In this document: in pieces, positions 1-64,000 of the stretch
Layout of the letters: each line of letters begins with the position of its first letter
Position numbering within the stretch: position 1 is the stretch's first letter
NCBI GenBank assembly: GCA_934796775.1
Contig: CAKVPH010000008.1
Coordinates: 19,136-83,135, forward strand
From: an uncultured Clostridia bacterium
GTDB lineage: Bacteria > Bacillota > Clostridia > Christensenellales > Borkfalkiaceae
Direction of reading: 5' to 3'
Length of the DNA stretch: 64,000 nucleotides
Notes under the pieces: model-generated
Told to the model about the DNA's origin: nothing
The model's input: the letters and a program-made list of their open reading frames with translations, nothing else
Database searches by the model: none
Program-made: the position numbers and the translations under genes

Positions 1-23
1 TATTATTCGGCAATATAAATATC

Positions 24-911
24 ATGTACAAAGCCGTTATTTATAGGCTTATTTGTACCGCGATCGTCGTTCTGGTCGCGTACTTTGCCGTGTTCCCCGA
101 ACTTTTATCTGTTACAAGAAGCGACGAAAGCGTTGCGCTTTTAAACGCCGTGCAAAAATTCGTTTCCGAATTTTTAACCGGTAAGGGCATAGTTGCCGAT
201 TCTCTGCATCCCTCTTTTACGGCATTTGTAAAAATGCTTAACGATAACCTTTCAAGTTTATTCCTTGTAGGTATAGAGTGTTCCGTTCTGTTAGTAGTCC
301 TTAAAATTCTTTACGGACTCGGCGATTTTGTGTTCGCCGTGCTTTACGACAGATATATGTCGTCAATGGCAAAATTCGGTGTAATATCCACGCTTTTGGC
401 TAATTTCGGAAGAGGACTTTTGTATTCGCTCGTTTATTCGGTTATAAGCCTGGTTGCCGAAAGCGTGATAGTCGGAATTTCCGTTCTTATAGTTGTTTAC
501 GGCTTGGAATATATTTCGGTTTTTGCAATAATACTTTCGGTAGTATTTTTAGTGTTCGGTTTCTCGCTTAAATACACTCTTTTATCGCGTTTTATGCCGG
601 GAATGATCTGCGGCAGAAAAAAACTCGGCAAAGCTTTTCGTTCTACTGTTCCAAACGCAAATAACTTTTCTGCGCTTATGGGAACGTATTCGTTTATGCT
701 TTTGTTGTTCTATTATATAAACGCGTCGTTCGGCATACTAACGCTGTACGTAGGGCTGTTTATTTCTGTTCCGCTCACATCGTTGTATTTTATCTGCGTC
801 GCGCTTGTAGATTATTACATGGCGGATAACAGGAGTTTTTACGTTGACTATAATTCAGTTGCAAAACCTAAAGAAGACGCCGAAAACGCCGACATGCTCA
901 AATATTTATAA
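24..911 (+). CDS. polytopic membrane protein of unknown function
   Basis: 295-aa ORF with about seven hydrophobic helices; no catalytic motif recognised; upstream region cut by window edge. Confidence 0.5.
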   Translation: MYKAVIYRLICTAIVVLVAYFAVFPELLSVTRSDESVALLNAVQKFVSEFLTGKGIVADSLHPSFTAFVKMLNDNLSSLFLVGIECSVLLVVLKILYGLGDFVFAVLYDRYMSSMAKFGVISTLLANFGRGLLYSLVYSVISLVAESVIVGISVLIVVYGLEYISVFAIILSVVFLVFGFSLKYTLLSRFMPGMICGRKKLGKAFRSTVPNANNFSALMGTYSFMLLLFYYINASFGILTLYVGLFISVPLTSLYFICVALVDYYMADNRSFYVDYNSVAKPKEDAENADMLKYL

Positions 912-980
912 TTACGTTAAAACGATAAAAAAGCGGCTTGAAAAGCCGCTTTGAATTTTAGAAAAAAGGAGATAAATTCT

Positions 981-1316
981 ATGAAGTATATGTTTCAGGT
1001 TATACTTTCAAAGAACGAGGACGCATACTCTTTGTTTTCCGCTTTAAGAAAGAACGGAATAAAGGGCGTTGTGTTGCCCGCTCAAAGCTTAAAATCGGCT
1101 TTGCTTGACAACAAAGACGAACACATTCCCGCATTTGCCGGGTTAAGGCACGTTGTCGAATACCCGCACGATATGAATTACCTTGTGTTTTGCATAATCG
1201 ACGAGAGCGAACTCGAACACGTTAAAAGCATAGTTCGCAGCGTTACCGACGAAATCAAACATAAAGTAGGCATTATGTACGCCATGCCTTTGGCTTTTGC
1301 GGAGGGAATCGAATAA
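981..1316 (+). CDS. small cytoplasmic P-II/ACT-like protein of unknown function
   Basis: Start trimmed to ATG 981, which sits 8 nt after AAGGAG; about 111 aa; its stop is 2 nt before the antiporter start, suggesting translational coupling. Confidence 0.45.
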   Translation: MKYMFQVILSKNEDAYSLFSALRKNGIKGVVLPAQSLKSALLDNKDEHIPAFAGLRHVVEYPHDMNYLVFCIIDESELEHVKSIVRSVTDEIKHKVGIMYAMPLAFAEGIE

Positions 1317-1317
1317 T

Positions 1318-2568
1318 ATGAGCGCGCTTTTGTGTCTTGCAATAGCTATGGCTGCAGGACTGGCTTTTTCAAGGGTTGCTAAGCTTATAGGGCTTCCCAA
1401 CGTTACCGCCTATCTGGTGGCGGGACTTTGCATGCGTTACCTTTTGGGTTGGTTATCGCCGACCACTTCGCTTTCTGATTTTTCAATCATAACGGACGTT
1501 GCTCTCGGCTTTATCGCCTTTTCAATAGGTTCGTCTTTTAAACTCAAACATATAAGAGAAATAGGTAAAAGCGTAATAGTAATAACGGTTTTTCAGGCCC
1601 TTACCACGGTTTTGTTCGTTGATATCGCACTTATAGGCTTAGCTTTGTTGGGTAAGGTTAATATATCGTCGGCAATATGTCTTGGCGCAATAGCAACGGC
1701 AACGGCTCCCGCCGCAACTTTAATGGTCGTAAGGCAGTATAAGGCGCGCGGCATCGTTACCGATACGCTTTTGCCGGTAGTCGCTTTCGACGACGCCATA
1801 GGTCTTATAGTATTTGCCGTATCGCTTGCGTTAGCTAAAGTTTTAGCAGTGGAAGGCTCGACCGTTTCCGTTATGGATATTTTAGTTATTCCTTTGCTCG
1901 AAATAATAGCATCTTTAGGTTTTGGCGGAGTTATAGGCTCACTTCTCGCAATAATCGCGCACTTCTTTAAATCAAGGGCAAACAGAATTTCACTCTGCGT
2001 AGTCGCAGTGTTTGCGGGCGTAGGGCTTTGCACCGTGTTCGGCGAAGGCTTCGTTCTTTCCGATCTTTTAACCTGTATGGCAATCGGCGTTTTTTACGTC
2101 AATTTAAACAAAGAAAGCGGCTCTATTATGGATATAATGGACAGATGGACGGCTCCGCTGTTTATGCTATTCTTCGTTCTTTCGGGCGCAGATCTCGATC
2201 CTACCGCCATTCCGTCGGTAGGGCTTATCGGTATCGTTTACATAATCGTTCGTTCTTTAGGTAAATATACGGGGGCTTACGTTGGCGCAAGAATAGTCAG
2301 AGCCGATAAAAACGTTGCAAGGTATTTAGGTCTTACGCTTTTGCCGCAGGCGGGTGTGGCCATAGGTATGGCGCAAAAAGTTGCCAACACTCCCGAACTT
2401 ATGAACGCGGGGCTTTCCGGCGGAATAGTTACCGTAACGCTTTGCGCAACGCTTGTTTACGAACTTATAGGCCCGATTATCACAAAATGGGCGCTTGTAA
2501 AAGCCGGTGAAATCAAGATAGAAAAAAAGCAAAAAGCTCAAAAACTTGACAGTGCGGCTCAAAACTGA
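1318..2568 (+). CDS. cation:proton antiporter (CPA/Kef-type sodium-hydrogen exchanger family)
   Basis: About 12 TM helices with Gly/Ala-rich helices typical of Na_H_Exchanger proteins; ATG 1318 preceded by GGAGGG. Confidence 0.75.
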   Translation: MSALLCLAIAMAAGLAFSRVAKLIGLPNVTAYLVAGLCMRYLLGWLSPTTSLSDFSIITDVALGFIAFSIGSSFKLKHIREIGKSVIVITVFQALTTVLFVDIALIGLALLGKVNISSAICLGAIATATAPAATLMVVRQYKARGIVTDTLLPVVAFDDAIGLIVFAVSLALAKVLAVEGSTVSVMDILVIPLLEIIASLGFGGVIGSLLAIIAHFFKSRANRISLCVVAVFAGVGLCTVFGEGFVLSDLLTCMAIGVFYVNLNKESGSIMDIMDRWTAPLFMLFFVLSGADLDPTAIPSVGLIGIVYIIVRSLGKYTGAYVGARIVRADKNVARYLGLTLLPQAGVAIGMAQKVANTPELMNAGLSGGIVTVTLCATLVYELIGPIITKWALVKAGEIKIEKKQKAQKLDSAAQN

Positions 2569-2597
2569 TAAAAAGCGGCGGAATCAACAATAAAAAA

Positions 2598-2858
2598 ATG
2601 TATTACGACGTAAAAAACGATAATCTCGTTACTCGCACGGATACTACCGAAGAAAAATATTTTTTCGGCATTGTCTGCGGCGATTACATTTATACCGTGG
2701 GTAGCGAATCAACTTCGTTTTACGGCGGAGCGGTAAAAGTTTTAATGCGTTACAACACAAAAACGGGAAAGACCGATACTATGCAGTACGAAGGCGATTT
2801 TCCGTCAAACAAGTTTATTTTGTCCGACGCTAAAATCGACGCGATAAAACCCTACTGA
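2598..2858 (+). CDS. hypothetical protein (86 aa)
   Basis: Open frame followed by a strong terminator at 2871-2900; no motif recognised. Confidence 0.3.
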   Translation: MYYDVKNDNLVTRTDTTEEKYFFGIVCGDYIYTVGSESTSFYGGAVKVLMRYNTKTGKTDTMQYEGDFPSNKFILSDAKIDAIKPY

Positions 2859-2870
2859 AAATAATTATAA

Positions 2871-2900
2871 AAAAGAGAGGTTGTCGCCTCTCTTTTTTTA
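2871..2900 (+). terminator. rho-independent terminator
   Basis: AGAGAGG/CCTCTCT stem, 6-nt loop, T7 tail. Confidence 0.8.
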
Positions 2901-2995
2901 TGCCCGTATTTGATTATGCTTGACCGTAACGTGAATTTATGATAAAATAGTGTGCGTTATATATTGAGTAATATATTAAAAATTTAAATGAGGAA

Positions 2996-3086
2996 ATAAA
3001 TGCCGCCTAAATTCAAGTTTACAAAGGAAGAAATAATAAATGCCGCCTAAATTCAAGTTTACAAAGGAAGAAATAATAAATGCCGC
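2996..3086 (+). repeat. exact 40-bp tandem duplication (2.3 copies) covering RBS, start codon and first 13 codons of the TetR gene
   Basis: ATAAATGCCGCCTAAATTCAAGTTTACAAAGGAAGAAATA at 2996-3035 and 3036-3075, then ATAAATGCCGC at 3076-3086. Confidence 0.95.
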
Positions 3087-3663
3087 TTTAAACGTGGCAA
3101 GGGATAGCGGAATAGAAGAGGTAACAGCTAAAGCCGTTGCCGAAAAACTTGGCGTTTCCACCCAACCGGTGTTTACCTGTTTCAGCAATATGACCGAAGC
3201 AAAAAACGAAGTCAGAAAAGCTGCCGAAAAGGTATACGACGGTTATGCGGAGCAAGGCTTAAAGGAAAAAATTCCATTTTTAGGCGTAGGTAAAGCCTAT
3301 ATTCGTTTTGCGGTAAACGAACCTAATTTATATAAATTACTCTTTTTAACCGAGCCGGACGAATGTATAAGCGGAGCTATTGCCGAAATGAAGCGGTTGC
3401 AAGGCAAAGTGCGCCCGTATCTTATGGATATTTACAATCTTACAACAAGCGATGCCGACGAATATTTTCGCGATTTATGGCTTGTGGTGCATAGCATTGC
3501 AACTTTAAAAGTGACTAAGTGCTGCGATTATTCCGAAAAAGAGATAGAAAAAATACTCACGGCTTTTTCGGTAAGCATCTGCAAAGCCATAAAGGAAATT
3601 CCCGATTTTACAAGCGGCAATTTCGATCGCGACGCGGTGTTCTATGAACTTATAAAAAAATAA
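3040..3663 (+). CDS. TetR/AcrR family transcriptional regulator
   Basis: N-terminal HTH (FTKEEIINAALNVARDSGIEEVTAKAVAEKLGVSTQPVF) plus helical C-terminal domain. Confidence 0.8.
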   Translation: MPPKFKFTKEEIINAALNVARDSGIEEVTAKAVAEKLGVSTQPVFTCFSNMTEAKNEVRKAAEKVYDGYAEQGLKEKIPFLGVGKAYIRFAVNEPNLYKLLFLTEPDECISGAIAEMKRLQGKVRPYLMDIYNLTTSDADEYFRDLWLVVHSIATLKVTKCCDYSEKEIEKILTAFSVSICKAIKEIPDFTSGNFDRDAVFYELIKK

Positions 3664-3671
3664 ATATTGAT

Positions 3672-4031
3672 ATGAAAAAGTGGTTTAACGAAGAATATAA
3701 ATTTGAAATAGAAGTAGTCGGGTATCTCCGCGGAAACTCAACCGAATATTACTGCCGTAACGGCGAAGAGATAGGCGATAAATACGAATGCACTTACGGC
3801 TGCCCCGTGAACAAGCAGGGATACGGCATTTGTTCTAAAACCATGACAACGCTCTTTCCCATAATGGAAGCGGTGCGCTCGGGCGGCGATCTATGTAATA
3901 TCGGCGGAGAGAGCAAGTATTCAAAGACTGTAGTTTGTCCCGACGGCTGCGTGATTTTTAAGCTTACGGCAACGCCGCTTAACAATCCGAATTTTTTCAA
4001 AGGCAAATTTTATGAATGCAATAATAAATAA
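3672..4031 (+). CDS. cysteine-rich small protein, TIGR04076-like
   Basis: 119 aa with spaced Cys motifs (CPVNKQGYGIC ... GGD ... CPDGCVIF) resembling the TIGR04076 family as I recall it. Confidence 0.45.
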   Translation: MKKWFNEEYKFEIEVVGYLRGNSTEYYCRNGEEIGDKYECTYGCPVNKQGYGICSKTMTTLFPIMEAVRSGGDLCNIGGESKYSKTVVCPDGCVIFKLTATPLNNPNFFKGKFYECNNK

Positions 4032-4725
4032 AACAGAATTTAAAATAGGCGTTACGCCCGTCGTTTTATACGGCGAAAACAGCGACAAACTTTTTATTTT
4101 CGTACACGGGCAGGGCGGCAACAAGTATGAAGGCGAACGTTTTTTTAACGTAGCAAAACAATTTTCGTATCAGGTGCTTGCAGTTGATCTGCCCGGACAT
4201 GGAGAGCGCACTGACGGCGAAGATTTTGTACCTTGGAAGGTGAGTATCGAGCTTAAACGGATATTCGATTACGCTAAACAACGCTGGGCGCATATTTCAC
4301 TTAGAGCAACAAGTATAGGTTCGTATTTCAGTTTGCTTGCATTAAAGGGCGAAAAAATAGAGCATTGCCTTTTGGTGTCGCCGCTTTTAGATATGGAAAA
4401 TATGATCTGCTCGCTTATGGCGGCGGCAAACGTTTCAGAATCGCGCTTAAAAGCCGAAAAGCAAATTCCCACGGAATTCGGGCAGACTTTATCTTACGAT
4501 TATTTGTGTTTTGCGCGCGAAAACCCGCCTGAAGCAGTGTGTTTAAGCACACGCATTTTGTATGCGACGGGCGATACTCTTATCCCGCGCGAAACGGTTG
4601 AAAAATTTTCAAGCGATAACGGTGCAATTCTTACCGTAATGCAGGGCGGCGAACACTGGTTGCACACCAAAGAGCAAGTCGAATTTATGCAAAGCTGGGA
4701 AACGGCTCAGCTAAAAGATTTTTAA
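4012..4725 (+). CDS. alpha/beta-fold hydrolase
   Basis: HG oxyanion motif (FVHGQGGN), nucleophile elbow (ATSIGS), C-terminal GGEHW histidine region. Confidence 0.7.
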   Translation: MNAIINKTEFKIGVTPVVLYGENSDKLFIFVHGQGGNKYEGERFFNVAKQFSYQVLAVDLPGHGERTDGEDFVPWKVSIELKRIFDYAKQRWAHISLRATSIGSYFSLLALKGEKIEHCLLVSPLLDMENMICSLMAAANVSESRLKAEKQIPTEFGQTLSYDYLCFARENPPEAVCLSTRILYATGDTLIPRETVEKFSSDNGAILTVMQGGEHWLHTKEQVEFMQSWETAQLKDF

Positions 4726-4743
4726 TGCAGGTAATTATTTAAT

Positions 4744-5058
4744 ATGGCTACAAAAAAAGAATTTATCGATTACGTTATGGAACAAATCCGCTTTTCGGGC
4801 GACGTACGCTATAAAAAAATGTTCGGGGAGTATATGGTTTATGCAAACGATAAACCTGTGCTTTTAGTTTGCGACGATACCGTTTTTGTAAAAATACTGC
4901 CTGAAACGTCGGCAGTTTTACCAGACGCTACAAAAGGCTATCCGTATGACGGAGCAAAAGAACATTACATATTAGATCCTGACGACAGCGAAAGATTAAG
5001 CGAGATTATATCGTTGTTGGTTGACGTATTGCCCGAAAACAAGAAAAAAAGGGGATAA
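4744..5058 (+). CDS. TfoX N-terminal domain protein
   Basis: 104 aa; KKMFGEYMVY...VFVK...GYPYDGAKEHYIL pattern typical of the TfoX/Sxy N-terminal domain. Confidence 0.7.
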   Translation: MATKKEFIDYVMEQIRFSGDVRYKKMFGEYMVYANDKPVLLVCDDTVFVKILPETSAVLPDATKGYPYDGAKEHYILDPDDSERLSEIISLLVDVLPENKKKRG

Positions 5059-5160
5059 AAACATAATAATTTTTATAGACGTTATCGATAAACATATCGA
5101 GTATTGTAAAGGCTGTTTGATATGCAAAAAAACGGCGGTAAATAAAAAGCTTTAAAACTT

Positions 5161-5192
5161 AAAAAGTCCTGCTATAGGTCGATTATCGCATA
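5161..5192 (-). repeat. dispersed 30-35 nt motif, copy a
   Basis: Reverse complement reads TATGCGATAATCGACCTATAGCAGGACTTTTT; lies downstream of the fba terminator, co-oriented with fba. Confidence 0.85.
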
Positions 5193-5223
5193 AAAAGTAA
5201 AAATAATAAGTTAAAATGAACGC

Positions 5224-5262
5224 AAAAAAACAGCCGCGGCATAAAAGCCGTGGCTGTTTTTT
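5224..5262. terminator. bidirectional terminator between the tfoX-like gene and fba
   Basis: CAGCCGCGGC/GCCGTGGCTG stem flanked by A7 and T6. Confidence 0.8.
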
Positions 5263-5282
5263 GTAAACTGAGTTTTAAGTTA

Positions 5283-6257
5283 TTACAGACATTCGCCTGC
5301 TTTTCCTGCGCAACCCAAAACGTCAACGAGTTTGTGTTTAACAAGTTCTTTGATGTTTGCTCTTGCGGGTTTAAGATATTCTCTCGGATCGAATTTATCG
5401 GGATAATCGTTAAAGAATTTTCTTATAGTTCCGGTCATGGCAAGTCTTAAATCGGAGTCGATGTTGATCTTGCAAACCGAAAGTTTAGCGGCTTCGCGGA
5501 GTTGTTCTTCGGGAACGCCTATAGCGTCGGGCATACGACCGCCGTTTTCGTTGATCATCTTAACGTATTCCTGCGGAACGGAAGAAGAACCGTGCAGAAC
5601 TATCGGGAAATCAGGAAGTCTTTTTGAAACTTCTTCTAAAATGTCAAATCTGAGTGCAGGGGGAACGAGGATACCTTTTTCGTTTCTCGTACATTGATCG
5701 GGTTTGAATTTATATGCCCCGTGCGAAGTGCCTATGGCTATAGCCAAAGAGTCAACGCCGGTTTTAGCAACAAATTCTTCAACTTCTTCGGGTCTGGTGT
5801 AAGAGCCTACTTCGTGGCTTACTTCGTCTTCTATACCGGAAAGAGTTCCGAGTTCGCCTTCTACGGTTACGCCGTGATCGTGTGCGTATTCAACAACTTT
5901 TCTGGTGATTTCGATATTTTCTTCAAAAGAATGAGACGAACCGTCGATCATAACCGATGAAAATCCTCCGTCAATGCAGGCTTTGCATGTTTCAAAGTCA
6001 GGACCGTGATCAAGGTGCAGCGCAATAGGAATATCGGGACATTCCAAAACGGCGGCCTCAACAAGCTTAACAAGATAGGTGTGGTTTGCATAAGCGCGCG
6101 CGCCCTTTGATACCTGAAGTATTACGGGTGCTTTTTCTTCTTTGCAAGCTTCGGTAATGGCTTGAACTATTTCCATATTGTTGACGTTGAACGCGCCTAC
6201 CGCGTAATGGTTACGATAAGCTTTTTCAAACATCTTTTTTGTTGTTACCAACGGCAT
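5283..6257 (-). CDS. fba: class II fructose-1,6-bisphosphate aldolase
   Basis: GAFNVNNME, LHLDHG and HGSSS motifs; start trimmed to ATG 6257, 8 nt after GGAGG. Confidence 0.9.
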   Translation of the reverse strand: MPLVTTKKMFEKAYRNHYAVGAFNVNNMEIVQAITEACKEEKAPVILQVSKGARAYANHTYLVKLVEAAVLECPDIPIALHLDHGPDFETCKACIDGGFSSVMIDGSSHSFEENIEITRKVVEYAHDHGVTVEGELGTLSGIEDEVSHEVGSYTRPEEVEEFVAKTGVDSLAIAIGTSHGAYKFKPDQCTRNEKGILVPPALRFDILEEVSKRLPDFPIVLHGSSSVPQEYVKMINENGGRMPDAIGVPEEQLREAAKLSVCKINIDSDLRLAMTGTIRKFFNDYPDKFDPREYLKPARANIKELVKHKLVDVLGCAGKAGECL

Positions 6258-6393
6258 AATTTTATTCCTCCGCAAATTTTTATACTTAATTTTTAAAATT
6301 GAATTAAAAACTATTCAAATCAAATTTATTATATATCATTATGCTTTTAAAAGCAAACTTTTTTGCAAAATTTCGGTAAAATAAAAAAAATAG

Positions 6394-6422
6394 TTGATTT
6401 TTAGCGTTTTTTATTGTAGAAT
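6394..6422 (+). promoter_or_regulatory. putative sigma-A promoter for the TM1266-like/ABC operon
   Basis: TTGATT, 17 nt, TAGAAT; leaves a leader of about 150 nt. Confidence 0.45.
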
Positions 6423-6576
6423 AAAAACAGAAAATTAAATTTCCCAATCGATGTAAGTGTTTTTTCGGAGAGTAAGAAAGTAAAAAAAGCGTTTAGCTGC
6501 CCTGCGCACGGGTTTGTTCCGGTGCAAAGGCCGGCTGTTTGTTTTTGCAAAAAACCTTTTTAAAGGAGCGTGTTTT

Positions 6577-6828
6577 ATGAAATTAGGCGTTGTGGGCATA
6601 ATAATCGAAGGCGACAGATCCGTCGCCGGCAATGTAAACGAAATTTTATCCGGGTACGGCGATTTAATAATCGGAAGAATGGGGCTACCCAAACCTGAAG
6701 AAAACGTTTATTTAATAAGTTTAGGCGTTAAAGGATCAAACGAAAAAATATCCGCGCTTACCGGAAAATTAGGTCGGTTAAAAGGCGTAAAGGTTAAGTC
6801 CGCCGTTACCGACGTAGACGTAAATTGA
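6577..6828 (+). CDS. TM1266-family small protein (NikR C-terminal/ACT-like fold, putative regulator)
   Basis: VVGIIIE...VNEILSGYGDLIIGRMGLP...ISALTGKLGRLKGVKVK matches the TM1266 family pattern; AAAGGAG RBS. Confidence 0.6.
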   Translation: MKLGVVGIIIEGDRSVAGNVNEILSGYGDLIIGRMGLPKPEENVYLISLGVKGSNEKISALTGKLGRLKGVKVKSAVTDVDVN

Positions 6829-6847
6829 AGTTTATATAGTATTGCGA

Positions 6848-6882
6848 AATATCAGATAACGAACTTATAGCGGCACTTTTTT
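6848..6882 (+). repeat. dispersed 30-35 nt motif, copy b
   Basis: AAATATCAGATAACGAACTTATAGCGGCACTTTTTT, 20 nt after the stop of the upstream gene. Confidence 0.85.
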
Positions 6883-6946
6883 GTGTGCTTACGGTTTATT
6901 GAACAAAAAATTAAACGTAAAAATAATACACAAGGAGCATATATTT

Positions 6947-7948
6947 ATGAAAAAAATTCTTTCACTTTGTTTAGCTTTTTTACTGCTGTTTGCAGTGGGC
7001 TGCGAAACTGAAACAAATTCTTCTTCCTCTACGGAAAAAGAAGCTTACACTTTTATAATGCCCGACGGCGCACCCGTGATGGCAGTTATAAACCTTATTA
7101 AAAATTATCCCGAAATCGACGGACACAAGATCAATTATAAAACCGTTTCGTCAACTAACCTTGTGGGCGAATACACGCAGAATGCCGATATTGCGGTTCT
7201 TCCCACAAACGCGGCTGCAAATCTTTACAATAAAGGGGCGGATATTCGCCTTGCTTCGGTAAACGTATTCGGCGTAATGTATATGATAGGCAGTCAACCG
7301 CTCAACTCACTTGAAGATTTAAAAGGAACCATAATTTATTCTATAGGTCAGGGCAACACCCCCGAACTTATGCTTAAATACTTTTTAAGAAAGGCAAACG
7401 TAGATTTCATCGAAGGTACAACCGTTGAAAGCGATAAAGTTACAATTTCTTATAAAGCAGACGGCAGCGAAGTAATAAAGGCGTTAAAAATGAGAAAAGA
7501 CGGCGATCCCGTAGCTTACGGCGCATTCGGTCAGCCTGCCGTTTCAAAGGCGGTAAAGGCACTCAATATGAGCGTGGTATTCGATTATCAGGCAGAATGG
7601 AAAAAGTACAACGATTCAAACGGTTATCCGCAGGCGGGTGTTGCCGTAAAGAGCAAAGTCGCCGCCGATACGTCGTTTATGACCGCGCTTTACAGTGCTT
7701 TATCCGAAAACGCAACCTATCTTGAAGAAAATCCTTCCTTAATCAAACCCGTTTTAACCGATATAAATTCAAGCTTTAAAGACTTTGATTTTACTGCCGA
7801 AATGGTAACGGCTTTAAACCTTGGCTTTATCAAGGCAAAAGACGCTAAATCCGCAATAGAAGCATACTTTAACGGAGCTACCGAACAGCAGGAAAACAAG
7901 GCGTTTTTCGGCGGAAAACTCCCGTCGGACGAATTTTATCTCGGCTAA
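6947..7948 (+). CDS. ABC transporter substrate-binding lipoprotein (NMT1/THI5-like, NitT/TauT family)
   Basis: Signal peptide with lipobox FAVGC; start trimmed to ATG 6947 after AAGGAG; operon with permease and ATPase. Confidence 0.7.
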   Translation: MKKILSLCLAFLLLFAVGCETETNSSSSTEKEAYTFIMPDGAPVMAVINLIKNYPEIDGHKINYKTVSSTNLVGEYTQNADIAVLPTNAAANLYNKGADIRLASVNVFGVMYMIGSQPLNSLEDLKGTIIYSIGQGNTPELMLKYFLRKANVDFIEGTTVESDKVTISYKADGSEVIKALKMRKDGDPVAYGAFGQPAVSKAVKALNMSVVFDYQAEWKKYNDSNGYPQAGVAVKSKVAADTSFMTALYSALSENATYLEENPSLIKPVLTDINSSFKDFDFTAEMVTALNLGFIKAKDAKSAIEAYFNGATEQQENKAFFGGKLPSDEFYLG

Positions 7949-7982
7949 ATATTAAAATAACTAAAAATAGCAAGGGCGCAAA

Positions 7983-8759
7983 ATGAAAAATCCGCAAAGA
8001 AGAAAAAAAATCGAATATTTTATCTATCCGATAATATCGCTTGCCGTAGTAATACTTATATGGTATATTGCGGCAAAAAGCCTTAACGTAGAGTTCATTT
8101 TGCCAACTCCCGCTAAAACTTTTTCGGAATTTTTGCGCATATTGTCGCTTGATGAGTTTTACCAAGGGGTGTTTAACACTCTGCTTCATGCGGTTTTGTC
8201 GTTTTTAATGGCATTTGTTGCCGCACTGATATTTGCTTTTCTGGCGCGTGCGTCGTCGGTTTTTGATAAATTGTTTTATCCCGTTGTAGTAATTATGCGC
8301 GTCGCGCCCACAATGAGCGTTATATTCCTGTCGATAATCTGGATATCTTCGGATAAAGCCCCATATCTTGTGGGCGTGCTTATACTTTTTCCGCTGCTTT
8401 ACGCGTCGTTTTATCAAAGTATAGGCAGTGTGGATAAAGACCTTATAAAAATGGCAGACGCTTACGGCGTTAAAAAAATCGATAAACTCACGGGACTGTA
8501 TTTGCCGTGCGTGGCTAAAAATATCTATTCCGAAAGTTTAAGCACTCTCTCTTTTTCCGTAAAACTTGCGGTTTCGGGCGAGGCGATATCTCAAGGCGGC
8601 GTAAGCATAGGTTTTTTAATGCAGGCGGCAAAAGCCTATCTTGAAACGTCAACGCTTATAGCTTACACCGTTGCGGCAATAATAATGGGCTTTTTGCTTG
8701 AACTTATCGTCAGGCTCATTGCGTTTATCGTAAGGAGGATCGTCTATGCCAAAGCTTGA
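7983..8759 (+). CDS. ABC transporter permease (NitT/TauT family)
   Basis: Six TM helices; BPD_transp_1-like loop. Confidence 0.8.
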   Translation: MKNPQRRKKIEYFIYPIISLAVVILIWYIAAKSLNVEFILPTPAKTFSEFLRILSLDEFYQGVFNTLLHAVLSFLMAFVAALIFAFLARASSVFDKLFYPVVVIMRVAPTMSVIFLSIIWISSDKAPYLVGVLILFPLLYASFYQSIGSVDKDLIKMADAYGVKKIDKLTGLYLPCVAKNIYSESLSTLSFSVKLAVSGEAISQGGVSIGFLMQAAKAYLETSTLIAYTVAAIIMGFLLELIVRLIAFIVRRIVYAKA

Positions 8760-9447
8760 AAAAATCCGTAAAAAATACGGCGATAACGTAATATTTGATA
8801 ATTTTGACTTTGAATTTGAGCCAAATCGGGTTACGGCGGTTTTAGGTCCTTCCGGCATAGGCAAGTCCACGCTTTTAAATATTATTGCGGGAATTTGCAC
8901 CTATCAGGGCAATGCAGACGTAAAACGTCCTGTTTCATATGTTTTTCAATCTCCGGCATTAATAGAAAGTTTATCCGTAAGGCAAAATCTTGAATTTGTG
9001 TTAAAAGGCGTTTTTAAATCAAAGTCCGAAATGAATGAAGCAATTTTAAAAATGCTTGAAAGCGTTGAACTTACAGGTAAAGAAAAGAAGTATCCGTCTG
9101 AGCTTTCGGGCGGAGAAAAACAGCGGGTAAGTTTGGCAAGGGCATTTTTATTTCCCGCCGAATTACTGCTTTTAGACGAGCCTTTCGGCTCGCTCGATTT
9201 AGGCTTGAAAGTGCGGATAATGAACCTATACAAGGACTTATTGAAAAAAAATACGCGGACAACGGTGTTTGTTACGCACGACGTAGACGAAGCTCTTTCC
9301 TTTGCCGACAATATAGTATTGCTTGGTAAAAACTCAATTTTATATCGTGCCGATTTACCAAAGGCTGACGGTTTAAGGGATTTATCATTACCGCGTTGCG
9401 TTACCCTACGGCAGGATATTTATAATGTGTTTTCAAAAATTCAATAA
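8746..9447 (+). CDS. ABC transporter ATP-binding protein
   Basis: Walker A GPSGIGKST, signature LSGGEKQR, Walker B LLLDEP; overlaps the permease gene by 14 nt. Confidence 0.85.
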   Translation: MPKLEKIRKKYGDNVIFDNFDFEFEPNRVTAVLGPSGIGKSTLLNIIAGICTYQGNADVKRPVSYVFQSPALIESLSVRQNLEFVLKGVFKSKSEMNEAILKMLESVELTGKEKKYPSELSGGEKQRVSLARAFLFPAELLLLDEPFGSLDLGLKVRIMNLYKDLLKKNTRTTVFVTHDVDEALSFADNIVLLGKNSILYRADLPKADGLRDLSLPRCVTLRQDIYNVFSKIQ

Positions 9448-9479
9448 AAATCCTTTTGATTTTATAAAGTCTTTTTTAA

Positions 9480-9511
9480 GTCGGAAGCAATTAAATGCTT
9501 TCGGCTTTTTT
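9480..9511 (+). terminator. rho-independent terminator
   Basis: 10-bp stem (2 G-U pairs), 6-nt loop, T6. Confidence 0.7.
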
Positions 9512-9620
9512 ATTTGCTCTTTTTTGTTTGGTTGTATAAAAAATTTTTTGTCCGGCAATAATTAAAATGCGTCCGGAAAGATTACTTTCGGGCATATTAT
9601 ATAACGGGGGCTATATCGTT

Positions 9621-10004
9621 ATGGACAATGAATTTCATTATATAAAAAGAGGAGAGCTGTATTACGCCGATTTAAGCCCCGTAATCGGAAGCGAACAAGG
9701 CGGAGTAAGACCCGTACTCGTGGTTCAGAACGACGTCGGAAACAGATACAGCCCGACGGTAATCGCCGCGGCGGTTACAAGCAAACTCAACAAAGCAAGA
9801 CTGCCGACTCACATAGAATTAAGCGCAAGCACTTACGGACTTATGAAAGACAGCGTGGTTTTATTAGAGCAAATCCGCACTATAGATAAACGCCGTTTAA
9901 AAGAACGTATAGGTCTGTTATCGCCTCAAACTATGATGAAGGTTGACGACGCGCTTTTAATAAGCCTTGGTTTTGCAAAGGAATACGACGCCAAAAAAGC
10001 GTAA
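9621..10004 (+). CDS. mazF: MazF/PemK-family endoribonuclease toxin (EndoA-like)
   Basis: [16 protein letters not shown] and IRTIDKRRL motifs; start trimmed to ATG 9621 after GGGGG; no upstream antitoxin ORF. Confidence 0.85.
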
Positions 10005-10095
10005 CACAAATATTTTTTAAGCAAAAACTAAAAATTATTTTTCGGCATTGCGCCTGCGATTTTGCGCTTTGTAAAAAATTTTTTTAAAAAAAGTG

Positions 10096-10123
10096 TTGAC
10101 AAATCAAAATTAAGTGGTATAAT
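10096..10123 (+). promoter_or_regulatory. sigma-A promoter of hsp20
   Basis: TTGACA (10096-10101), 16 nt, TGG-TATAAT extended -10 (10115-10123). Confidence 0.75.
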
Positions 10124-10124
10124 G

Positions 10125-10151
10125 TTAGCAGTCAATGAAAGAGAGTGCTAA
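10125..10151 (+). promoter_or_regulatory. CIRCE operator (HrcA binding site)
   Basis: TTAGCAGTC-N9-GAGTGCTAA versus consensus TTAGCACTC-N9-GAGTGCTAA (1 mismatch), immediately downstream of the -10. Confidence 0.85.
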
Positions 10152-10203
10152 CACTCAAACAAGTTGATTGCTAAAAATAAAAAATATCAGGAGATTATAT
10201 ATT

Positions 10204-10617
10204 ATGAAAAACTATCTTACAGAAAAAAACAATAACGGAAACTACTTATTCGACGATATGTTCAACGACTTTTTTAAACCCGTATTTTATAAAGACAACG
10301 CAGACTACATGGCTACCGACGTAAAAGAACACGAGCATAGCTATGAACTCGAAATCGATATGCCGGGATATGATAAAAAGGATATTTCGGTTGATTTTGA
10401 AAAGGGTTATCTTACGGTAAGCGCGAAAAAAGAGCAGAAAAACAACGAAACCAAGTATTTAAGCCGTGAAAGACGCAGCGTTTCAAGAAGAAGCTATTAC
10501 GTTGGCGAAATCGACGAAAACGGCATCACCGCAAAATACGAAAACGGCGTTTTATCCATAAATTTGCCTAAACGCGTAGAAGAAAAACCCGCTTCAAAGC
10601 GCATTGCCATTGAATAA
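10204..10617 (+). CDS. Hsp20/alpha-crystallin family small heat-shock protein
   Basis: Alpha-crystallin domain (ELEIDMPGYDKKDISV ... GVLSINLPK); AGGAG RBS. Confidence 0.9.
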   Translation: MKNYLTEKNNNGNYLFDDMFNDFFKPVFYKDNADYMATDVKEHEHSYELEIDMPGYDKKDISVDFEKGYLTVSAKKEQKNNETKYLSRERRSVSRRSYYVGEIDENGITAKYENGVLSINLPKRVEEKPASKRIAIE

Positions 10618-10674
10618 AAATCGACTTTTTAGCTTAAAAACTAAAAGCAGATTAAAACTAAATAAATAAAATTT

Positions 10675-10710
10675 AAGCCGAAGCAAGTTGTTATTGCGTC
10701 GGCTTTTTTT
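10675..10710 (+). terminator. rho-independent terminator of hsp20
   Basis: AAGCCGA/TCGGCTT stem with T7 tail. Confidence 0.75.
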
Positions 10711-10943
10711 GTGTTGCTCCTATTTTTAAGGCAAATTTTTGTTTGCTTTGCTCCTTTTTAAGGCAATTTTTGTTTGCTCTGCGCCTGTTTTCAGGAATTT
10801 TTTTTGTTTGTTTTGCGCTTAATTTTCAGGCAATGTTTTGTTCCTTCGCGCCTGTTTTCAGAAATTTTTTGCTTGCTCTGCGCTTAATTTTCAGGCAATG
10901 TTTTGTTCCTGCGCGCCTTATAAATTGCATTCAAGGTTGTTTT
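10711..10943 (+). repeat. degenerate tandem array, about 7 units of 31-34 bp
   Basis: Unit about TTGCTCTGCGCYTDWTTTCAGGCAATKTTTTGT; units at 10808 and 10873 share 32 identical nt; each unit carries a CCTK-N4-MAGG mini-hairpin. Confidence 0.85.
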
Positions 10944-11130
10944 TGCACTGCGTTAAAGCTGTTTTAATGCTATCTTTAATTGATTTTTGCGGCACGGCAA
11001 TGTGAAAATTGTGTGTAAATTGATTTTTGCCCGGTAAGTGCTGAAAAAAGCGTTTTTAAGCATTTTTGCTACCTTAAAAATGCACATTTATATATAAATA
11101 AAGAAAAAAAACAAAACAGCGAAAAAAATG

Positions 11131-11159
11131 TTGACTTACTTTTCATAATATGTTAGAAT
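11131..11159 (+). promoter_or_regulatory. sigma-A promoter of the YwaF-ABC operon
   Basis: TTGACT, 17 nt, TGT-TAGAAT extended -10. Confidence 0.65.
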
Positions 11160-11251
11160 TGTGAAAAATAGGCATTCAAACGATGTGGTTGTGTAATTAA
11201 ACTGCGTTTTTGGGAATGTAAAGTAGGCTATCGGACGGGAGAATCCGAAAA

Positions 11252-13489
11252 ATGTATTATTTAATAGCAATAGGGTGTGCGCTTGTATTCGGGGCGGCAC
11301 TTTACGTAATCAATAAAAAATGCGGCAAAAATGCACTTGCCGGTAAAATAACGGCGGGAGTTCTGCTTTGCGTGTTTTTTGCAAGGTATTATTCGTATAT
11401 CGAATATCCTATCGATAACGTGATAGGACTTTCGCAAGGGCCCGACGGGGCGGTTGCGACTGCTTTTTCGCTTCTTTCAATCTGGTTTACGGCGGCGGCT
11501 CTTTGCATACTGCTTTTAAAACCTTATTTTGAAAGCGTAAATACTCTCGGCATTCTTACAAAGTATTTCTGTTTGCCGGCGTATATATTCGCCACCGCAA
11601 TGGCGTATTTTAACATACGGCTTTTAATGGGACCGGATTATACACAAACGATGCATTTTTCGGCAATAATGTACGCCGTAGAGTTGGGACTTGGGCTTGC
11701 GATAAGCGCAAGCGAATGGATGAAATATCCTAAGTTCGATAAACCGCAAAAGAGATGGTACACTCAGGTTATAGCACTTTTGGCAATGATAATCTGCGCT
11801 ATGCCGTCTTATTCGTTACAGATATTTTTTGGTTTAGGTCCCGCAAGCTGGGTAGTGGACGATTTAACCGTGACGCACAGATTATTTTTATACGCGGCGT
11901 TAATAATACCGGTCATCATATATTTTGCTCTTCGCGAAAAGGATTACGACGTAAGAAGGTTTGCGATGACTTATATGTCCATTGCGCTGCTGATAACCTT
12001 CTGCACGCGTTACAAATACGATTCATTCTTAAAACCGTGGTCGTGGCCGCTTCACCTTTGCAATACGGCGATGTTCGTAGTTCCGCTGTGTCTGGTGTTC
12101 AACATGAAAAGGTTGTTTTATTTCACCTATTTCATAAACGTAATGGGCGCGTTCTTTGCAATGGCAATGCCTAATTACGACTCGGTAAACATCACGCAGT
12201 GGGCGCTTGTAAACTTCTGGGTAAACCATTATCCCGCATTTTTCATGCCGCTGTTGCTTGTTGCGCTAAGAATATTCGAAAGACCTAAAATAAAGCAATT
12301 CTATCATTCGATGACTGCGTTTTTCGTGTATTTCGTATTCGTACTCGTGTTAAACCCGTTGTTTGCAAATTTCGGACACGAAGTTGACTTCTTCTTTTTA
12401 AACAGCGACTTTATTCCCGAAAAATTCGGAACATGGGCAGAAAATATGTTTGCCATAACTGCAGATATAAATATAGGAAACATAAAACTTACGTTCCATC
12501 CGCTGTATCAGCTGGCGTTCTTCCTCGTGTATGTGGGAATAGCGTTCGGAATATGGTTCATATACGAGCAGTTCTTCCGCTTAGCGGACGCTCATTACGA
12601 CATGCTTTTAAAAAAGAGAAAAATAAGACAGGACAAAATCGCACTCGCAAGTGCGCTTAACGGAAGGAGTATCGAACAACCTATGAATATAAAGGCGGGA
12701 ACAAAGCTTGAACTTAAACATTTTTCAAAAAAATACGCAAGCAGTAAAACGTACGCGGTAAAGGACGCAAATCTTATAGTAAACGGCGGCGAAATATTCG
12801 GCTTTTTAGGACCGAACGGCGCGGGTAAATCCACTATAATAAAGAGCATAGTGGGAATTCAGCCCATAACCGAAGGAGCGATAGAAGTCTGCGGGTTTGA
12901 CTGCGAAAAGCAACCCCGTCAGGCAAAAGCGCAGATAGGTTTCGTTCCCGATCATTATGCGCTTTACGAAAAACTTACCGGTCGCGAATATATAAATTAC
13001 ATTGCGGACATATACGACGTTTCAAAAGAAGAACGCACCAAAAGAATTGACGAAATGGTATCGCTTTTCGAACTTGAAGGTTCGTTCGATTGTTCGATGA
13101 AAACATATTCGCACGGCATGAAACAAAAAATAACCATAATGGCGGCTCTCGTTCACAATCCGAGGCTCTGGATACTCGACGAACCTTTAACAGGACTTGA
13201 TCCTAACAGTATCTTTCAGGTTAAAGAGTGCATGAGGCGTCACGCCGAAGCAGGTAATATAGTATTTTTCTCAAGCCACATAATCGACGTGGTAGAAAGA
13301 ATCTGCGACCGTATAGCAATTATCAAAAAGGGAAAAATATTATGTGTAAAAACTATCGAAGAGATCGAGGCGATCTGTCCGCTTGAAGAGTTTTACATGA
13401 AAATGATAAACGACGAAGAATTTTCTTCGCGTATAATCGCCGAGCAAGAGCGTATAAACGGCGCGGCAACCGGTGAAGTCGGAGCGTAG
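11252..13489 (+). CDS. fusion protein: YwaF/TMEM164-like polytopic membrane domain (about 470 aa) plus C-terminal ABC ATPase
   Basis: WPLHLCN, INVMGAFFAMAMPNY and VNHYPAFF resemble TIGR02206/YwaF; C-terminus has Walker A GPNGAGKST, signature YSHGMKQK, Walker B WILDEP. Confidence 0.7.
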   Translation: MYYLIAIGCALVFGAALYVINKKCGKNALAGKITAGVLLCVFFARYYSYIEYPIDNVIGLSQGPDGAVATAFSLLSIWFTAAALCILLLKPYFESVNTLGILTKYFCLPAYIFATAMAYFNIRLLMGPDYTQTMHFSAIMYAVELGLGLAISASEWMKYPKFDKPQKRWYTQVIALLAMIICAMPSYSLQIFFGLGPASWVVDDLTVTHRLFLYAALIIPVIIYFALREKDYDVRRFAMTYMSIALLITFCTRYKYDSFLKPWSWPLHLCNTAMFVVPLCLVFNMKRLFYFTYFINVMGAFFAMAMPNYDSVNITQWALVNFWVNHYPAFFMPLLLVALRIFERPKIKQFYHSMTAFFVYFVFVLVLNPLFANFGHEVDFFFLNSDFIPEKFGTWAENMFAITADINIGNIKLTFHPLYQLAFFLVYVGIAFGIWFIYEQFFRLADAHYDMLLKKRKIRQDKIALASALNGRSIEQPMNIKAGTKLELKHFSKKYASSKTYAVKDANLIVNGGEIFGFLGPNGAGKSTIIKSIVGIQPITEGAIEVCGFDCEKQPRQAKAQIGFVPDHYALYEKLTGREYINYIADIYDVSKEERTKRIDEMVSLFELEGSFDCSMKTYSHGMKQKITIMAALVHNPRLWILDEPLTGLDPNSIFQVKECMRRHAEAGNIVFFSSHIIDVVERICDRIAIIKKGKILCVKTIEEIEAICPLEEFYMKMINDEEFSSRIIAEQERINGAATGEVGA

Positions 13490-13494
13490 TAAAA

Positions 13495-15129
13495 ATGAAA
13501 CACTTATATGCGCTCGTGATGATGCAGCTTAAAGATAAGCTTGATTTTTCGTTTTTAAAAACAAAGCAAAAGCTTATTTCAAAGATTGTATTCACCATTT
13601 TAAAATTTATAATAGTAGCCGCCGTTGCATACGGAATATTCAAGGTGCTGAACCTTCTCTTTTTTAACTACGGTATCAAAAAAGAGCTTATGGTGTTTAT
13701 TTTTGCGGTAATATTTTTTCTGTCGCTCATATCGTGTACGGTAGGGCTGATGAAAAATCTGTATTTTGCCGACGATAACAAAGTGCTTATAACTTTCCCC
13801 GTGAACGCAAACCTGATATTTATTTCGCGGCTTATAGTTTACTACATCTTTGAACTCAAAAGAAGTTTATTTTTAACCATTCCCATATTTATTGCGTTCG
13901 GAATAATGACTAAAATCACCGCACTGTATTATTTGTGGCTGGTAGTTGCTTTTGTGTTCATATCCGCGCTGCCCGTGCTGTTCGGCTCGCTTTTATCCAT
14001 TCCCGCACTGTATATATACACGTTTATTAAAAAACGCGCGGCTTTAAAAGTAGGCATATACGTAATTGCAATTGCGGCGGTCGTTTACGGGGCGGTAACA
14101 TTAATAGGGCTTATTCCCACAAGCATAAACCTTATACAGCAAAAAGGCGAAATAACCGCGCACGTCAATAAATTTTTAATGGGTTGCAGAACGTACTGCT
14201 ATCCCGTAAACTTTTTAACCACAATGCTTTGCGGAAACGAAAGCGGAATGACTTATAACATTTTCGTAAAGCAAGTACCCGTTTATTTCGGTGTTTTAGT
14301 TGCGCTTTTACTTATATTCTTCGTTTTGGCGTACTTTGTTTCAAGACCGCTTTTCTTCTCGATGATGTCAAAAACTTTCGAGTTTGAAAAGATTCCGCCC
14401 AAAAAGGTTCAGACGGATAAAAAACGCAAAAAAAGTATTACTTTCTTCCGTGCGGAAATTATGAGCCTTATGCGTTCCGGTTTTGTGGGAACTTTTGTTG
14501 CAATGTATATAATCGTTCCCGTAATGATATATCTTTTAAACAAGATATTCGCCGCAATGGACACAAATCTTTCGGGCGTATATATGGTTTATGCGTTCAA
14601 CGTGCTTATCATGATATTGCCCATGCTCGCGTCAAACGCGCTTATAGCCACTATTTACTCGCGTGACGGCAGGGCGGCTTACGTAACAAAAACCATGCCG
14701 CTTGATCCGCGCTTCCCGCTTGCGGTCAAAATTGCGCCTATGGCGGTGGCTTCCGCAATCTCGCTTGCAATAAGCGTAGTGGTATTTTCAAGATTTGTCG
14801 CGCTTACAACCGCAGAACTTATTTTGCTTAGCGTCGGACTTATAGGTATTCAGTGGGGACACATAATGTGGAGCGCAATGCTCGATATCATGAACCCGCA
14901 AAACGAACAGTACGCAACGTTCGGCGAAATGACGGATAATCCTAACGAAAATTTTTCTACTATAATCGCGTTCATAATCGCCGCGATTTACGCAGTTTAT
15001 TCGTTCATATTGTTCCCTGAAGGCGTTACAAAAGCATGCGTAAAACTTTGCGCTATCGGCGTGGTGTTTGCCTGCACCTTAGCGTATATGTTCTTTACAA
15101 AAATCAAAGTTTACTATTTTGAAAAGTAG
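13495..15129 (+). CDS. polytopic membrane protein, putative ABC-exporter permease partner
   Basis: 544 aa, 12 or more hydrophobic helices, starts 6 nt after the ATPase fusion. Confidence 0.6.
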   Translation: MKHLYALVMMQLKDKLDFSFLKTKQKLISKIVFTILKFIIVAAVAYGIFKVLNLLFFNYGIKKELMVFIFAVIFFLSLISCTVGLMKNLYFADDNKVLITFPVNANLIFISRLIVYYIFELKRSLFLTIPIFIAFGIMTKITALYYLWLVVAFVFISALPVLFGSLLSIPALYIYTFIKKRAALKVGIYVIAIAAVVYGAVTLIGLIPTSINLIQQKGEITAHVNKFLMGCRTYCYPVNFLTTMLCGNESGMTYNIFVKQVPVYFGVLVALLLIFFVLAYFVSRPLFFSMMSKTFEFEKIPPKKVQTDKKRKKSITFFRAEIMSLMRSGFVGTFVAMYIIVPVMIYLLNKIFAAMDTNLSGVYMVYAFNVLIMILPMLASNALIATIYSRDGRAAYVTKTMPLDPRFPLAVKIAPMAVASAISLAISVVVFSRFVALTTAELILLSVGLIGIQWGHIMWSAMLDIMNPQNEQYATFGEMTDNPNENFSTIIAFIIAAIYAVYSFILFPEGVTKACVKLCAIGVVFACTLAYMFFTKIKVYYFEK

Positions 15130-15143
15130 GAGGCGTTAAGAAT

Positions 15144-15557
15144 ATGAAAAAATCCGTAATTTTAACGCTTATTGCAATTTATGCCGTATCCATATGCGTG
15201 GTCGGATATTTCGGGCTTAATGTAAGAATTTTAAATCCTACCGTTTATGCCGATACCGTTACCATAGATTACGTTTTATACGGCGATACTAAAATCGATT
15301 ACAAAACCAACCAGAGCGGAAAATACGTCAGAATCAAGGATTATGACGAAGGTCAAAGCATAAAAATCGTGTATACGGTAACCCCGCATGACGCAACAGA
15401 TAAAAGCGTTACCTTTTCTTGCGATAAATCGCTGGCCGAAATTACCAAAGACGGAATAGTAACGCTCAACAAAAAAAAGATTATTTTAGACGTTACCGTA
15501 ACCGTAGATGCCGCTCAGAACGTAAAAGACAAAATAAAAATACTTATCGGCTATTAA
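15144..15557 (+). CDS. membrane-anchored bacterial Ig-like (Big_2-like) domain protein
   Basis: N-terminal TM helix; TVTPHDATDKSVTFSCDKSLAEITKDGIVTL resembles the Big_2 signature. Confidence 0.55.
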   Translation: MKKSVILTLIAIYAVSICVVGYFGLNVRILNPTVYADTVTIDYVLYGDTKIDYKTNQSGKYVRIKDYDEGQSIKIVYTVTPHDATDKSVTFSCDKSLAEITKDGIVTLNKKKIILDVTVTVDAAQNVKDKIKILIGY

Positions 15558-15617
15558 TCGGCGATTACCCGATTTTTAGATATAAAGAAAAAAATTGTGA
15601 TAAAAAGGAGATCTATC

Positions 15618-17831
15618 ATGAATTTCAGGAAAGTACTGATACTGATACTTACCGTTTTAACGGTAACCTCGCTCAGCTTGTTTGTTGCCTGCCATAGAGA
15701 TAACGACAATTCAAGCAGCAGCCAAAGCGGAGAAGTTACTCTCAGCAAAATAGAGTACGTTTCGGGTATTCCCGAAATGCTTGTAAGAGGAACTACACCC
15801 GACTATACCGAGCTTAAAATCAAAGCTACTTACAGCGATAATAAAACTGAAGAAATCGTTTACAATGCAACCGATTTCAACGTGACCGTAGATACGAGCG
15901 TAAAAGCCGAATCCGTTCCCGTAACCATAGTTTATAAGGGCAAAACGGCTACGACAAACGTTAAAGTTGATTTTGAAATCGCCGCGGTCGGACAAGCCGA
16001 ATTCGTTATTAACTACGAAAAAAATGTAGGCGAAAACTCCGTATTTAAGGATACTACAAAAGAGTATGTAGTAGGCGCGTCAAACGCTTTCTATTACGTT
16101 CCCGTAGTAACCGTTCTCGATTCCGAAGTAAACCCCTATACTTTCGATAAATCGGGCGATTTTGAAATCTTTGCAGAGGTTTATAAAAAGGTGGGCGGCG
16201 AGTATACGCTTTTAACCGATCCCGCAAGCGAAGTTGAAATCGACACCATGAACGCGTCGTTCAAGTTTGCTCCTGCAGCTATAGGCAACAGCTACAAATT
16301 AGTGGTTCGTCCTGCCGAACTTACAGACGAACAACTTGCCGAAGAAGACGGCGATTACTCAAAAGAATTTTCTTTCCGCGTAGCCGACGCTTACAACGTT
16401 TACTCTGCCGCAGAACTTCTTTTATGGGATAACCGTACCGACGAAGACGGTCTTGCCGTAAAAGCGTTCAGAGAATCAAAAGGCGTAACCGTAGACGCAA
16501 ATTCTTTAAAAGGACTTGCTCTTCATTGCGATTTATCACTCGGCAAAGACGATATAGCCCCTGAATTCTTCTATGATCCCGAACGTGATCCTTCTGCTTT
16601 TGCAGGACTTTCAGCTGAAAGAAAGGAGCTTTTAAACGGTTCGCTTAAAGACTTCGAAGATTTAATTTCGCGCATTCTCGGCGACGACGGTAAGTTTGAT
16701 TTTGAAGGTAATTTCTATACTGTTTCCGTAGAAAAAATGCCTCTGGTAGTTTGGGAACACGATGCCGACAAAGCGTTTACCAAAAATCCCGAATCGGTTG
16801 TAAGCCATACAACGCTTTTAAGAATTCAGGGCAATTCAAGCAATAATTCTACAAATCATACCGAACTTGGCACTGTTAACAACGCAAACTTTATAGGTAA
16901 CTTAAACCGTCAGGACAGCGTATGGTCGGGCGGCTGCATCTTAATTAAAGCCGACGGCGCGGCTGTTGAAATGAACAACATCGTTGCAACCCGTTGGTAT
17001 ATAACCGCGTTCTCCGAAAAAAACAGCGATACTAACCACCTTGTTTTAAACAAAGTTACCTTCCGCGATAACTACAACTGTTTCATATACCTTTGGGGCG
17101 GAATAGTAAACATAAACGACAGTACTCTCCAAGGCGCAGGCGGTCCTGCAATCATAGCCGACCATGTCGATAGAAACTCTTCGGATTCGGGTAGAACCGG
17201 CAGCAAGGGTTGGCCAAGCGAAATCAACGTTAATGCAAGTTCTTTAATTGAATCCGTAGTTACCGGACAAGAAGGTTGGTTTGCAGAATTTAACGCTCAG
17301 TCCGCTGCAGCTCAGATAGTTGCTATGGATGAATTGTTTAAGCCGTTTGGCCGTACTTTCACTATAGGGACTAAGAGTGTTACCGTAAACGGTAAAGAGG
17401 AAACTTATAAAACGATTAACCTTGTAGCTATATTTAAGGATTCCGAAGCCTCAGGCATGACCTTTACCAAAATCAGCGGTAAGGCAAAAATCGGCGGCGG
17501 CGACAACGCTCACGTTCTCGATTACGATAATCAATATACCGCAGGAGTTCTTGATGCATTTAAAGGCTCCGGAGCGCCCATAATTCAAAGTTCTTTAGCC
17601 GGTATAATAGCTTATATGGGTAACGACAGCAATGGTATTCCCCAAATAGCAGAACCTTTAAAAACAGGCTCTACGGCTATTGATTTTATGGCAACTGTTC
17701 AGGATCCTTCAAAACATCCGCAGATATTCAAAGATACCGGATATCTTAACTTGTTCTACGGCGACAAAGGCGTGAACAACGACGGATATATGGGAATAAT
17801 ACTCGGTAATTACAGAGCTTTAAAAGTTTAA
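15618..17831 (+). CDS. large lipoprotein with N-terminal Ig-like domain and beta-helix-like repeats
   Basis: Lipobox SLFVAC; start trimmed to ATG 15618 after AAAGGAG; Asn/Gly-rich repeats (NNANFIGN, VNINDSTLQGAGGPAI) suggest a parallel beta-helix. Confidence 0.6.
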   Translation: MNFRKVLILILTVLTVTSLSLFVACHRDNDNSSSSQSGEVTLSKIEYVSGIPEMLVRGTTPDYTELKIKATYSDNKTEEIVYNATDFNVTVDTSVKAESVPVTIVYKGKTATTNVKVDFEIAAVGQAEFVINYEKNVGENSVFKDTTKEYVVGASNAFYYVPVVTVLDSEVNPYTFDKSGDFEIFAEVYKKVGGEYTLLTDPASEVEIDTMNASFKFAPAAIGNSYKLVVRPAELTDEQLAEEDGDYSKEFSFRVADAYNVYSAAELLLWDNRTDEDGLAVKAFRESKGVTVDANSLKGLALHCDLSLGKDDIAPEFFYDPERDPSAFAGLSAERKELLNGSLKDFEDLISRILGDDGKFDFEGNFYTVSVEKMPLVVWEHDADKAFTKNPESVVSHTTLLRIQGNSSNNSTNHTELGTVNNANFIGNLNRQDSVWSGGCILIKADGAAVEMNNIVATRWYITAFSEKNSDTNHLVLNKVTFRDNYNCFIYLWGGIVNINDSTLQGAGGPAIIADHVDRNSSDSGRTGSKGWPSEINVNASSLIESVVTGQEGWFAEFNAQSAAAQIVAMDELFKPFGRTFTIGTKSVTVNGKEETYKTINLVAIFKDSEASGMTFTKISGKAKIGGGDNAHVLDYDNQYTAGVLDAFKGSGAPIIQSSLAGIIAYMGNDSNGIPQIAEPLKTGSTAIDFMATVQDPSKHPQIFKDTGYLNLFYGDKGVNNDGYMGIILGNYRALKV

Positions 17832-17969
17832 TTACGTTAAACAAAAAAAGGACTGCCTTAAAAAAGGCGGTCCTTTAAAAATGAGTTTAAATAATAAGGT
17901 AATATATGATTAGGTGTACGGCGAAGAACGTTTTAAAATGCTTTTGGTAGTCGTATTTAAAAAAAACAA

Positions 17970-18005
17970 AAATCGGGGTAACGTCAAACTTACCCCGTTT
18001 TTTTT
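17970..18005 (+). terminator. rho-independent terminator
   Basis: CGGGGTA/TACCCCG stem with T8; a second hairpin without a T tail lies at 17849-17874. Confidence 0.7.
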
Positions 18006-18365
18006 ATGCTTTAAAACGTCCGTTTATTGTTTTTTGCATGCGCAAAAACACTCACCGCAAAGGCAGTCGTAAATGTGGTTGCGCTTGCCCGGTTTTGTAT
18101 TTTAAAAAACTCATTCAAGCAAAAAATTAAAACGTTTCTTTATTTTTTTACATATTCAAAAACTTAGTTTTACAAAGAATAAAAAAATAATGATAATTTT
18201 AAAATCGTAGATAAAACCTATGATTTTTTTATTTTTACGCTTAAAAAATCATTGTTTTAAATTTTTTCACCTTAAAAAAACAAAGTTATATTACTTTTTT
18301 GATATTTACAACTGCTTTAAAGTATGGTATAAAATAACCGAACACAAAAAGAGGCGATTATTCAA

Positions 18366-19124
18366 ATGACTGATTTAATTTTTTTTGGCGGACAAAGTAA
18401 CATGCAGGGGCAAACGGAAAGTCTTTTAAAAAAAGATCCTGTTAAAAACGCGCTCGAATATCGGCTTTTAACCGACGAGCTTATCCCTTTGCAAAACCCC
18501 GTCGGCGAAGATATAGACGAGCTTTTGCTTTCTTCCGCTTACGGACACGGTTCCTTAATTCCCGATTTTACCGAGGCGTATATCAAAAAGGCGGAAAGAA
18601 GCGTTGTGTGCGCGCATGTTGCAAAAGGCGCAACTATTCTTGCGGACTGGCAAAAAAACGGTGAATCGGGCAAAGCGCGCTACCAAAAACTTGTTGAAAA
18701 GTGCAAAGGCGCAAAAAACAAGGTAAAGGACGCAGGTAAAACGCTGTTTATCTGGTTGCAGGGCGAAAGCGACGCTTTGGCGCACACTTCCAAAAACGAC
18801 TACGAAAAAATGCTTAAAGCCTTTAAAAACGACTTGCAAAACGACCTTAATATAGATGCGTTTATGATAATAGAAGTAGGCTATTTTGCAAGCAACTTCG
18901 GCGGCAGGGAATACGACGAGCAGATTATGGCTGCGCAGGAAGAATTGTGCTCAGACGGCGCAAGCGGCGGTTTTTATATGCTTACCGATATAACGAAGAA
19001 ACTGTCGCTCGATCAAAAATATATAAATCCTATCGCGGTGGGGCATTTTAATAACGTGGCAATGCAGATTATAGGAAGTACGGCGGGCGAAAAAGCTGCC
19101 GAAATCGCGCTTAACCTTAAATAA
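18366..19124 (+). CDS. SASA/DUF303-type carbohydrate O-acetylesterase
   Basis: N-terminal FFGGQSNMQGQ motif plus WLQGESD; no signal peptide. Confidence 0.65.
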   Translation: MTDLIFFGGQSNMQGQTESLLKKDPVKNALEYRLLTDELIPLQNPVGEDIDELLLSSAYGHGSLIPDFTEAYIKKAERSVVCAHVAKGATILADWQKNGESGKARYQKLVEKCKGAKNKVKDAGKTLFIWLQGESDALAHTSKNDYEKMLKAFKNDLQNDLNIDAFMIIEVGYFASNFGGREYDEQIMAAQEELCSDGASGGFYMLTDITKKLSLDQKYINPIAVGHFNNVAMQIIGSTAGEKAAEIALNLK

Positions 19125-19173
19125 GTAAAAAAATTAAGCAACTAAAAAATACAACATAAAGGAAAGAGAGAAA

Positions 19174-20613
19174 ATGAGTAAAACATTATTAAAAACAATG
19201 GCACTCGCTCTGTCGGTTGCATGCGTTATGTTCTCGGCTTGCACGACAAGTGGCAATAACTCTTCTTCGTCGTCATCAAGCGGCAAAACTACGCCCGTAA
19301 TCGAAAAAGAAACCATTCCCGATTACTATCAGAATAAAGGCGAAAACAATTTTATAGTGGGAATGTGGAGCGGCATAGCCGAAAATAAGACTTACGTTGA
19401 CGAGTTTTACAGAGTAACCGGCACAGCCGCCTGGACTGACGCCGAGTTCGATAATCAGTACAAACTCATAAAAGAAGCAGGTTTTACGTTAGCCGCCACA
19501 CCCATAGGTTTGTTTTCGAACGACCATATAATAAGGCTTTTAGAATCCGCCGAAAAATACGGTCTTAAACAGCTCGTATGGGATAGTGCGCTCAACAATA
19601 TTTTAATGGATTCTTCTTTAAGCGAAGAAAATGCAGTTGTAAAAGCAAGGCGTGCGGTGGTTGATTATATCGATTACGATAGTTTTTACGGCAATATGAT
19701 AACCGACGAGCCGAATTCCAAGGAATTCGACGCGCTCGCCCGTGCCGCAAAAATATATAAAAAAGCCTTCCCCGATAAGATGTTTTATTTAAATCTTTAT
19801 CCTGTTCTGGCAACTCCTTTGCAGACGGGTGAAGACGATTATACCGAATATTTAAGAAAGTACGAAAGTTTAGGGCTTGATTACGTATGTTACGATAATT
19901 ATCCCTTAAAGCGCGGCACAGGCGGAACTACAGTGCTTAAAGATAATTTTGTGTATAACATGCAGCTTGCAAACGCCATGCAGACCAAACCCAAGGTATG
20001 GAGCTTTTTACAGTCCATGGGCTTTGGAGGAATGAAAGAACCAGACTGCGTTGAAGATTTCCGTATTCAGCTCAACATTGCGCTTGCAAACGGGCAGAGT
20101 GCGATTCAGTGGTTCTGTTATTTCTCGCCCGGATACGGCGGATCCGAAAACTTTACTCCCGCAATAATAATGATGGACGGCACTCCTACCGAAAAATACG
20201 ATTATGTTAAAACAGTAAATAACGAAATAGCTGCCTGGGGCGATATTTATTCGCGCTTTGCATTTAAAAAATCCATGAACGTAGTAGGAAGCGAAAACCA
20301 AAAAGGCGAAAACGCCGCATTCAACTATATTAAAACCGATAATTCGCACGACCGCATAAAAAGTCTTTCCGTAAGCAAAGATACTATAATAGGCGTGTTT
20401 AAAGACGACGAAAACCGCGACGGTTTTATGGTTACGAATTACGACATACCCTCTTCAAAGCAGGTAAGCAAAGTTGAAATTTGTTTTCACGGTTGCACTA
20501 AGGCGATAGTTATAAAAAACGGCGTAAAGAGCCTTATAGACGTATCGGACGGCAAAGTCAGCTTAGATTTAAAAGCGAGCGAAGGCGCGTTCGTAATACC
20601 TTTGAATATCTGA
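19174..20613 (+). CDS. lipoprotein, TIM-barrel glycoside-hydrolase-like (unclassified family)
   Basis: Lipobox MFSAC and Ser-rich linker; ITDEP, NLYP and CYDNYP motifs; paralogue of 26521-27594. Confidence 0.5.
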   Translation: MSKTLLKTMALALSVACVMFSACTTSGNNSSSSSSSGKTTPVIEKETIPDYYQNKGENNFIVGMWSGIAENKTYVDEFYRVTGTAAWTDAEFDNQYKLIKEAGFTLAATPIGLFSNDHIIRLLESAEKYGLKQLVWDSALNNILMDSSLSEENAVVKARRAVVDYIDYDSFYGNMITDEPNSKEFDALARAAKIYKKAFPDKMFYLNLYPVLATPLQTGEDDYTEYLRKYESLGLDYVCYDNYPLKRGTGGTTVLKDNFVYNMQLANAMQTKPKVWSFLQSMGFGGMKEPDCVEDFRIQLNIALANGQSAIQWFCYFSPGYGGSENFTPAIIMMDGTPTEKYDYVKTVNNEIAAWGDIYSRFAFKKSMNVVGSENQKGENAAFNYIKTDNSHDRIKSLSVSKDTIIGVFKDDENRDGFMVTNYDIPSSKQVSKVEICFHGCTKAIVIKNGVKSLIDVSDGKVSLDLKASEGAFVIPLNI

Positions 20614-20671
20614 AAAAATAACGGCAAGCTGAAAAGCGTAAGCCGTAACTTAAATATCAGGAGGAAATAAA

Positions 20672-22117
20672 ATGAAGAAAATTTTGGCGTTTTTATTGTG
20701 CATAATCGCTGTTTTATCGGTTGTGGCATGTAAAAAACCGCAGGTTGAAGACAGCGACGGCATAACCGTAGTAAACAACGGCGACCGTATTTATGCTACG
20801 GACGCAGATCAAAAATCGCTTTCGGTTATCAAAATCGGATTTACCGAAGCAGGCTTTGGCAGAGAATGGCTTGTTGAAATAGCAAAAAGCTTTATTAAAG
20901 CAAACGATTCTTACGAAATTCGTCTTGAAGGCGATCCGAGCTTAGCCGACTCTATGTCCACAAAACTCGACTCGGGCGAAAACTTAAGCGATATATTTTT
21001 CCCGCTCAACTCCGCGTGGGAAGTGTATGCGTCTAAAGGACAATTAGAGCCGCTCGACGACGTTTATGCCTCTAAGCCCGACGGCGAAAGCGGCGAAACG
21101 GTAGAGCAAAAGACAGACGAAAATTATAAAACATACGCTAAATACACAACCAAATACGGCACGCATTACTACATGCTTCCGTGGAACGACACCGTTACCG
21201 GCATTGTATATAACGTAAAGATGTTTAATGAGTACGGTTGGAAAATTCCCGAAACTACCGACGAACTCGAAGAATTATGTAAAAAAATCATAGCGGATAC
21301 CAAAGATAAGGTTAAACCCTTTGCATATCCCGGCAAGATAGGCGGATATTTTGATTATATAGGATCTACCTGGTGGATGCAGATAAGCGGAATAGACGGA
21401 GTAAAGAGCTTTTTCGACTTTGATTCGGCAGAAGTTTATAATCCCGCAACTCAGCCCGCGCTCGGCAAAAAGCAGGCTTTGGAAGAATTCTTGCGTTTTT
21501 ACTCGCCCGATAAAGGTTACTGTATTTCCGGTAGTATGAGTAAAGACCATACCACTTCGCAAATGGACTTTATCAACGGCAAAGCCGCAATGATACTGAA
21601 CGGTAACTGGATGGAATGCGAAATGAAGACTAACATGGACGAAGATTTTACCATGGGTATGATGAGCGTTCCTTACGTTAAAAACGCTAAAAAGGACGCA
21701 GACGGAAATTACGTTAAAGTTAATTATACCGCTCCTCCCGATTACATAATAATTCCCAAGGAAGCGGCAAATATCAGCGGAGCAAAGAAGTTCTTAACGT
21801 TTATGACAAGCGACGAAATGTTAAAACTCTATACAAAAATAACCGGTAGCCCGCGTCCGTTCTATTACGATCTTGCTTCTATCGACGGACTTTCAAAGTT
21901 CAATCAGGACGTACTTAAATTAAGAGCGGAATCGAATACCATGTTCGACTTTTCGCGCAAAGGCGTTTATATGTACGGATATGCACCCAAATACATAGGC
22001 GGTCAGCCGTATTCCGCGCTTATAAGGGGAGAGATGACTCCGCAGAGATTTTGCAATCTCGAATACGTAGAAGCGGACGATAACTGGGACGAATGGCTTT
22101 CCAAATCCAACTTGTGA
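20672..22117 (+). CDS. sugar ABC transporter substrate-binding lipoprotein
   Basis: Lipobox SVVAC; size and composition of family-1 extracellular solute-binding proteins; followed by permeases. Confidence 0.8.
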   Translation: MKKILAFLLCIIAVLSVVACKKPQVEDSDGITVVNNGDRIYATDADQKSLSVIKIGFTEAGFGREWLVEIAKSFIKANDSYEIRLEGDPSLADSMSTKLDSGENLSDIFFPLNSAWEVYASKGQLEPLDDVYASKPDGESGETVEQKTDENYKTYAKYTTKYGTHYYMLPWNDTVTGIVYNVKMFNEYGWKIPETTDELEELCKKIIADTKDKVKPFAYPGKIGGYFDYIGSTWWMQISGIDGVKSFFDFDSAEVYNPATQPALGKKQALEEFLRFYSPDKGYCISGSMSKDHTTSQMDFINGKAAMILNGNWMECEMKTNMDEDFTMGMMSVPYVKNAKKDADGNYVKVNYTAPPDYIIIPKEAANISGAKKFLTFMTSDEMLKLYTKITGSPRPFYYDLASIDGLSKFNQDVLKLRAESNTMFDFSRKGVYMYGYAPKYIGGQPYSALIRGEMTPQRFCNLEYVEADDNWDEWLSKSNL

Positions 22118-22130
22118 GGAATAGTTTTTA

Positions 22131-23069
22131 ATGGAATCGCAAGATCTTAAACGAAAACGCAAAACTAAAATTAAACGCGCGCTGTTTATAGCGTCGTTTA
22201 TAGGAATTCCTATTTTGCATTTTCTCGTATTTAATCTGTACGTCAATATAGATACGGTTGTACTGTCGTTTCAAAAATTCAGCAACCAGAAAGGCGCGTA
22301 TATACTCGTAGGGTTTTTAAACTACAAAGAATTTTTCGAGTCGTTTTCGGCTCCGGGCAGCGTTTTAGGAAAAGCAATAGTCAATTCGATTTTGTTTTTT
22401 GTGGTAAACGACTTTGTAATTTTACCGCTCGCGTTTATTTCGGCGTACTTTATGTATAAAAAAATATTGCTGGCAAATATGTTCCGCGTGCTGTTCTTCT
22501 TGCCGTCTATTATATCGGTAGTCGTTTTAACAATGCTCTTCTCGTTTATGTTCGACAGCTCTATCGGAATAGTCGATTCTTTTTTCGAGCTTATCGGCAG
22601 GGAAGATTTAATTCCCGCGCTCGGCTGGTTCGGCGATTCAAAAACGGCAATGCCGGTAGTGCTTTTGTACTGCATCTGGGCGGGCATCGGCTCTAACGTA
22701 GTGCTTATATCTGGCGCAATGAGCCGTATTCCGCAAGAAATGATAGAAGCGGGAAAACTCGACGGACTCACGTTTTTTAAAGAAATGGTAAAAATAACGC
22801 TTCCGCTTACAGGTTCGCTTTTGGCAACGCTTATGATGATGGGCGTTCCCGTAATCTTTACTTTGTTTTTACAACCCATGCTTTTAACAAACGGCGGGCC
22901 TGACGGCGCAACTTACACAATAGGCTTGTACATAGTCAGTCAGATAAGAACCAACAGCAACTTAACCATAGGCGCAACCGTTGGCGTTATATGCGCGGCA
23001 ATCGGCACGCCCATAGTAATACTGCTCAGAAAATTAGTGGAGAACACGTTCCCCGCTTATGAATATTAG
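22131..23069 (+). CDS. sugar ABC transporter permease (MalF/LplB type)
   Basis: Six TM helices; EAA loop EAGKLDGLTFFKEMVKITLP. Confidence 0.85.
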   Translation: MESQDLKRKRKTKIKRALFIASFIGIPILHFLVFNLYVNIDTVVLSFQKFSNQKGAYILVGFLNYKEFFESFSAPGSVLGKAIVNSILFFVVNDFVILPLAFISAYFMYKKILLANMFRVLFFLPSIISVVVLTMLFSFMFDSSIGIVDSFFELIGREDLIPALGWFGDSKTAMPVVLLYCIWAGIGSNVVLISGAMSRIPQEMIEAGKLDGLTFFKEMVKITLPLTGSLLATLMMMGVPVIFTLFLQPMLLTNGGPDGATYTIGLYIVSQIRTNSNLTIGATVGVICAAIGTPIVILLRKLVENTFPAYEY

Positions 23070-23080
23070 GAGGAAAATTT

Positions 23081-25567
23081 ATGAAAAAATTTCTTAAGCT
23101 CATCACATGTCTTGTCGCGGCGGTAATAGTAATTTCCGCATTACACGTCGGGACTAACGCCACCGTGCAAGCTGCTACAAAACGCACTTCTGTAGTTGCA
23201 AGCTTGCTTACGAACAAAGGAAAAGTCAACTCTGCCGACTGGTCGGTCGAAGGCGACAAAAACAATCTTTCAATTTCAAACAACGGTAAAGTATTTAAAA
23301 TAAGCGGCGCACCGTGGCCGGGTTATCGTATTTTTCCGTATGATTCAATTCCCGGCGGCAACGGCTACTATGTGGAACTTGACGTACTAAAAACTAACGA
23401 AAGCAATGCAAAAATCAATCTTTCGGGCTGGGTTACCAACTGGGGTAACGGCGCGGCAAGTAACATTTATGTATCTTCTATAGGAATAGATCCGGGTTTA
23501 GGCACAAACTACGGCGCAAACGGAAACAAAGACGCCGTCTGGAACGGCGTAAACGCAGTTTTGAAAGGCGGATTCAGATATCGTTTCTGGTTCAGAGTAA
23601 ACCCTGACGACGCAACCCGCGGCGATCTTATTGTTTATCAAAAAGATCTTTCGGTTGAAAACTCTGAATTTGTAGAAGGCTGTGTTTTATATAAACTCTG
23701 CACTATAGACGACAGCGCGCATTACGCACATCTCTATTTTGAAGGCGATCTCGTTGTAGATAACTTCGCGTTCAAAAAAGAGGACGGCACCGTAATTTTC
23801 GAAAACGATTTTTCAGACGTTTCTATTATTGATATGAACGGAATTCCGCAGAGCGGAAAAATGTACAAAAGCGGCGGCGAAGTAGTAAACGATTCTTATC
23901 TTGCTTTAAACGGAGAAGAAAGACTTATTTCTGCTTTAAAAGTTGAAAAGGGCGAAGGTTTAAGCAAGGTTTTCGAACTTAAAACTTCGGTTAAAGTATC
24001 TTCTACTGCAGGCAAAGCAGGTATTATGCTCGGTATGAAAGACGAAACCGCCGGGTTCGGTTCGGATAAAGCCTATACGCTCGCTTTTGAAAACGTATCC
24101 GACGGCACTGCAACCACTACCGAAATGAAGCTTATAAGCGGAGAAAAAGTTCAGTCTTATAACTTAGGTATTTGTTTAAACGACGATTTCCACGAACTTA
24201 AAGCTTCGGGCGACAGCACGGGCAAACTCGAAGTAACCGTTTCAGGCGCAAAAAACGAAAGTTACGTATTTGAAAACGTTGACTTCTTAGGTTATATAGG
24301 TTTAGCAACCGATAAAACCGCGGGTGCGGAAATTGCATTCACTCCCGAATTTACCGTTGACAGCTACACCGGAGAAGTCGGAACGGGCGCGGATATAGCA
24401 AACAACTTCAATACCGGCTATATCAATCCTTCCGTTTACGAAAACGACACTCACCCCGCTGTAACGCTTGGCGAAAACGGCAAGGGTATAGTTGCAAAAG
24501 ACGGAATTTTGAAATTCGACGGAACTTCCGACGGCACTCACTTTGCCATTAACGGAATTTATGCTGACTTTATTATGCAGTTCGACTGGATCAACTATGC
24601 TTGGAGTGACAGACCTACTGCCGAAGACGGAACCGTTTTCAGAAAAGCTAAACCTGCCGACGGCAAAGCTACCGAACTTTATTCGCCTTTAGGTATAGCT
24701 TTCGGTAAAAAGACCACTACAGGCGGCTGGGCAGATACCAAACTTTTAAGAATTTTCGATTCGTTGAACCTTGTTCAGTTCTTAAATAATGACGAAGGCG
24801 GCCTTGCTTATAACGAATGTATGGGAACAGGATTTGCTACTCCCGAACAGGTTGCGGATATCAAAGACGGAAAGATCAATCTTTACGAAGAAACCGTAAA
24901 TCTTAAAATAGTTGCTTTAAACGGCAACCTGAAAGTTTACGGCGTAATTATTAAAGACGGCGTAGCCGACGGCGAACATAAGCTCATAGCCGAATTCCCG
25001 TATGAAAACTGCACCGGTTATATCTCGATTTCTACCGGTGAAGCGGCATATTTCGGAATAGATAACTTAAGAATTACCAAGATTGACGGTTGGACGGACG
25101 AACAACTTGCCGCATACGACAACTTTGCTCAGATTGCGGACGAAAAAGCCCCCGAAACCTTAACGGTTCCCGTTTTAAGCGTAAACGAAAAGACCGTTTC
25201 GTGGGAAGCAGTAGCAAACGCTACGGGTTATATAGTAACCGTAAACGGCGTTGCAGGCGAGAAAATTACCGATACGAGTTTTGTACTTGACAAAACCGAA
25301 GTCGGCGACTACGTTATAACCGTAAAAGCTATAGGCGACGGAGAAAAGTATCTCGACAGTGCAGACAGCGAGTCCGTAACGATAACAATAGCTGCGCCTG
25401 CTCCCGATTCGTCATCAGGCGGAACTTCGGCAAGTTCGTCATCAGGCGAAGGAAGCGAACAGACCGAAGACTGCAGCAGCTGCGGCGGTTCTATGGCAGG
25501 CTCTGCGCTTTTATGCTTAGGCTTAGGCGTTGCCGCTTACGCGATTATAAAAAAGAAAAACAGATAA
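23081..25567 (+). CDS. secreted cell-surface protein with ConA/LamG-like (DUF1080-like) modules, an Fn3 domain and a C-terminal TM anchor
   Basis: Sec signal ending VQA-A; Fn3-like SWEAVANATGYIVTVNG; Ser/Gly linker, then hydrophobic helix and KKKNR tail; no LPXTG. Confidence 0.6.
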   Translation: MKKFLKLITCLVAAVIVISALHVGTNATVQAATKRTSVVASLLTNKGKVNSADWSVEGDKNNLSISNNGKVFKISGAPWPGYRIFPYDSIPGGNGYYVELDVLKTNESNAKINLSGWVTNWGNGAASNIYVSSIGIDPGLGTNYGANGNKDAVWNGVNAVLKGGFRYRFWFRVNPDDATRGDLIVYQKDLSVENSEFVEGCVLYKLCTIDDSAHYAHLYFEGDLVVDNFAFKKEDGTVIFENDFSDVSIIDMNGIPQSGKMYKSGGEVVNDSYLALNGEERLISALKVEKGEGLSKVFELKTSVKVSSTAGKAGIMLGMKDETAGFGSDKAYTLAFENVSDGTATTTEMKLISGEKVQSYNLGICLNDDFHELKASGDSTGKLEVTVSGAKNESYVFENVDFLGYIGLATDKTAGAEIAFTPEFTVDSYTGEVGTGADIANNFNTGYINPSVYENDTHPAVTLGENGKGIVAKDGILKFDGTSDGTHFAINGIYADFIMQFDWINYAWSDRPTAEDGTVFRKAKPADGKATELYSPLGIAFGKKTTTGGWADTKLLRIFDSLNLVQFLNNDEGGLAYNECMGTGFATPEQVADIKDGKINLYEETVNLKIVALNGNLKVYGVIIKDGVADGEHKLIAEFPYENCTGYISISTGEAAYFGIDNLRITKIDGWTDEQLAAYDNFAQIADEKAPETLTVPVLSVNEKTVSWEAVANATGYIVTVNGVAGEKITDTSFVLDKTEVGDYVITVKAIGDGEKYLDSADSESVTITIAAPAPDSSSGGTSASSSSGEGSEQTEDCSSCGGSMAGSALLCLGLGVAAYAIIKKKNR

Positions 25568-25593
25568 TTTAAAATTTTAAGGCACAACACGTT

Positions 25594-25622
25594 TTGCGAA
25601 GCGGAAAAAAACCGCTTCGCAA
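25594..25622 (+). other. 11-bp perfect hairpin without a U tract, inside the operon
   Basis: TTGCGAAGCGG-A7-CCGCTTCGCAA between the surface-protein gene and the second permease gene. Confidence 0.8.
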
Positions 25623-25654
25623 GGCAAAAATTATAAAAGGTTAAGGCATTATAA

Positions 25655-26521
25655 ATGGCTGCAAAATATAAAATCAAACAATACAGCACAGGCGAAAAAG
25701 TTATTATGGGAGTTGCTTTCGCGCTCTTTTTGTTGTATTCGATAACGCTTATATTTCCGTTTGTGTGGTGTTTTTATAATTCATTCAAAACCAACCGCGA
25801 GTTTTTCAGCGACGTATGGAGTTTACCGCAGGAATGGTTGTTTTCCAACTGGGGCGACGCGTTCAATCTGTCGGTTAGCGGCGTGGATATAGGCGGAATG
25901 TTTTTAAACAGTATAATCATGACGGTAGTAAATACTTTAATAAGCATTTTTATGTCCGCCATGACGGCTTACATAATCGCAAAATATCCGTTTAAAGGAA
26001 GTGCCGCGTTTTACGTTACCGCGCTTGTCCTTATGATGATTCCGTCTGTCGGGTCAATGGCTGCGACTTATAAAATGTATAACGAACTCGGTCTTTACGA
26101 TACGTATATCGGTATATTCATAGGAGCGTTCGGCGGATTCGGTTCAAGCTTTATATTGCTTTACGGATTTTTTAAAAACCTTGAATGGAGTTTTGCCGAA
26201 GCCGCTTTTATAGACGGAGCAAACGATTACATAGTCTTTTTTAAGATTATGCTTCCCATGGCTCTTCCGGGGCTTATTTCGGTCGGTATTTTGTCCGCAA
26301 TAGGCGTTTGGAACGATTATTTTACCATTTATATGTATGCGCCGTCAAAGGTAACAATCGCGGTAGGACTGCAAGGTCTTATAAGCAGAATGCAGTTTAA
26401 AGCCAACTATCCGCTCTTATTTGCGGTCATGATAATGTCAATTATTCCCGTAATAGCCGTATTTTCGGCGTTCCAGAAAACAATTATGAAGAATACCACG
26501 CTCGGAGGAGTGAAAGGCTGA
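25655..26521 (+). CDS. sugar ABC transporter permease (MalG/LplC type)
   Basis: Six TM helices; EAA loop EAAFIDGANDYIVFFKIMLP. Confidence 0.85.
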   Translation: MAAKYKIKQYSTGEKVIMGVAFALFLLYSITLIFPFVWCFYNSFKTNREFFSDVWSLPQEWLFSNWGDAFNLSVSGVDIGGMFLNSIIMTVVNTLISIFMSAMTAYIIAKYPFKGSAAFYVTALVLMMIPSVGSMAATYKMYNELGLYDTYIGIFIGAFGGFGSSFILLYGFFKNLEWSFAEAAFIDGANDYIVFFKIMLPMALPGLISVGILSAIGVWNDYFTIYMYAPSKVTIAVGLQGLISRMQFKANYPLLFAVMIMSIIPVIAVFSAFQKTIMKNTTLGGVKG

Positions 26522-27594
26522 TGAACGATTTCAATAAATTTATTTTTGAAAAAACGGGTAAATTTCCTATAGGCGCATGGGTTCCGTATTATCGCGATGC
26601 TTTAACGCAAGAACGTTTAAGAGTAATTGCCGAAAGCGGAATAAACTTTTTACCCACTATCACTTGCGGAAAAGCCGAGCGCGATATGCTTTCAGAAGCA
26701 GGACTAAAAATTTTAGTCAACGACGACAGGGTAACTTATTGTAACGTTACGGGTATAGGTAAGGTGGAAGAATGGCTTTCCGAATACATGGACGATCCCG
26801 ATATCATGGGCGTTTTTGTATGGGACGAACCGTCGCCCACAATGATGCGTCTTTGCGGGGCAATAAACCAGACCATTCAACAGGCTTGCAAAAACACCTT
26901 CGGGTTTATAAATCTGCACCCCGAATATTCCGATAAAAAGCTTCAGCGCGACGGACTTTCGTATGAAGAATATCTTGAATTTTTCATAAAAAGCTGTTCG
27001 CCTAAAGTTATTTGCTACGATAACTATCCGTTTTATGAAGACGGTTTTCACGATAAATCCTTTTTTTATAACTTGTCGGCAATAAGAAATCTTGCAAAAA
27101 AACATTCTCTGCCGTTCTGGGCGTTTATTCAAAGTTCGTCGTTTGGTAAAAACGTAACGCCGAATAAAGCCGAAATGCTCTTTCAGATAAACGCAAGCAT
27201 AGCTTACGGCGCGCAGGGGTATTTGTATTTTACATATGGCGAAGTCGTACACGAAAACGGCTTCGGAAGCGGTTTGGTAGATAAAAACGGCAATAAAACC
27301 GAGTTGTATTCGTCGGCTAAACAAATCAACGAATATATAACTGAAAACAGCAAAATTTTGCTTTCGCTTGAGCCTTTGGGCGTTCGTTTTTACGGGAAGT
27401 ATGAGAAATATTCGGATTATAACGCAGATTTTTCAGGAAAAGTAAACGGCAACGTGCTTTTAGGTTTTTTAAAAGGCGAATCACAAAATTACGTCTATGC
27501 CGTAAATACCGATTTTGCAGATCGCGCTTGCGTTTCCTACAACAACGTAGATTATGCGTTGAATGCGGGCGAGGGCGTACTTATTAAATTATAA
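26521..27594 (+). CDS. cytoplasmic TIM-barrel glycoside-hydrolase-like protein (paralogue of 19174-20613)
   Basis: Shares VWDEP, NLHP, CYDNYP, WAFIQSSSFG and YLYFTYG blocks with the lipoprotein paralogue; ATGA start/stop overlap with the permease gene. Confidence 0.5.
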   Translation: MNDFNKFIFEKTGKFPIGAWVPYYRDALTQERLRVIAESGINFLPTITCGKAERDMLSEAGLKILVNDDRVTYCNVTGIGKVEEWLSEYMDDPDIMGVFVWDEPSPTMMRLCGAINQTIQQACKNTFGFINLHPEYSDKKLQRDGLSYEEYLEFFIKSCSPKVICYDNYPFYEDGFHDKSFFYNLSAIRNLAKKHSLPFWAFIQSSSFGKNVTPNKAEMLFQINASIAYGAQGYLYFTYGEVVHENGFGSGLVDKNGNKTELYSSAKQINEYITENSKILLSLEPLGVRFYGKYEKYSDYNADFSGKVNGNVLLGFLKGESQNYVYAVNTDFADRACVSYNNVDYALNAGEGVLIKL

Positions 27595-27595
27595 T

Positions 27596-27628
27596 TTAAA
27601 AAAAGGCTTGTTTTTGCCTTTTTTTTAT
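27596..27628 (+). terminator. probable terminator
   Basis: A-run/AAGGC ... GCCTT/T-run hairpin. Confidence 0.5.
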
Positions 27629-27670
27629 GCTAAACTTATTGTAATAAAAAGGTATAGGGCGGAAAAAACT

Positions 27671-28522
27671 ATGAAATACGTCTGTTTTACGGCTGAAAAG
27701 ATGCCGAGAGTAATGTATGCGCACGAATGTGTTATCGACGACGTAAAAACAAAAATGCGTTCAAATTCGTATTACGAGCTTACGCTTGTAGAAGGCGGGG
27801 CTTTGCGCATAAAAAGCGATGAACTCGGCTTAGACGAAACCGCAACCGAAGGGCATTTTTTATTTATGCCAAGCGGCGTTGCTTACGAAACTATCATTTA
27901 CGGACAGATGAAACATAGTTGCGTGGCATTTTTTGCCGACGATAAATGCGAAATAGTAGACGAGCAAGACGTGGTTTTCAATAAATCCGATAATAGCGTT
28001 TTTATAAGCCTGGGAAAAATTTACGTTCCTGTTTCGGGTAAGGTTACAAAACTTAAAACAAAAGACGTTATTTCGCGTATTATAGACGCTTGCAACGATC
28101 AGCAGGACGAATACGCAAATTTAAAATGTTCGCATCTTGCCGTTGAACTTCTTTTATCGGTTGCAAGAACGCAAAATCACGGCAGAAATTTGCCCAGCGA
28201 CGAGTATTACGCCGAAAAAATAAACAAATATATTTCATTTTCTTACAGCGATCCCGAAATCTGTTTGAACCTTATTGCCGAAAAAGTCGGGTTGCACCCA
28301 AACTATTTAAGCGCGGTTTACAAACGCGTTACGGGCAATAACGTAATGGCGGCGGTAAGGGAATTAAGAATAACTCAGGCTAAAAAATTGCTTAAATTAA
28401 ATAAATATCTGGTAAAAGACGTCGCAAGGCTCGTCGGCTTTACCGACTATAATTATTTTTCCGCCGTGTTCAAAAAGACGACCGGCGTTACCGCAGAAGA
28501 GTTTTATAAAGGTAAATGGTAA
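27671..28522 (+). CDS. AraC family transcriptional regulator
   Basis: C-terminal double HTH (LIAEKVGLHPNYLSAVYKRVTG ... VARLVGFTDYNYFSAVFKK); start trimmed to ATG 27671. Confidence 0.8.
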   Translation: MKYVCFTAEKMPRVMYAHECVIDDVKTKMRSNSYYELTLVEGGALRIKSDELGLDETATEGHFLFMPSGVAYETIIYGQMKHSCVAFFADDKCEIVDEQDVVFNKSDNSVFISLGKIYVPVSGKVTKLKTKDVISRIIDACNDQQDEYANLKCSHLAVELLLSVARTQNHGRNLPSDEYYAEKINKYISFSYSDPEICLNLIAEKVGLHPNYLSAVYKRVTGNNVMAAVRELRITQAKKLLKLNKYLVKDVARLVGFTDYNYFSAVFKKTTGVTAEEFYKGKW

Positions 28523-31035
28523 TGAAAAACGAAAATCTTTGTTTTAATAATTCACGCATCGAGTGTGTTAAAATAATTTTTAAAGATTACAAAAAGTGCG
28601 TCTATAAGGCGATTAACGGTACTTTAAACGATATAAAAGAAATAAAAAACGGATACGAAATCACTATAAAAGACGAAGGCATGCGCGGAAGAAACCAGTG
28701 CCTTATCAAAGTAAGTTATTCGTCTGGCGGTTTTACATTTTTTCCGTTCTGCGTATCTGAAAAATCGCCCGTTTATTACAGAGAAGAAAACGTCGTAATA
28801 ACTAAGGCTTGCGATCAAAGAAGTTACGAGCAAATAGCAAGCGAAATAGAAAATAGCATTTTAAACGGCAAAACGCAAACCGAAACTAATCGGCTTGAAA
28901 AACAAAAACAAACGCAGCCAAGCGACGTAAAAAAACTTGACTGGCACAGATGTCCCACGTTTATGGCGATAGACGGAAACGTGAATATCTGGGAAGCGGG
29001 TTTTCGCGGTTTTCCTATCGAAGAAAAACAACATTTTGACTTATACGATTATTTTATCCCGCGCCAAAACTGGGACAGGCGCGATTTCGGAGACGATGCG
29101 AAGCGCATAGTTTACCGTTACTTTTTTGGACGCGGAATGGGTGCAAACAGCTCGGTTAAGCGCGAGAATTACAAAGGGTTTTATCCCTCTTTGATTGCAA
29201 AACTGAGCGACGGCGGAATAGATTATAAAATGCAGGCGTTTTGTGACGAAACAGGCATAGTCGGTTCTGATATCGGCACCGATTATTTAAACGCAATGTA
29301 TCATTCTGCGGCGGTTGCTTTAAGCGAGGAAGAGATTGCTTTAGCTAAGCAGTCTGAAAGCAATATAACCGTTCTGCGCGCAAAAATTACGGCTGAAAAC
29401 AACCAAAATTCAGGCGCGATTGCGTATTTCAGGCTGCCAACCATAAACACGAACGTAATGGCGGAAACAAAAAGTGCCGAACAAAAGATAGAAAACGGCT
29501 TAGGATATTATAAAAACGACGTATATATGTTGGTTAGCGTAGACGGAGTAAGGCAGGACGGCGAAGAATTTTCGTTCGTACTTAATCCCGGCGAAAGCGT
29601 AACCATAAAACTTTTGCTGTTCCATAAGCCGGTAAAAACCGGATTTGCAAAAACGCAGAACGAAAACGATTTTGAACTGCGCTTAAAACAAAGAGAAAAA
29701 CTATGGAACAAAACGATGGGCGATTTAAAAAAGTGGTCTTTTCCTGAAAAAACAATCGAAAAAGCGTTTAAAACAGGTTGTTTTCATCTTTTTGAATCTT
29801 GCTACGGCAAAAAAGAAAGCGAGCATTTTGCGCCTTGCGTAGGCGTTTATGCTCCGATAGGATCCGAAAGTTCGCCCGTTATGCAATTTTTTGATAGCGT
29901 CGGATTATCCGACCTTGCGGGAAAGTGTTTGAATATGTTTTTTGACCGCGAGCAAAAAAACGGCTTAATTCAGAATATGAAGGGCTATATGCTAGAAAAC
30001 GGCGCAACTCTGTATAACGAATGGCTGCATTTTTGCTACACTAAAGATTATGAACAGTTAAAAAGAAATATCGAAAAAATACAAAAAGCCGCCGAATATA
30101 TTATTAAATGGATAGAAAGAAACAAAGACGAAAAACCTTACGGCTTTGGCATGATAGACGGGCAGGTTGCCGATCCCGAAGATACTTTCCGTTCTTTTTC
30201 GCTTAATTCGTTTGCTTATGCGGGTTTAAACGGCGCGGCAAAGCTTTATAAGGCTGCAGGGCTTGACGATTTGCGCGTAAAAACATATGCCGCAGAGCTT
30301 AAAAATAATGTGATAAAAGCATTCAGAGAGAATTTAAAAAGAGCTCCGCTCGTTCCGCTTAAAGACGGTAGCTGGGTTCCGCTCGTCGCACCTTGGGCAG
30401 AAAATCGCGGCGCGTGTTCGCTGCATTTAAACGGCGAAATTTGTTTTTCTCATGCGTCGCACGTTTTAAAAGACAGCTTGTTATCCACTGCGTTTCTCGT
30501 CTATTACGGCATTTTCGATAAAAACTCGCCCGAGGCAAATATTATAGTCAATATTATGGCGGATTTGTATTCATATAATAACACCGGTTTTTCGCAACCG
30601 TATTATAGTTTGCTTCCGCTTATAAATCTTGCCCGCGGCGAAAAAAATGCATTTTTAGCCGAATATTACACTGCGTTTATGACTATTGCCGACAGAGAAA
30701 CATATTCTTTTTGGGAACATTATTTTCTTGCAACGCCGCACAAAACGCACGAACAGGCGTGGTTTTTAATGCGCACAAGATTTATGCTTTACCGTGAAGA
30801 GAACGAAAAACTTCTGCTTTTAACGGGTATTCCCGATAGTTGGCGTAAAATCGGCAAAAAAATAGTTATAAAAAACGCCCGTTCGCTATACGGTAAATTC
30901 AGTTTAAAAGTAAGCTTTTCAGCGGATAAAACAGAGTATGAATTTGAAAGCGAAAATGAAAAAATATCCGCCTATATGTCAATTAACGGGCATTTGGTCG
31001 AAATTAAGCGCGGTGCGGGGTATATAGATAATTAA
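28522..31035 (+). CDS. large cytoplasmic protein of unknown function (possibly a helical-barrel glycosidase or lyase)
   Basis: About 837 aa, no signal peptide, TAATG overlap with the AraC stop; family not recognised. Confidence 0.4.
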   Translation: MKNENLCFNNSRIECVKIIFKDYKKCVYKAINGTLNDIKEIKNGYEITIKDEGMRGRNQCLIKVSYSSGGFTFFPFCVSEKSPVYYREENVVITKACDQRSYEQIASEIENSILNGKTQTETNRLEKQKQTQPSDVKKLDWHRCPTFMAIDGNVNIWEAGFRGFPIEEKQHFDLYDYFIPRQNWDRRDFGDDAKRIVYRYFFGRGMGANSSVKRENYKGFYPSLIAKLSDGGIDYKMQAFCDETGIVGSDIGTDYLNAMYHSAAVALSEEEIALAKQSESNITVLRAKITAENNQNSGAIAYFRLPTINTNVMAETKSAEQKIENGLGYYKNDVYMLVSVDGVRQDGEEFSFVLNPGESVTIKLLLFHKPVKTGFAKTQNENDFELRLKQREKLWNKTMGDLKKWSFPEKTIEKAFKTGCFHLFESCYGKKESEHFAPCVGVYAPIGSESSPVMQFFDSVGLSDLAGKCLNMFFDREQKNGLIQNMKGYMLENGATLYNEWLHFCYTKDYEQLKRNIEKIQKAAEYIIKWIERNKDEKPYGFGMIDGQVADPEDTFRSFSLNSFAYAGLNGAAKLYKAAGLDDLRVKTYAAELKNNVIKAFRENLKRAPLVPLKDGSWVPLVAPWAENRGACSLHLNGEICFSHASHVLKDSLLSTAFLVYYGIFDKNSPEANIIVNIMADLYSYNNTGFSQPYYSLLPLINLARGEKNAFLAEYYTAFMTIADRETYSFWEHYFLATPHKTHEQAWFLMRTRFMLYREENEKLLLLTGIPDSWRKIGKKIVIKNARSLYGKFSLKVSFSADKTEYEFESENEKISAYMSINGHLVEIKRGAGYIDN

Positions 31036-31184
31036 AAACGCAGACTAAAAAAAAATAAAAATGTTTGAAACAAAACTCCGCATTTTTTTAAAAATCGGTA
31101 AAAATCGGTTGTTTTTTTAAACTAAAAGATATATAATAACAAATGCTGTTTCATTATAGTGAAGCTATGGTGGGGCGGCGAAAA

Positions 31185-31261
31185 CGAGGCGTAGCGCAGT
31201 TTGGTAGCGCGCTTGGTTCGGGACCAAGAGGTCGTGGGTTCAAGTCCCGTCGCCTCGACCA
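31185..31261 (+). tRNA. tRNA-Pro (anticodon CGG)
   Basis: Cloverleaf: acceptor CGAGGCG/CGCCTCG, D arm GCGC/GCGC, anticodon arm CTTGG-TTCGGGA-CCAAG, T loop TTCAAGT, encoded CCA. Confidence 0.9.
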
Positions 31262-31267
31262 AAAAAA

Positions 31268-31300
31268 TACACCGCACATTTTCGTGCGGTGTATTTTTTG
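31268..31300 (+). terminator. tRNA-Pro terminator (left copy of a repeated 43-nt terminator module)
   Basis: TACACCGCAC/GTGCGGTGTA stem with T6; 38/43 identical to 38373-38415. Confidence 0.85.
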
Positions 31301-31316
31301 TGTTTACAGCATATGC

Positions 31317-31329
31317 CGACGGGACTTGA
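31317..31329 (-). repeat. inverted copy of the tRNA-Pro T-arm segment
   Basis: CGACGGGACTTGA is the reverse complement of 31240-31252. Confidence 0.8.
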
Positions 31330-31360
31330 TGGGGGAGCGCGTCAAAGCAAGCCTTTTTTT

Positions 31361-31387
31361 AAACAAATCAATTTAATTGATTTGTTT
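31361..31387. repeat. perfect 13-bp inverted repeat with 1-nt spacer
   Basis: AAACAAATCAATT-T-AATTGATTTGTTT. Confidence 0.9.
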
Positions 31388-31533
31388 GTCTATTAGGCTG
31401 CTTTTCCTTTTTCCAAAAAGTTTTTCAATACTTTTTGGAATGCCTTTTTGCGTGAGCCGACTTGTTTGCTTACGAAATATATAAAAGCTGAAAGTCTGAA
31501 AAGCAAACCAAACAGCCCTGTGTGGCTGTTTGC

Positions 31534-31574
31534 TGGGGCGGCGTGCAAAACGCCAAGTCCCGTCGCCTCGACCA
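31534..31574 (+). repeat. tRNA-Pro remnant: 5-prime flank (TGGGGCGGCG) joined to the last 21 nt of the tRNA
   Basis: 31554-31574 (CAAGTCCCGTCGCCTCGACCA) is identical to 31241-31261; the tRNA body is missing. Confidence 0.85.
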
Positions 31575-31714
31575 TAAGAAAAGCATAGGTTTGATACAAT
31601 TTGTGTCAGACCTTTTTTCTTTGCAGATAGGAAACTTTATCCTTTCCGTCGGCATACTTTGGAGTCTTGCAGAAGAGCCAAACGGCATTTTTACAAGGCT
31701 CTTTTTCTATTTTT

Positions 31715-31771
31715 ATGTTGCTACGGAACGAAAGCCTTATCAACGGGACGATAGATGTTGCTACGGAACGA
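31715..31771 (+). repeat. 17-nt exact direct repeat, two copies 40 bp apart
   Basis: ATGTTGCTACGGAACGA at 31715-31731 and 31755-31771. Confidence 0.9.
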
Positions 31772-31801
31772 TTGATTTCATGATATTGTTTCGATGATGT
31801 G

Positions 31802-32815
31802 TTAATATGAAGCGTGTCTGTTTCCTGTTTCGAGAGAGCGGATTTGATTCATTTCTTCATCCGACAATTCAAAATCGAATATATCGTAATTTTCGGCTAT
31901 ATGCGCTTCGTTGCTCGAACCGGGAATTGCGATATTTCCTTCTTGCAAGTGCCAACGAAGCAGTACTTGCGCCGAAGTTTTGCCATGCGCTTGCGCTACC
32001 GACGAAATAATGGGATCGTTAAACATTTCCTGCGTATGACTTCTTCCGCCGAGCGGAAACCAACTTTCCAGAACGGTCCCGTACTGCGCTATATGCTTTT
32101 TCATTGTCTGCCCCTGATAGTGGGGATGCGTTTCGTTTTGCAAAAGCGCAGGCTTGATGCTCGTTGCGTTTACAAGTCGGTCAAAGTCGCTCGGTTCATA
32201 ATAATTAGACAATCCGATACTGCGCAGTTTGCCGCTTTGCACGGCGCGTTCCATTGCCTTGTAAGCATTTACGTCGTTGCTCGGCTGAGAGTGATGCAAA
32301 ATCATCAGGTCGATATAATCAAGACCGAGCCTTTGTAAAGATGCGTTGATAGCGGCATCGCCGTTGTTGAAATCCGCCGTCCACATTTTGGTGGTGACAA
32401 AAACTTCTTCTCGCGTTACCAAACCTTCGCTTATCGCGCGTCTGATACCTCTGCCGACGCCTTCTTCGTTTCCGTAAATACGGGCAGTATCGATCAGACG
32501 GTAACCGTCGCGGAGTGCCCAATATACCGAATTTTCTGCCTGACTGTTGGAAAGCGTATACGTTCCGATGCCGAGAATGGGCATTTTAATGCCGTTGTTA
32601 AGCGTAACCGTTTTTGTCTCGAAATCAAAAATCAAATCTTTATTTACGATTTCAACGGAACTATTGCCTTGATTGCCGGAATCCGGCGAATCGTTGCCCG
32701 AATTATTATTGCCTGAATTATTATTGCCTGAATTATTATTGCCGGAGCAACCGACAAACGATAGACAAAGTGCAATACTTAATAAAAGTGCAGAAACGAT
32801 TTTTATAATTTTCAT
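31802..32815 (-). CDS. aldo/keto reductase with lipoprotein signal peptide
   Basis: Start at ATG 32815 after GGAGG; signal ends in lipobox LSFVGC; SGNNN x3 linker; AKR motifs LIDTARIYGNEEGVG, TTKMW, ILHHS. Confidence 0.75.
   Translation of the reverse strand: MKIIKIVSALLLSIALCLSFVGCSGNNNSGNNNSGNNNSGNDSPDSGNQGNSSVEIVNKDLIFDFETKTVTLNNGIKMPILGIGTYTLSNSQAENSVYWALRDGYRLIDTARIYGNEEGVGRGIRRAISEGLVTREEVFVTTKMWTADFNNGDAAINASLQRLGLDYIDLMILHHSQPSNDVNAYKAMERAVQSGKLRSIGLSNYYEPSDFDRLVNATSIKPALLQNETHPHYQGQTMKKHIAQYGTVLESWFPLGGRSHTQEMFNDPIISSVAQAHGKTSAQVLLRWHLQEGNIAIPGSSNEAHIAENYDIFDFELSDEEMNQIRSLETGNRHASY
32700..32744 (-). repeat. 15-bp tandem repeat x3 encoding the (SGNNN)3 linker
   Basis: GAATTATTATTGCCT x2 plus GAATTATTATTGCCG. 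Confidence 0.9.
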
Positions 32816-32831
32816 AGAAATTTCCTCCGTG

Positions 32832-33890
32832 TTAATTTGTCGGCGCGTTGGTCCATATCCACTTTCCGTCGCGTTTTTCATAGTAAGACGTGCCGCTTAA
32901 AGTCCACGTTCCGTGACTGCCGTATATACGCGCCTCGATTATGTTTGTGTGTTCGATTTCCGCGCGATTGCCGCTAATTGCAACGTTTAATTTTGTATTG
33001 TTTATGTTTATGTAATACATATTGCCGGCGGCAATATCGTCAAGCCACTCTTGTTTTGTCTGAGTCGCGCCCGTAATGTGACGAAGAATAAGTTTATCGT
33101 CCATAAGTTCGGCAAGGGTTGCGGTATCTTGCTCAACCATTGCTTTCAGCCTACGGGTATAGACTTCTTTTAATGCCTGTTCGTCGGATTTCTCGTCGCC
33201 ACCCGAAAAGTCGATATTCAAATCTTTAATAAATTTTGTCACGGTATTTTTGGTTTCCTCCCGATTATTTTGCGCCGTCGTTCCCTGAACCGCCAAGCCG
33301 TTTAATACGGTTGCGCTTTGCAACTGACTGCGAATTGCCGATACGCTCGAACCCAATCCGCTTCCCGCGTGCGTGCAGAACGGAATTACCGTTTTACCCG
33401 AAAAATCATAACTTTCCGTAAACGTCCGTATTATCATAGGGCAAGTGCCGTTCCATATAGGGTAACCGATGAAAATCACGTCGTATTTATCAAAGTCCGC
33501 AATCGTATTTTTTATTGCGGGACGAGCATTTTCGCTTGTTTCCCGACGGGAAACTTCTAGCATTTCGCTGTATACGTCGGGATAGGGAACGACAGGCTGA
33601 ATAGCGAATAAGTCGGCGTTTATTTCTTCGGCAATCATCTCGGCAACGATTTCCGTATTGCCTTTTTCGATGTAACCGACCTGCCAATTTTCTCCGCGGC
33701 GAGAAAAATACGCCACTATTGCATTACCGTTTGACTCGATAATACCGCTTGAACCGTCCGATATTTCATCCGAAACGTCGTTGTTTTTCCCTGTGCCTAG
33801 GACATTGTTACTTCCACAGCCGACAAAAATCGTGACCGACAAACAAAGTATTATTAACACCAAAAACGTTAAATTATATCGTTTTTTCAT
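32832..33890 (-). CDS. lipoprotein: flavodoxin-like domain fused to an NTF2/SnoaL-like domain
   Basis: Lipobox TIFVGC; AYFSRRGENW ... IGYPIWNGTCP ... PFCTHAGSGLGSS (Flavodoxin_4-like); C-terminal about 120 aa resemble DUF4440/SnoaL. Confidence 0.65.
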   Translation of the reverse strand: MKKRYNLTFLVLIILCLSVTIFVGCGSNNVLGTGKNNDVSDEISDGSSGIIESNGNAIVAYFSRRGENWQVGYIEKGNTEIVAEMIAEEINADLFAIQPVVPYPDVYSEMLEVSRRETSENARPAIKNTIADFDKYDVIFIGYPIWNGTCPMIIRTFTESYDFSGKTVIPFCTHAGSGLGSSVSAIRSQLQSATVLNGLAVQGTTAQNNREETKNTVTKFIKDLNIDFSGGDEKSDEQALKEVYTRRLKAMVEQDTATLAELMDDKLILRHITGATQTKQEWLDDIAAGNMYYININNTKLNVAISGNRAEIEHTNIIEARIYGSHGTWTLSGTSYYEKRDGKWIWTNAPTN

Positions 33891-33904
33891 ATTAAACCCT
33901 CGGT

Positions 33905-35011
33905 TTATTCAAAAGTTTGCGCAACTTTTTGCAAAAAGTTGCGGATCGTAAGATGTTGCGGACAGACTCTTTCACACTTGCCGCATTTAATGCAATCGCT
34001 TGCTTTGCCGTGACCTTTCGAAACGTAATTGTTGTAATAGACGTGGCCGTTGCTTCGTCCGTCGAGTCGTTTGTCTTCATTGAGAAGCGCAAAATATTCG
34101 GGTATCGCTATTTTTTTCGGGCAACCGTCCACACAATAACGGCAAGCCGTACAAGGCACGGCGGTCGCATTATTAATGGTTTCCGCAGCGGTTTTCACAA
34201 GTTCGTTTTCTTTGTCCGACAGTGGAATAAAGTTTTCCATATAGGAAATATTGTCCGCAACCTGTTCTTCCGTTGACATTCCGGAAAGAACCGTCATTAC
34301 GTTTTCAAGGCTTGCCGCATATCGTATTCCCCAAGACGCAATCGACGCCCGCGTATTGAACTCCGTATACGCAGATTTTACTTTTTCGGGGACGTTTACG
34401 AGCGCGCCGCCTTTGAGCGGCTCCATTACGATAACGGGCACGTTATGTTTCGTTGCGACTTCGTAACACGCTCTCGCTTCAATGGTGGGGCTGTCCCAAT
34501 CGAGATAGTTTATTTGCAGTTGAACGTATTCGGCTTCGGGGTGTTCGCAAAGAATTTGATCCAAAAGTTTTGAATTGTCGTGATAGGAGAACCCGATGTG
34601 CTTTATAAAACCTTGCTCTTTCTTTTTTGCAATAAACCCGAAAGCGTCCAGTTTTTGCACCTTTGCATACTGCGCGGCATTCAGAGCGTGAAGCCAATAA
34701 TAATCGATATAATCAACGCCGAGTCGGTTTAATTGCTCGTTGAAAATACGTTCCATATCGTCGGACGTATTTACGATAAACATAGGCATTTTCGTCGTAA
34801 TCGTAAACTTATCCCGGGAATATCTTTCCACAACCGCATGCTTTACGGCTTCTTCGCTTTTTCCGCCGTGATAGACGTAGGCAGTATCGAAATATGTAAA
34901 ACCTTTGGCAAGAAATTCATCCGCCATTTTTTCAAATCGAGAGATATCGATATTCGCATAATCGCCGTTTATTACGGGCAATCTCATACATCCGAAACCT
35001 AATTTTTTCAT
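33905..35011 (-). CDS. aldo/keto reductase with C-terminal 2x[4Fe-4S] ferredoxin-type domain
   Basis: AKR N-terminus (FGCMRLP, FDTAYVYHGGKSE); CTACRYCVDGCP and CIKCGKCERVCP cluster motifs. Confidence 0.8.
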   Translation of the reverse strand: MKKLGFGCMRLPVINGDYANIDISRFEKMADEFLAKGFTYFDTAYVYHGGKSEEAVKHAVVERYSRDKFTITTKMPMFIVNTSDDMERIFNEQLNRLGVDYIDYYWLHALNAAQYAKVQKLDAFGFIAKKKEQGFIKHIGFSYHDNSKLLDQILCEHPEAEYVQLQINYLDWDSPTIEARACYEVATKHNVPVIVMEPLKGGALVNVPEKVKSAYTEFNTRASIASWGIRYAASLENVMTVLSGMSTEEQVADNISYMENFIPLSDKENELVKTAAETINNATAVPCTACRYCVDGCPKKIAIPEYFALLNEDKRLDGRSNGHVYYNNYVSKGHGKASDCIKCGKCERVCPQHLTIRNFLQKVAQTFE

Positions 35012-35012
35012 A

Positions 35013-35438
35013 TTACACCTCGCTTTTTATCATTAAAATTTGTTTTTGTTTCAACGCGACGAACGCGTCGTCCGGATTGTCTATATCCACTACGGTTTGT
35101 TCCATAGGACACATCCCGGTGCCTGAACGGTTGATAATCTTATCGGCTATTGTCCCGTAAGCGAAAGGAATGCGGTATTTTCGGAAAATGTCTATCGCGC
35201 TTTCGCTTATGACTTCCGCATAGACTTCTTTTACTTTTCCTTTTACCATCAACAATGCCGCCGCTTTTCCGACCACTTTATCCGCAACGCTTGCGCCGCA
35301 AAGCAAATCGTGGTTATCCGACAAAATCGAAAGAAGAGTTTTTATTCCACGCTCGTTATACGTTTGTGCGGTATCGCCGCAAACAATCGCCAAAGTGTGA
35401 TTTTCGAGCCTTTTCCGAGCCTTATCGAGCGTCGTCAT
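35013..35438 (-). CDS. DUF1893 (TM1506-like) protein
   Basis: ADKVVGKAAALLMV ... NRSGTGMCPMEQ pattern. Confidence 0.65.
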   Translation of the reverse strand: MTTLDKARKRLENHTLAIVCGDTAQTYNERGIKTLLSILSDNHDLLCGASVADKVVGKAAALLMVKGKVKEVYAEVISESAIDIFRKYRIPFAYGTIADKIINRSGTGMCPMEQTVVDIDNPDDAFVALKQKQILMIKSEV

Positions 35439-35988
35439 TTTTAATTACCTTTGCAAGAATAATCACGATAACGGGAACGATAATCGCCTGCACGTAAAGT
35501 CCGATAAGTCCGGCTTGAATAACGTTCCGGATTGCCGTTATATTTTGTCCCGCTATAAGACCGGAAATAACGTTTACCGTTCTGCCGCACAGTTGAGCGA
35601 CGATTACCGCAGGAAAAGCGTAAAGCGAATTTTGCGTGATTTTTTTAGCAAACAAACCGCTTACCAATCCGAACACGGCAAGTTCAAGAGCCATAAAAGG
35701 CAATCTTCCGAGCGCGGGCATAGCGTTTCCGAGCGCAAGCGTGGTAAAGCCGTAACTAAGTACGGGCGATAAAATACCTACGCCCAAGCCCCACATATAA
35801 CCGAGCAGACATCCCGAAAGCAAGACCGGCAAAAACATAGGAAGCCACGTAATTCCCGCCGACGCACCGACGGCAATATGTGCAAGTTGCGGCAGAGCAA
35901 CGGCAAGAATTATGCACAAAAGCGATACCGCGCTTTTAATAGTGATATGGATTTTTACCGTAAATCTTTCCAATACTGCATCTAACAT
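35422..35988 (-). CDS. ECF-transporter S-component-like membrane protein
   Basis: Five to six TM helices, about 188 aa; start moved to ATG 35988, 7 nt after AGGAG; substrate unknown. Confidence 0.55.
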   Translation of the reverse strand: MLDAVLERFTVKIHITIKSAVSLLCIILAVALPQLAHIAVGASAGITWLPMFLPVLLSGCLLGYMWGLGVGILSPVLSYGFTTLALGNAMPALGRLPFMALELAVFGLVSGLFAKKITQNSLYAFPAVIVAQLCGRTVNVISGLIAGQNITAIRNVIQAGLIGLYVQAIIVPVIVIILAKVIKNDDAR

Positions 35989-36037
35989 AAAAAACTCCTT
36001 TTTCATTTTTATTTTAATTTTTTTATTCCGCGTAATT

Positions 36038-36889
36038 TTAATCCGCAGGGGTGAAAGCAGACAAATGCGCTTCCTGTTCTTTCAGGTTAAGAGTGAAATA
36101 TCTCTTGCCGCAATCGAGTTTTTCTATTTTTGCCATTTCTTCGTCCGTAAGTTCAAAATCGAAAATGTCGATATTGTCTTTCATATGCTGCGAGTTGGTA
36201 GACTTCGGAAATACGATATTGCCTTCCTGAACGTGCCAACGCAAAATAATCTGTACGGGCGTTTTGCGATACTTTTTGCCGAGTTCGACAAATATCGGCT
36301 CGTTCAGTAGTGTCGGATCGCCGTGTCCGAGCGGATACCAGCTTTCAATAACCGTTCCGTAAGGCGCAAGTTTCATTTTTAGATCGTGCTGAGCGAAATA
36401 AGGGTGGCATTCCACCTGAATAACGGACGGCTTGGTTTCTGCGTGAAGCAGAAAATCGTCGAGATTTTCATTGAAATTGCTTATTCCTATCGATTTTACC
36501 AAACCGAGGGCGACAGCGCGTTCCATATCTTTCCATGCACCGACGTAATCGCCGAACTGCTGATGCAACAAAAGCAAGTCAATGTACGGAGTATCGAGTC
36601 TGTCAAGCATTTTCGATATCGCTTTCATCGTTTTGCCTTCGCCGTACTCGCTCGGCCACAGTTTGGACGTTATCCAGAGTTCTTCTCGCGCAATACCGCT
36701 CTTTTTTACTGCCGAACCCACGCCGCGCTCGTTCTGATACGCATGCGCGGTATCGATATGGCGGTATCCGATTTCCAAGGCTTTAAGACAGGCTTTTTCC
36801 GTTTCTTCGTCGCTGCGTATCATATATACGCCGAGACCGAATTGCGGAATTTTGTTTCCGTCGTTAAGTGTAATGTGGTTTTGTTTCAT
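36038..36889 (-). CDS. aldo/keto reductase (2,5-diketo-D-gluconate reductase-like)
   Basis: GYRHIDTAHAYQNE, ITSKLW, LLLHQ and IESWYPLG motifs; AAGGAG RBS. Confidence 0.85.
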   Translation of the reverse strand: MKQNHITLNDGNKIPQFGLGVYMIRSDEETEKACLKALEIGYRHIDTAHAYQNERGVGSAVKKSGIAREELWITSKLWPSEYGEGKTMKAISKMLDRLDTPYIDLLLLHQQFGDYVGAWKDMERAVALGLVKSIGISNFNENLDDFLLHAETKPSVIQVECHPYFAQHDLKMKLAPYGTVIESWYPLGHGDPTLLNEPIFVELGKKYRKTPVQIILRWHVQEGNIVFPKSTNSQHMKDNIDIFDFELTDEEMAKIEKLDCGKRYFTLNLKEQEAHLSAFTPAD

Positions 36890-36908
36890 AATTTTGCGCT
36901 CCTTTTAT

Positions 36909-37427
36909 TTATTTTTTTATTTCGTTTTTCGCCCAGATTTTAATCTGTTCGACGCTATCCTGTGTTTTATGTCCGATAACGCTTAATCCGTCCGAAACGT
37001 CCGCGCCTTTACAAATGCTTTTTATATCTCTCACGCTCGAACCGAGACCGCTACCTTCGTTGGTGCAGAACGGAAAAATTTTTTTGTCCGACCAATCGTA
37101 TTTTTCAAGAAATGTGAACACAGCCATGGGCATCGTCCCCCACCAGTTCGGAAAGCCGACGAACACGTTATCGTATTCGCTGAAATTTTCCGGATAAGAT
37201 TGCAATTCGGGACGCGCGTTTTCGCGGAGTTCCGACCGCGCCACGTCAATGCAGGCGTAATAATCTTCGGGATAGTCTTTGACCGTTTTGATTTCAAACA
37301 AGTCGCCGCCGACCTCTTCTTTGATGAATTCCGCAGCAATCCCCGTGTTGCCTTTCGTCAGATTTTTAATCGCGCCGTTATAATAGTTTTGTCCTTTTCG
37401 GGAATAGTAAATAATCAGATTTTTCAT
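36909..37427 (-). CDS. cytoplasmic flavodoxin-like protein (Flavodoxin_4-like)
   Basis: IIYYSRKGQNYY ... GFPNWWGTMP ... PFCTNEGSGLGSS; no signal peptide. Confidence 0.7.
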   Translation of the reverse strand: MKNLIIYYSRKGQNYYNGAIKNLTKGNTGIAAEFIKEEVGGDLFEIKTVKDYPEDYYACIDVARSELRENARPELQSYPENFSEYDNVFVGFPNWWGTMPMAVFTFLEKYDWSDKKIFPFCTNEGSGLGSSVRDIKSICKGADVSDGLSVIGHKTQDSVEQIKIWAKNEIKK

Positions 37428-37465
37428 AAAAACTCCTTGCTTTTTTATTGAAAACGAATTATAAT

Positions 37466-37479
37466 GTAACTGTGGTTAC
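37466..37479. promoter_or_regulatory. candidate TetR operator (palindrome)
   Basis: GTAAC-TGTG-GTTAC in the divergent intergenic region. Confidence 0.45.
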
Positions 37480-37544
37480 TTATCTGCTTTCGAGTGTAGT
37501 ATACCACGGCGAAACAGTTTTGTAACGGACAGTTAAGCAGACTA

Positions 37545-37560
37545 CGTTACTTATGTAACG
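37545..37560. promoter_or_regulatory. candidate TetR operator (palindrome)
   Basis: CGTTAC-TTAT-GTAACG perfect inverted repeat; related GTAAC/GTTAC half-sites recur four times in 37460-37590. Confidence 0.5.
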
Positions 37561-37597
37561 AAAATTGCGGAATAGTTACTTAAAAGGAATAAATGAT

Positions 37598-38149
37598 ATG
37601 ATTTTGACGGGGAAAGAAGATTTAAGAGTGCAAAAAACGGTGTCTGCCATTCGTGAAGCCTTTGAAGAATTGCTTTGCGAAAAAGACTATGATAAAATAA
37701 CCGTAACCGAACTTGCCGCAAGAGCGAGAATCAATAAAAAGACGTTTTACGCCTATTATAACGATTTAGACGACGTGCTTGCGGAAATGCAGGAAGAATT
37801 ATCCCGAAAATATATCGAGCGGACAAAAGGTTTGCGAAGATTGAAAGACGCGGCACAAATAACGCGTGAGTTTTTCACTTTTTCGGCAGAACAAGGCTTA
37901 GCTTACGAAAAAATCACCTACGGCGGAAGTTATACGCTCAATCACATTCGCGGGCAGATGATGAAAAAGGTGGCAAGCGAAGCCGTGCCGAACGCCGACG
38001 AAAAGGAACAAATGGCTTTAGCGTTTATGCGCGCCGCAACTCTTGAAATATATAAATTCTGGATAGACGGCGGGAAAAGTATTCCGCTCGAAGAAATTAT
38101 AAATATGACGATTTCTCTTATTTGCAAAGGCATCGACGGAACAATATAA
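37598..38149 (+). CDS. TetR/AcrR family transcriptional regulator
   Basis: HTH ITVTELAARARINKKTFYAYY; divergent from the redox operon; start trimmed to ATG 37598. Confidence 0.75.
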   Translation: MILTGKEDLRVQKTVSAIREAFEELLCEKDYDKITVTELAARARINKKTFYAYYNDLDDVLAEMQEELSRKYIERTKGLRRLKDAAQITREFFTFSAEQGLAYEKITYGGSYTLNHIRGQMMKKVASEAVPNADEKEQMALAFMRAATLEIYKFWIDGGKSIPLEEIINMTISLICKGIDGTI

Positions 38150-38173
38150 TTTATCCATATCTTTCTTTATAGC

Positions 38174-38207
38174 AAAAGGCTCACGGAAAACTCCGCGAGC
38201 CTTTTTG
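38174..38207 (+). terminator. rho-independent terminator
   Basis: GGCTCACGG/CCGCGAGCC stem with T5. Confidence 0.75.
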
Positions 38208-38293
38208 TCATCGTCTGAAAGCGCGATTCTAAATTTAATTTTAATAATTCCCTATGGGAACTGCGCTTTGCTGGGAGTTTTTTTCTTTTATTC

Positions 38294-38344
38294 AACTGTA
38301 CGCATTTTGAACGAACTGTACGCACTTTTTGAGGAGTGTACGCA
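38294..38344 (+). repeat. three iteron-like direct repeats with 20-21 bp period
   Basis: AACTGTACGCA (38294), AACTGTACGCA (38314), AGTGTACGCA (38335). Confidence 0.85.
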
Positions 38345-38372
38345 AATTGTATCAATATAGGTAATCACACAC

Positions 38373-38415
38373 AAAAAAATACATCGCACATTTTTGTGCG
38401 GTGCCTTTTTGGTGT
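38373..38415. terminator. bidirectional terminator (right copy of the repeated 43-nt module)
   Basis: CATCGCAC/GTGCGGTG stem flanked by A7 and T5; 38/43 identical to 31261-31303. Confidence 0.8.
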
Positions 38416-38455
38416 ATATGGCATTTTACAATGGTTTTATTAAGAGCCTTAAATA

Positions 38456-39085
38456 TTATATTGATTTTGTAAGTTCTTCGATATTTCCCGACTGAATAGC
38501 AGGTATATTGCGTTTGATTTTTTCTTCGTCCCACTCCCACCAACGCAAATTTTGTAATTTATTTATCGTTTGGTCGTCAAAACGTTTGCGTATTTGCTTA
38601 GCGGGAACGCCGCCTACTATAGTGTAAGGCGGAACGTCTTTGGTAACTACCGCGCGCGCGGCAATAATTGCTCCGTCGCCTATGGTTACGCCCGATAAAA
38701 TCACAGCTTCGTAACCTATCCATACGTCGTTACCGATTATTATATCGCCTTTGTTGTCCCAAGCGTTACTAATGTCTTTTGAGTCCAGATTCCATTCTTC
38801 AAAAAAAATAGGGAACGGATAAGTCGAAAGCGAATTTAAAGTGTGGTTTGCACTTGTAAACAAAAATTTTGCGCCGCACGCAATCGAGCAAAATTTACCT
38901 ATTTTCAATTTGTCGCCGTTTACGGGATAATGATATAATACGTTGTTTTTTTCAAACTCGCGCGGGTCGTTTACAAAGTCGTTGTAAATGGTAAAATCTC
39001 CTATCTCTACGTTTTTGCCCGTTATAACGTTTTTAAGGTAAACGGTCTGATTGTCGTGGCTTCTGGGGTAAACTATATCTTTCAT
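38456..39085 (-). CDS. vat: Vat-family streptogramin A O-acetyltransferase (hexapeptide xenobiotic acyltransferase)
   Basis: [66 protein letters not shown] and RWWEW closely parallel Vat proteins; start trimmed to ATG 39085. Confidence 0.8.
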
Positions 39086-39089
39086 AAAA

Positions 39090-39725
39090 TCACTCCGCAA
39101 ATAATTGTCCTTCAAGGCGAAGTTTTTCCTTTTTGGTAAAAGTTGCGTCATATTCGTTAAACGCGTCGGCATTTTTTTCGCAAACAAAATATCCTTCGGG
39201 ATCTTTATAAGTTCCGCTTATTCCGTCCAAAAAGCCGTTTTTCAGGTCCTTAACAAGAAAGTATTCGGCAGAAGGATCGTCGGCATATCTTATGCCTTTT
39301 GTAAGTGCGGGAACAAAACCCGACTTTCCGTAAAAATCAATGTTTCCCGTAATAAACAGCGCGCCTGCGCCTGCCTCTTTTGCTTGTTCCATAGAGTAGT
39401 CGAGCAGTATTTTCCCGTAGCCTTTGCGCTTGAATGCAGGGGCAATGGAGATAGGCCCGAACGTCATAGCGGGAAGTTTTGTTCCGTCGTCGCAATCTAT
39501 TTTCGAACGAACGTAAATAACTTGTCCTATCATTTCGCCGTTTAACTCCATTACGAAATCGAGTTCTTTAACGAACGCGGGATCGTTGCGGAAACAATGC
39601 AGAACGTAGTGTTCCTGCGCGCCCGGGCGATACACGTTCCAGAACGCTTCTCTCGTTAAATTTTCGGTAGTTCTAAAATCTTTTGGTTCTTCCGTGCGTA
39701 TTAAAAGTTGTTCTTTATTTGTCAT
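39090..39725 (-). CDS. GNAT family N-acetyltransferase
   Basis: Acetyl-CoA loop [11 protein letters not shown]. Confidence 0.7.
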
Positions 39726-40368
39726 TTTCTGATTCTCCGGTATTTGTATTCGAATTGTTTAAGTAAAGGTGTATGCCGAGGGCGGCATTAAAACCCGTCG
39801 CCGCAAAAACGCTGAAACGTTCAACAACGCCAAAGTAGCTTGCGGGAACGATTTTCATTCCGAGCGCGCCCACAAGCATCATCGCAAGTGCAACCGCGGC
39901 GCAGATTGCGTAAGAGCGGCTTGTTTTATCTTTTGCTCCGGCAATTATAATCGTCGTCAGCGACGCGATGGATAAAAGTACGACTATAACGGTAACGACC
40001 ATATGCATAATATCCTGAAACGTTCCCGCATAGCCGCTGTCGGAAAGCGGAAACGCTCTGTACCCAACTGCCGAAATCCATTCCATTAAAGCAAAAGCAT
40101 ATACGCCCGTTTTTAGCAATTTGTTTTTGTTGCTTTGTATTCCTATGCATACCACCGTAACGCAAACTACTTCGCACGCATTATAAAGCGCGCTTAGTTG
40201 GTTCCATAATGCAAGAGAGGGTGCGTTCGCCGCGCTCAGGTCGCTTACCGCCTGGGCCAGTCGGTTATATCCGGGATAGGCAAGCGGCGAAAATATAACC
40301 GCCGCCGCGTACGAGAGAAAACTGACTATTCCGAGTAGTCCTAATTTTTGTATCAATGTTTTTTTCAT
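39715..40368 (-). CDS. DUF998-like membrane protein
   Basis: Six to seven TM helices; N-terminal LSYAAAVIFSPLAYPGYN..AQAVSDLSA pattern. Confidence 0.55.
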   Translation of the reverse strand: MKKTLIQKLGLLGIVSFLSYAAAVIFSPLAYPGYNRLAQAVSDLSAANAPSLALWNQLSALYNACEVVCVTVVCIGIQSNKNKLLKTGVYAFALMEWISAVGYRAFPLSDSGYAGTFQDIMHMVVTVIVVLLSIASLTTIIIAGAKDKTSRSYAICAAVALAMMLVGALGMKIVPASYFGVVERFSVFAATGFNAALGIHLYLNNSNTNTGESENDK

Positions 40369-41003
40369 TTGCTTTTGCCTTCCGCAATATTAAACGTGTT
40401 AAAAAACAGTCTGACGTGCGCGTCAAGTTTTTCAAGACATTCGTTTTCTCTTTCGGGGTGTCTGTCGCATACGCCCAAAAGAGTGATGATCGGCGCAACG
40501 TATAAAAGTGCGAGCGTATCCGGGTTTTCGTCTTTTATTATTCCAAACCCTATAAGATTTCGAAAAATCTCCGCGTGATAATCAATCATACGGGTAATAT
40601 AACGCTCAGTATACAAATTTGCAAGCTCGGTAGAGCGAAATTGTTCTATGGTCATCATTTTTCTGAACCTGCAAATAGTCTGGTCGTGCAAAGAATAACA
40701 AAAAATCTGTTTTACTTTTTCTGAAAGGGCTTTTTCCGATATATTTTCAAAAATGTGAACGTCTTTTTTCACGTCCTGAACGTGAATACTTATTTTATCG
40801 GTGTCGCTTTCATAACGCTTTGCAACGTATTCGACTATCGCGTTAAAAATCTCTTGCTTACTTTTAAAATGGTTATAAAGCGACGGGGCTTTTATTCCCA
40901 CAGCCTCCGCAATTTCGCCAACGCCTACCGAATCGTACCCGTTTTTTGAAAACAGATCCAGTGCGGTATCAATAATCTTTTGCTTTGTGTTCTCTATCTT
41001 CAT
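40365..41003 (-). CDS. TetR/AcrR family transcriptional regulator
   Basis: HTH GYDSVGVGEIAEAVGIKAPSLYNHF; start trimmed to ATG 41003. Confidence 0.8.
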   Translation of the reverse strand: MKIENTKQKIIDTALDLFSKNGYDSVGVGEIAEAVGIKAPSLYNHFKSKQEIFNAIVEYVAKRYESDTDKISIHVQDVKKDVHIFENISEKALSEKVKQIFCYSLHDQTICRFRKMMTIEQFRSTELANLYTERYITRMIDYHAEIFRNLIGFGIIKDENPDTLALLYVAPIITLLGVCDRHPERENECLEKLDAHVRLFFNTFNIAEGKSK

Positions 41004-41016
41004 ACAACCTCTACTA

Positions 41017-41032
41017 ACTAACATTCGTTAGT
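41017..41032. promoter_or_regulatory. candidate TetR operator
   Basis: ACTAAC-ATTC-GTTAGT perfect palindrome, 14 nt upstream of the tetR start. Confidence 0.5.
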
Positions 41033-41175
41033 ATGATTATATGCGCTATTATTTTTTTTGTCAACGTATTTTTGCGGCGTTTGAAAATAAATGCAATATT
41101 TTTTTTGTTTAATGTTTTAAAGTGGCTTAATATTAAATTTTAAGGCATACGAAATTTTTTTTAAAAAATTCAAAG

Positions 41176-41204
41176 TTGACTTTTTATTATTAAAATGATA
41201 TAAT
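41176..41204 (+). promoter_or_regulatory. sigma-A promoter of galK
   Basis: TTGACT, 17 nt, TGA-TATAAT extended -10. Confidence 0.7.
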
Positions 41205-41284
41205 GAGTCAGTCGTTTGTAATTTTTTATAAGCGGCTGATATTTAAAAATAAACTGTCGGCAGTAGCCGGTTGAAGGTCTGATT

Positions 41285-42397
41285 ATGAACTACGATTATA
41301 AAGTTGCCGCATCGGGCAGGGTAAATATTATAGGCGAGCATATCGATTATTGCGGCGGAAAGGTTTTCCCCGCGGCGTTATCGCTTAAAAATTACGTTTA
41401 CGTTAAACCTAACGGCACAAATAAAATAAACCTTGAATGGACTACTACCGATTTTAAAGTGTCGCTTGATATAAACGAGCTTGAAAAATACGCCGACTTA
41501 AAATACGGTAATTATCAGGCGGGTTGTGCGCTTATCCGGAAAAACGCAGGGCATAAACTTCTTGGCTGCGATATGTTGCAGGATTGCCGCGTTCCGTTTG
41601 GCAGCGGACTTTCCTCAAGTGCCGCAATAGAAGTTTCCACGCTCGCCGCACTTGCAACCATTGCAGATGAAAAAATCGATAAAAAAGAGATTGCATTGCT
41701 TGCTCAAAAGGCTGAAAGGGAATACGCAAAAGTAAATTGCGGTATAATGGATCAATACGCTTCTGCAAACGGGCTTAAAAATCACGCAATGCTGCTCGAC
41801 TGCAAAAAGATCGAGCATGAGTTTGTTCCGTTTGACTTAAAAGATTATACGCTCGTTATTACAAATTGTAATAAACCGCATAATCTTGTGGAAAGTAAAT
41901 ATAACGAAAGGCGTAGTGAAACGGAAGAAGCTTTAAAAGTATTCAAAACTGTTTCAAACGTAGAATGCCTTGCCGAAGTTACTCCGCAAATCTTTAAAAA
42001 ATACAAAAATTTGTTGCAAGGTAAAATTAAGGATAGAGCCGAACACGTCGTTTATGAATGCGAACGGGTAGATAACGCAGTAAAAGCTTTAAAAAACGGC
42101 GATATTTTGTCGCTTGGCAATATTTTAAACGAATCGCACGAATCGCTTAAAAACAAGTACGAAGTAACCGGCAGAGAGCTGGACGTTTTAGCAGAAACGG
42201 CGCAAAGTTTTCCCGCCTGCGTCGGCAGCAGAATGACGGGCGGCGGCTTTGGCGGCTGCACGATTTCAATCGTTAAAAAAGATGGTGTGGAAGAATTTAA
42301 AAAATACGTAGGCGAAAATTACGAACGCAAAATCGGCTACAAAGCTTCTTTTTACGAAAGTTTAATCGACGACGGAATTACGATAGAAAAATTATAA
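41285..42397 (+). CDS. galK: galactokinase
   Basis: GRVNIIGEHIDYCGG galactokinase signature; GHMP motif PFGSGLSSSAA. Confidence 0.85.
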   Translation: MNYDYKVAASGRVNIIGEHIDYCGGKVFPAALSLKNYVYVKPNGTNKINLEWTTTDFKVSLDINELEKYADLKYGNYQAGCALIRKNAGHKLLGCDMLQDCRVPFGSGLSSSAAIEVSTLAALATIADEKIDKKEIALLAQKAEREYAKVNCGIMDQYASANGLKNHAMLLDCKKIEHEFVPFDLKDYTLVITNCNKPHNLVESKYNERRSETEEALKVFKTVSNVECLAEVTPQIFKKYKNLLQGKIKDRAEHVVYECERVDNAVKALKNGDILSLGNILNESHESLKNKYEVTGRELDVLAETAQSFPACVGSRMTGGGFGGCTISIVKKDGVEEFKKYVGENYERKIGYKASFYESLIDDGITIEKL

Positions 42398-42400
42398 AAT

Positions 42401-42442
42401 AAAAAAACAGGAGCAAAAAATAAAACTTGCCCCTGTTTTTTT
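42401..42442 (+). terminator. rho-independent terminator of galK
   Basis: CAGGAGC/GCCCCTG stem with T7. Confidence 0.6.
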
Positions 42443-42462
42443 GTGTTCTCCGCCATAAAGAA

Positions 42463-42498
42463 AAATATGCGATAATCAACTTATAGGCGGACTTTTTT
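42463..42498 (+). repeat. dispersed 30-35 nt motif, copy c
   Basis: AAATATGCGATAATCAACTTATAGGCGGACTTTTTT, downstream of the galK terminator. Confidence 0.85.
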
Positions 42499-42509
42499 AG
42501 TTTTTTGTT

Positions 42510-43052
42510 TTATTCTGGCGTTTTGTTTTTATTTTTTTGAGCTTTTAACTTTTCGTAAGCCTTAATAAAAACAGAACAAATAAAATCAACGTCTTTTGAA
42601 GATGCGCCTTCTTTAAGGTTCGATTTAATCAGATCGCTTATGCGTATTGTTTTTAATTCGCCCGAATAAGCCTTTGATTTAAAGTCGTTTAAAATTGATT
42701 GAGTAACTACCGAAACGTTATCGTCTTTTACCACGTTTTTCAAAAGACTTTTCATAAGTTCTTTAAGTTCTTCTTCGCTTGTGGATGAAAAGCCTCCCGC
42801 AAACGCATATAGAACGGTAGCAAGTCCGCCCGCGGTAAAACTTTTTGAAACTGTTTCGTTAAATGGCAGTTTGCCCATAGCCGCCAAAACGCAGTAAACG
42901 GCAAACGACAGGCAAAACGGTAGCAACTGATTGAGTTTTTCCGGCGGCGAAAATTTCTTTTTTATTATGTACAAAATAAAAAATACGCTTATTGCCGTAG
43001 CTACGCAATCAACGCTGTATTTTGAAAGTAGTGTTATTATCTCTATTTGCAT
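42510..43052 (-). CDS. membrane protein of unknown function
   Basis: 180 aa, four TM helices then a charged C-terminal domain; AAGGAG RBS lies within a palindrome. Confidence 0.5.
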   Translation of the reverse strand: MQIEIITLLSKYSVDCVATAISVFFILYIIKKKFSPPEKLNQLLPFCLSFAVYCVLAAMGKLPFNETVSKSFTAGGLATVLYAFAGGFSSTSEEELKELMKSLLKNVVKDDNVSVVTQSILNDFKSKAYSGELKTIRISDLIKSNLKEGASSKDVDFICSVFIKAYEKLKAQKNKNKTPE

Positions 43053-43173
43053 TGTTATCTTTCTCCTTAAAGGAGAAAAAAGTATTTAAAAAAGCTTGTT
43101 TATCGTCGTTTGTGGGTAATTCTTTTCGGTTACGGGGAAACCTGAAAACTAAATTGTAAAAAGCCTTTTTCAT
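43009..43173 (-). CDS. possible small ORF (54 aa, below the ORF-track cutoff)
   Basis: ATG 43173 is 6 nt after AAGGGAGA; reads through the RBS hairpin of the downstream gene and overlaps it by 44 nt. Confidence 0.25.
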   Translation of the reverse strand: MKKAFYNLVFRFPRNRKELPTNDDKQAFLNTFFSFKEKDNNANRDNNTTFKIQR

Positions 43174-43338
43174 CTTAGTTCTCCCTTTTATAAAAACGCA
43201 AAATCATTATATCGCAAAGATAAAAACAATAAAGACTTTTATGACAGAAACTAAAGTAAATTCATTATAAAATGTTGAAATTAGTTTGTAAAATATGATA
43301 TAATAAATATATTATAAAACCGTTTAATGAAGGTAAAT

Positions 43339-43884
43339 ATGATTGAGACTAAAAGGCTTATTTTAAGAAAGTGGAAGGATTCGGATGCTCAAAGTCTGTT
43401 TGAATATGCGAAAGATCCCGATGTAGGACCTATTGCCGGCTGGCCGCCGCACAAAAGCGTGCAAGAAAGTTCGGAAGTTATCAAAAACGTATTTAATAAG
43501 CAGGAATGCTATGCAATATGTGAAAAGGGAAGCGATAAAGCTATAGGCACGGTATCTTTAAAACTGAAAGGCGAAACGGATATGACCGATAAAGCCGACG
43601 AATGCGAACTCGGTTACTGGCTGGGAAAGCCGTTCTGGGGCAGAGGATATATGCCGGAAGCGGCAAACAGGCTTATGCAAAGAGGTTTTGAAGAACTTGG
43701 TATGCAAAAAATCTGGTGCGGGTATTATGAAGGCAATTTAAAATCAAAAAGAGTGCAGGAAAAGCTCGGTTTTGTATTTAAATATAAATCGTCTGTTTCT
43801 GTTCCTTTAATGCACGAAACAAGAACATGTTACACTAACGTAATTACAAAATCCGAGTGGAAAGAGAAAAATAAACTGATATAA
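43339..43884 (+). CDS. GNAT family N-acetyltransferase (RimJ/RimL-like)
   Basis: IETKRLILRKW N-terminus; WGRGYMPEA acetyl-CoA loop. Confidence 0.75.
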   Translation: MIETKRLILRKWKDSDAQSLFEYAKDPDVGPIAGWPPHKSVQESSEVIKNVFNKQECYAICEKGSDKAIGTVSLKLKGETDMTDKADECELGYWLGKPFWGRGYMPEAANRLMQRGFEELGMQKIWCGYYEGNLKSKRVQEKLGFVFKYKSSVSVPLMHETRTCYTNVITKSEWKEKNKLI

Positions 43885-43898
43885 GTAAAGCAAATAAT

Positions 43899-43933
43899 AA
43901 AGGCTGTCCTGCGTTTTGCAGGGCAGCCTTTTG
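43899..43933 (+). terminator. rho-independent terminator
   Basis: 13-bp stem AAGGCTGTCCTGC/GCAGGGCAGCCTT with T4. Confidence 0.8.
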
Positions 43934-43987
43934 ATATTTTATCAAAGTTTGAAAATTTTTCACAAACTCATATTAAACTTATTAAGT

Positions 43988-44026
43988 GCAAAAGTCGCGC
44001 TATAAGTCGATTATCGCCACTTTTTT
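43988..44026 (-). repeat. dispersed 30-35 nt motif, copy d
   Basis: Reverse complement reads AAAAAAGTGGCGATAATCGACTTATAGCGCGACTTTTGC; co-oriented with the upstream esterase gene. Confidence 0.85.
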
Positions 44027-44285
44027 CGGCGTGTTGAATGTGCCGGTTATTGCGGCAGGCGGGTTCAAACGTAATGTTTGCCATAAAAACTGTTTTTTTA
44101 GGATCTGTCAGTGGGTTTAAATAAGAATTACCTATAAAATTTTGCATATGCAGTGTTTGGTTCACATAAGCCAAAAGCACGGCCATGGTTGTTTTTTTTT
44201 GACAAGCATTCATTTTTCCTCTTGCATAATAAAACTTCTTTATATATGTTTTAAGCTTTTAAAAAAATCGATCTTGTTCTTAATA

Positions 44286-45179
44286 CTATTTTGTAAACGC
44301 TTTTTTTAAAAAATCAATTCGTTTTTCAATCGAACTTTTAACTATTTCCGCATTAAAGTTTATATCGTAACCGTGAAAAGTTCCTTTATTGTCAATAAGA
44401 ACTGCGTTTTTGCACTGAGGCGAAAGCGAATTAAATAGCGCAATGCCTTCGTCGTGCAGGCAGTCGTATTGCTCGGTTTCAATAAATAAATTGCAAAGCT
44501 CAGGTTTGTTTTTACGGTCTATCGGACTTGTAAATTCAGCTCCGTTTAAATACCATTTCCACATTTTTTTATTGCAAGCGGGATTCCATAACGGAACGTT
44601 TTTGTATTTAAGCATCGATTCTCTGTCTTTTCCGTCAACAACGGGATAGATAAGCATCAGTGCGACGGGCTTTATTTTGTCATTGCCGTTAAGATTAAAT
44701 GCGAGTTCGGTGGCAAGCAGTGCGCCTGCGCTGTCGCCGCCTATTGCTATTTTTGTAACGTCAATATTAAACTCGTCTGAATGTTCCGTAACGTAATTAT
44801 AAACCTCCGTTACGCATTTTATAGCTGCCGGGTAAACGTTTTTTGGCAAAAGCGGATAATCTATGCCAAAAACCAAACAATTTGATTTATCTGCGTATTC
44901 TTGCTCGCATTTATACTGAACAAAGCTTTCTTTATATCCGAATCCACCGCCGTGTATATAAATAAGGCAGGGCAGACGTTCGTTTATATTCTCTTTTGCT
45001 ACGGGCGTAATCGAGTGAACGTTGAACCCGTTTATGTGATTTTTTTTATAAACTACGCGTTTTTTATCTAATCCTTTTGGCAAAGTCTTTATAATTGCAT
45101 TAGCAAAAGGCAACAAGCTTTTTATAAAAAACGGTTTTGCTTTTATTATTAGTTGTTTGTCGTAGATATATTTACTCAT
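44286..45179 (-). CDS. alpha/beta hydrolase, hormone-sensitive-lipase-family esterase
   Basis: HGGGF oxyanion motif and GDSAG nucleophile elbow; start trimmed to ATG 45179 because the longer ORF runs through tRNA-Ala. Confidence 0.8.
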   Translation of the reverse strand: MSKYIYDKQLIIKAKPFFIKSLLPFANAIIKTLPKGLDKKRVVYKKNHINGFNVHSITPVAKENINERLPCLIYIHGGGFGYKESFVQYKCEQEYADKSNCLVFGIDYPLLPKNVYPAAIKCVTEVYNYVTEHSDEFNIDVTKIAIGGDSAGALLATELAFNLNGNDKIKPVALMLIYPVVDGKDRESMLKYKNVPLWNPACNKKMWKWYLNGAEFTSPIDRKNKPELCNLFIETEQYDCLHDEGIALFNSLSPQCKNAVLIDNKGTFHGYDINFNAEIVKSSIEKRIDFLKKAFTK

Positions 45180-45189
45180 AGCTAAAATA

Positions 45190-45228
45190 TAAAAAAAAGT
45201 TCCCGATAACATGCGATACGGGAACTTT
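45190..45228 (-). terminator. tRNA-Ala terminator
   Basis: AAGTTCCCG/CGGGAACTT stem followed by T8 on the minus strand. Confidence 0.8.
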
Positions 45229-45230
45229 AA

Positions 45231-45306
<76 letters not shown>

Positions 45307-45325
45307 ACGGCATTTTAATAAAATT

Positions 45326-45354
45326 ATTTTAGCATAATTTTTATGTTTTTTCAA
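45326..45354 (-). promoter_or_regulatory. sigma-A promoter of tRNA-Ala
   Basis: Minus strand TTGAAA, 17 nt, TAAAAT, about 20 nt upstream of the tRNA. Confidence 0.6.
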
Positions 45355-45399
45355 CTGTTTCATAATACATAATACAAATTTTTTCATCTTTTATTTCAT

Positions 45400-45428
45400 T
45401 TGACTGAAAACGCGCTTTATGGTAAAAT
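45400..45428 (+). promoter_or_regulatory. sigma-A promoter of the M32 carboxypeptidase gene
   Basis: TTGACT, 17 nt, TAAAAT. Confidence 0.6.
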
Positions 45429-45444
45429 AAATTACGTAATTTAT
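45427..45444. promoter_or_regulatory. 18-bp perfect palindrome overlapping the -10 and start-site region
   Basis: ATAAATTACGTAATTTAT. Confidence 0.6.
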
Positions 45445-45480
45445 CACGATGCGGGTTTCGCATTTGTACGGGAGGATATA

Positions 45481-46980
45481 ATGCTTAAATCACTTGAAAT
45501 TTATAACGAAACCAACAAAAAACTTAAAGCGTTAGGCTATGCCGGATACCTTATCGGCTGGGATATTCAAACCGAAGCTCCTAAACGCGCAAACCACTTT
45601 AAAGAAACCGAAACGCTATCCGAAATGCAATACAAACTGTCCACTTCGCCTGAGTATAAATGTGCGATAATCGACTTATACGCTCACTTATCCGAACTTG
45701 ACGAAGTTTTGGCTCATGAAATTACGCTTGCAAAAGAAGGCATAGAAAAACTTGAAAAAATTCCTATGGAGGAATATATCAGGTTTCAAAGCTTAACAAA
45801 CGAGTTTTATAACGTTTACGTAGACGCAAAACAAAACAACGATTTTAAATCGGCTTTGCCGTATTACGAAAAAATAGTTGACTATCGCAGAAGATACGTC
45901 AAGTGGCTCGAAACACCCGATAAAAAAGGCTACGACGTATTGCTTGACGAGTTTGAGCGCGATTTAACCATGAAAGACTGCGATGAATTTTTTACTCTCT
46001 TAAAAGAAAAGCTTGTTCCGCTTATTAAAGAAATTTCTCATAAAAAACCGCTTTTTGACGATTCTTTCAATAAAAAGATCTATCCTGCGGCAGGGCAGAA
46101 AGAGTTTCAGGAATACATAAGAAAAGTAATGGGCTTTAATCCCGATTACACTGTTGTAAAAGAGAGTGAACATCCGTTTACCACGAATAATACGGTTACG
46201 GACGTCAGAATCACAAATCATTTTTACGAAAATAATTTTACGAGTTCTATTTTTAGCGCAATTCACGAAATGGGACACGGGCTTTACGAGCTTCAATGCG
46301 ATCCTGAGTTAGACGAAACTATGAGCGCGGGCGGCGTAAGCATGGCAATGCACGAAAGTCAGTCGCGCCTTATGGAAAATATGATCGGGCGGAGCCGTGC
46401 CTTTTGGGAAACGCATTTTAAAAAGCTTTGCGAAATCTTTCCCGAAAATCTTAAAAACGTTACCGTAAACGATATGTTTTTGCTTTGCAACAGAGTAGAA
46501 TGCAGTTTAATAAGGACCGAAGCAGACGAACTTACCTATTCGTTGCATATTATGATCAGGTACGAAATAGAAAAAGCTCTTATTTCAGGCGAAATTGAAG
46601 CAAAAGATATTCCCGCAACCTGGAATAAACTGTACAAAAAGTATCTCGGCATAGACGTGCCGAATGACGGCAAGGGTTGTTTGCAGGACGTTCACTGGTG
46701 TTACGGTGAGTTCGGATATTTCCCGACCTACGCACTCGGCAGCGCATATGCGGCGCAGATTTACGACGCTATGGCAAAAGATCTGGATATAAATGAGGAA
46801 ATCAAATCGGGAACAGTAGCAGGACTTGAAAACTGGCTTAAAGAACATATTCATAAATACGGTTCGTCTAAGTTCAGTAAGGATATTCTCTTTATTGCGA
46901 CAAAAGAGAATTTTAATCCCGCTCATTATGTAAATTATCTTGTAAACAAGTATTCCGAAATTTACGGAATAAAAAAGTGA
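45481..46980 (+). CDS. M32 family carboxypeptidase (Taq-like)
   Basis: HPF, HEMGHG (HExxH), HESQS, IRTEADE and GCLQDVHW motifs; GGAGG RBS before ATG 45481. Confidence 0.85.
   Translation: MLKSLEIYNETNKKLKALGYAGYLIGWDIQTEAPKRANHFKETETLSEMQYKLSTSPEYKCAIIDLYAHLSELDEVLAHEITLAKEGIEKLEKIPMEEYIRFQSLTNEFYNVYVDAKQNNDFKSALPYYEKIVDYRRRYVKWLETPDKKGYDVLLDEFERDLTMKDCDEFFTLLKEKLVPLIKEISHKKPLFDDSFNKKIYPAAGQKEFQEYIRKVMGFNPDYTVVKESEHPFTTNNTVTDVRITNHFYENNFTSSIFSAIHEMGHGLYELQCDPELDETMSAGGVSMAMHESQSRLMENMIGRSRAFWETHFKKLCEIFPENLKNVTVNDMFLLCNRVECSLIRTEADELTYSLHIMIRYEIEKALISGEIEAKDIPATWNKLYKKYLGIDVPNDGKGCLQDVHWCYGEFGYFPTYALGSAYAAQIYDAMAKDLDINEEIKSGTVAGLENWLKEHIHKYGSSKFSKDILFIATKENFNPAHYVNYLVNKYSEIYGIKK
45664..45692 (+). 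repeat. dispersed motif, intragenic copy i
   Basis: GCGATAATCGACTTATACGCTCACTTATC; first 17 nt identical to copy d. Confidence 0.7.
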
Positions 46981-47014
46981 ATATGCCGATAACGAGCTTA
47001 TAGCGGCACTTTTA
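46979..47014 (+). repeat. dispersed 30-35 nt motif, copy e
   Basis: GAATATGCCGATAACGAGCTTATAGCGGCACTTTTAC, overlapping the stop codon of the M32 gene. Confidence 0.85.
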
Positions 47015-47137
47015 CTAAAAAATTGAACGATTTTGTCGTTTTTGTTCGTATTTTGTTTTTTCGGTAAAAGATATTTTTTATTGTTGCAAAATTACGGCAA
47101 AAGTTATATAATTTAAATAAAAAAACGGAGGCTTGAT

Positions 47138-47632
47138 ATGGCAAAGAAAAATTCAACGACCAAGTACAGAGTAAAGCCTAATAAAGACGTGGTTTCAAAA
47201 ATCATATCCGCAGCGGCTTTAATAGTTGTCGGCATACTGATGTGCATTTTTAAACAGCAGGTAATACAGTGGCTCATACTTATTTTGGGCGTAATGCTCA
47301 TAGTTAAAGGCGTGCTTGATTTTATGTCCGGCTTGACGGTTACCGGCGGAGTTGAAATAGTTTTGGGTATTTTAACGCTCGTATTCGGGTTTGCGTTTGT
47401 CCAGATTGCTGTAATCGTTTTAGGTGTAATCCTTGCACTCTACGGTGTATCCGGGCTTATGTACGGCGGTTATAAAAACTTATTCACGCTTGTTTATTGC
47501 ATAGTTTTAATCGTCGGCGGAGTAATGCTTGCATGCAACTCGTCGGCTGCTATCGACGGAATATTTATTGCCGTAGGCGTAATTCTTATCGTCGAAGGCG
47601 TTTTGTCTTTATTCGGTAAAAGAATTAAATAA
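47138..47632 (+). CDS. DUF308/HdeD-like small membrane protein
   Basis: 164 aa, five to six TM helices with repeated GV..I..G motifs. Confidence 0.5.
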   Translation: MAKKNSTTKYRVKPNKDVVSKIISAAALIVVGILMCIFKQQVIQWLILILGVMLIVKGVLDFMSGLTVTGGVEIVLGILTLVFGFAFVQIAVIVLGVILALYGVSGLMYGGYKNLFTLVYCIVLIVGGVMLACNSSAAIDGIFIAVGVILIVEGVLSLFGKRIK

Positions 47633-47651
47633 TCGGCGTTATAAAAGACGT

Positions 47652-47685
47652 AAAAAAGTCCGCTTGTAAAAGGCGGATTTTTTTA
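47652..47685 (+). terminator. rho-independent terminator
   Basis: TCCGCTT/AAGGCGGA stem with T7. Confidence 0.75.
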
Positions 47686-47765
47686 TGCCCGAAATGAACT
47701 TTTTTATATGTTTGCTTTAAAACTAAATTATAATTTACAAAAAGTTAAAACGTCTTAAAAATCGC

Positions 47766-47794
47766 TTTACATTTATATTATTATTATATATAAT
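47766..47794 (+). promoter_or_regulatory. sigma-A promoter of gyrBA
   Basis: TTTACA, 17 nt, TATAAT within a (TA)n-rich tract. Confidence 0.55.
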
Positions 47795-47887
47795 ATATAT
47801 ATTACTTCGCGCGCGACGATAATTAAAAAACGGCAAAAAAGCTTTATCGTTGTAAAACTTAGTAACAAACACGCTATGGCGCAATAA

Positions 47888-49867
<1,980 letters not shown>

Positions 49868-49896
49868 GGCATTTTGCGAAAGGAGGAATCAGAGAA

Positions 49897-52692
49897 ATGG
49901 CAAAAAAAGAATTTAACGCCGAGCTGACGGCGGAATTTCGCAAAACGCTCGATATGACTAACATAATCAACGTTGAAGTAGACAGAGAACTTAAAAAATC
50001 GTTTATAGCGTACGCTATGGCGGTAAACGTTTCCCGTGCTATTCCCGACGTAAGAGACGGTTTAAAACCCGTTCACAGAAGAATACTTTACTCGATGAGC
50101 GAAATGGGCTTAACGCCCGATAAGGCATACAAAAAATGTGCTGCAATCGTCGGTGACGTTCTCGGTAAATATCACCCACACGGCGACAGTTCGGTTTACG
50201 ACGCGCTCGTAAGAATGGCGCAGGACTTTTCAATTAACCTGCCGCTTGTAGACGGACACGGAAACTTCGGTTCGGTTGACGGCGATCCACCCGCGGCATA
50301 CCGTTATACCGAAGCGAGAATGAGCAAACTCGCTCTCGAAATGCTTCGCGATATCGACAAAGAAACGGTTGATTTTTATCCCAACTTCGACGATACGAGA
50401 ATGCAGCCTACCGTGCTTCCCGCAAGATACCCCAACATTCTGGTAAACGGATCCGACGGTATAGCCGTAGGTATGGCTACAAACATTCCGCCTCACAACT
50501 TAAACGAAGTAATAAACGGAACGATTGCTTTAATCGAAAATCCCGAAATAACCATAGAAGAGCTTATGACTCATATTCCCGCACCGGATTTTCCGACGGG
50601 CGCGATTCTTATGGGCAGGGCGGGCATTAAAAACGCCTTTATGACGGGCAGAGGCAATTACATTCTCCGCAGTAAATGCGAAATAGAGGACTTTGCTAAC
50701 GGTACGCGCCACAGAATAGTTGTAACCGAGCTTCCGTATCAGGTAAACAAACAAAAACTTATAGAATACATTGCAGACCTTGTAAAACAAAAGAGAATCG
50801 ACGGCATTGCCGATATCAACGACGAATCCGACAGACAGGGTATGCGTATAGTTATAGACGTAAAGAAGGATGCAAATCCGCAGGTTGTATTAAACACGCT
50901 GTATAAGCACACCGATCTCCAGAAGAGCGACGGCATAATAATGCTTGCGCTTTTAGACGGCGAGCCTAAGATCATGAACCTTAAACAGGTGCTTGAAGCT
51001 TACGTTAAACATCAGGTTGACGTTGTAACAAGAAGCACCAAATACGACCTTGCAAAAACCGAAGAACGCGAACATATAGTTAAAGGACTTGTTATTGCGC
51101 TTGCTTCTATCGACGAAGTTATCGCAATAATCAAAAAATCGCGCGACCGTCAGGACGCTCAGGCAAACCTTATTTCGGCTTTTGAACTTGACGAAAAACA
51201 AGCCAACGCAATACTCGATATGCGTTTGCAAAGACTTACTTCTTTAGAAGTAGAAAAGCTCAAACAGGAACTCGAAGAACTGGACAAAATAATGGCTGAC
51301 CTTCGTGATATACTGCAAAAACCCGAAAGAGTGCTTGCAATCATCAAAAACGACCTTATCGCAATGCGTGATAAATATCCCACGCCCAGAAAGACCGAAC
51401 TTTCTTACGACGAAAGCGAAATCGATCTTGCCGACCTTGTTAAAAAGGAAGACGTCGTTATCAGTATCACGCACTTCGGCTACGTCAAACGTCTTTCGCT
51501 CGAAGAATACAGATCTCAACGCCGCGGCGGCAGGGGCGTAACCGCTCATAAACCTAAGGAAGAAGATTTCGTTGAAGACATGTTCGTTTCTTCCACGCAC
51601 GACAGGCTGCTGTTCTTTACCAACTTCGGTAAGGTTTACAGGCTGATGGGTTACGAAATACCCGAAGCTATGAAAGCCGCAAGGGGTAGAGCGATAGTCA
51701 ATCTGTTGCAGTTAGAACCGGGTGAACATCCTTCTGCGATTATCCCGCTTAACGCTGTAGTCGGAGATGATAACGAGATCACAGTAGGCGAAAACGTAAC
51801 CGAAATCGAGCTTACCGATTTAAACGAAAACGGCGAAACTCCTGCTGAAAATACAAACGAAACTGTATCGGTTGAAAACGCTGAAAGTGCCGATAACGGT
51901 GCTATAGAGGGGGATTTAGGTGTAAAAGATAATGCTTATATCGTTATGGCGACCAAGCGCGGACTTATTAAAAAGACTGCCGTTTCCGAATTTAACAATA
52001 TCAGAAAGACCGGTAAGATTGCAATAAGACTTAACGAAGGCGACGAACTTATTTCCGTTCAGGTTGCTTCCGGCGACGATGAAATAATAGTTGCTTCTAA
52101 CGCAGGTAAATGTATAAGATTCTCCGAACACGACGTTCGTCCTATGGGCAGAGATACGCAGGGCGTAAGAGCTATGCTTATAGACGATGACGACGCCGTC
52201 GTGGATATGACGGTTATAAAAGAAGGTTACGACATTTTAACTATCAGCCGTCACGGCTTCGGTAAACGTTCTGACGTTGAAGATTACCGTCTGCAATCGC
52301 GTGGCGGTAAGGGTATAAAAGCCGGCGTGTTTAACGAAAAGACCGGTAACCTTGCATGTTTGAAACTTGTTAAAGACGACGAAGATCTTATGATTATTGC
52401 CGATAACGGTATAATTATAAGAACGGCTGCGGCAGGCATTTCAAAGATCGGAAGAGATACAAAGGGCGTTACCATAATGAAGCTTGGCGACGCAATAGTT
52501 AAATCGGTGGCGGTAGTCCCGCACAGCGAAGAACAGCCGGACGACGAAACGGAAGAATCGGCTGAAAGCGTTGTAAGCGAAGCTAATGAAAACGCAAATG
52601 TCGAAAATCAGGACGCTCAGAGCACGGATACTCAAGCTGTAGAAGGCGAAACACAAAATACAGCCGACGATAATTCCGATGATAACATCTAA
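49897..52692 (+). CDS. gyrA: DNA gyrase subunit A (with an acidic insertion and an acidic C-terminal tail)
   Basis: [31 protein letters not shown], active-site region [10 protein letters not shown], beta-pinwheel C-terminal domain. Confidence 0.95.
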
Positions 52693-52714
52693 GAATAATT
52701 TGTTTTAAAAAAAT

Positions 52715-52760
52715 AAAACAAGGTGCGGGGCAATTTTGTTCCGCACCGAATTTATTTAAA
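52715..52760 (+). terminator. probable terminator of gyrA
   Basis: GGTGCGG/CCGCACC stem; weak T tail. Confidence 0.5.
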
Positions 52761-52821
52761 TAGCTTAACAAATGAATTTATTTTAAAAACTCAATTTTAA
52801 TTAGAATAAAAAACTAAATTT

Positions 52822-53598
52822 ATGTATGAATTTTTAACGTTAGCCATTCCGTTTGCCGGCACAACGCTCGGCGCGATGATGGTATTCTTTATGAAAGATA
52901 AAGTAAGCCCTAAAATAGAAAAAGTACTTTTAGGGTTTGCTTCCGGCGTTATGATTGCGGCTTCGGTATGGTCGCTTTTAATACCGTCAATAAACCTTGC
53001 GGGGCTAAGCGGCGGAGTTGCCTGGGTGCCTGCGGCGGTTGGCTTTTTGCTCGGCATAGGCTTTTTGCTTTTAATAGACGTTCTCGTGCCGCACCTGCAT
53101 CTTCACGACGATAAACCTGAAGGCGTAAAAAGCGAACTTAAAAAAACGACTATGATGTTGCTTGCCGTAACAATACATAACATTCCCGAAGGAATGGCTG
53201 TAGGCGTAACGCTTGCCGGCGCACTTGCGGGCAATGCGGGAATAACGCTGTCGGGCGCGATTGCTTTATCAATAGGTATCGCTATTCAAAATTTCCCCGA
53301 AGGCGCAATAGTTTCCATGCCGCTTAAAGGCGAGGGCATGAAAAAAGGCAAAGCCTTTTTAATGGGAGTGCTTTCGGGTATAGTAGAACCTATCGGCGGA
53401 CTTTTAACTTTGCTTTTAATAAATGTTGTTCAACCGCTTTTGCCGTACTTTTTATCCTTTGCGGCGGGAGCTATGATTTACGTCGTGGTAGAAGAACTTA
53501 TCCCCGAAGCGCAAAGCGGAGAGCATAGCAACATATCCACAATAGGCGTAGCTTTAGGTTTTGTGCTTATGATGGTGTTAGACGTAGCACTCGGATAA
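52822..53598 (+). CDS. ZIP family metal (zinc) transporter
   Basis: HNIPEGMAVG and QNFPEG motifs; eight TM helices. Confidence 0.8.
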   Translation: MYEFLTLAIPFAGTTLGAMMVFFMKDKVSPKIEKVLLGFASGVMIAASVWSLLIPSINLAGLSGGVAWVPAAVGFLLGIGFLLLIDVLVPHLHLHDDKPEGVKSELKKTTMMLLAVTIHNIPEGMAVGVTLAGALAGNAGITLSGAIALSIGIAIQNFPEGAIVSMPLKGEGMKKGKAFLMGVLSGIVEPIGGLLTLLLINVVQPLLPYFLSFAAGAMIYVVVEELIPEAQSGEHSNISTIGVALGFVLMMVLDVALG

Positions 53599-53655
53599 CA
53601 TAACCTAAGGTTGTAGGCTGAAAAAGACTTTTTATAAGCTTTTCTTTTGCTTATT

Positions 53656-53732
53656 CTGCATATAAATATCTGCATATAAAAATCAAATAATAAGGGTTAT
53701 CTGCATATTTTTTAGCAATTTATATGCAGATA
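53656..53732. repeat. cluster of four TATCTGCATAT(A/T) motifs (3 direct, 1 inverted)
   Basis: CTGCATAT at 53656, 53670 and 53701; inverted ATATGCAG at 53722; copies 3 and 4 form a 12-bp inverted repeat. Confidence 0.85.
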
Positions 53733-53750
53733 TATTTACTGATAACCGCA

Positions 53751-53790
53751 AACAACGCCGCAGGCAGATAAAAAAGCCCGCGGCGTTGTT
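53751..53790 (+). other. 11-bp stem hairpin (possible terminator or processing structure)
   Basis: AACAACGCCGC ... GCGGCGTTGTT with an 18-nt loop; weak T tail. Confidence 0.5.
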
Positions 53791-53814
53791 AGTTTATTCT
53801 GCTTAACCTATGCT

Positions 53815-53844
53815 GCATAATAGACTAAAAAAAAGAGCATAATA
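53815..53844 (+). promoter_or_regulatory. putative forespore sigma-G type promoter of spoVT
   Basis: GCATA, 18 nt, CATAATA fits GHATR-N18-CATXHTA; 39 nt upstream of the spoVT start. Confidence 0.55.
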
Positions 53845-53882
53845 TCCTTTGAGAAAAACGGCGTTTTGCCGCGGAGGTTTTT

Positions 53883-54440
53883 ATGAAAAAAAGCGGACTT
53901 ATCAGAATGGACGAAGTAGGTCGTATCGTTTTGCCTAAAGAAATAAGAAAAGTATTAAAACTCGATAAAGAACGACTTGTCGAATTATATATCGAAAAAG
54001 ACAAACTGATCATAAAAAAATATTCGCCCGTGCAAAATCATATCGTAAGAGCAAAAAAAATATGCGAAACTCTTGCTAAACAAAATAATTGTATTTGCGT
54101 TATCTGCGATACGGCTAAAATTGTTTGCGTTTCGGGCGAAGCTTTAACAAATATCGTGGGCAAAAAAATTTCGCCCGAAGTATATTCCATGGTTCAGGGC
54201 GGTGCGCCCGTGCTTATTAACACGATAGAAGGAGCTACGCCAAAATCTATAGTTGACGGGCTTGAAATCGAGTATTGTTCGCTTGCGGCAATACCTATAG
54301 AGCAGGAAGAATGCCCTATAGGTTTGATTGCGCTTGTCGGAACGGATAAAGAAGTAAGCTTTTCAGACTGCGACGTACGCCTTTTAAAACTTGCAAAAGA
54401 TTTAATCGAGGCGTCCTGCATAACCGAAAACGAGGAATAA
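53883..54440 (+). CDS. spoVT: stage V sporulation protein T (AbrB-type N-terminus plus GAF-like C-terminus)
   Basis: MDEVGRIVLPKEIRKVL ... IIKKYSP parallels B. subtilis SpoVT; length and spoVT-yabM-yabN synteny agree. Confidence 0.8.
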   Translation: MKKSGLIRMDEVGRIVLPKEIRKVLKLDKERLVELYIEKDKLIIKKYSPVQNHIVRAKKICETLAKQNNCICVICDTAKIVCVSGEALTNIVGKKISPEVYSMVQGGAPVLINTIEGATPKSIVDGLEIEYCSLAAIPIEQEECPIGLIALVGTDKEVSFSDCDVRLLKLAKDLIEASCITENEE

Positions 54441-54441
54441 A

Positions 54442-55854
54442 ATGAGAGTGATTCAAAAAGTAGAACAGCGTTTCGGCGCGGCGGAAGGAACCATGCTCGG
54501 AATGATCTGCGTCGTTATAGTAAAGGCAATAGGTGCGCTTTATAAAATTCCGCTGTGCAACCTGCTCGGCGGCTACGCCGTAGGACTTTATCAGATGATT
54601 TTCCCCGTGTTCTCGATTATGTTGGTGCTTTCAGGTTCGGGTGTTCCGCTTGCTTTAACAAAACTTATTTCAAGCGGATACGACGGAAAAGAAACCTTAA
54701 AAAAGAGTCTGCTTGTTTTTTCGGCTTGCGGACTTTTTTTTACGTTGGTTTTGTTCTTTTTCGGCAAAAATATTGCGCAGTTGCAGGGGAATATTCAAGC
54801 GAAAAAATTATATAAAGCAATATCGCCGTCGGTATTTTTAGTGTCGCAAATTGCGTGTTTCAGGGGGTATTTTCAGGGCAAAAGCAACTTAAAACCCACT
54901 GCGTTTTCGCAAGTTATCGAGCAGGTCGTAAAGTGCGTTATCGGTACTATAGCCGCATATTTCTTACCGGTCGGTAATGTAGAAAAGGCTTTTTATGCAT
55001 GCATTGCGGTAACTGTGTCCGAAATTTTCGCGCTCATGTATTTTATAGTGCTTTACATTAAAAAACTTAAAAATGAGAACGCAAAAAAATCGGATTTACA
55101 AACTAATTTAAAAAAAGACGAGCAAGATGCATTCGAACAGGGAACAATTCCCACATACAAGGATATTTTTGTGTACGTTCTGCCGCTTACGTTAACCGCG
55201 CTAAGCCTTCCGATCGCCGCTATATGCGATAGTTTTATAGCCATAAACGTCTTAAAAAAGAGCTTTGGAGAAAGAGCTACCGAATTATACGGATTGTACG
55301 GCGGCGCGGTGGAAACTATAATCGGCTTGCCGTCCGCCGCTTTAATGTGTTTTGCAACCGGAGTTTTGCCCAAAATGAACAAGGAAAAAAACGGCGACTT
55401 AATCGCATTAAAAGTGACGTTTGTTTTATCTGCGCTTTGCGCCGTATTCGTAGCAATTTTTCCGTCTTTTATAGTTAAATTATTGTTTGGCGGGCTTAAA
55501 AACAAAGAGCTTTTAATAAAAATGCTTCGCGTTTCGGCAATAAATATAGTTATGCTGTGTTTATTGCAGACCTCGTCTGCCGTAATGCTTTCCAAAGGCA
55601 AACAAAAAGTGTCGTGTATATTTACGACGGTTGGCGCGGGTTTTAAAATTTTACTCGACTTTTTACTCATTCCATTGCCCGAAATCAATATTTTCGGACT
55701 GATTATTTCGGATTTTGGCTGTTATTTTCTTGCGTTAAGTCTGAATATATTATATATTTATAAGGTAAACACCGTAAAAAGGAAGCAAAGCTATGAGAAT
55801 AACGCTGATAGGTTTGGGCGTAGGCTCGGACGGAGTATCGATAAAAGCACTTGA
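54442..55854 (+). CDS. MOP-superfamily polysaccharide-biosynthesis/flippase-like protein (YabM/SpoVB-like)
   Basis: 470 aa, about 14 TM helices, immediately after spoVT as in Bacillus. Confidence 0.7.
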   Translation: MRVIQKVEQRFGAAEGTMLGMICVVIVKAIGALYKIPLCNLLGGYAVGLYQMIFPVFSIMLVLSGSGVPLALTKLISSGYDGKETLKKSLLVFSACGLFFTLVLFFFGKNIAQLQGNIQAKKLYKAISPSVFLVSQIACFRGYFQGKSNLKPTAFSQVIEQVVKCVIGTIAAYFLPVGNVEKAFYACIAVTVSEIFALMYFIVLYIKKLKNENAKKSDLQTNLKKDEQDAFEQGTIPTYKDIFVYVLPLTLTALSLPIAAICDSFIAINVLKKSFGERATELYGLYGGAVETIIGLPSAALMCFATGVLPKMNKEKNGDLIALKVTFVLSALCAVFVAIFPSFIVKLLFGGLKNKELLIKMLRVSAINIVMLCLLQTSSAVMLSKGKQKVSCIFTTVGAGFKILLDFLLIPLPEINIFGLIISDFGCYFLALSLNILYIYKVNTVKRKQSYENNADRFGRRLGRSIDKST

Positions 55855-57199
55855 CGTATTGCGCGCAAGTAGCTGTATAATTTGCAAAACTGCGCTTACT
55901 CAAAGTGCGAATATCTTTGAAAAATACTCGATAAACGTGACGTATCTTGACGATATGTTCTCAAAATCCCGCAATTTTGATACGTTAAACCATAAACTTG
56001 CCGCATACGTTATACAAAAAAGCAAGATCGAACCGGTTGTGTATTGCGTTGACGGTAGCGTTACCGACGATAATTCCTGTGCCGAAATTTTAAAAAAATG
56101 CAAGGACGTGCAAGTTATAGACGGCGTTTCGCATAGCCTTTCGGTATTATCTAAGCTGACCGGCAGGGGCGGTTACACCGCGCTTTCGGCGTATAATGCG
56201 GACGATTTTTCGCTGAGCGTTGTAAGACCGTTCGTGTTATACGATATAGATAATCAGTTTGTTGCCGCCGACTGGAAGTTAAGGCTTACCGACGCATTCG
56301 GCGATACCGCGCCCGCGGTTTTGTATATAGACGGCAAAGCAGAAAATATTCCGCTTTATATGCTCGATACGTTTGAAAAATACGATTACACTACTGTTTT
56401 AGTGGTTTTTAAACAGGATTTTTTACATAAAGAGCGTTTTTGCGTTGACGATTTATTTAAAATTATCTATGCGCTCAGGGCTGAAAACGGCTGTCCGTGG
56501 GATAAAGTTCAAACGCGCGACAGTATAAGCAAAAACCTTTTGGAAGAGTGTTACGAGCTTTACGACGCCATAAAACGCGACGACAGCACCGATATGATCG
56601 AAGAAAGCGGGGACGTTTTATTACAGCTCGTGTTTCAAACGGTGTTCGGCGAAGAAAAGCACGAATATTTAAGAAGCGACGTGGTTTCCGGCATATGTTC
56701 CAAGCTGATTTTCAGGCACAGCCACGTTTTCGGTACGGATAAAGCCAAAAACGGCGACGAAGCTTTAGACGTTTGGGAAAAGAATAAAAGCATAGAAAAA
56801 GGCTATTCGAGCGGCTCGGAATATCTGTCGCTCGTGCCGAGCAGTTTTCCCGCGCTCATGCGCGCGCAAAAGTTGCAAAAGCGCGCCGCAAAATACAACT
56901 TCGATTTTTCTCAGATAGACCAAATTTACGGCAAGATAAACGAAGAATGTGACGAAATAAAAAACGCCGCGTCATGCGGCGGCGATATAGCCGAAGAAAT
57001 AGGCGACCTATTATTTACGGCAGTAAACCTTGCAAGGTTTTACCACGTTGATGCAGAAGAAGCCTTGTATAAGTCCAACGAAAAATTTTTCAAGCGTTTT
57101 TGCGCCCTTGAAAGTGCAGTAAAAAAAGACGGTAAAGACTTGAAAAATATGACCGAAGAAGAGATAGATAAATACTACAATGAACTTAAAAAGTCTTGA
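55793..57199 (+). CDS. YabN-like fusion: tetrapyrrole-methylase-like domain plus MazG NTP pyrophosphohydrolase
   Basis: N-terminal MRITLIGLGVG; C-terminal MazG motifs (CPWDKVQT, EE.YE, GDVLLQ); overlaps the upstream gene by 62 nt. Confidence 0.75.
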   Translation: MRITLIGLGVGSDGVSIKALDVLRASSCIICKTALTQSANIFEKYSINVTYLDDMFSKSRNFDTLNHKLAAYVIQKSKIEPVVYCVDGSVTDDNSCAEILKKCKDVQVIDGVSHSLSVLSKLTGRGGYTALSAYNADDFSLSVVRPFVLYDIDNQFVAADWKLRLTDAFGDTAPAVLYIDGKAENIPLYMLDTFEKYDYTTVLVVFKQDFLHKERFCVDDLFKIIYALRAENGCPWDKVQTRDSISKNLLEECYELYDAIKRDDSTDMIEESGDVLLQLVFQTVFGEEKHEYLRSDVVSGICSKLIFRHSHVFGTDKAKNGDEALDVWEKNKSIEKGYSSGSEYLSLVPSSFPALMRAQKLQKRAAKYNFDFSQIDQIYGKINEECDEIKNAASCGGDIAEEIGDLLFTAVNLARFYHVDAEEALYKSNEKFFKRFCALESAVKKDGKDLKNMTEEEIDKYYNELKKS

Positions 57200-58133
57200 T
57201 ATAGGTCGATTAACGCTACGTAACAACATTTTAGTATCGCCTATGGCAGGCTATACCGATTACGCTTTTCGCGCCCTTTGCTACAAACTCGGCGCAGGGG
57301 CTTGCGTAACCGAAATGGTTTCGGCAAAGGGGCTTATTTACAAAAACGAGAATACCGAATTTTTACTGCGGCGCGACAAGGAAGAAAAAGTTTCCATTGC
57401 TCAGATTTTCGGTTGTGATCCCGATATTATGTGCATGGCATGCGAAAGCGAAGCGTTAAAGCCGTTTGACATAATCGATATAAATATGGGCTGTCCGGTA
57501 AATAAAATTTACTCAAACGGTGAAGGCAGCCGCCTTATGGAAAAGCCCGATTTAGCTGAAAAAATTGTTAAATCGTGCTGCAATTCCGGTAAAACAATTA
57601 CTGTAAAGTTTCGCGCCGGAATACGCGATAACGAACTTATAGCGGCAGATTTCGGTAAAAGAATGGAACAAGCGGGCGCAAAACTTATAACCGTTCACGG
57701 CAGAACTAAAGAAGGAATGTACAGTGGAAAAGTCCACTATGACGAAATAGCAAAGCTTAAAAAATCCGTGCAAATTCCGGTTATTGCAAACGGCGGAATT
57801 TTTACCGCGAGTGATGCCGACAAAATGATAGAACTAACGGGAGCCGACGGGGTAGGGCTTGCCCGCGGCGTGATATTCGATCCTTTGCTTATATCCCGAA
57901 TTACAGGCATGCAAACTGATATGACCGTAAAAGATTGTGCGTTTTATTTAATGGATAAAAGGCGTGAATTTATGCACGACAAGTTAGTCGCTCACGCAAT
58001 GCGAAAGACTTTGGCGGGGCTTTTAAAAGGCGTACGAGGCGGCAAAAATGCAAAATTAAAGATATTTGCAGCCGAAAGTACCGACGAACTAAAACAAATT
58101 TTAAACGAAGTATTTGAGGAAAATATAATATAA
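57180..58133 (+). CDS. dus: tRNA-dihydrouridine synthase
   Basis: SPMAGYTD, DINMGCP, VHGRT and ANGGI motifs. Confidence 0.85.
   Translation: MNLKSLDIGRLTLRNNILVSPMAGYTDYAFRALCYKLGAGACVTEMVSAKGLIYKNENTEFLLRRDKEEKVSIAQIFGCDPDIMCMACESEALKPFDIIDINMGCPVNKIYSNGEGSRLMEKPDLAEKIVKSCCNSGKTITVKFRAGIRDNELIAADFGKRMEQAGAKLITVHGRTKEGMYSGKVHYDEIAKLKKSVQIPVIANGGIFTASDADKMIELTGADGVGLARGVIFDPLLISRITGMQTDMTVKDCAFYLMDKRREFMHDKLVAHAMRKTLAGLLKGVRGGKNAKLKIFAAESTDELKQILNEVFEENII
57191..57220 (-). repeat. dispersed motif, intragenic copy h (dus codons 4-13)
   Basis: AAAAAGTCTTGATATAGGTCGATTAACGCT is 27/30 identical to copy a on the plus strand. Confidence 0.75.
57627..57647 (+). repeat. dispersed motif, intragenic copy f (dus)
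   Basis: GATAACGAACTTATAGCGGCA is 21/21 identical to 6855-6875. Confidence 0.8.
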
Positions 58134-58136
58134 AAA

Positions 58137-58170
58137 TAAAAAAAATCGGCTTAGATAACCGATTTTTTTG
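58137..58170 (+). terminator. rho-independent terminator of dus
   Basis: AAAATCGG/CCGATTTT stem with T7. Confidence 0.75.
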
Positions 58171-58252
58171 TGCCTTTTTTAGGGCGTTTATAATTTATAA
58201 GTTGCGTCTTTTATTTTTTTTAAATGCAACGCGCTAAGGTTTTATAAAAAAA

Positions 58253-58792
58253 TCACAAAGATTCGCCTAGTTCATAGGCAAGGCGAACCGCGTCGGTGTG
58301 AGTTTTTGCTACTCCGCCTCCGCTCATATCCCCGCCGGTGGCAATTCCGTACAGTGCCGATTTTTCAAAACAATCAACAAACCCTCTTAGTCCGTTGTAA
58401 GCTTTATCAAATACATATGCGCCTTCGTCTGCGGCCGTGGCTATCATATAAACTTTTCTGAATTTGTAATCGCGACTGTAAAGCGGGTTAAGCCTGTCTA
58501 TAAACGTTTTCATTTGTCCGCTCATTTCGTAGTAATAAACGGGCGTTGCAAAAATAAGCACGTCGGCGTTTTTTACTTTTTCCAAAATCTCGCAAACGTC
58601 GTCTTTAATAACGCATATTCCGCTTTTCTGGCAGGCAAGGCACCCTAGGCAAAAGGATATTTTTTTGCCTTTCAGCGTAACAAATTCAACTTCGTTTCCC
58701 GCGCTTTTTGCTCCTTTTTCGCATTCTCTCGCAAGATATTCCGAATTGCTGTTTTCCCTTAAACTTGTAGAAATAATTAAAATTTTGCTCAT
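58253..58792 (-). CDS. flavodoxin-fold NAD(P)H-dependent FMN reductase / iron-sulfur flavoprotein-like protein
   Basis: ILIISTSLRENSNS, Cys cluster CLGCLACQKSGIC, ATPVYYYEMSGQMK; start trimmed to ATG 58792. Confidence 0.7.
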   Translation of the reverse strand: MSKILIISTSLRENSNSEYLARECEKGAKSAGNEVEFVTLKGKKISFCLGCLACQKSGICVIKDDVCEILEKVKNADVLIFATPVYYYEMSGQMKTFIDRLNPLYSRDYKFRKVYMIATAADEGAYVFDKAYNGLRGFVDCFEKSALYGIATGGDMSGGGVAKTHTDAVRLAYELGESL

Positions 58793-58856
58793 AGTAATTC
58801 CTGCTTTTTGCCTGAAATAATTGTAAAATCTTGCAAGCAAGTTTGCAACTTTTTTT

Positions 58857-59066
58857 TTACAAATTATCGCGACCTAACAACTCGTCGGTCGTAACGTCAA
58901 AAAAATCAGCAATCAAACACAGCGTTTGCACGTCGGGTTCGCTTCTGCCCATCTCGAGATATGAAACTCTGCGCTGAGTCGTGCCTAACTCCTTTGCCAA
59001 TTCTTTTTGCGTTAAATTTTTTTGTAAACGTAATTCCTTTAAATTTTTTGCAAAAATTTGTATCAT
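58857..59066 (-). CDS. XRE-family helix-turn-helix transcriptional regulator (69 aa)
   Basis: LTQKELAKELGTTQRRVSYLEMG HTH; no SD; a TATAAT lies 7 nt upstream of the ATG, suggesting a leaderless mRNA. Confidence 0.8.
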   Translation of the reverse strand: MIQIFAKNLKELRLQKNLTQKELAKELGTTQRRVSYLEMGRSEPDVQTLCLIADFFDVTTDELLGRDNL

Positions 59067-59076
59067 ATAAAAATTA

Positions 59077-59092
59077 TAGACAAAAAGTGTCT
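59077..59092. promoter_or_regulatory. operator 1: TAGACAAAAAGTGTCT (AGACA-N5-TGTCT palindrome)
   Basis: Abuts the minus-strand -10 (59073-59078) of the XRE gene. Confidence 0.65.
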
Positions 59093-59099
59093 TAATAAT

Positions 59100-59128
59100 T
59101 TGACTTAGACAAAAAGTGTCTGTATAAT
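59100..59128 (+). promoter_or_regulatory. divergent plus-strand sigma-A promoter with operator 2 (59106-59121) filling its spacer
   Basis: TTGACT, 17 nt (TAGACAAAAAGTGTCTG), TATAAT; operator 2 is identical to operator 1. Confidence 0.65.
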
Positions 59129-59389
59129 ATAAAAGTAAAAATATAGAAAAAACAAAAATACCATTGCAGCCGATAAAAAGTATAAACGGTTATTCATGCA
59201 AAAATATTGAGTAGATGACGAATGTTTTACCTATATATATTTGCAAATTAAATTACAATAGTGTATAATAAAAACAGGTATCTATGTAAAAAATAATTAA
59301 AGGATACCGCTTAAAAACTATTTAATTTTTTGTAAATCCGCTTTAAGGCGGATAAAGTGCAATCACTTAGCGGTTTGTTGAAAGGAATG

Positions 59390-60445
59390 ACTATGGAAAA
59401 AGAGCTTACACTGATTCTTCGCACGCTTAAGCAAAAAACGGGCATATCCGTTGACGTATATACCACGGGTTACGAGTATTTATTCTCGGCGGGCGAAAAA
59501 ACGCCGTTTGTTTTTATGGGCGATTATACCGACGGTTTGCAGGATAAAAGGCAGAACGCCACCGTATTTCGTTTTCGCTTTAAGCGCGAAAATTATATAG
59601 GGGTTATAGGCGGCAGTACCGAAGTTGAACGAAATTACGCTCTTTTCATTTGCAATTATCTTGAAAACAGCGGAATACAAGATGACAATCTGCCTCGTAC
59701 CGATTTTTTGCGCGCAATAGTTTTTGGCGAATGCAGCAGTATGCAGATAGTCAAATTCATGCGTAAATTTTCCGTTCCTGCGGTTCCTTGTTATATTTTA
59801 TCAATTACCGTAGAATCGGGCAGGGATATAGACGAAACAATAGACTTTTTGGATAACTACTCCATAAACGGGCTTGATACCGCAATAAGCATAAACGAAA
59901 ATATGTGCGTTTTCGTAAAGTTCATAACCAGCGAGAACGAATCGGAATATCAGTCGCCCGTAGACTTTGCCGAAATTTTTGCCCGTTCATTGTTTGAAGA
60001 AACGGGCGTAAAAGTTAAAGTGGGCGTTGGCGGAACGGTAAGGAGTTTATCAGAAGCCGTACAGTCTTATAATCAGGCAGAAAGCGCGTTAAAGCTCGGT
60101 ATGTCGTTCGGGCTAAAAAGCTCGGTTCATTCTTATAAGGAATTTATACTTTACAAAATGCTTGAAGAGTTACCGCCGCTAAAGCTTGCCGCGTTTTATA
60201 ATACGCTGTCCGACGGAGAGGCAAAAAGCATTTTTACCGATCCCGAAATGATATCAACTGCGGAAGAATTTCTCGAAAACAACTTAAACGTAAGCGAAAC
60301 CGCCCGCAAACTATATATGCATCGGAATACTTTAACCTATAGGCTGGATAAAATCGAGCGAGCCACAGGACTTAACATAAGGAATTTTTCCGACGCCGTA
60401 ACTTTCAGGTTAAGCAATCTTTTATATAAGATCTTAAATAAATAA
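59390..60445 (+). CDS. PucR/CdaR-family transcriptional regulator
   Basis: C-terminal HTH ETARKLYMHRNTLTYRLDKIERATG; start uncertain (GTG 59357, ATG 59390 or ATG 59396). Confidence 0.7.
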   Translation, partial: TMEKELTLILRTLKQKTGISVDVYTTGYEYLFSAGEKTPFVFMGDYTDGLQDKRQNATVFRFRFKRENYIGVIGGSTEVERNYALFICNYLENSGIQDDNLPRTDFLRAIVFGECSSMQIVKFMRKFSVPAVPCYILSITVESGRDIDETIDFLDNYSINGLDTAISINENMCVFVKFITSENESEYQSPVDFAEIFARSLFEETGVKVKVGVGGTVRSLSEAVQSYNQAESALKLGMSFGLKSSVHSYKEFILYKMLEELPPLKLAAFYNTLSDGEAKSIFTDPEMISTAEEFLENNLNVSETARKLYMHRNTLTYRLDKIERATGLNIRNFSDAVTFRLSNLLYKILNK

Positions 60446-60472
60446 AAAATTAAAAAAAAAGGACGTTTTCTT

Positions 60473-61924
60473 ATGGAAAACAATCAGAACAAAAAACTTC
60501 AGGACGAAGTAATCGAAAACACTCAGCCAAAAGGCGTTTCGGCAAAGACCGAAACGGATGAAGACGCGTCTTTAATAGTCACTAAAGACAAAAAGACCAT
60601 AGTAAAACGGACAACCGTCCTTATTGCAAAAATCGTTGCGGTATTTGTAGCTATAGTAATTTCGTTTATGCTCGGCTTCGGTGCTAAATATGCCGTCAGC
60701 GACGACGATTATCTGTCGCTTAGCTTTATTTTTGATGCGTATAAACGGCTTTATTACGACGCAAAAGACACAAGTCTTCCCGATGCGCTTGTAGAAGCAC
60801 TTATGGATCGTTATTCCGATTATTATACCGCCGAAGAATATCAGACGAGAATAAACGAAAGCAAAGGCTCGCGCGAGGGATTCGGCATTTCGCTCAGCGG
60901 ACTTAAGATTTATAAAATAACGGGTAATTCTCCTGCCGAAAAAAGCGGGTTGCAGCCCGGCGGCGTTATTACGGAATACAAAAAGATCGGAGACGATAGT
61001 TTTATCGCAGCCGAAACAAACGAAAAGATCACCGAATTTTTAAGTTCGGTAAAGGCAAACGACGGTGTTGTTATGCGCGTTAAATACGACGAAGAAATTC
61101 ATGAATATACGGTTAGAAAGCAAGCTTACAGAGAAACTTACGTTTATTACGAAGACTTAAGCGGTCGCTATCGTTTTTCCGACGATAACCCCAAAAATAT
61201 AATTATGATTACAAAGTACGGCGAATCGAGTTTATCGCTCGGCGAGGACTGGGGCTATATAAAATATACCTCTTTTTACGGTGTAAACAACGGCATCAGC
61301 GGCAGCAGTAAACAATTTACCACCGCGATCGATATGTTTTTTGAAAACGGCAGAAAAAATCTTATAATAGATTTAAGGGATAACGGCGGCGGATATCTGT
61401 CTATCCTTCAAAAACTGAGCGGAGTATTGTGCCGCGAATTGCCGGGAAATATTAAAGACCGGTATAGCGGAAACGGCTGCCAGAAAGCAATACACCGTAA
61501 CGGCGAAGATATTTACGGCATCGATATGACGGACGCTGCCGACGATAAAAAAGTAAGATATGCCGAACGCATTGAAAAAATAGTGTTTTTAGCAAACTCT
61601 GGTTCGGCTTCCGCATCCGAAGCTTTAATGGGTTCGGTACTCGATTACGATAAATTCTCGGGCGCAAATTGCACCCGCGTAATACTCGACGCCACTTACG
61701 AAAACGGCAAGGAAGTATTCAGAAGTTACGGTAAGGGCATAATGCAGTCCACAATAACCAACGCGCGCACGGGCGAAGCGTTAAAGCTTACAACTGCAAA
61801 ACTTTACTGGCCGCTTTCGGGTATCAGTATTCACGGCGTAGGTTTAACTCCCGAGCTGGACGAAAGAATTTTTGCTTCCGACGGCGATCCTATTAAAATG
61901 GCGCAAACAAAGGTTTTTAACTAA
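60473..61924 (+). CDS. S41 family C-terminal processing peptidase, membrane anchored
   Basis: N-terminal TM helix, PDZ (ITGNSPAEKSGLQPGGVI), DLRDNGGGY, SGSASASE. Confidence 0.8.
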   Translation: MENNQNKKLQDEVIENTQPKGVSAKTETDEDASLIVTKDKKTIVKRTTVLIAKIVAVFVAIVISFMLGFGAKYAVSDDDYLSLSFIFDAYKRLYYDAKDTSLPDALVEALMDRYSDYYTAEEYQTRINESKGSREGFGISLSGLKIYKITGNSPAEKSGLQPGGVITEYKKIGDDSFIAAETNEKITEFLSSVKANDGVVMRVKYDEEIHEYTVRKQAYRETYVYYEDLSGRYRFSDDNPKNIIMITKYGESSLSLGEDWGYIKYTSFYGVNNGISGSSKQFTTAIDMFFENGRKNLIIDLRDNGGGYLSILQKLSGVLCRELPGNIKDRYSGNGCQKAIHRNGEDIYGIDMTDAADDKKVRYAERIEKIVFLANSGSASASEALMGSVLDYDKFSGANCTRVILDATYENGKEVFRSYGKGIMQSTITNARTGEALKLTTAKLYWPLSGISIHGVGLTPELDERIFASDGDPIKMAQTKVFN

Positions 61925-61943
61925 ATAATAATAGTAAAAACAG

Positions 61944-61985
61944 TAAAAAATACCGGCAAGGATTAAGTTCCTTGCCGTTTTTTTT
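61944..61985. terminator. bidirectional terminator
   Basis: CGGCAAGGA/TCCTTGCCG stem flanked by A7 and T8. Confidence 0.85.
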
Positions 61986-63996
61986 ACTCTTCCCACCATT
62001 CTTTATTTTTAAAATCGTCTTTTTCGCAAACCAGAATTTCAGGCAGAACGTATTTTTCTCCGTAAAGTTTTTCGCCGCCCGATATCTGAACGTAAGGCGT
62101 TACGGTGTACGAGTAAACACCGTCTTTTAAGTTTTTATCAAAAAACTCCGCTTTATCGCATTCAAAAGTAGTTGTTTTCCCGTTTTTATCCGTCCTTAAA
62201 ATTTCATAGCCTACAAAATCGTTTTTTTCTACGGTTATTTTTGCGCCGTCGTTTACTTTTTCTATTTTAACGTCTTTTATTTTTGGCGAAAGGTAGTAGT
62301 CGGAAATTTTTGACGGAACGTTCGATGCTAAAAAACTACTTTCAAAAGTATATCTTTCGGGTTGACCGTCGGGGGCGAGCAAAAGCTTTAAATCGTCGTA
62401 TGCAAACTTGCACAGTCTTACTCTTTTAACCTGAGCCGATTTCTTAAAATCTTTGGGCGGATTATCTTTATAGTATTCGTCCATTACGTCGCCTAAAAAC
62501 GAAGCCGCCCGCGCACCCGTAAAATCGTTGGGTAAAAGGCTTGAGCTTTCCGCACTTATTCTAAGAGATATCACGTCTTGAGAAGTATAACAAACGGAGT
62601 AAACGTCGGTGTTTCCCTTTGCCGTTCCGTTTGTTCCGGTTTTTGCCGCAACCTGAAATTTTTTACCCGAAAGTGCTTTTGCCGTTCCCGTTTCCGCACA
62701 TTTTTTTAACATATCGGTAATGAGTTCTGCCGTGCCTTCGCTAAAAACCTGCACGGGATTTATCTTGTCCGACTGTATCGATAATCGACCTATAGCGGCA
62801 CTTTTTATAAAATGAGCGGGGTAAAACGTGCCGCCTGAACAAAAAACGGTGTACGCTGCGGAAAGGGCAGAAAGCGTGCAGCCGTCGTCAAATACGCCCA
62901 AGGCAATCGACAGTCCGTTTTCATTTATGGGAATTTGCAACTTATCGGTAAATTGTTTTGCTTTATTTGGCGTTACGCTTTCAAGTATTTTTACCGCGGG
63001 AACGTTAAGACTTTTTGAAAGGCAATCTTCCGCCGCCGTCCAACCGTAGTATTTATCGCCGTAATTTTTGGGCGAGTATCCAGAAAAATCCGTTTTTTCG
63101 TCGTTGATTTTTGTTGCGGGCGAGATTATTTTAAGCTCTGTTGCCGGCGCATATACGAGCAGGGGTTTTATAGCGGAGGCAGGCATTCTTTTTTTGTCGC
63201 CGCTGTCAAAATATACGGCTTTTACGCCGCCTGTTTTTGAAATGATATACGCGCTTTTATCGTAACTTTCGCATTCCGAAATACCGTTTAAGGCGGCTTG
63301 CGCATTTTTATCGAAATACGTGTAAACGTGAATCGTATTTTTTTCGTAAGGGCTTATTTTAAAACGGGAAAAAAGTTCGTTTTCGGCGTATGAAAAGTAA
63401 GAAATGTTTTCGGGCGTATTAAGTTCCGCGCTCTTTTTGCTTTCAGATGAATATTCCTGCTCTGATATGAGATTTTGTTTTAACATAAGCGATAAAACAA
63501 GGTTTTTTCTTGAAAAATTATTGCTTGAAGCGGGCGAATAGTTCGCGGGCGATTTTACGGTTGCCGCCAAAGCTGCCGCTTCGCTTAGCGTAAGATCTTT
63601 CGCACTCTTTGAAAAGTAGGTTTTTGCCGCGTTTTCTATTCCGTATGCGCCGTTGCCGAAGTATATGGAATTTAAATAAAACTCAAGAATCCGGTCTTTA
63701 GTGTATTTTTTTTCTAATGCTAAGGCAAGTTTAATTTCGCAAAGCTTTCGTTTTATGGTTTTTTCGGAAGATAAATGAGTATTTTTTATAAGTTGCTGGC
63801 TTATAGTAGAGCCGCCTTCCGCCGCTTTGCCCTTTAAAATATTGCTTTTTGCGGCACGCAAAAGCGCGTAAAAATCAACTCCTCCGTGCGAATAAAAACG
63901 CTTATCTTCAACTGCTATAAAGGCGTTTTTAACATAAACGGGCAGTTCGTTTAGAGCTATAAAAGATTTTGTGTTGCCGCTTTTTGCAAAAAGCAC
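61984..63996 (-). CDS. class A penicillin-binding protein (transglycosylase/transpeptidase); N-terminus lies beyond the window
   Basis: GT51 motifs EDKRFYSHGGVD and GGSTISQQL; transpeptidase SAIKP, SLN, KTGT. Confidence 0.85.
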   Translation of the reverse strand: MLFAKSGNTKSFIALNELPVYVKNAFIAVEDKRFYSHGGVDFYALLRAAKSNILKGKAAEGGSTISQQLIKNTHLSSEKTIKRKLCEIKLALALEKKYTKDRILEFYLNSIYFGNGAYGIENAAKTYFSKSAKDLTLSEAAALAATVKSPANYSPASSNNFSRKNLVLSLMLKQNLISEQEYSSESKKSAELNTPENISYFSYAENELFSRFKISPYEKNTIHVYTYFDKNAQAALNGISECESYDKSAYIISKTGGVKAVYFDSGDKKRMPASAIKPLLVYAPATELKIISPATKINDEKTDFSGYSPKNYGDKYYGWTAAEDCLSKSLNVPAVKILESVTPNKAKQFTDKLQIPINENGLSIALGVFDDGCTLSALSAAYTVFCSGGTFYPAHFIKSAAIGRLSIQSDKINPVQVFSEGTAELITDMLKKCAETGTAKALSGKKFQVAAKTGTNGTAKGNTDVYSVCYTSQDVISLRISAESSSLLPNDFTGARAASFLGDVMDEYYKDNPPKDFKKSAQVKRVRLCKFAYDDLKLLLAPDGQPERYTFESSFLASNVPSKISDYYLSPKIKDVKIEKVNDGAKITVEKNDFVGYEILRTDKNGKTTTFECDKAEFFDKNLKDGVYSYTVTPYVQISGGEKLYGEKYVLPEILVCEKDDFKNKEWWEE
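62779..62808 (+). repeat. dispersed motif, intragenic copy g (antisense to the PBP gene)
   Basis: CGATAATCGACCTATAGCGGCACTTTTTAT; 25/27 identical to copy a over the core. Confidence 0.8.
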
Positions 63997-64000
63997 TTCG

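Follow-up and report, generated by a model that had tools for sequence, protein, structure and literature searches.

We describe a four-gene cassette in which, as shown by sequence, a Cys/His membrane enzyme of the ATGY superfamily is joined in a single polypeptide (P1) to a catalytically complete ABC ATPase of the ABC-2/ABCA class. The accompanying genes encode an ABC-2-type permease (P2) and two surface proteins (P3 and P4), and the unit is real, its gene order being constant across hundreds of species of uncultured gut Firmicutes. We give about even chances to the proposal that the cassette builds one envelope machine, a device that flips or extracts an envelope lipid, glycolipid or lipoprotein and transacylates or deacylates it. 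No description of this four-gene system was found in the literature.

Layout and distribution of the cassette

The window, that is the whole stretch of DNA analyzed, comprises 64,000 nucleotides, and features are given below on its + strand. As in the original prediction, the ORF listing contains four open reading frames on this strand: P1 (11252–13489), a 745-aa fusion of a 13-TM membrane domain, a tether helix and an ABC ATPase (PF14808 and PF00005); P2 (13495–15129), a 544-aa polytopic permease of the PF16949 (ABC_tran_2)/12TM_1 type without a nucleotide-binding domain (NBD) of its own; P3 (15144–15557), a 137-aa bitopic protein with an N-terminal TM anchor (aa 5-23) and an extracytoplasmic Big_2 domain; and P4 (15618–17831), a 737-aa lipoprotein with a lipobox (LFVAC, Cys25), a Ser-rich linker, two Ig-like domains and a large β-solenoid-like domain. 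Successive genes are separated by 5, 14 and 60 nt. For P2, a GGAG sits 11 nt upstream of the start, within the 3′ end of P1, and P3 is preceded by an AGGAGG Shine-Dalgarno sequence. The mechanical ORF of P4 opens at a GTG (15597) and would encode 744 aa; the ATG at 15618 has a Shine-Dalgarno AAGGAG 7 nt before it and yields 737 aa, which is also the length of a 99%-identical database protein. A promoter-like TTGACT-17 nt-TAGAAT with an extended −10 TG (11131–11159; 10/12 consensus matches) lies 93 nt 5′ of P1 and is the best + strand site of the region in a consensus scan, though this is no more than a consensus match, and such sites are no more numerous in the region than expected from shuffling. 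At the other end, 143 nt 3′ of the P4 stop, is a terminator-like hairpin, CGGGGTAA-loop-TTACCCCG followed by T8 (17974–18007; 8-bp stem with 5 GC pairs and a T-run), which reads as a terminator on the − strand too. The Shine-Dalgarno sites, the short gaps, the promoter-like site and the terminator together support reading the four genes as an operon.

Both domains of P1 are full-length in at least 120 protein clusters from independent assemblies (49-100% identity), and the fusion is present in at least 563 species-level genomes, which rules out a frameshift artefact joining two genes. Among the best 150 representatives at 50% identity, 62 carry the full-length fusion. It is carried by uncultured gut and rumen bacteria, namely Clostridia, RF39-like Bacilli and Erysipelotrichia; the cassette is chromosomal, and plasmid or phage copies were not found. 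Across 80 genomes with the fusion, the permease lies immediately 3′ of P1 in 77, P3 occupies the slot between P2 and P4 in 66, and P4 is present in 62, in constant order and strand; the three loci missing P2 sit at contig ends, and independent gene calls reproduce the same layout. No other family recurs across these 80 loci, where the flanking genes vary, and no biosynthetic genes such as glycosyltransferases or lipid synthases are conserved near the cassette.

In a sister clade, we found seven metagenomic loci in which the 13-TM and NBD portions are separate adjacent genes. The order there is 13-TM protein, NBD (49-57% identical), a P2 homologue where the contig extends, a Big_2 protein and a large Ig-bearing protein, the last two coming from L121 and L128, which are the longer loci; the Big_2 protein is larger than P3 and holds the same position. 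A further ~40 related 13-TM proteins have no adjacent ABC genes, which suggests that the enzyme can work without the transporter.

The P1 fusion and its permease

The AF2 model of P1 (pLDDT 84.8, pTM 0.64) has 13 TM helices. A YwaF/TIGR02206-like domain of ~470 aa had been proposed from three blocks, WPLHLC (aa 265-270), GAFFAMAMPNY (aa 299-309) and NHYPAFF (aa 325-331), and all three were located. The family assignment is upheld by PF14808 (TMEM164; aa 209-392, E = 5.2e-18, 65.8 bits against a cutoff of 25), and P1 is not the usual ABC-2 permease–NBD fusion. TIGR02206 itself matches aa 208-374 at 9.9e-15 but, at 54.5 bits, falls under its curated cutoff of 75, as does the P1 clade. The extent of the domain also has to be revised: the acyltransferase-type ATGY (TMEM164/YwaF) core covers only ~240 aa (aa 199-440, TM7–TM13; 11846–12571), while aa 1-198 (11252–11845) form a clade-specific six-helix extension (AF2 helices 2-24, 28-46, 67-92, 97-126, 136-158 and 169-193) with invariant R45 and E144. 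This extension also occurs in the unfused 13-TM relatives and showed no relation to the P1 core or to P2 by hhalign.

The putative catalytic nucleophile is Cys270 (codon 12059–12061), in WPLHLCNTAM near the outer end of TM9, and the putative catalytic histidine is His326 (codon 12227–12229), in NHYPAFF in the outer half of TM11. Cys270 is invariant in 20/20 fusion homologues, both residues are invariant in fusion homologues of 50-72% identity and in a distant unfused sister group, and the motif P[LFIM][HQ..][LMIF]C[NHDS] around the cysteine is found in nearly all complete relatives. The cysteine stands two helices ahead of the histidine at a spacing of 56 residues; in human TMEM164, C123 and H181 are 58 residues apart, in core TM2 and TM4 (bioRxiv 10.1101/2022.07.06.498872). 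Invariant polar or aromatic residues of P1 lie in the outer half or outer loops in 21 of 27 cases, including C270, H326, H209/R210, R45 and E144, and once the NBD is set inside, the K/R-rich loops are all inside as well. The catalytic dyad is thus predicted to lie in the outer-leaflet half of the membrane, an orientation read from helix boundaries plus the positive-inside rule rather than from coordinates. Counted against it is the modeled cavity of TMEM164, which has a portal to the cytosol as well.

Residues 441-484 (12572–12703; AF2 secondary structure), the cytoplasmic continuation of TM13 plus a linker, tether the NBD. TM13 and the tether are modeled as one helix (aa 417-469) running into the cytoplasm toward the NBD, and the 13-TM proteins of the split relatives terminate within or just past this helix. 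The NBD itself (aa 485-720; 12704–13411), assigned by motifs and Pfam, is complete as the original prediction had claimed: it has a Walker A (GPNGAGKST, 12809–12835), Q-loop position (VPDH, 12944–12955), signature (YSHGMKQK, 13106–13129), Walker B (WILDE, 13169–13183) and H-loop (SSH, 13271–13279), and PF00005 (ABC_tran) matches aa 504-646 at 7.7e-26. Because every NBD motif, like Cys270 and His326, is invariant across the 50-72%-identity homologues, P1 is predicted to be catalytically competent. Top NCBIfam matches of the NBD are DrrA, GldA and NodI; the lantibiotic-protection and daunorubicin-resistance ATPase families score 9.5e-44 and 3.3e-62, both below cutoffs, and PADLOC and other libraries yield generic ATPase matches only. 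By sequence, the best PDB matches are ABCA3/4/1/7, followed by bacterial ABC-2 ATPases, NosF and LptB, whereas the closest fold is EcsA (TM 0.88, 32% identity). This sequence ranking of solved structures, with the ABCA phospholipid transporters ahead of LptB and NosF, leans the interpretation toward lipids; against this, NBD similarity is a poor predictor of substrate.

The next gene had been described as an anonymous protein of 12 or more TM helices. P2 is indeed polytopic, and it can be assigned to the putative ABC permease family PF16949 (4.6e-11, above cutoff). Its homologues have PF16949 and/or PF09847, and ABC2_membrane_4 was matched in 2 of 23 family members. Since PF16949 scores above cutoff, some members match ABC2_membrane_4 and the order NBD-then-permease is typical of ABC-2 systems, P2 is shown at the level of sequence to be an NBD-less permease of the ABC-2 type. 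PF16949/12TM_1 families are uncharacterized and no solved structural relative of P2 was found; an internal duplication was not significant (hhalign E = 0.067), and there was no EcsB-family match in Pfam. With a dedicated permease in the next gene, and with the split loci ordered 13TM, NBD, permease, the acyltransferase is an added module, and the earlier idea that a YwaF fold stands in for the ABC transmembrane domain has to be given up.

Surface proteins and possible mechanisms

The two remaining proteins are much as foreseen: P3 is a membrane-anchored Big_2 protein and P4 an Ig-Ig-β-solenoid lipoprotein. In P3, the Big_2 domain scores 3.1e-5 in Pfam, above the gathering score, and the TM anchor is seen by hydropathy. 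P4 was modeled with AlphaFold2 at pLDDT 90.1 and pTM 0.84, giving in order a signal/lipobox helix, a disordered Ser-rich linker, two Ig-like β domains and the large β-solenoid-like domain; the lipobox is present in 59 of 62 homologues. Foldseek matched its Ig domains to those of the Sap S-layer (1.4e-5) and returned only weak β-helix matches. Pfam gave no family beyond a weak Big_3, and neither Foldseek nor PDB profile searches found a confident structural relative of the large domain.

An ATP-coupled machine for lipid or glycolipid modification or export, as originally suggested, is also the best explanation we can offer. In such a machine, two P1 chains would dock their NBDs onto one pseudo-dimeric P2 (a 2:1 stoichiometry, with the contact inferred), giving an ABC-2-type translocator with two acyltransferase domains at its flanks. 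ATP hydrolysis would move a lipid or lipid-linked molecule to the outer leaflet, or extract it from there. In the outer-leaflet half, the tethered enzyme would accept an acyl group from an ester-linked donor as a thioester on Cys270 and then release it to an acceptor or to water. On the outer face, P3 and P4 might be a receiving scaffold or the acceptor itself; P4, through its lipidated N-terminus, would be anchored in the leaflet that also houses the active site, as is the case for lipoproteins and LhaT. Service to the surface proteins is one option; P3 and P4 could equally be structural parts of the machine. The lack of conserved biosynthetic genes nearby, the non-significant internal duplication of P2 and the 13-TM relatives that have no ABC neighbors count against this reading.

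Two extracytoplasmic proteins are consistently co-encoded, and the layout resembles NosDFYL (ABC-2 ATPase, permease, extracytoplasmic β-helix protein and accessory lipoprotein NosL). It is conceivable, if unlikely, that the ABC module translocates nothing and that, as in FtsEX, LolCDE or NosDFY, ATP hydrolysis drives conformational change in P3 and P4, for example activation, assembly or release of the β-solenoid lipoprotein, with the acyltransferase gated by NBD movement. The NBD has NosF among its relatives (117 bits by sequence; rank 37 by fold), and the rigid TM13-NBD helix could pass motion to the enzyme core. P4, however, matches neither NosD/CASH proteins nor any known enzyme in sequence or fold, and by Pfam and hydropathy P2 is not of the FtsX/MacB type with a large extracytoplasmic domain.

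We consider it rather improbable that the cassette scavenges exogenous lipids in small-genome gut Firmicutes, with P4 and P3 capturing host or dietary lipids, the YwaF domain transacylating them independently of CoA and the ABC module flipping the products inward. Transacylation would take place in the outer leaflet, where acyl-CoA and acyl-ACP are absent and where the active site is predicted, much as TMEM164, the precedent, acts as a CoA-independent transacylase from phospholipid to lysolipid (bioRxiv 10.1101/2022.07.06.498872). The proximity of the NBD to ABCA lipid transporters, the gut and rumen hosts and the chromosomal location are consistent with this, but the proposal is purely inferential, ABC-2-type systems are typically exporters, and P4 has no recognizable lipid-binding fold.

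Resistance or immunity is a still poorer candidate. Here an ABC-2 pump would expel a membrane-active lipopeptide or lantibiotic-like compound that the ATGY enzyme, as a hydrolase, inactivates at the outer leaflet; the sub-cutoff scores to lantibiotic-protection and daunorubicin-resistance ATPases and the hydrolases AIG1/ADTRP among ATGY members (bioRxiv 10.1101/2022.07.06.498872) would fit. Yet no conserved two-component regulator, biosynthetic cluster or mobile-element context adjoins the cassette, the PADLOC matches are generic, and a strictly conserved set of four genes, two of them for dedicated surface proteins, in at least 563 species looks housekeeping-like and not accessory. Finally, although the split loci show that the parts can be separate polypeptides, a frameshift, assembly error or functionally meaningless fusion is hardly credible given the cluster and species counts above, a conserved junction helix modeled as continuous with TM13, and split genes that are still adjacent with the same partners.

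Comparison with known systems

Like TMEM164/YwaF, P1 scores above the PF14808 gathering score and has its Cys in core TM2 and its His in core TM4 (spacing 56 versus 58). Unlike them, it has a six-helix extension (13 TM in all), an ABC ATPase fusion and a four-gene cassette, scores below the TIGR02206 cutoff, and has an active site predicted to face the outer leaflet. The earlier view that bacterial relatives have no assigned function holds for YwaF proper, for which we know of none. It does not hold for the ATGY relative LhaT (YpjA, DUF1405) of Bacillus subtilis, an extracellular lipoprotein N-acetyltransferase that acts extracytoplasmically and needs an activated acyl donor on a lipid that has to reach the outer side by flipping (PMC12345273). 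By analogy, LhaT is a plausible model for the relation of the enzyme to the ABC module and to the P4 lipoprotein. P1 nevertheless belongs to another ATGY branch, with no DUF1405 match in Pfam, and LhaT has six TM helices and neither an ABC partner nor dedicated surface proteins; in a neighborhood comparison, its donor-pathway genes pcrB and yvoF were not near the cassette.

The NBD class of P1 is common to DrrAB, NodIJ, Wzm-Wzt/TarGH, the ABCA lipid transporters and LptB2FGC. ABC-2/type V ABC systems and LptB2FGC typically handle lipids or lipid-linked molecules, and, as in ABC-2/type V systems, the split relatives encode the permease in a gene of its own behind the NBD. In contrast to them, the NBD of P1 is fused to a non-transporter enzyme domain and P2 falls in the uncharacterized PF16949/12TM_1. 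P3 (TM plus β-sandwich) resembles LptC in layout, and neither P3 nor P4 showed homology to Lpt proteins. NosDFYL likewise combines an ABC-2-type ATPase and permease with an extracytoplasmic β-helix protein and a lipoprotein, and NosF is a detectable NBD relative, but neither Pfam nor PDB profiles nor Foldseek connect P4 with NosD, Nos has no acyltransferase, and the cassette has no copper or N2O-reductase context.

EcsA was matched in an integrative model of its complex with RasP, an intramembrane protease of Bacillus subtilis. That complex is a precedent for contact between an ABC-2 ATPase and a polytopic membrane enzyme, although the partner there is an unfused site-2 metalloprotease and Ig or β-solenoid partners are lacking. 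MprF, a lysyl-phosphatidylglycerol synthase fused to the flippase of the same lipid, differs from P1 in its unrelated folds, its lack of an ABC ATPase, its cytoplasmic enzyme and a flippase that is not ATP-driven; in principle, however, it resembles what is proposed for P1, a lipid-modifying enzyme fused with a translocator.

Organization and conservation of the cassette

ORF calling in the window recovered all four + strand genes that the original prediction had grouped into an operon at 11252-17831: P1, a fusion of a 13-helix membrane domain with an ABC ATPase (11252-13489, 745-aa ORF); P2, a permease (13495-15129, 544 aa); P3, a Big_2 protein (15144-15557, 137 aa); and P4, an Ig/beta-solenoid lipoprotein. 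The mechanical ORF of P4 runs from GTG 15597, and an AAGGAG Shine-Dalgarno sequence lies 7 nt 5′ of an ATG at 15618; the earlier length of 737 aa agrees with this ATG and with a 99% identical database protein of the same length. The four genes are spaced by 5, 14 and 60 nt, and each has a Shine-Dalgarno sequence. A promoter-like site (TTGACT-17-TAGAAT with an extended -10 TG, 11131-11159, + strand) and a terminator-like element 3′ of P4 (17974-18007, a strong hairpin and then a T-run) are predicted to enclose exactly these four genes. Because T-runs flank the hairpin on both strands, a terminator is scored in either direction, and the hairpin may also terminate a convergent or antisense transcript.

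Upstream of the cassette are a MazF/PemK-like ORF (9567-10004, 145 aa) and, directly adjacent, a small Hsp20/alpha-crystallin-like ORF (10168-10617, 149 aa), both identified by reading the translations and not by HMM. No antitoxin-sized ORF immediately 5′ of the MazF-like gene appears in the list of ORFs of at least 80 aa. Past the terminator, an apparent carbohydrate-utilisation cluster of several large same-strand ORFs (18366-31035) includes an SGNH/sialate-O-acetylesterase-like protein (FFGGQSNMQG), a 479-aa lipoprotein and a sugar-ABC solute-binding lipoprotein (20672-22117). In 80 homologous loci from other genomes, the MazF-like and Hsp20-like genes never stand beside the cassette (0/80), the SGNH-like gene does so in only one, the 479-aa lipoprotein gene is likewise not conserved, and the carbohydrate cluster shows no linkage to the cassette. 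Elsewhere in the window, a tRNA-Ala(GGC) on the - strand (45231-45306) overlaps by ~45 nt the beginning of a 329-aa ORF that was called mechanically on the same strand (44286-45275); the true start of that ORF probably lies further downstream.

PF14808 and PF00005 occur together in at least 120 full-length proteins (49-100% identity) recovered from a search of 5.8 billion clusters, and a scan in which each species was represented by a single genome placed relatives in at least 563 genomes; the fusion is thus not a frameshift artefact. Source records name the fusion homologues only ‘YwaF family protein’ or ‘ABC-2 type transport system ATP-binding protein’, and we found no publication that deals with the function of bacterial YwaF or of PF16949, or with this fusion. 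The carriers are nearly all uncultured gut or rumen organisms from the Clostridia (Christensenellales-like), Bacilli (RF39-like) and Erysipelotrichia, with ‘Staphylococcus sp. CAG:324’ and ‘Coprobacillus sp. CAG:698’ among the Bacilli. With the core alone (aa 195-445) as query, an exhaustive phmmer search returned just 191 clusters among 1.84 billion representatives. Of the best 150, 62 are fusions in which a Walker A motif is present and 33 are 13-TM proteins that are not fused (430-520 aa), the remainder being fragments or short forms. Plasmid and phage collections held no match to the membrane domain.

Gene neighbourhoods were compared by BLAST of P2-P4 against six-frame ORFs of the 80 loci and by query-free clustering of all ORFs. 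P1 was present in 80/80 loci, P2 in 77 (the three misses being at contig ends), P3 in 66 and P4 in 62. These were the only recurrent families, in fixed order and on one strand, barring locus L079, the sole rearranged cassette, where the best P4 homologue (7877-9901) lies upstream of P1 and not after P3. No further conserved neighbour emerged from 80 + 48 loci. On a 537-kb NCBI contig, gene calls made independently give the identical layout (762, 579, 163 and 772 aa), with no Pfam record for the three partner proteins there. P1-P4 are obligately co-inherited.

Membrane domain and putative Cys/His site of P1

The three sequence blocks that had suggested a YwaF-like domain are located at aa 265-270, 299-309 and 325-331 of P1. 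PF14808 (TMEM164) covers aa 209-392 with E=5.2e-18 and 65.8 bits, well beyond its gathering score of 25, and also scores above threshold in P1 homologues and in one split relative. The NCBIfam profile TIGR02206, whose current description is that of a TMEM164-related integral membrane acyltransferase, aligns to aa 208-374 (9.9e-15) at 54.5 bits, below its curated cutoff of 75. Since fused, unfused and short relatives in the clade all score 50-58 bits, their profile scores place the clade as a divergent branch and not as canonical YwaF. The DUF1405 (LhaT/YpjA) profile gave no match to P1 at E<=0.1, Pfam and NCBIfam gave no ABC_membrane or ABC2_membrane match in aa 1-470, and hhalign found no relation between the membrane domain and P2. 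Its membrane domain being unrelated to any ABC TMD, P1 was rejected as a canonical ABC half-transporter.

The AlphaFold2 model of P1 (pLDDT 84.8, pTM 0.64) has 13 membrane helices, the last of which runs on as a single helix (aa 417-469) through the cytoplasm to the NBD. Foldseek matches were confined to the NBD; for the membrane domain no solved relative emerged. As the NBD must be cytoplasmic, the predicted topology is N-out/C-in, which would place all K/R-rich loops inside. The six N-terminal helices (first ~198 residues) have no detectable hhalign relation to the core or to P2, and proposals that they are a core duplicate or a cryptic ABC-2 half were dropped for want of any such signal. 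Insertions concentrate in the TM5-TM6 cytoplasmic loop (aa ~160-168; alignment columns ~220-360): an abundant subgroup (P0045/P0047/P0049, 840-842 aa) has a beta-rich insert of ~100 aa, two further subgroups have highly charged inserts of 60-90 aa, and homologues P0085 and P0109 are also listed with inserts. We rejected the ~100-aa insert as a Big_2 ‘Rosetta-stone’ link between P1 and P3 because it matches SpaA_4 only (E=0.028, Pfam), gives E=0.19 against P3 by BLAST, and sits in a cytoplasmic loop.

An alignment of 20 homologues points to a putative active site. Cys270 (in WPLHLCNTAM, outer end of TM9) and His326 (in NHY, outer half of TM11) are invariant, as are H209/R210 at the outer end of TM7 and R45 and E144 in the N-terminal extension, and an outer loop, VDFFFLNSDF..K.G.WAE, is conserved. 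By predicted topology, the outer membrane half or outer loops hold 21 of the 27 invariant polar or aromatic residues of P1. Within the six-helix core (TM8-TM13), Cys270 and His326 occupy helices two and four, 56 residues apart, and the Cys and His are likewise invariant in a distant unfused group. In human TMEM164 the dyad C123/H181 occupies core TM2 and TM4, and C123 mutants are inactive (bioRxiv 10.1101/2022.07.06.498872). Profile matches, invariance, spacing and helix position, taken in place of a direct alignment, suggest that C270/H326 are equivalent to the human pair. P1 thereby has the arrangement of the ATGY superfamily of membrane acyltransferases and hydrolases (TMEM164, YwaF and LhaT among them), with a Cys/Thr nucleophile on core TM2 and an invariant His on core TM4. 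From the model we infer that the core would be an active Cys/His acyl-enzyme catalyst opening toward the outer leaflet. The 297-aa homologue P0394, tried as a true TMEM164 for direct dyad alignment, proved not to be one; this short core relative reads WPLNLVE where P1 reads WPLHLCN, and it may be a non-catalytic member because the putative nucleophile Cys is absent.

Seven loci carry a 13-TM gene followed directly by a separate NBD gene, 49-57% identical to the P1 NBD, so the enzyme-ABC partnership occurs in both fused and split forms. A P2 homologue (23-30% identical, weak PF16949) comes next in 6/7, namely those whose contig continues beyond the NBD gene. In the two longer split loci, L121 and L128, a Big_2 protein follows at the P3 position (1.6e-10 and 4.3e-22), and after it a large protein with N-terminal Ig-like domains. 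This last protein (837 aa) was considered as P4-like, but its similarity to P4 is not significant (hhalign probability 2.7%) and the identity is not supported. The extended 13-TM enzyme fold can also stand alone, as ~40 loci encode a 13-TM protein with neither adjacent ABC genes nor a recurrent neighbour. A stand-alone sister family (L081-L113, L116-L120, L125-L127) consists of proteins of ~450-500 aa with the motif P[LF]QLCN and invariant Cys and His.

ATPase, permease and surface partners

PF00005 covers aa 504-646 of P1 (7.7e-26, Pfam), and the motifs GPNGAGKST, YSHGMKQK, WILDE, TGLD and SSH are invariant in the 20 homologues, supplying Walker A, signature, Walker B catalytic Glu, D-loop and H-loop. 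The Q-loop glutamine is absent, its position reading VPDH with D567/H568 invariant in the same 20 proteins; acidic Q-loop substitutions occur in other ABC-2-class ATPases. NCBIfam assigns the NBD to the DrrA/GldA/NodI (ABC-2) class. By Foldseek its fold matches EcsA and LptB (TM 0.85-0.91), the top match being EcsA (TM 0.88), taken from its integrative model together with RasP, a membrane protease. By sequence, the ABCA phospholipid transporters come closest to it among solved structures (ABCA7 NBD2, 178 bits, as a single domain), followed by bacterial ABC-2 ATPases (136 bits), NosF (117) and LptB (115). PADLOC and other defence libraries returned generic ABC/AAA ATPase matches for P1 and none for P2-P4, and we dismissed a known anti-phage defence system, as no component has a specific defence-family match.

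P2, described originally as no more than a 12-plus-TM protein, matches PF16949 (ABC_tran_2) at 4.6e-11 and 42.7 bits against a cutoff of 25.7 in Pfam. Its name notwithstanding, PF16949 groups putative ABC permeases, and it is a member of the ABC-2 clan. Homologues of P2 carry PF16949 and/or PF09847 (12TM_1); PF16949 was found in 16/23 members and ABC2_membrane_4 in 2/23 (best 6.8e-4). Family match, polytopic architecture, lack of an NBD of its own and an NBD-encoding neighbour together mark P2 as an ABC-2-type permease. Neither sequence nor profile searches of the PDB gave a solved relative. K/R-rich segments at the N-terminus and in the central loop are compatible with two six-helix halves, each starting with a cytoplasmic interface segment; the two halves are not significantly similar to each other (hhalign E=0.067, probability 0.8%). 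A suspected P2-P3 fusion in 730-aa P2 homologues (P0264) was discarded, there being no similarity to P3.

P3 consists of a TM anchor and a Big_2 domain (PF02368, 24.3 bits; gathering score 22.8). P4 is predicted from its signal peptide and lipobox (LFVAC, Cys25) to be a lipidated bacterial lipoprotein; the Cys is conserved in at least 90% of 28 homologues, and a lipobox is found in 59/62 locus homologues. Pfam recognises only a weak Big_3 in P4, and its 49 detectable homologues have no other Pfam domain; sequence and profile searches of the PDB gave nothing useful. Its AlphaFold2 model (pLDDT 90.1, pTM 0.84) starts with a signal/lipobox helix, from which a Ser-rich, disordered linker leads to two Ig-like domains and then to a beta-rich solenoid of ~440 aa. 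In Foldseek searches the Ig-like domains best match Bacillus anthracis Sap S-layer domains (E=1.4e-5), and the solenoid weakly matches GH87/GH49 enzymes and phage tailspikes in the PDB (E=0.03-0.05), with a best viral-model match of 1.4e-4 at TM <=0.26. As the solenoid matches are weak and non-specific, no enzyme class can be assigned to P4.

Proposed mechanism and comparison with known systems

Judged from its motifs, P1 joins an apparently active ATGY-type enzyme and an apparently active ABC-2/ABCA-class ATPase in one chain. Our leading reading of the cassette, which we hold at even confidence, is an ATP-driven translocator of a lipid or lipid-linked molecule with a tethered outer-leaflet acyl enzyme and surface partners. 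Two P1 chains would supply the NBDs for one P2, and ATP hydrolysis would flip or extract the lipid or lipid-linked molecule. At the same outer leaflet, the tethered enzyme would pass an ester-linked acyl group to Cys270 and then to an acceptor or water; P3 and P4 would receive or present the substrate, or the lipidated N-terminus of P4 would itself be the acceptor. As a precedent for this logic the best is LhaT, an ATGY relative that N-acetylates lipoproteins outside the cell and whose acetylated heptaprenylglycerol donor must first be flipped (PMC12345273). A bolder version, which we advance tentatively and think rather unlikely, would make this the first ABC system to have its ATPase in one covalent chain with an intramembrane acyltransferase, with ATP powering or gating acyl transfer outside the cell, the ABC module delivering a lipid-borne donor or removing product, and a co-encoded lipoprotein or surface lipid as target. 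The original prediction of an ATP-coupled lipid machine stands in part: the cassette has a dedicated permease in P2, and the YwaF-like region is only part of the membrane domain. Its suggestion that the machine serves the surface proteins becomes one option for them among others.

Among the alternatives, the one we weigh most, while finding it improbable, treats the ABC module as pure mechanotransmission to P3/P4, in the manner of NosDFY or FtsEX. P4 gave no NosD/CASH match in Pfam, in the PDB profile search or among 50 listed Foldseek matches, where only a generic weak beta-helix likeness appeared (E 0.03-0.05). A scheme in which exogenous lipids are scavenged, transacylated and flipped inward appears less probable again, and a resistance module against an antimicrobial lipopeptide would be a long shot. 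That the fusion is an artefact is scarcely credible, given its full-length recurrence across species.

The translocator reading would bear on how cells power acylation outside the cytoplasm, given that activated acyl donors are produced inside it. The known solutions, namely MBOAT/DltB, AT3/OatA, and LhaT with its acetylated heptaprenylglycerol, all differ in the trick they rely on. A Cys/His acyltransferase wired to an ABC ATPase and permease would, if real, add an ATP-linked solution. In the bolder version, this would be a new route of extracytoplasmic acylation or lipid remodelling, where acyl-CoA and acyl-ACP are absent, in hundreds of uncultured gut Firmicutes, and it would give the bacterial YwaF branch its first function. 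To our knowledge, the envelope biology of these lineages is almost unknown. An ATP-linked system of this kind would also offer bacterial YwaF proteins and the PF16949/12TM_1 permeases a first functional handle. Since lipoprotein N-terminal chemistry controls TLR2 recognition, a lipoprotein-modifying role would touch host-microbe signalling. Clean point mutants that separate the two activities are available at Glu644 of Walker B and at the invariant pair Cys270/His326.

Compared with known systems, the P1 core belongs to the TMEM164 family by PF14808 while falling short of the TIGR02206 cutoff, and it is another branch from LhaT/DUF1405. The cassette resembles NosDFYL in layout only, and its likeness to LptB2FGC is also one of layout alone. 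What we rate as new here is an ABC-2 system that has an ATGY acyltransferase fused to it and two surface partners of its own.

What the first reader, a model, noticed from the sequence alone, without database searches (positions are those of the whole stretch)
45664..62808. The same motif occurs inside conserved housekeeping CDSs in different frames, a USS/DUS-like distribution
Strong copies lie within coding sequence. Copy 45664-45692 is in the M32 peptidase (17/17 nt identical to copy d). Copy 57191-57220 covers dus codons 4-13 in inverted orientation (27/30 identical to copy a). Copy 57627-57647 is also in dus (21/21 identical to 6855-6875). Copy 62779-62808 is antisense in the PBP gene. 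Weaker matches are at 2466-2486 and 30955-30990. The copies use different reading frames and both strands, and the encoded residues look native (for example IGRLTLRNN at the Dus N-terminus). The conservation is therefore at the DNA level, not the peptide level. This mix of 3-prime intergenic and in-frame-tolerated intragenic copies is how DNA uptake sequences are distributed in Pasteurellaceae and Neisseriaceae. The reverse complement (AAAAGTGCCGCT, then ATAAG and TTATC AT-blocks) loosely echoes the Haemophilus USS core AAGTGCGGT with its flanking AT tracts. A TfoX-domain gene is present at 4744-5058. Sequence-specific uptake is not known for Firmicutes, so this hypothesis is speculative. Alternatives are a binding site for a nucleoid or partition protein, or gene conversion from a mobile repeat.
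Basis: partly seen in the sequence, partly recalled or inferred. Interest (0 to 1): 0.75.

Follow-up and report, generated by a model that had tools for sequence, protein, structure and literature searches.

The report
Dispersed DNA-wrapping site, also inside genes
A 17-base DNA word with about 130 bases of phased A/T-rich flanks recurs every 5-10 kb in this gut Clostridia lineage, after gene ends and inside essential genes at silent codon positions, so it looks like a docking site for a DNA-bending or DNA-wrapping protein more than a DNA-uptake tag.

Summary
The window holds nine significant copies of one motif with core GATAAYCGACYTATAGC. Four lie inside the M32 peptidase, dus (two copies) and PBP genes.

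The copies inside genes are not insertions, and they exceed what synonymous codon shuffling predicts. In Dus and PBP orthologues of 47-70% amino-acid identity they keep identical codons, while other codons in those genes are largely randomised. The conservation is therefore in the DNA.

The same core fills Christensenellaceae-like gut MAGs and is absent from viral contigs.

New findings:
- It is not a hairpin and matches no Rfam family.
- Either orientation occurs, with no strand skew.
- Intergenic copies sit just after stop codons and avoid divergent promoter regions.
- Every class of copy has phased A/T tracts (period about 11 bp), mirror-symmetric about the core and fading 60-70 bp out. This matches the published geometry of the E. 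coli gyrase motif.

Best reading (0.45): a hard-wired site for a DNA-wrapping protein, with gyrase the leading candidate, functionally like REP/BIME. A DNA-uptake sequence stays possible (about 0.2) but untested. I found no published description.

The parts
5161..5191 (-). Intergenic copy (GCGATAATCGACCTATAGCAGGACTTTTT) between convergent genes: the TfoX_N gene (4744-5058, +) and class-II fructose-bisphosphate aldolase (5283-6275, -).
   Evidence: nhmmer E 1e-8. Inverted-repeat pairs I1 and I6. Pfam of neighbouring genes.
6855..6881 (+). Intergenic copy of subtype GATAACGAACTTATAGCGGCACTTTTT. It starts 27 nt after the stop of the TM1266-like gene (6514-6828) and lies upstream of the next + strand gene.
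   Evidence: Exact 26-mer reference copy. nhmmer E 5e-3.
42462..42497 (+). Intergenic copy (GCGATAATCAACTTATAGGCGGACTTTTTT) between convergent genes: galactokinase (41285-42397, +) and ORF 42510-43052 (-). It lies 20 nt after a canonical bidirectional terminator hairpin at 42401-42442.
   Evidence: nhmmer E 3e-4. Terminator scan.
43989..44024 (-). Best intergenic copy (AAAAAAGTGGCGATAATCGACTTATAGCGCGACTTTT). It lies between a terminator hairpin at 43899-43931 and the alpha/beta-hydrolase gene (44286-45230, -).
   Evidence: nhmmer E 2e-11. Terminator scan. Pfam.
45658..45692 (+). Coding copy, sense strand, in the M32 carboxypeptidase gene (45400-46980). It reads tgt gcg ATA ATC GAC TTA TAC gct cac tta tcc (CAIIDLYAHLS). 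The motif's TAG is replaced by TAC in this frame.
   Evidence: nhmmer E 3e-5. Ungapped alignment to B. subtilis M32 structure 3HQ2.
46980..47014 (+). Copy that begins at the last base of the M32 stop codon (GATAACGAGCTTATAGCGGCACTTTT) and lies upstream of the DUF308 gene (47138-47632).
   Evidence: One mismatch to the 26-mer. nhmmer E 0.014.
57187..57220 (-). Coding copy, antisense, over dus codons 3-14: TTA AAA AGT CTT GAT ATA GGT CGA TTA ACG (LKSLDIGRLT). The first 13 nt (57187-57199) also overlap the end of the mazG-like gene.
   Evidence: nhmmer E 0.049. Identical codons in orthologues L117, L118 and L120, different codons in L119.
57627..57652 (+). Coding copy, sense strand, in dus (GAT AAC GAA CTT ATA GCG GCA GAT TT, encoding DNELIAAD). 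It is 21/21 identical to 6855-6875.
   Evidence: The same site carries the motif in L119 (E 1.5e-6) and L120, but not in L117 or L118. There is no indel in the protein alignment.
62775..62806 (+). Best coding copy, antisense to the class A PBP gene (61984-63996, -). In the gene's frame it reads AAA AGT GCC GCT ATA GGT CGA TTA TCG ATA (KSAAIGRLSI).
   Evidence: nhmmer E 4e-9. No insertion against S. aureus PBP2. The site and its codons are conserved in orthologues of 47-64% identity.

Best explanation
The motif is a sequence-specific site in double-stranded DNA, recognised as DNA rather than as RNA, on which about 130 bp of DNA is bent or wrapped around a two-fold-symmetric protein assembly.

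Its anatomy is:
- an asymmetric central block of about 35 bp: AAAA-N4-C-GATAAYCGACYTATAGC-C-N2-A-Y-TTTT
- five to six further A/T-rich patches on each side, spaced about 11 bp apart and in phase with the core's own ATAAT and TATA blocks

The narrow minor grooves would therefore all face the same way.

The sites lie mainly just downstream of genes, next to ordinary terminators and between convergent genes. That is where transcription piles up positive supercoils. Where no spacer is available they are written into coding sequence through codon choice and mild amino-acid change, and then held there by purifying selection.

The leading candidate for the wrapper is DNA gyrase, which would make these hard-wired strong gyrase sites, functional analogues of E. 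coli REP/BIME-2. A clade-specific sequence-reading partner or nucleoid protein (for example of the DNABII/IHF type) may read the core.

Shown: the anatomy, distribution, DNA-level constraint and clade-wide conservation. Inferred: that a protein wraps the site, and which protein it is.
For: 1. DNA level, not RNA level.
- Intergenic copies occur in both orientations relative to flanking genes: 19 sense and 28 antisense in tandem gene pairs.
- The 5' and 3' flanks of one copy pair no better than flanks taken from different copies: duplex energy -2.13 against -2.17.
- No pairing register covaries.
- Rfam finds nothing.
- Canonical terminators lie beside the motif, not within it.

2. Wrapping signature.
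- A/T content peaks at about -64, -41, -28, -17.5 and -7.5, then the core, then +23.5, +33, +43.5, +56.5, +66.5 and +77. The pattern is seen in intergenic and in coding copies.
- Fourier power of the flanks is 0.038 for intergenic copies and 0.034 for coding copies. The largest values among 200 random-anchor controls are 0.016 and 0.019.
- Control anchors with the same A3-N29-T3 spacing give 0.009 +/- 0.003 (maximum 0.02). The motif gives 0.042 on the left and 0.039 on the right.
- Amplitude falls to background 60-70 bp from a symmetry centre near +7.5.
- Thirty independent copies found in 228 kb not ascertained on the exact core reproduce the profile: r 0.41 against a null of 0.00 +/- 0.10.

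3. Match to a known wrapper. The E. coli gyrase motif is 130 bp and symmetric. It has a central part at -16 to +19 and flanks at -63 to -17 and +20 to +66 with 10.75-bp periodicity. Gyrase is enriched downstream of transcription units and in BIME-2 (PMC6379681). Type II topoisomerase cleavage specificity differs between species (PMC12324340).

4. Placement.
- Divergent intergenic regions: 3 copies observed, 16.3 expected from their length.
- Convergent regions: 19 observed, 15.1 expected.
- Tandem regions: 78 observed, 68.6 expected (p 0.0014 overall).
- In tandem regions the copy is nearer the upstream stop codon in 57 of 78 cases (median 31 nt to the stop, 67 nt to the next start).

5. Selection within genes.
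- In PBP, the codons ATA AAA AGY .. ATA GGT CGA TTA (T/A)CG are kept, with single synonymous or one-codon departures in L125 and L128, across six species of 47-64% amino-acid identity. Background codon identity at invariant residues is 0.52.
- At the dus start, codons are identical in four species of 67-70% identity (background 0.45). L119 lacks the motif there and differs.
- In L119, the Dus residues at the internal site changed to APLF, which improves the T-tract.
- Coding copies keep the flanking C/CC, the TTTT and the phased tracts.

6. No strand skew: 74:94 against GC skew and 54:72 against gene direction. This fits a symmetric binder.
Against: - The central 17 bp is nearly invariant and asymmetric. 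Known gyrase preference is degenerate and symmetric, so gyrase alone does not explain the core and an unidentified sequence-reading factor may be needed.
- Gyrase is universal but the motif is confined to one clade.
- No binding or cleavage data exist for these organisms.
- Phased A/T tracts also help uptake in the Haemophilus USS (PMC7811141), though only on one side and over about two helical turns. Curvature therefore does not exclude uptake.
- The period estimates are coarse (10.7-11.5 bp).
- The gene calls behind the placement statistics are crude (longest ORFs of at least 100 aa).
- The 103 reference loci were selected because they contain an exact core.
Confidence: 0.45

Rival explanations
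1. DNA uptake sequence. A competence receptor prefers DNA carrying the motif. Biased uptake followed by recombination (molecular drive) spreads and maintains copies wherever they are tolerated, namely 3' intergenic spacers and permissive codon frames.
For: - The motif is over-represented and confined to one clade, with subtypes that look like dialects (GATAATCGAC and GATAACGRRC).
- Both orientations occur with no strand skew.
- About 30% of copies lie in ORFs (53 of 178). The figure is 34.5-65% for known uptake sequences (PMC2817400).
- The sense:antisense ratio in CDSs is 13:31. The motif has stops in two of three forward frames and one of three reverse frames, which predicts 1:2.
- Copies are native residues, not insertions.
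- Coding copies exceed the codon-shuffle expectation.
- Positions are kept between species.
- A few copies form overlapping palindromes that act as terminators (L008, L065, L071, L103, L117), as USS pairs do (PMC7811141).
- A 35-kb block of accessory-type genes (6.9-42.4 kb) has no copy.
- The motif is absent from viral contigs.
- A TfoX_N gene is present.
Against: - Sequence-specific uptake is known only in Pasteurellaceae and Neisseriaceae (own knowledge).
- The symmetric phased footprint of about 130 bp is far larger than any known uptake signal.
- Density is 1 per 5-10 kb, against about 1 per kb for USS and DUS.
- A 17-bp invariant core is long for a pilin-type receptor.
- Depletion in divergent regions is explained only indirectly.
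- The TfoX_N-only protein barely passes Pfam's threshold.
- I made no survey of competence genes.
Confidence: 0.2
2. Remnants of a small mobile element (MITE-like, RPE-like or REP-like), or tracts copied between loci by gene conversion.
For: - Three window copies share 21-26 nt including the normally variable tail (6855, 46988, 57627).
- Some spacers that carry a copy are missing in relatives. For example, the junction between the SpoVT-like gene and the flippase gene has a spacer with a copy in L120 but no spacer in the window, L118 or L119.
Against: - Coding copies add no residues relative to orthologues or solved structures, unlike Rickettsia palindromic elements.
- There are no target-site duplications, terminal inverted repeats or composite structures.
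- The non-homologous flanks out to +/-60 bp share a phased composition. An inserted 35-bp unit cannot bring that with it.
- The same sites persist across 47-64% identity orthologues.
- The motif is absent from viral contigs.
Confidence: 0.06
3. RNA-level element: an unusual terminator, a 3'-UTR stabiliser or a protein-binding RNA motif. Coding copies would be incidental.
For: Intergenic copies lie just after stop codons and end in a T run. A minority are embedded in hairpins: 12-19% of intergenic copies have flank duplex energy of -8 kcal/mol or lower, against 6-11% with shuffled partners.
Against: - Both orientations relative to transcription are equally common.
- There is no covarying stem.
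- There is no Rfam match.
- Separate canonical terminators lie adjacent.
- Antisense coding copies are conserved at synonymous sites.
- The phased flanks are a property of duplex DNA.
Confidence: 0.04
4. Ordinary coding conservation plus chance resemblance.
For: The peptides IGRL(T/S) and DN-LIA look native and are conserved in close relatives.
Against: - Codon-shuffled CDSs almost never reproduce the hits.
- Synonymous sites are frozen only within the motif.
- The chance expectation for the core is 0.01 per window.
- The same word is abundant in intergenic DNA of dozens of genomes.
Confidence: 0.01

Closest known systems
E. coli REP/BIME elements (BIME-2 as gyrase sites; RIB/RIP or BIME-1 as IHF sites) and strong gyrase sites such as Mu SGS
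   Same: - Hundreds of dispersed copies placed after transcription units, in either orientation.
- A proposed role as hard-wired docking sites for DNA-bending or DNA-wrapping proteins.
- The footprint geometry (a central block of about 35 bp plus periodic flanks out to about +/-65 bp) matches the gyrase motif of PMC6379681.
   Different: - Not a palindrome or stem-loop.
- About 30% of copies are inside coding sequence and conserved there.
- The core is conserved across genomes of only 45-70% protein identity rather than within one species group.
- I looked for no RAYT-type transposase and saw no mobility signature.
- Binding by gyrase or IHF is untested.
DNA uptake sequences (Haemophilus USS, Neisseria DUS)
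   Same: - A clade-specific over-represented word with subtypes.
- No strand skew.
- Tolerated in permissive reading frames as native residues, with a similar share in ORFs.
- Enriched near terminators, with some overlapping inverted pairs.
- A/T tracts in helical phase, as in the USS.
- Rare in accessory DNA.
   Different: - Core of 17 bp rather than 9-12 bp.
- About ten-fold lower density.
- Phased tracts on both sides over about 130 bp.
- The host is a Firmicute lineage where specific uptake is unknown.
- There is no evidence on uptake or a receptor.
IHF binding site (WATCAANNNNTTR with an upstream A-tract), recalled from memory
   Same: AATCGACYTATAG matches 7 of the 9 specified consensus positions. 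The A-tract ends 8 nt upstream, as I recall for the lambda H' site. The central block of about 35 bp equals an IHF footprint.
   Different: This is a lead, not a test. Firmicutes generally carry HU rather than IHF. The T-tract at +22 to +25 and the outer phased tracts lie outside an IHF footprint.
Rickettsia palindromic elements (in-frame repeats inside genes)
   Same: A repeated DNA word found inside conserved protein-coding genes.
   Different: RPEs are insertions that add residues. Here no residues are added.

Membership tests
DNA uptake sequence (USS/DUS) | Strong genomic over-representation (hundreds to thousands of copies per genome) | tested here: inconclusive
   The window has 9 copies in 64 kb. 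There are 30 copies in 228 kb not selected on the exact core, and 73 extra non-exact copies in 746 kb of selected loci. No complete genome was available for a census.
DNA uptake sequence (USS/DUS) | Both orientations, with no replication-strand or transcription-strand skew | tested here: met
   The split is 74:94 against local GC skew (p 0.12) and 54:72 against majority gene direction (p 0.13).
DNA uptake sequence (USS/DUS) | Copies inside genes in permissive frames, encoded as native residues, and more frequent than codon usage predicts | tested here: met
   Copies are spread uniformly along genes (KS p 0.69).
DNA uptake sequence (USS/DUS) | Intergenic copies commonly form inverted pairs that act as terminators | tested here: inconclusive
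   Only a few palindromic or overlapping pairs were seen (L008, L065, L071, L103, L117). The excess of hairpin-embedded intergenic copies is 6-8 percentage points.
DNA uptake sequence (USS/DUS) | Preferential uptake of motif-bearing DNA by competent cells, with a specific receptor | not testable with these tools
   Requires uptake-competition assays.
DNA uptake sequence (USS/DUS) | Competence machinery encoded in the genome | not tested
   Only a 104-aa TfoX_N-domain protein was seen (32.6 bits against a cutoff of 30.1). I made no survey for comEA, comEC, comG or dprA.
REP/BIME | Imperfect palindrome able to form a stem-loop | tested here: not met
   No covariation or flank pairing beyond shuffled partners.
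REP/BIME | Strictly extragenic location | tested here: not met
   53 of 178 HMM hits, and 4 of the 9 window copies, lie inside CDSs.
REP/BIME | Located at the 3' ends of transcription units | tested here: met
   Divergent regions hold 3 copies against 16.3 expected. Copies lie closer to the upstream stop codon in 57 of 78 tandem cases.
REP/BIME | Bound by gyrase, IHF or Pol I, and associated with a RAYT transposase | not testable with these tools
   Binding needs experiments. I did not search for RAYT genes.
Gyrase binding motif / strong gyrase site | Symmetric pattern of about 130 bp: a central part of about 35 bp plus flanks with GC/AT periodicity of about 10.75 bp | tested here: met
   The central block spans -9 to +25. 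Periodic flanks reach about 60-70 bp from a centre near +7.5, with a period of 10.7-11.5 bp. The pattern is specific to the motif and replicated in an independent set. The reference is PMC6379681.
Gyrase binding motif / strong gyrase site | Degenerate, two-fold-symmetric central region around a 4-bp staggered cut | tested here: not met
   The core is nearly invariant and only 4 of 8 mirrored positions are self-complementary. The neighbouring flanks read C/C rather than C/G.
Gyrase binding motif / strong gyrase site | Cleavage or binding by gyrase | not testable with these tools
   Needs Topo-Seq or in vitro cleavage assays.
Intrinsic terminator | G+C-rich hairpin immediately followed by a T run | tested here: not met
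   There is a T run but no consistent hairpin. Separate canonical terminators lie next to the copies.
Rfam RNA families | Match to a curated covariance model | tested here: not met
   Only two tRNAs pass the gathering threshold. An E-value scan of 42400-47100 found nothing at the copies.
In-frame palindromic insertion (RPE-like) | The repeat adds residues relative to orthologues | tested here: not met
   There are no indels in Dus, M32 or PBP at the motif sites.

The most novel reading that the evidence does not exclude
The motif is a genuine DNA uptake signal. It would be the first sequence-specific uptake tag outside the Proteobacteria, in an uncultured-dominated gut Firmicute order (Christensenellales-like). 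Its 17-bp core and bilaterally phased A/T tracts would serve to kink the DNA for import.
Probability: 0.18. Interest if true: 0.9.

Novelty: new variant of a known kind. Interest (0 to 1): 0.72.

Why it matters
If the site docks gyrase or another wrapping protein, it would be a rare case of chromosome topology or architecture being hard-wired by one conserved DNA word. That word is conserved across a whole order of abundant, health-associated gut bacteria. It is strong enough to freeze silent codon positions in essential genes such as dus and a class A PBP.

It would offer:
- a sequence handle for mapping and perturbing supercoil management in organisms that are hard to grow
- a natural high-affinity substrate for studying species-specific topoisomerase or fluoroquinolone targeting
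- a diagnostic marker for binning contigs of this clade. Several motif-rich MAGs are labelled Acidiphilium, Parasutterella or Subdoligranulum.

If it is instead an uptake signal, it would overturn the view that Gram-positive-type competence is blind to sequence. Either way the question can be tested directly with oligonucleotides in Christensenella cultures.

Tried and rejected
- Closing-hairpin or riboswitch-like RNA. Fixed-register pairing and free-register duplex energies against partner-shuffled flanks gave no signal, apart from a small hairpin-embedded minority.
- Rfam, at gathering threshold and by E-value: nothing.
- The motif acting as the terminator itself. Canonical terminators sit beside it.
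- In-frame insertion. Rejected by alignments to orthologues and PDB homologues.
- Strand-polar signals such as Chi, KOPS or SRS. No skew.
- Phage-borne or mobile origin. Only three chance-like hits in IMG/VR.
- Composite transposon structures among loci with two copies. No consistent spacing or orientation.
- General genomic 11-bp A-tract periodicity as the cause of the phased flanks. Rejected with A3-N29-T3 control anchors.
- 3' bias of copies within genes. None.
- Promoter, Xer/dif, cre, LexA, Spo0A-box and DnaA-box resemblances. I compared these by eye from memory and found none convincing, so I did not pursue them.
- Literature searches for the sequence string, for Christensenella with competence or uptake sequence, and for uptake signals in Firmicutes. 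Nothing relevant turned up.
- Megablast (blastn) of the window against the 113 motif loci found no nucleotide similarity. The window genome is only 30-70% identical at protein level to those genomes.

Full report
**Observation**

The window contains a real repeat family.
- A 26-mer taken from 6855-6880 recurs with up to 3 mismatches at 46988 and 57627, against 0 in shuffles.
- The repeat finder groups 6845, 42461, 46978, 57617 and 62770 in the + orientation, and 5142, 43970 and 57169 in the opposite orientation.
- Aligned, the copies share GATAAYSRRCYTATAGC followed by about five variable bases and a T run.

A profile HMM built only from copies in other genomes recovers nine window copies. Four are in coding sequence:
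- M32 carboxypeptidase (45658-45692, sense)
- the dus start (57187-57220, antisense)
- dus internal (57627-57652, sense)
- a class A PBP (62775-62806, antisense)

Pfam confirms the gene identities and the TfoX_N gene.

**How widespread the motif is**

- About 100 loci come from some 35 gut or rumen MAGs labelled Christensenellaceae, Christensenella, Clostridia or Clostridiales. Up to 14 loci come from a single MAG.
- A handful are evident chance hits in unrelated taxa.
- Several motif-rich MAGs carry implausible labels such as Acidiphilium, Parasutterella or Subdoligranulum. One of them encodes a PBP orthologue of the window's gene.

The window itself is a human-gut (Hadza) metagenome contig. 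Its proteins are about 30-70% identical to those of the motif-bearing genomes. IMG/VR viral contigs hold only three exact cores, and none has the characteristic flanks. I found no paper describing the motif.

**Anatomy**

From 121 exact-core copies the extended consensus is AAAA(-9 to -6) N3-4 C [GATAATCGACYTATAGC] C C N A Y TTTT(+22 to +25).

It is not a hairpin.
- No register shows more pairing than column composition predicts.
- The 5' and 3' flanks of the same copy pair no better than flanks from different copies: -2.13 against -2.17 kcal/mol.
- Only a small excess of intergenic copies is enclosed by a stem.
- A few copies are overlapping palindromes or are built into terminators in assorted ways.
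- Rfam has no match.
- In the window, ordinary terminator hairpins (42401-42442 and 43899-43931) sit next to the copies rather than within them.

**Distribution**

With crude gene calls:

| Location of copy | Count |
|---|---|
| Tandem genes, sense | 19 |
| Tandem genes, antisense | 28 |
| Convergent genes | 14 |
| Divergent genes | 2 |
| CDS, sense | 13 |
| CDS, antisense | 31 |

The CDS ratio is what the motif's stop codons allow, since stops occur in two of three forward frames and one of three reverse frames.

Using all HMM hits and normalising by intergenic length:

| Intergenic class | Observed | Expected |
|---|---|---|
| Divergent | 3 | 16.3 |
| Convergent | 19 | 15.1 |
| Tandem | 78 | 68.6 |

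The difference is significant (p 0.0014). In tandem spacers the copy is nearer the upstream stop codon in 57 of 78 cases.

Other distribution results:
- Intergenic DNA is roughly 16 times denser in copies than coding DNA, yet about 30% of copies are coding.
- Coding copies are spread evenly along genes.
- There is no skew relative to GC skew or gene direction.
- In 228 kb not selected on the exact core, the density is one copy per 7.6 kb.
- Within the window, a 35-kb block of accessory-type genes (6.9-42.4 kb) has none.

**The coding copies are conserved as DNA**

They add no residues.
- The Dus alignment has no indel at either site.
- The M32 stretch CAIIDLYAHLS aligns without gaps to the B. 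subtilis enzyme.
- The PBP stretch KSAAIGRLSI aligns to S. aureus PBP2 without an insertion.

Synonymous shuffling of all 54 window CDSs gives 0.34, 0.08 and 0 hits at thresholds where the real sequence has 4, 3 and 2.

Orthologue DNA was fetched through the proteins.
- At the dus start, four species of 67-70% amino-acid identity share TTA AAA AGT (C/G)TT GA(T/A) ATA GGT CGA TTA ACG codon for codon.
- Elsewhere in dus, pairwise codon identity at invariant residues is 0.45.
- L119 lacks the motif at that site and uses different codons, even though the same mazG overlap exists there.
- The internal dus site carries the motif in the window, L119 and L120, but not in L117 or L118.
- In L119 the protein reads APLF at that site, which creates a better T tract.
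- In the PBP gene, ATA AAA AGY .. ATA GGT CGA TTA (T/A)CG is kept, apart from single-codon departures in L125 and L128, in six species of 47-64% identity. The background codon identity is 0.52.

**The new clue**

A/T content oscillates on both sides of the core with a period of about 11 bp.
- Peaks fall near -64, -41, -28, -17.5 and -7.5, and near +23.5, +33, +43.5, +56.5, +66.5 and +77.
- They are in phase with the core's own ATAAT and TATA blocks.
- The oscillation appears in intergenic and in coding copies.
- Flank-only Fourier power is two to three times the largest value among 200 random-anchor controls.
- It is about four times that of controls anchored on A3-N29-T3.
- The pattern is mirror-symmetric about a point near +7.5 and fades to background 60-70 bp from it.
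- It replicates in the independent set: r 0.41 against a null of 0.00 +/- 0.10.

About 130 bp of DNA around each copy is therefore shaped to curve in one direction. This is a property of duplex DNA on a protein surface.

**Interpretation**

The published E. coli gyrase motif has the same geometry. It is 130 bp and symmetric, with a central part at -16 to +19 and flanks out to -63 and +66 with 10.75-bp periodicity. Gyrase concentrates downstream of transcription units and in BIME-2 repeats, which the authors call transcription-independent strong gyrase sites (PMC6379681). Cleavage specificity of bacterial type II topoisomerases differs between species (PMC12324340).

Several features fit a hard-wired site for a wrapping enzyme or nucleoid protein, functionally like REP/BIME:
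- the post-gene and convergent placement
- the avoidance of divergent promoter regions
- the indifference to orientation
- the maintenance by selection even inside genes

This reading does not explain the nearly invariant, asymmetric 17-bp core. The core suggests an additional sequence-reading factor. From memory, it resembles an IHF site in 7 of 9 consensus positions with the A-tract correctly spaced. That is a lead, not a test.

**The uptake model**

The uptake-sequence model remains compatible with much of the evidence:
- over-representation
- clade specificity
- frame tolerance
- positional stability
- rarity in accessory and viral DNA
- occasional palindromic terminators

For comparison, 34.5-65% of known uptake sequences lie in ORFs (PMC2817400), and USS A/T tracts aid uptake (PMC7811141). 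But the model does not predict a bilateral 130-bp phased footprint or the depletion in divergent regions. The density is about ten-fold lower than for USS or DUS. The supposed similarity to AAGTGCGGT lies in variable positions. Nothing here bears on competence.

**Confidence assigned to each reading**

| Reading | Confidence |
|---|---|
| Architectural or topological wrapping site | 0.45 |
| DNA uptake sequence | 0.20 |
| Mobile element or gene conversion | 0.06 |
| RNA-level element | 0.04 |
| Chance or ordinary coding conservation | 0.01 |
| Unidentified DNA-level function | remainder |

**Novelty**

The motif matches no Rfam family and no paper in the library. It fails defining features of REP/BIME (it is not palindromic and not strictly extragenic), of terminators, and of RPE-type insertions. 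It meets the distributional features of uptake sequences, but uptake itself cannot be tested here. It is best described as a new variant of the dispersed, protein-docking DNA repeats known from enterobacteria. What is unusual is its order-level conservation, its extension into coding sequence, and its explicit wrapping signature.

Noticed in passing
window 2995-3074: A perfect 40-nt tandem duplication (AATAAATGCCGCCTAAATTCAAGTTTACAAAGGAAGAAAT, twice) spans the ribosome-binding region and start of ORF 3040-3663 (family D14).
   Followed up: no
window 10701-10918: Five to six tandem units of about 33 nt, T-rich (TTTTTGTTTGCTYTGCGCC...AAGGCAA), lie upstream of the ABC-transporter gene at 11252 (family D1).
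   Followed up: no
window 31260-31312 and 38372-38424: Two terminator-like hairpins are 85% identical (AAAAAATACAYCGCACATTTTYGTGCGGTG...). The first follows tRNA-Pro directly.
   Followed up: no
window 6.9-42.4 kb: A 35-kb stretch has no significant motif copy. It encodes ABC transporters, a solute-binding protein, several large proteins with no Pfam match, and paralogous aldo-keto reductases, which suggests accessory DNA.
   Followed up: partly
L125 10914-10932, L126 10923-10942, L127 10923-10941, L128 10911-10928: A second, partial motif (AAAACGGACTTATAGCCTC...) is conserved at one position in the PBP orthologues of four species but is absent from the window's PBP gene.
   Followed up: partly
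L125 12218-12250, L128 12192-12224, L127 12199-12227: An intergenic copy sits immediately after the PBP stop codon in three species. In L125 and L128 it is built into a terminator-like hairpin. The window has no copy at that spot.
   Followed up: partly
window 6855, 46988, 57627; also L024, L039, L070, L096, L119, L127: A recurrent subtype, GATAACGRRCYTATAGC, coexists with the main GATAATCGAC form in several genomes. The CG step is shifted by one base.
   Followed up: partly
L008, L074, L087, L099, L127 (assembly CAZHGN); L015; L092: MAGs labelled 'uncultured Acidiphilium sp.', 'Parasutterella excrementihominis' and 'Subdoligranulum sp.' carry the motif and Clostridia-type genes. L127 holds a PBP orthologue 47% identical to the window's. 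The labels or the binning look wrong.
   Followed up: partly
window 57180-57199: The dus start overlaps the end of the upstream mazG-like gene by 20 nt, and the same arrangement occurs in all orthologue loci. The antisense motif copy straddles this overlap.
   Followed up: yes
window 44286-45306: The mechanical ORF 44286-45275 runs into tRNA-Ala (45231-45306, -). The real alpha/beta-hydrolase gene must start downstream of the tRNA.
   Followed up: partly
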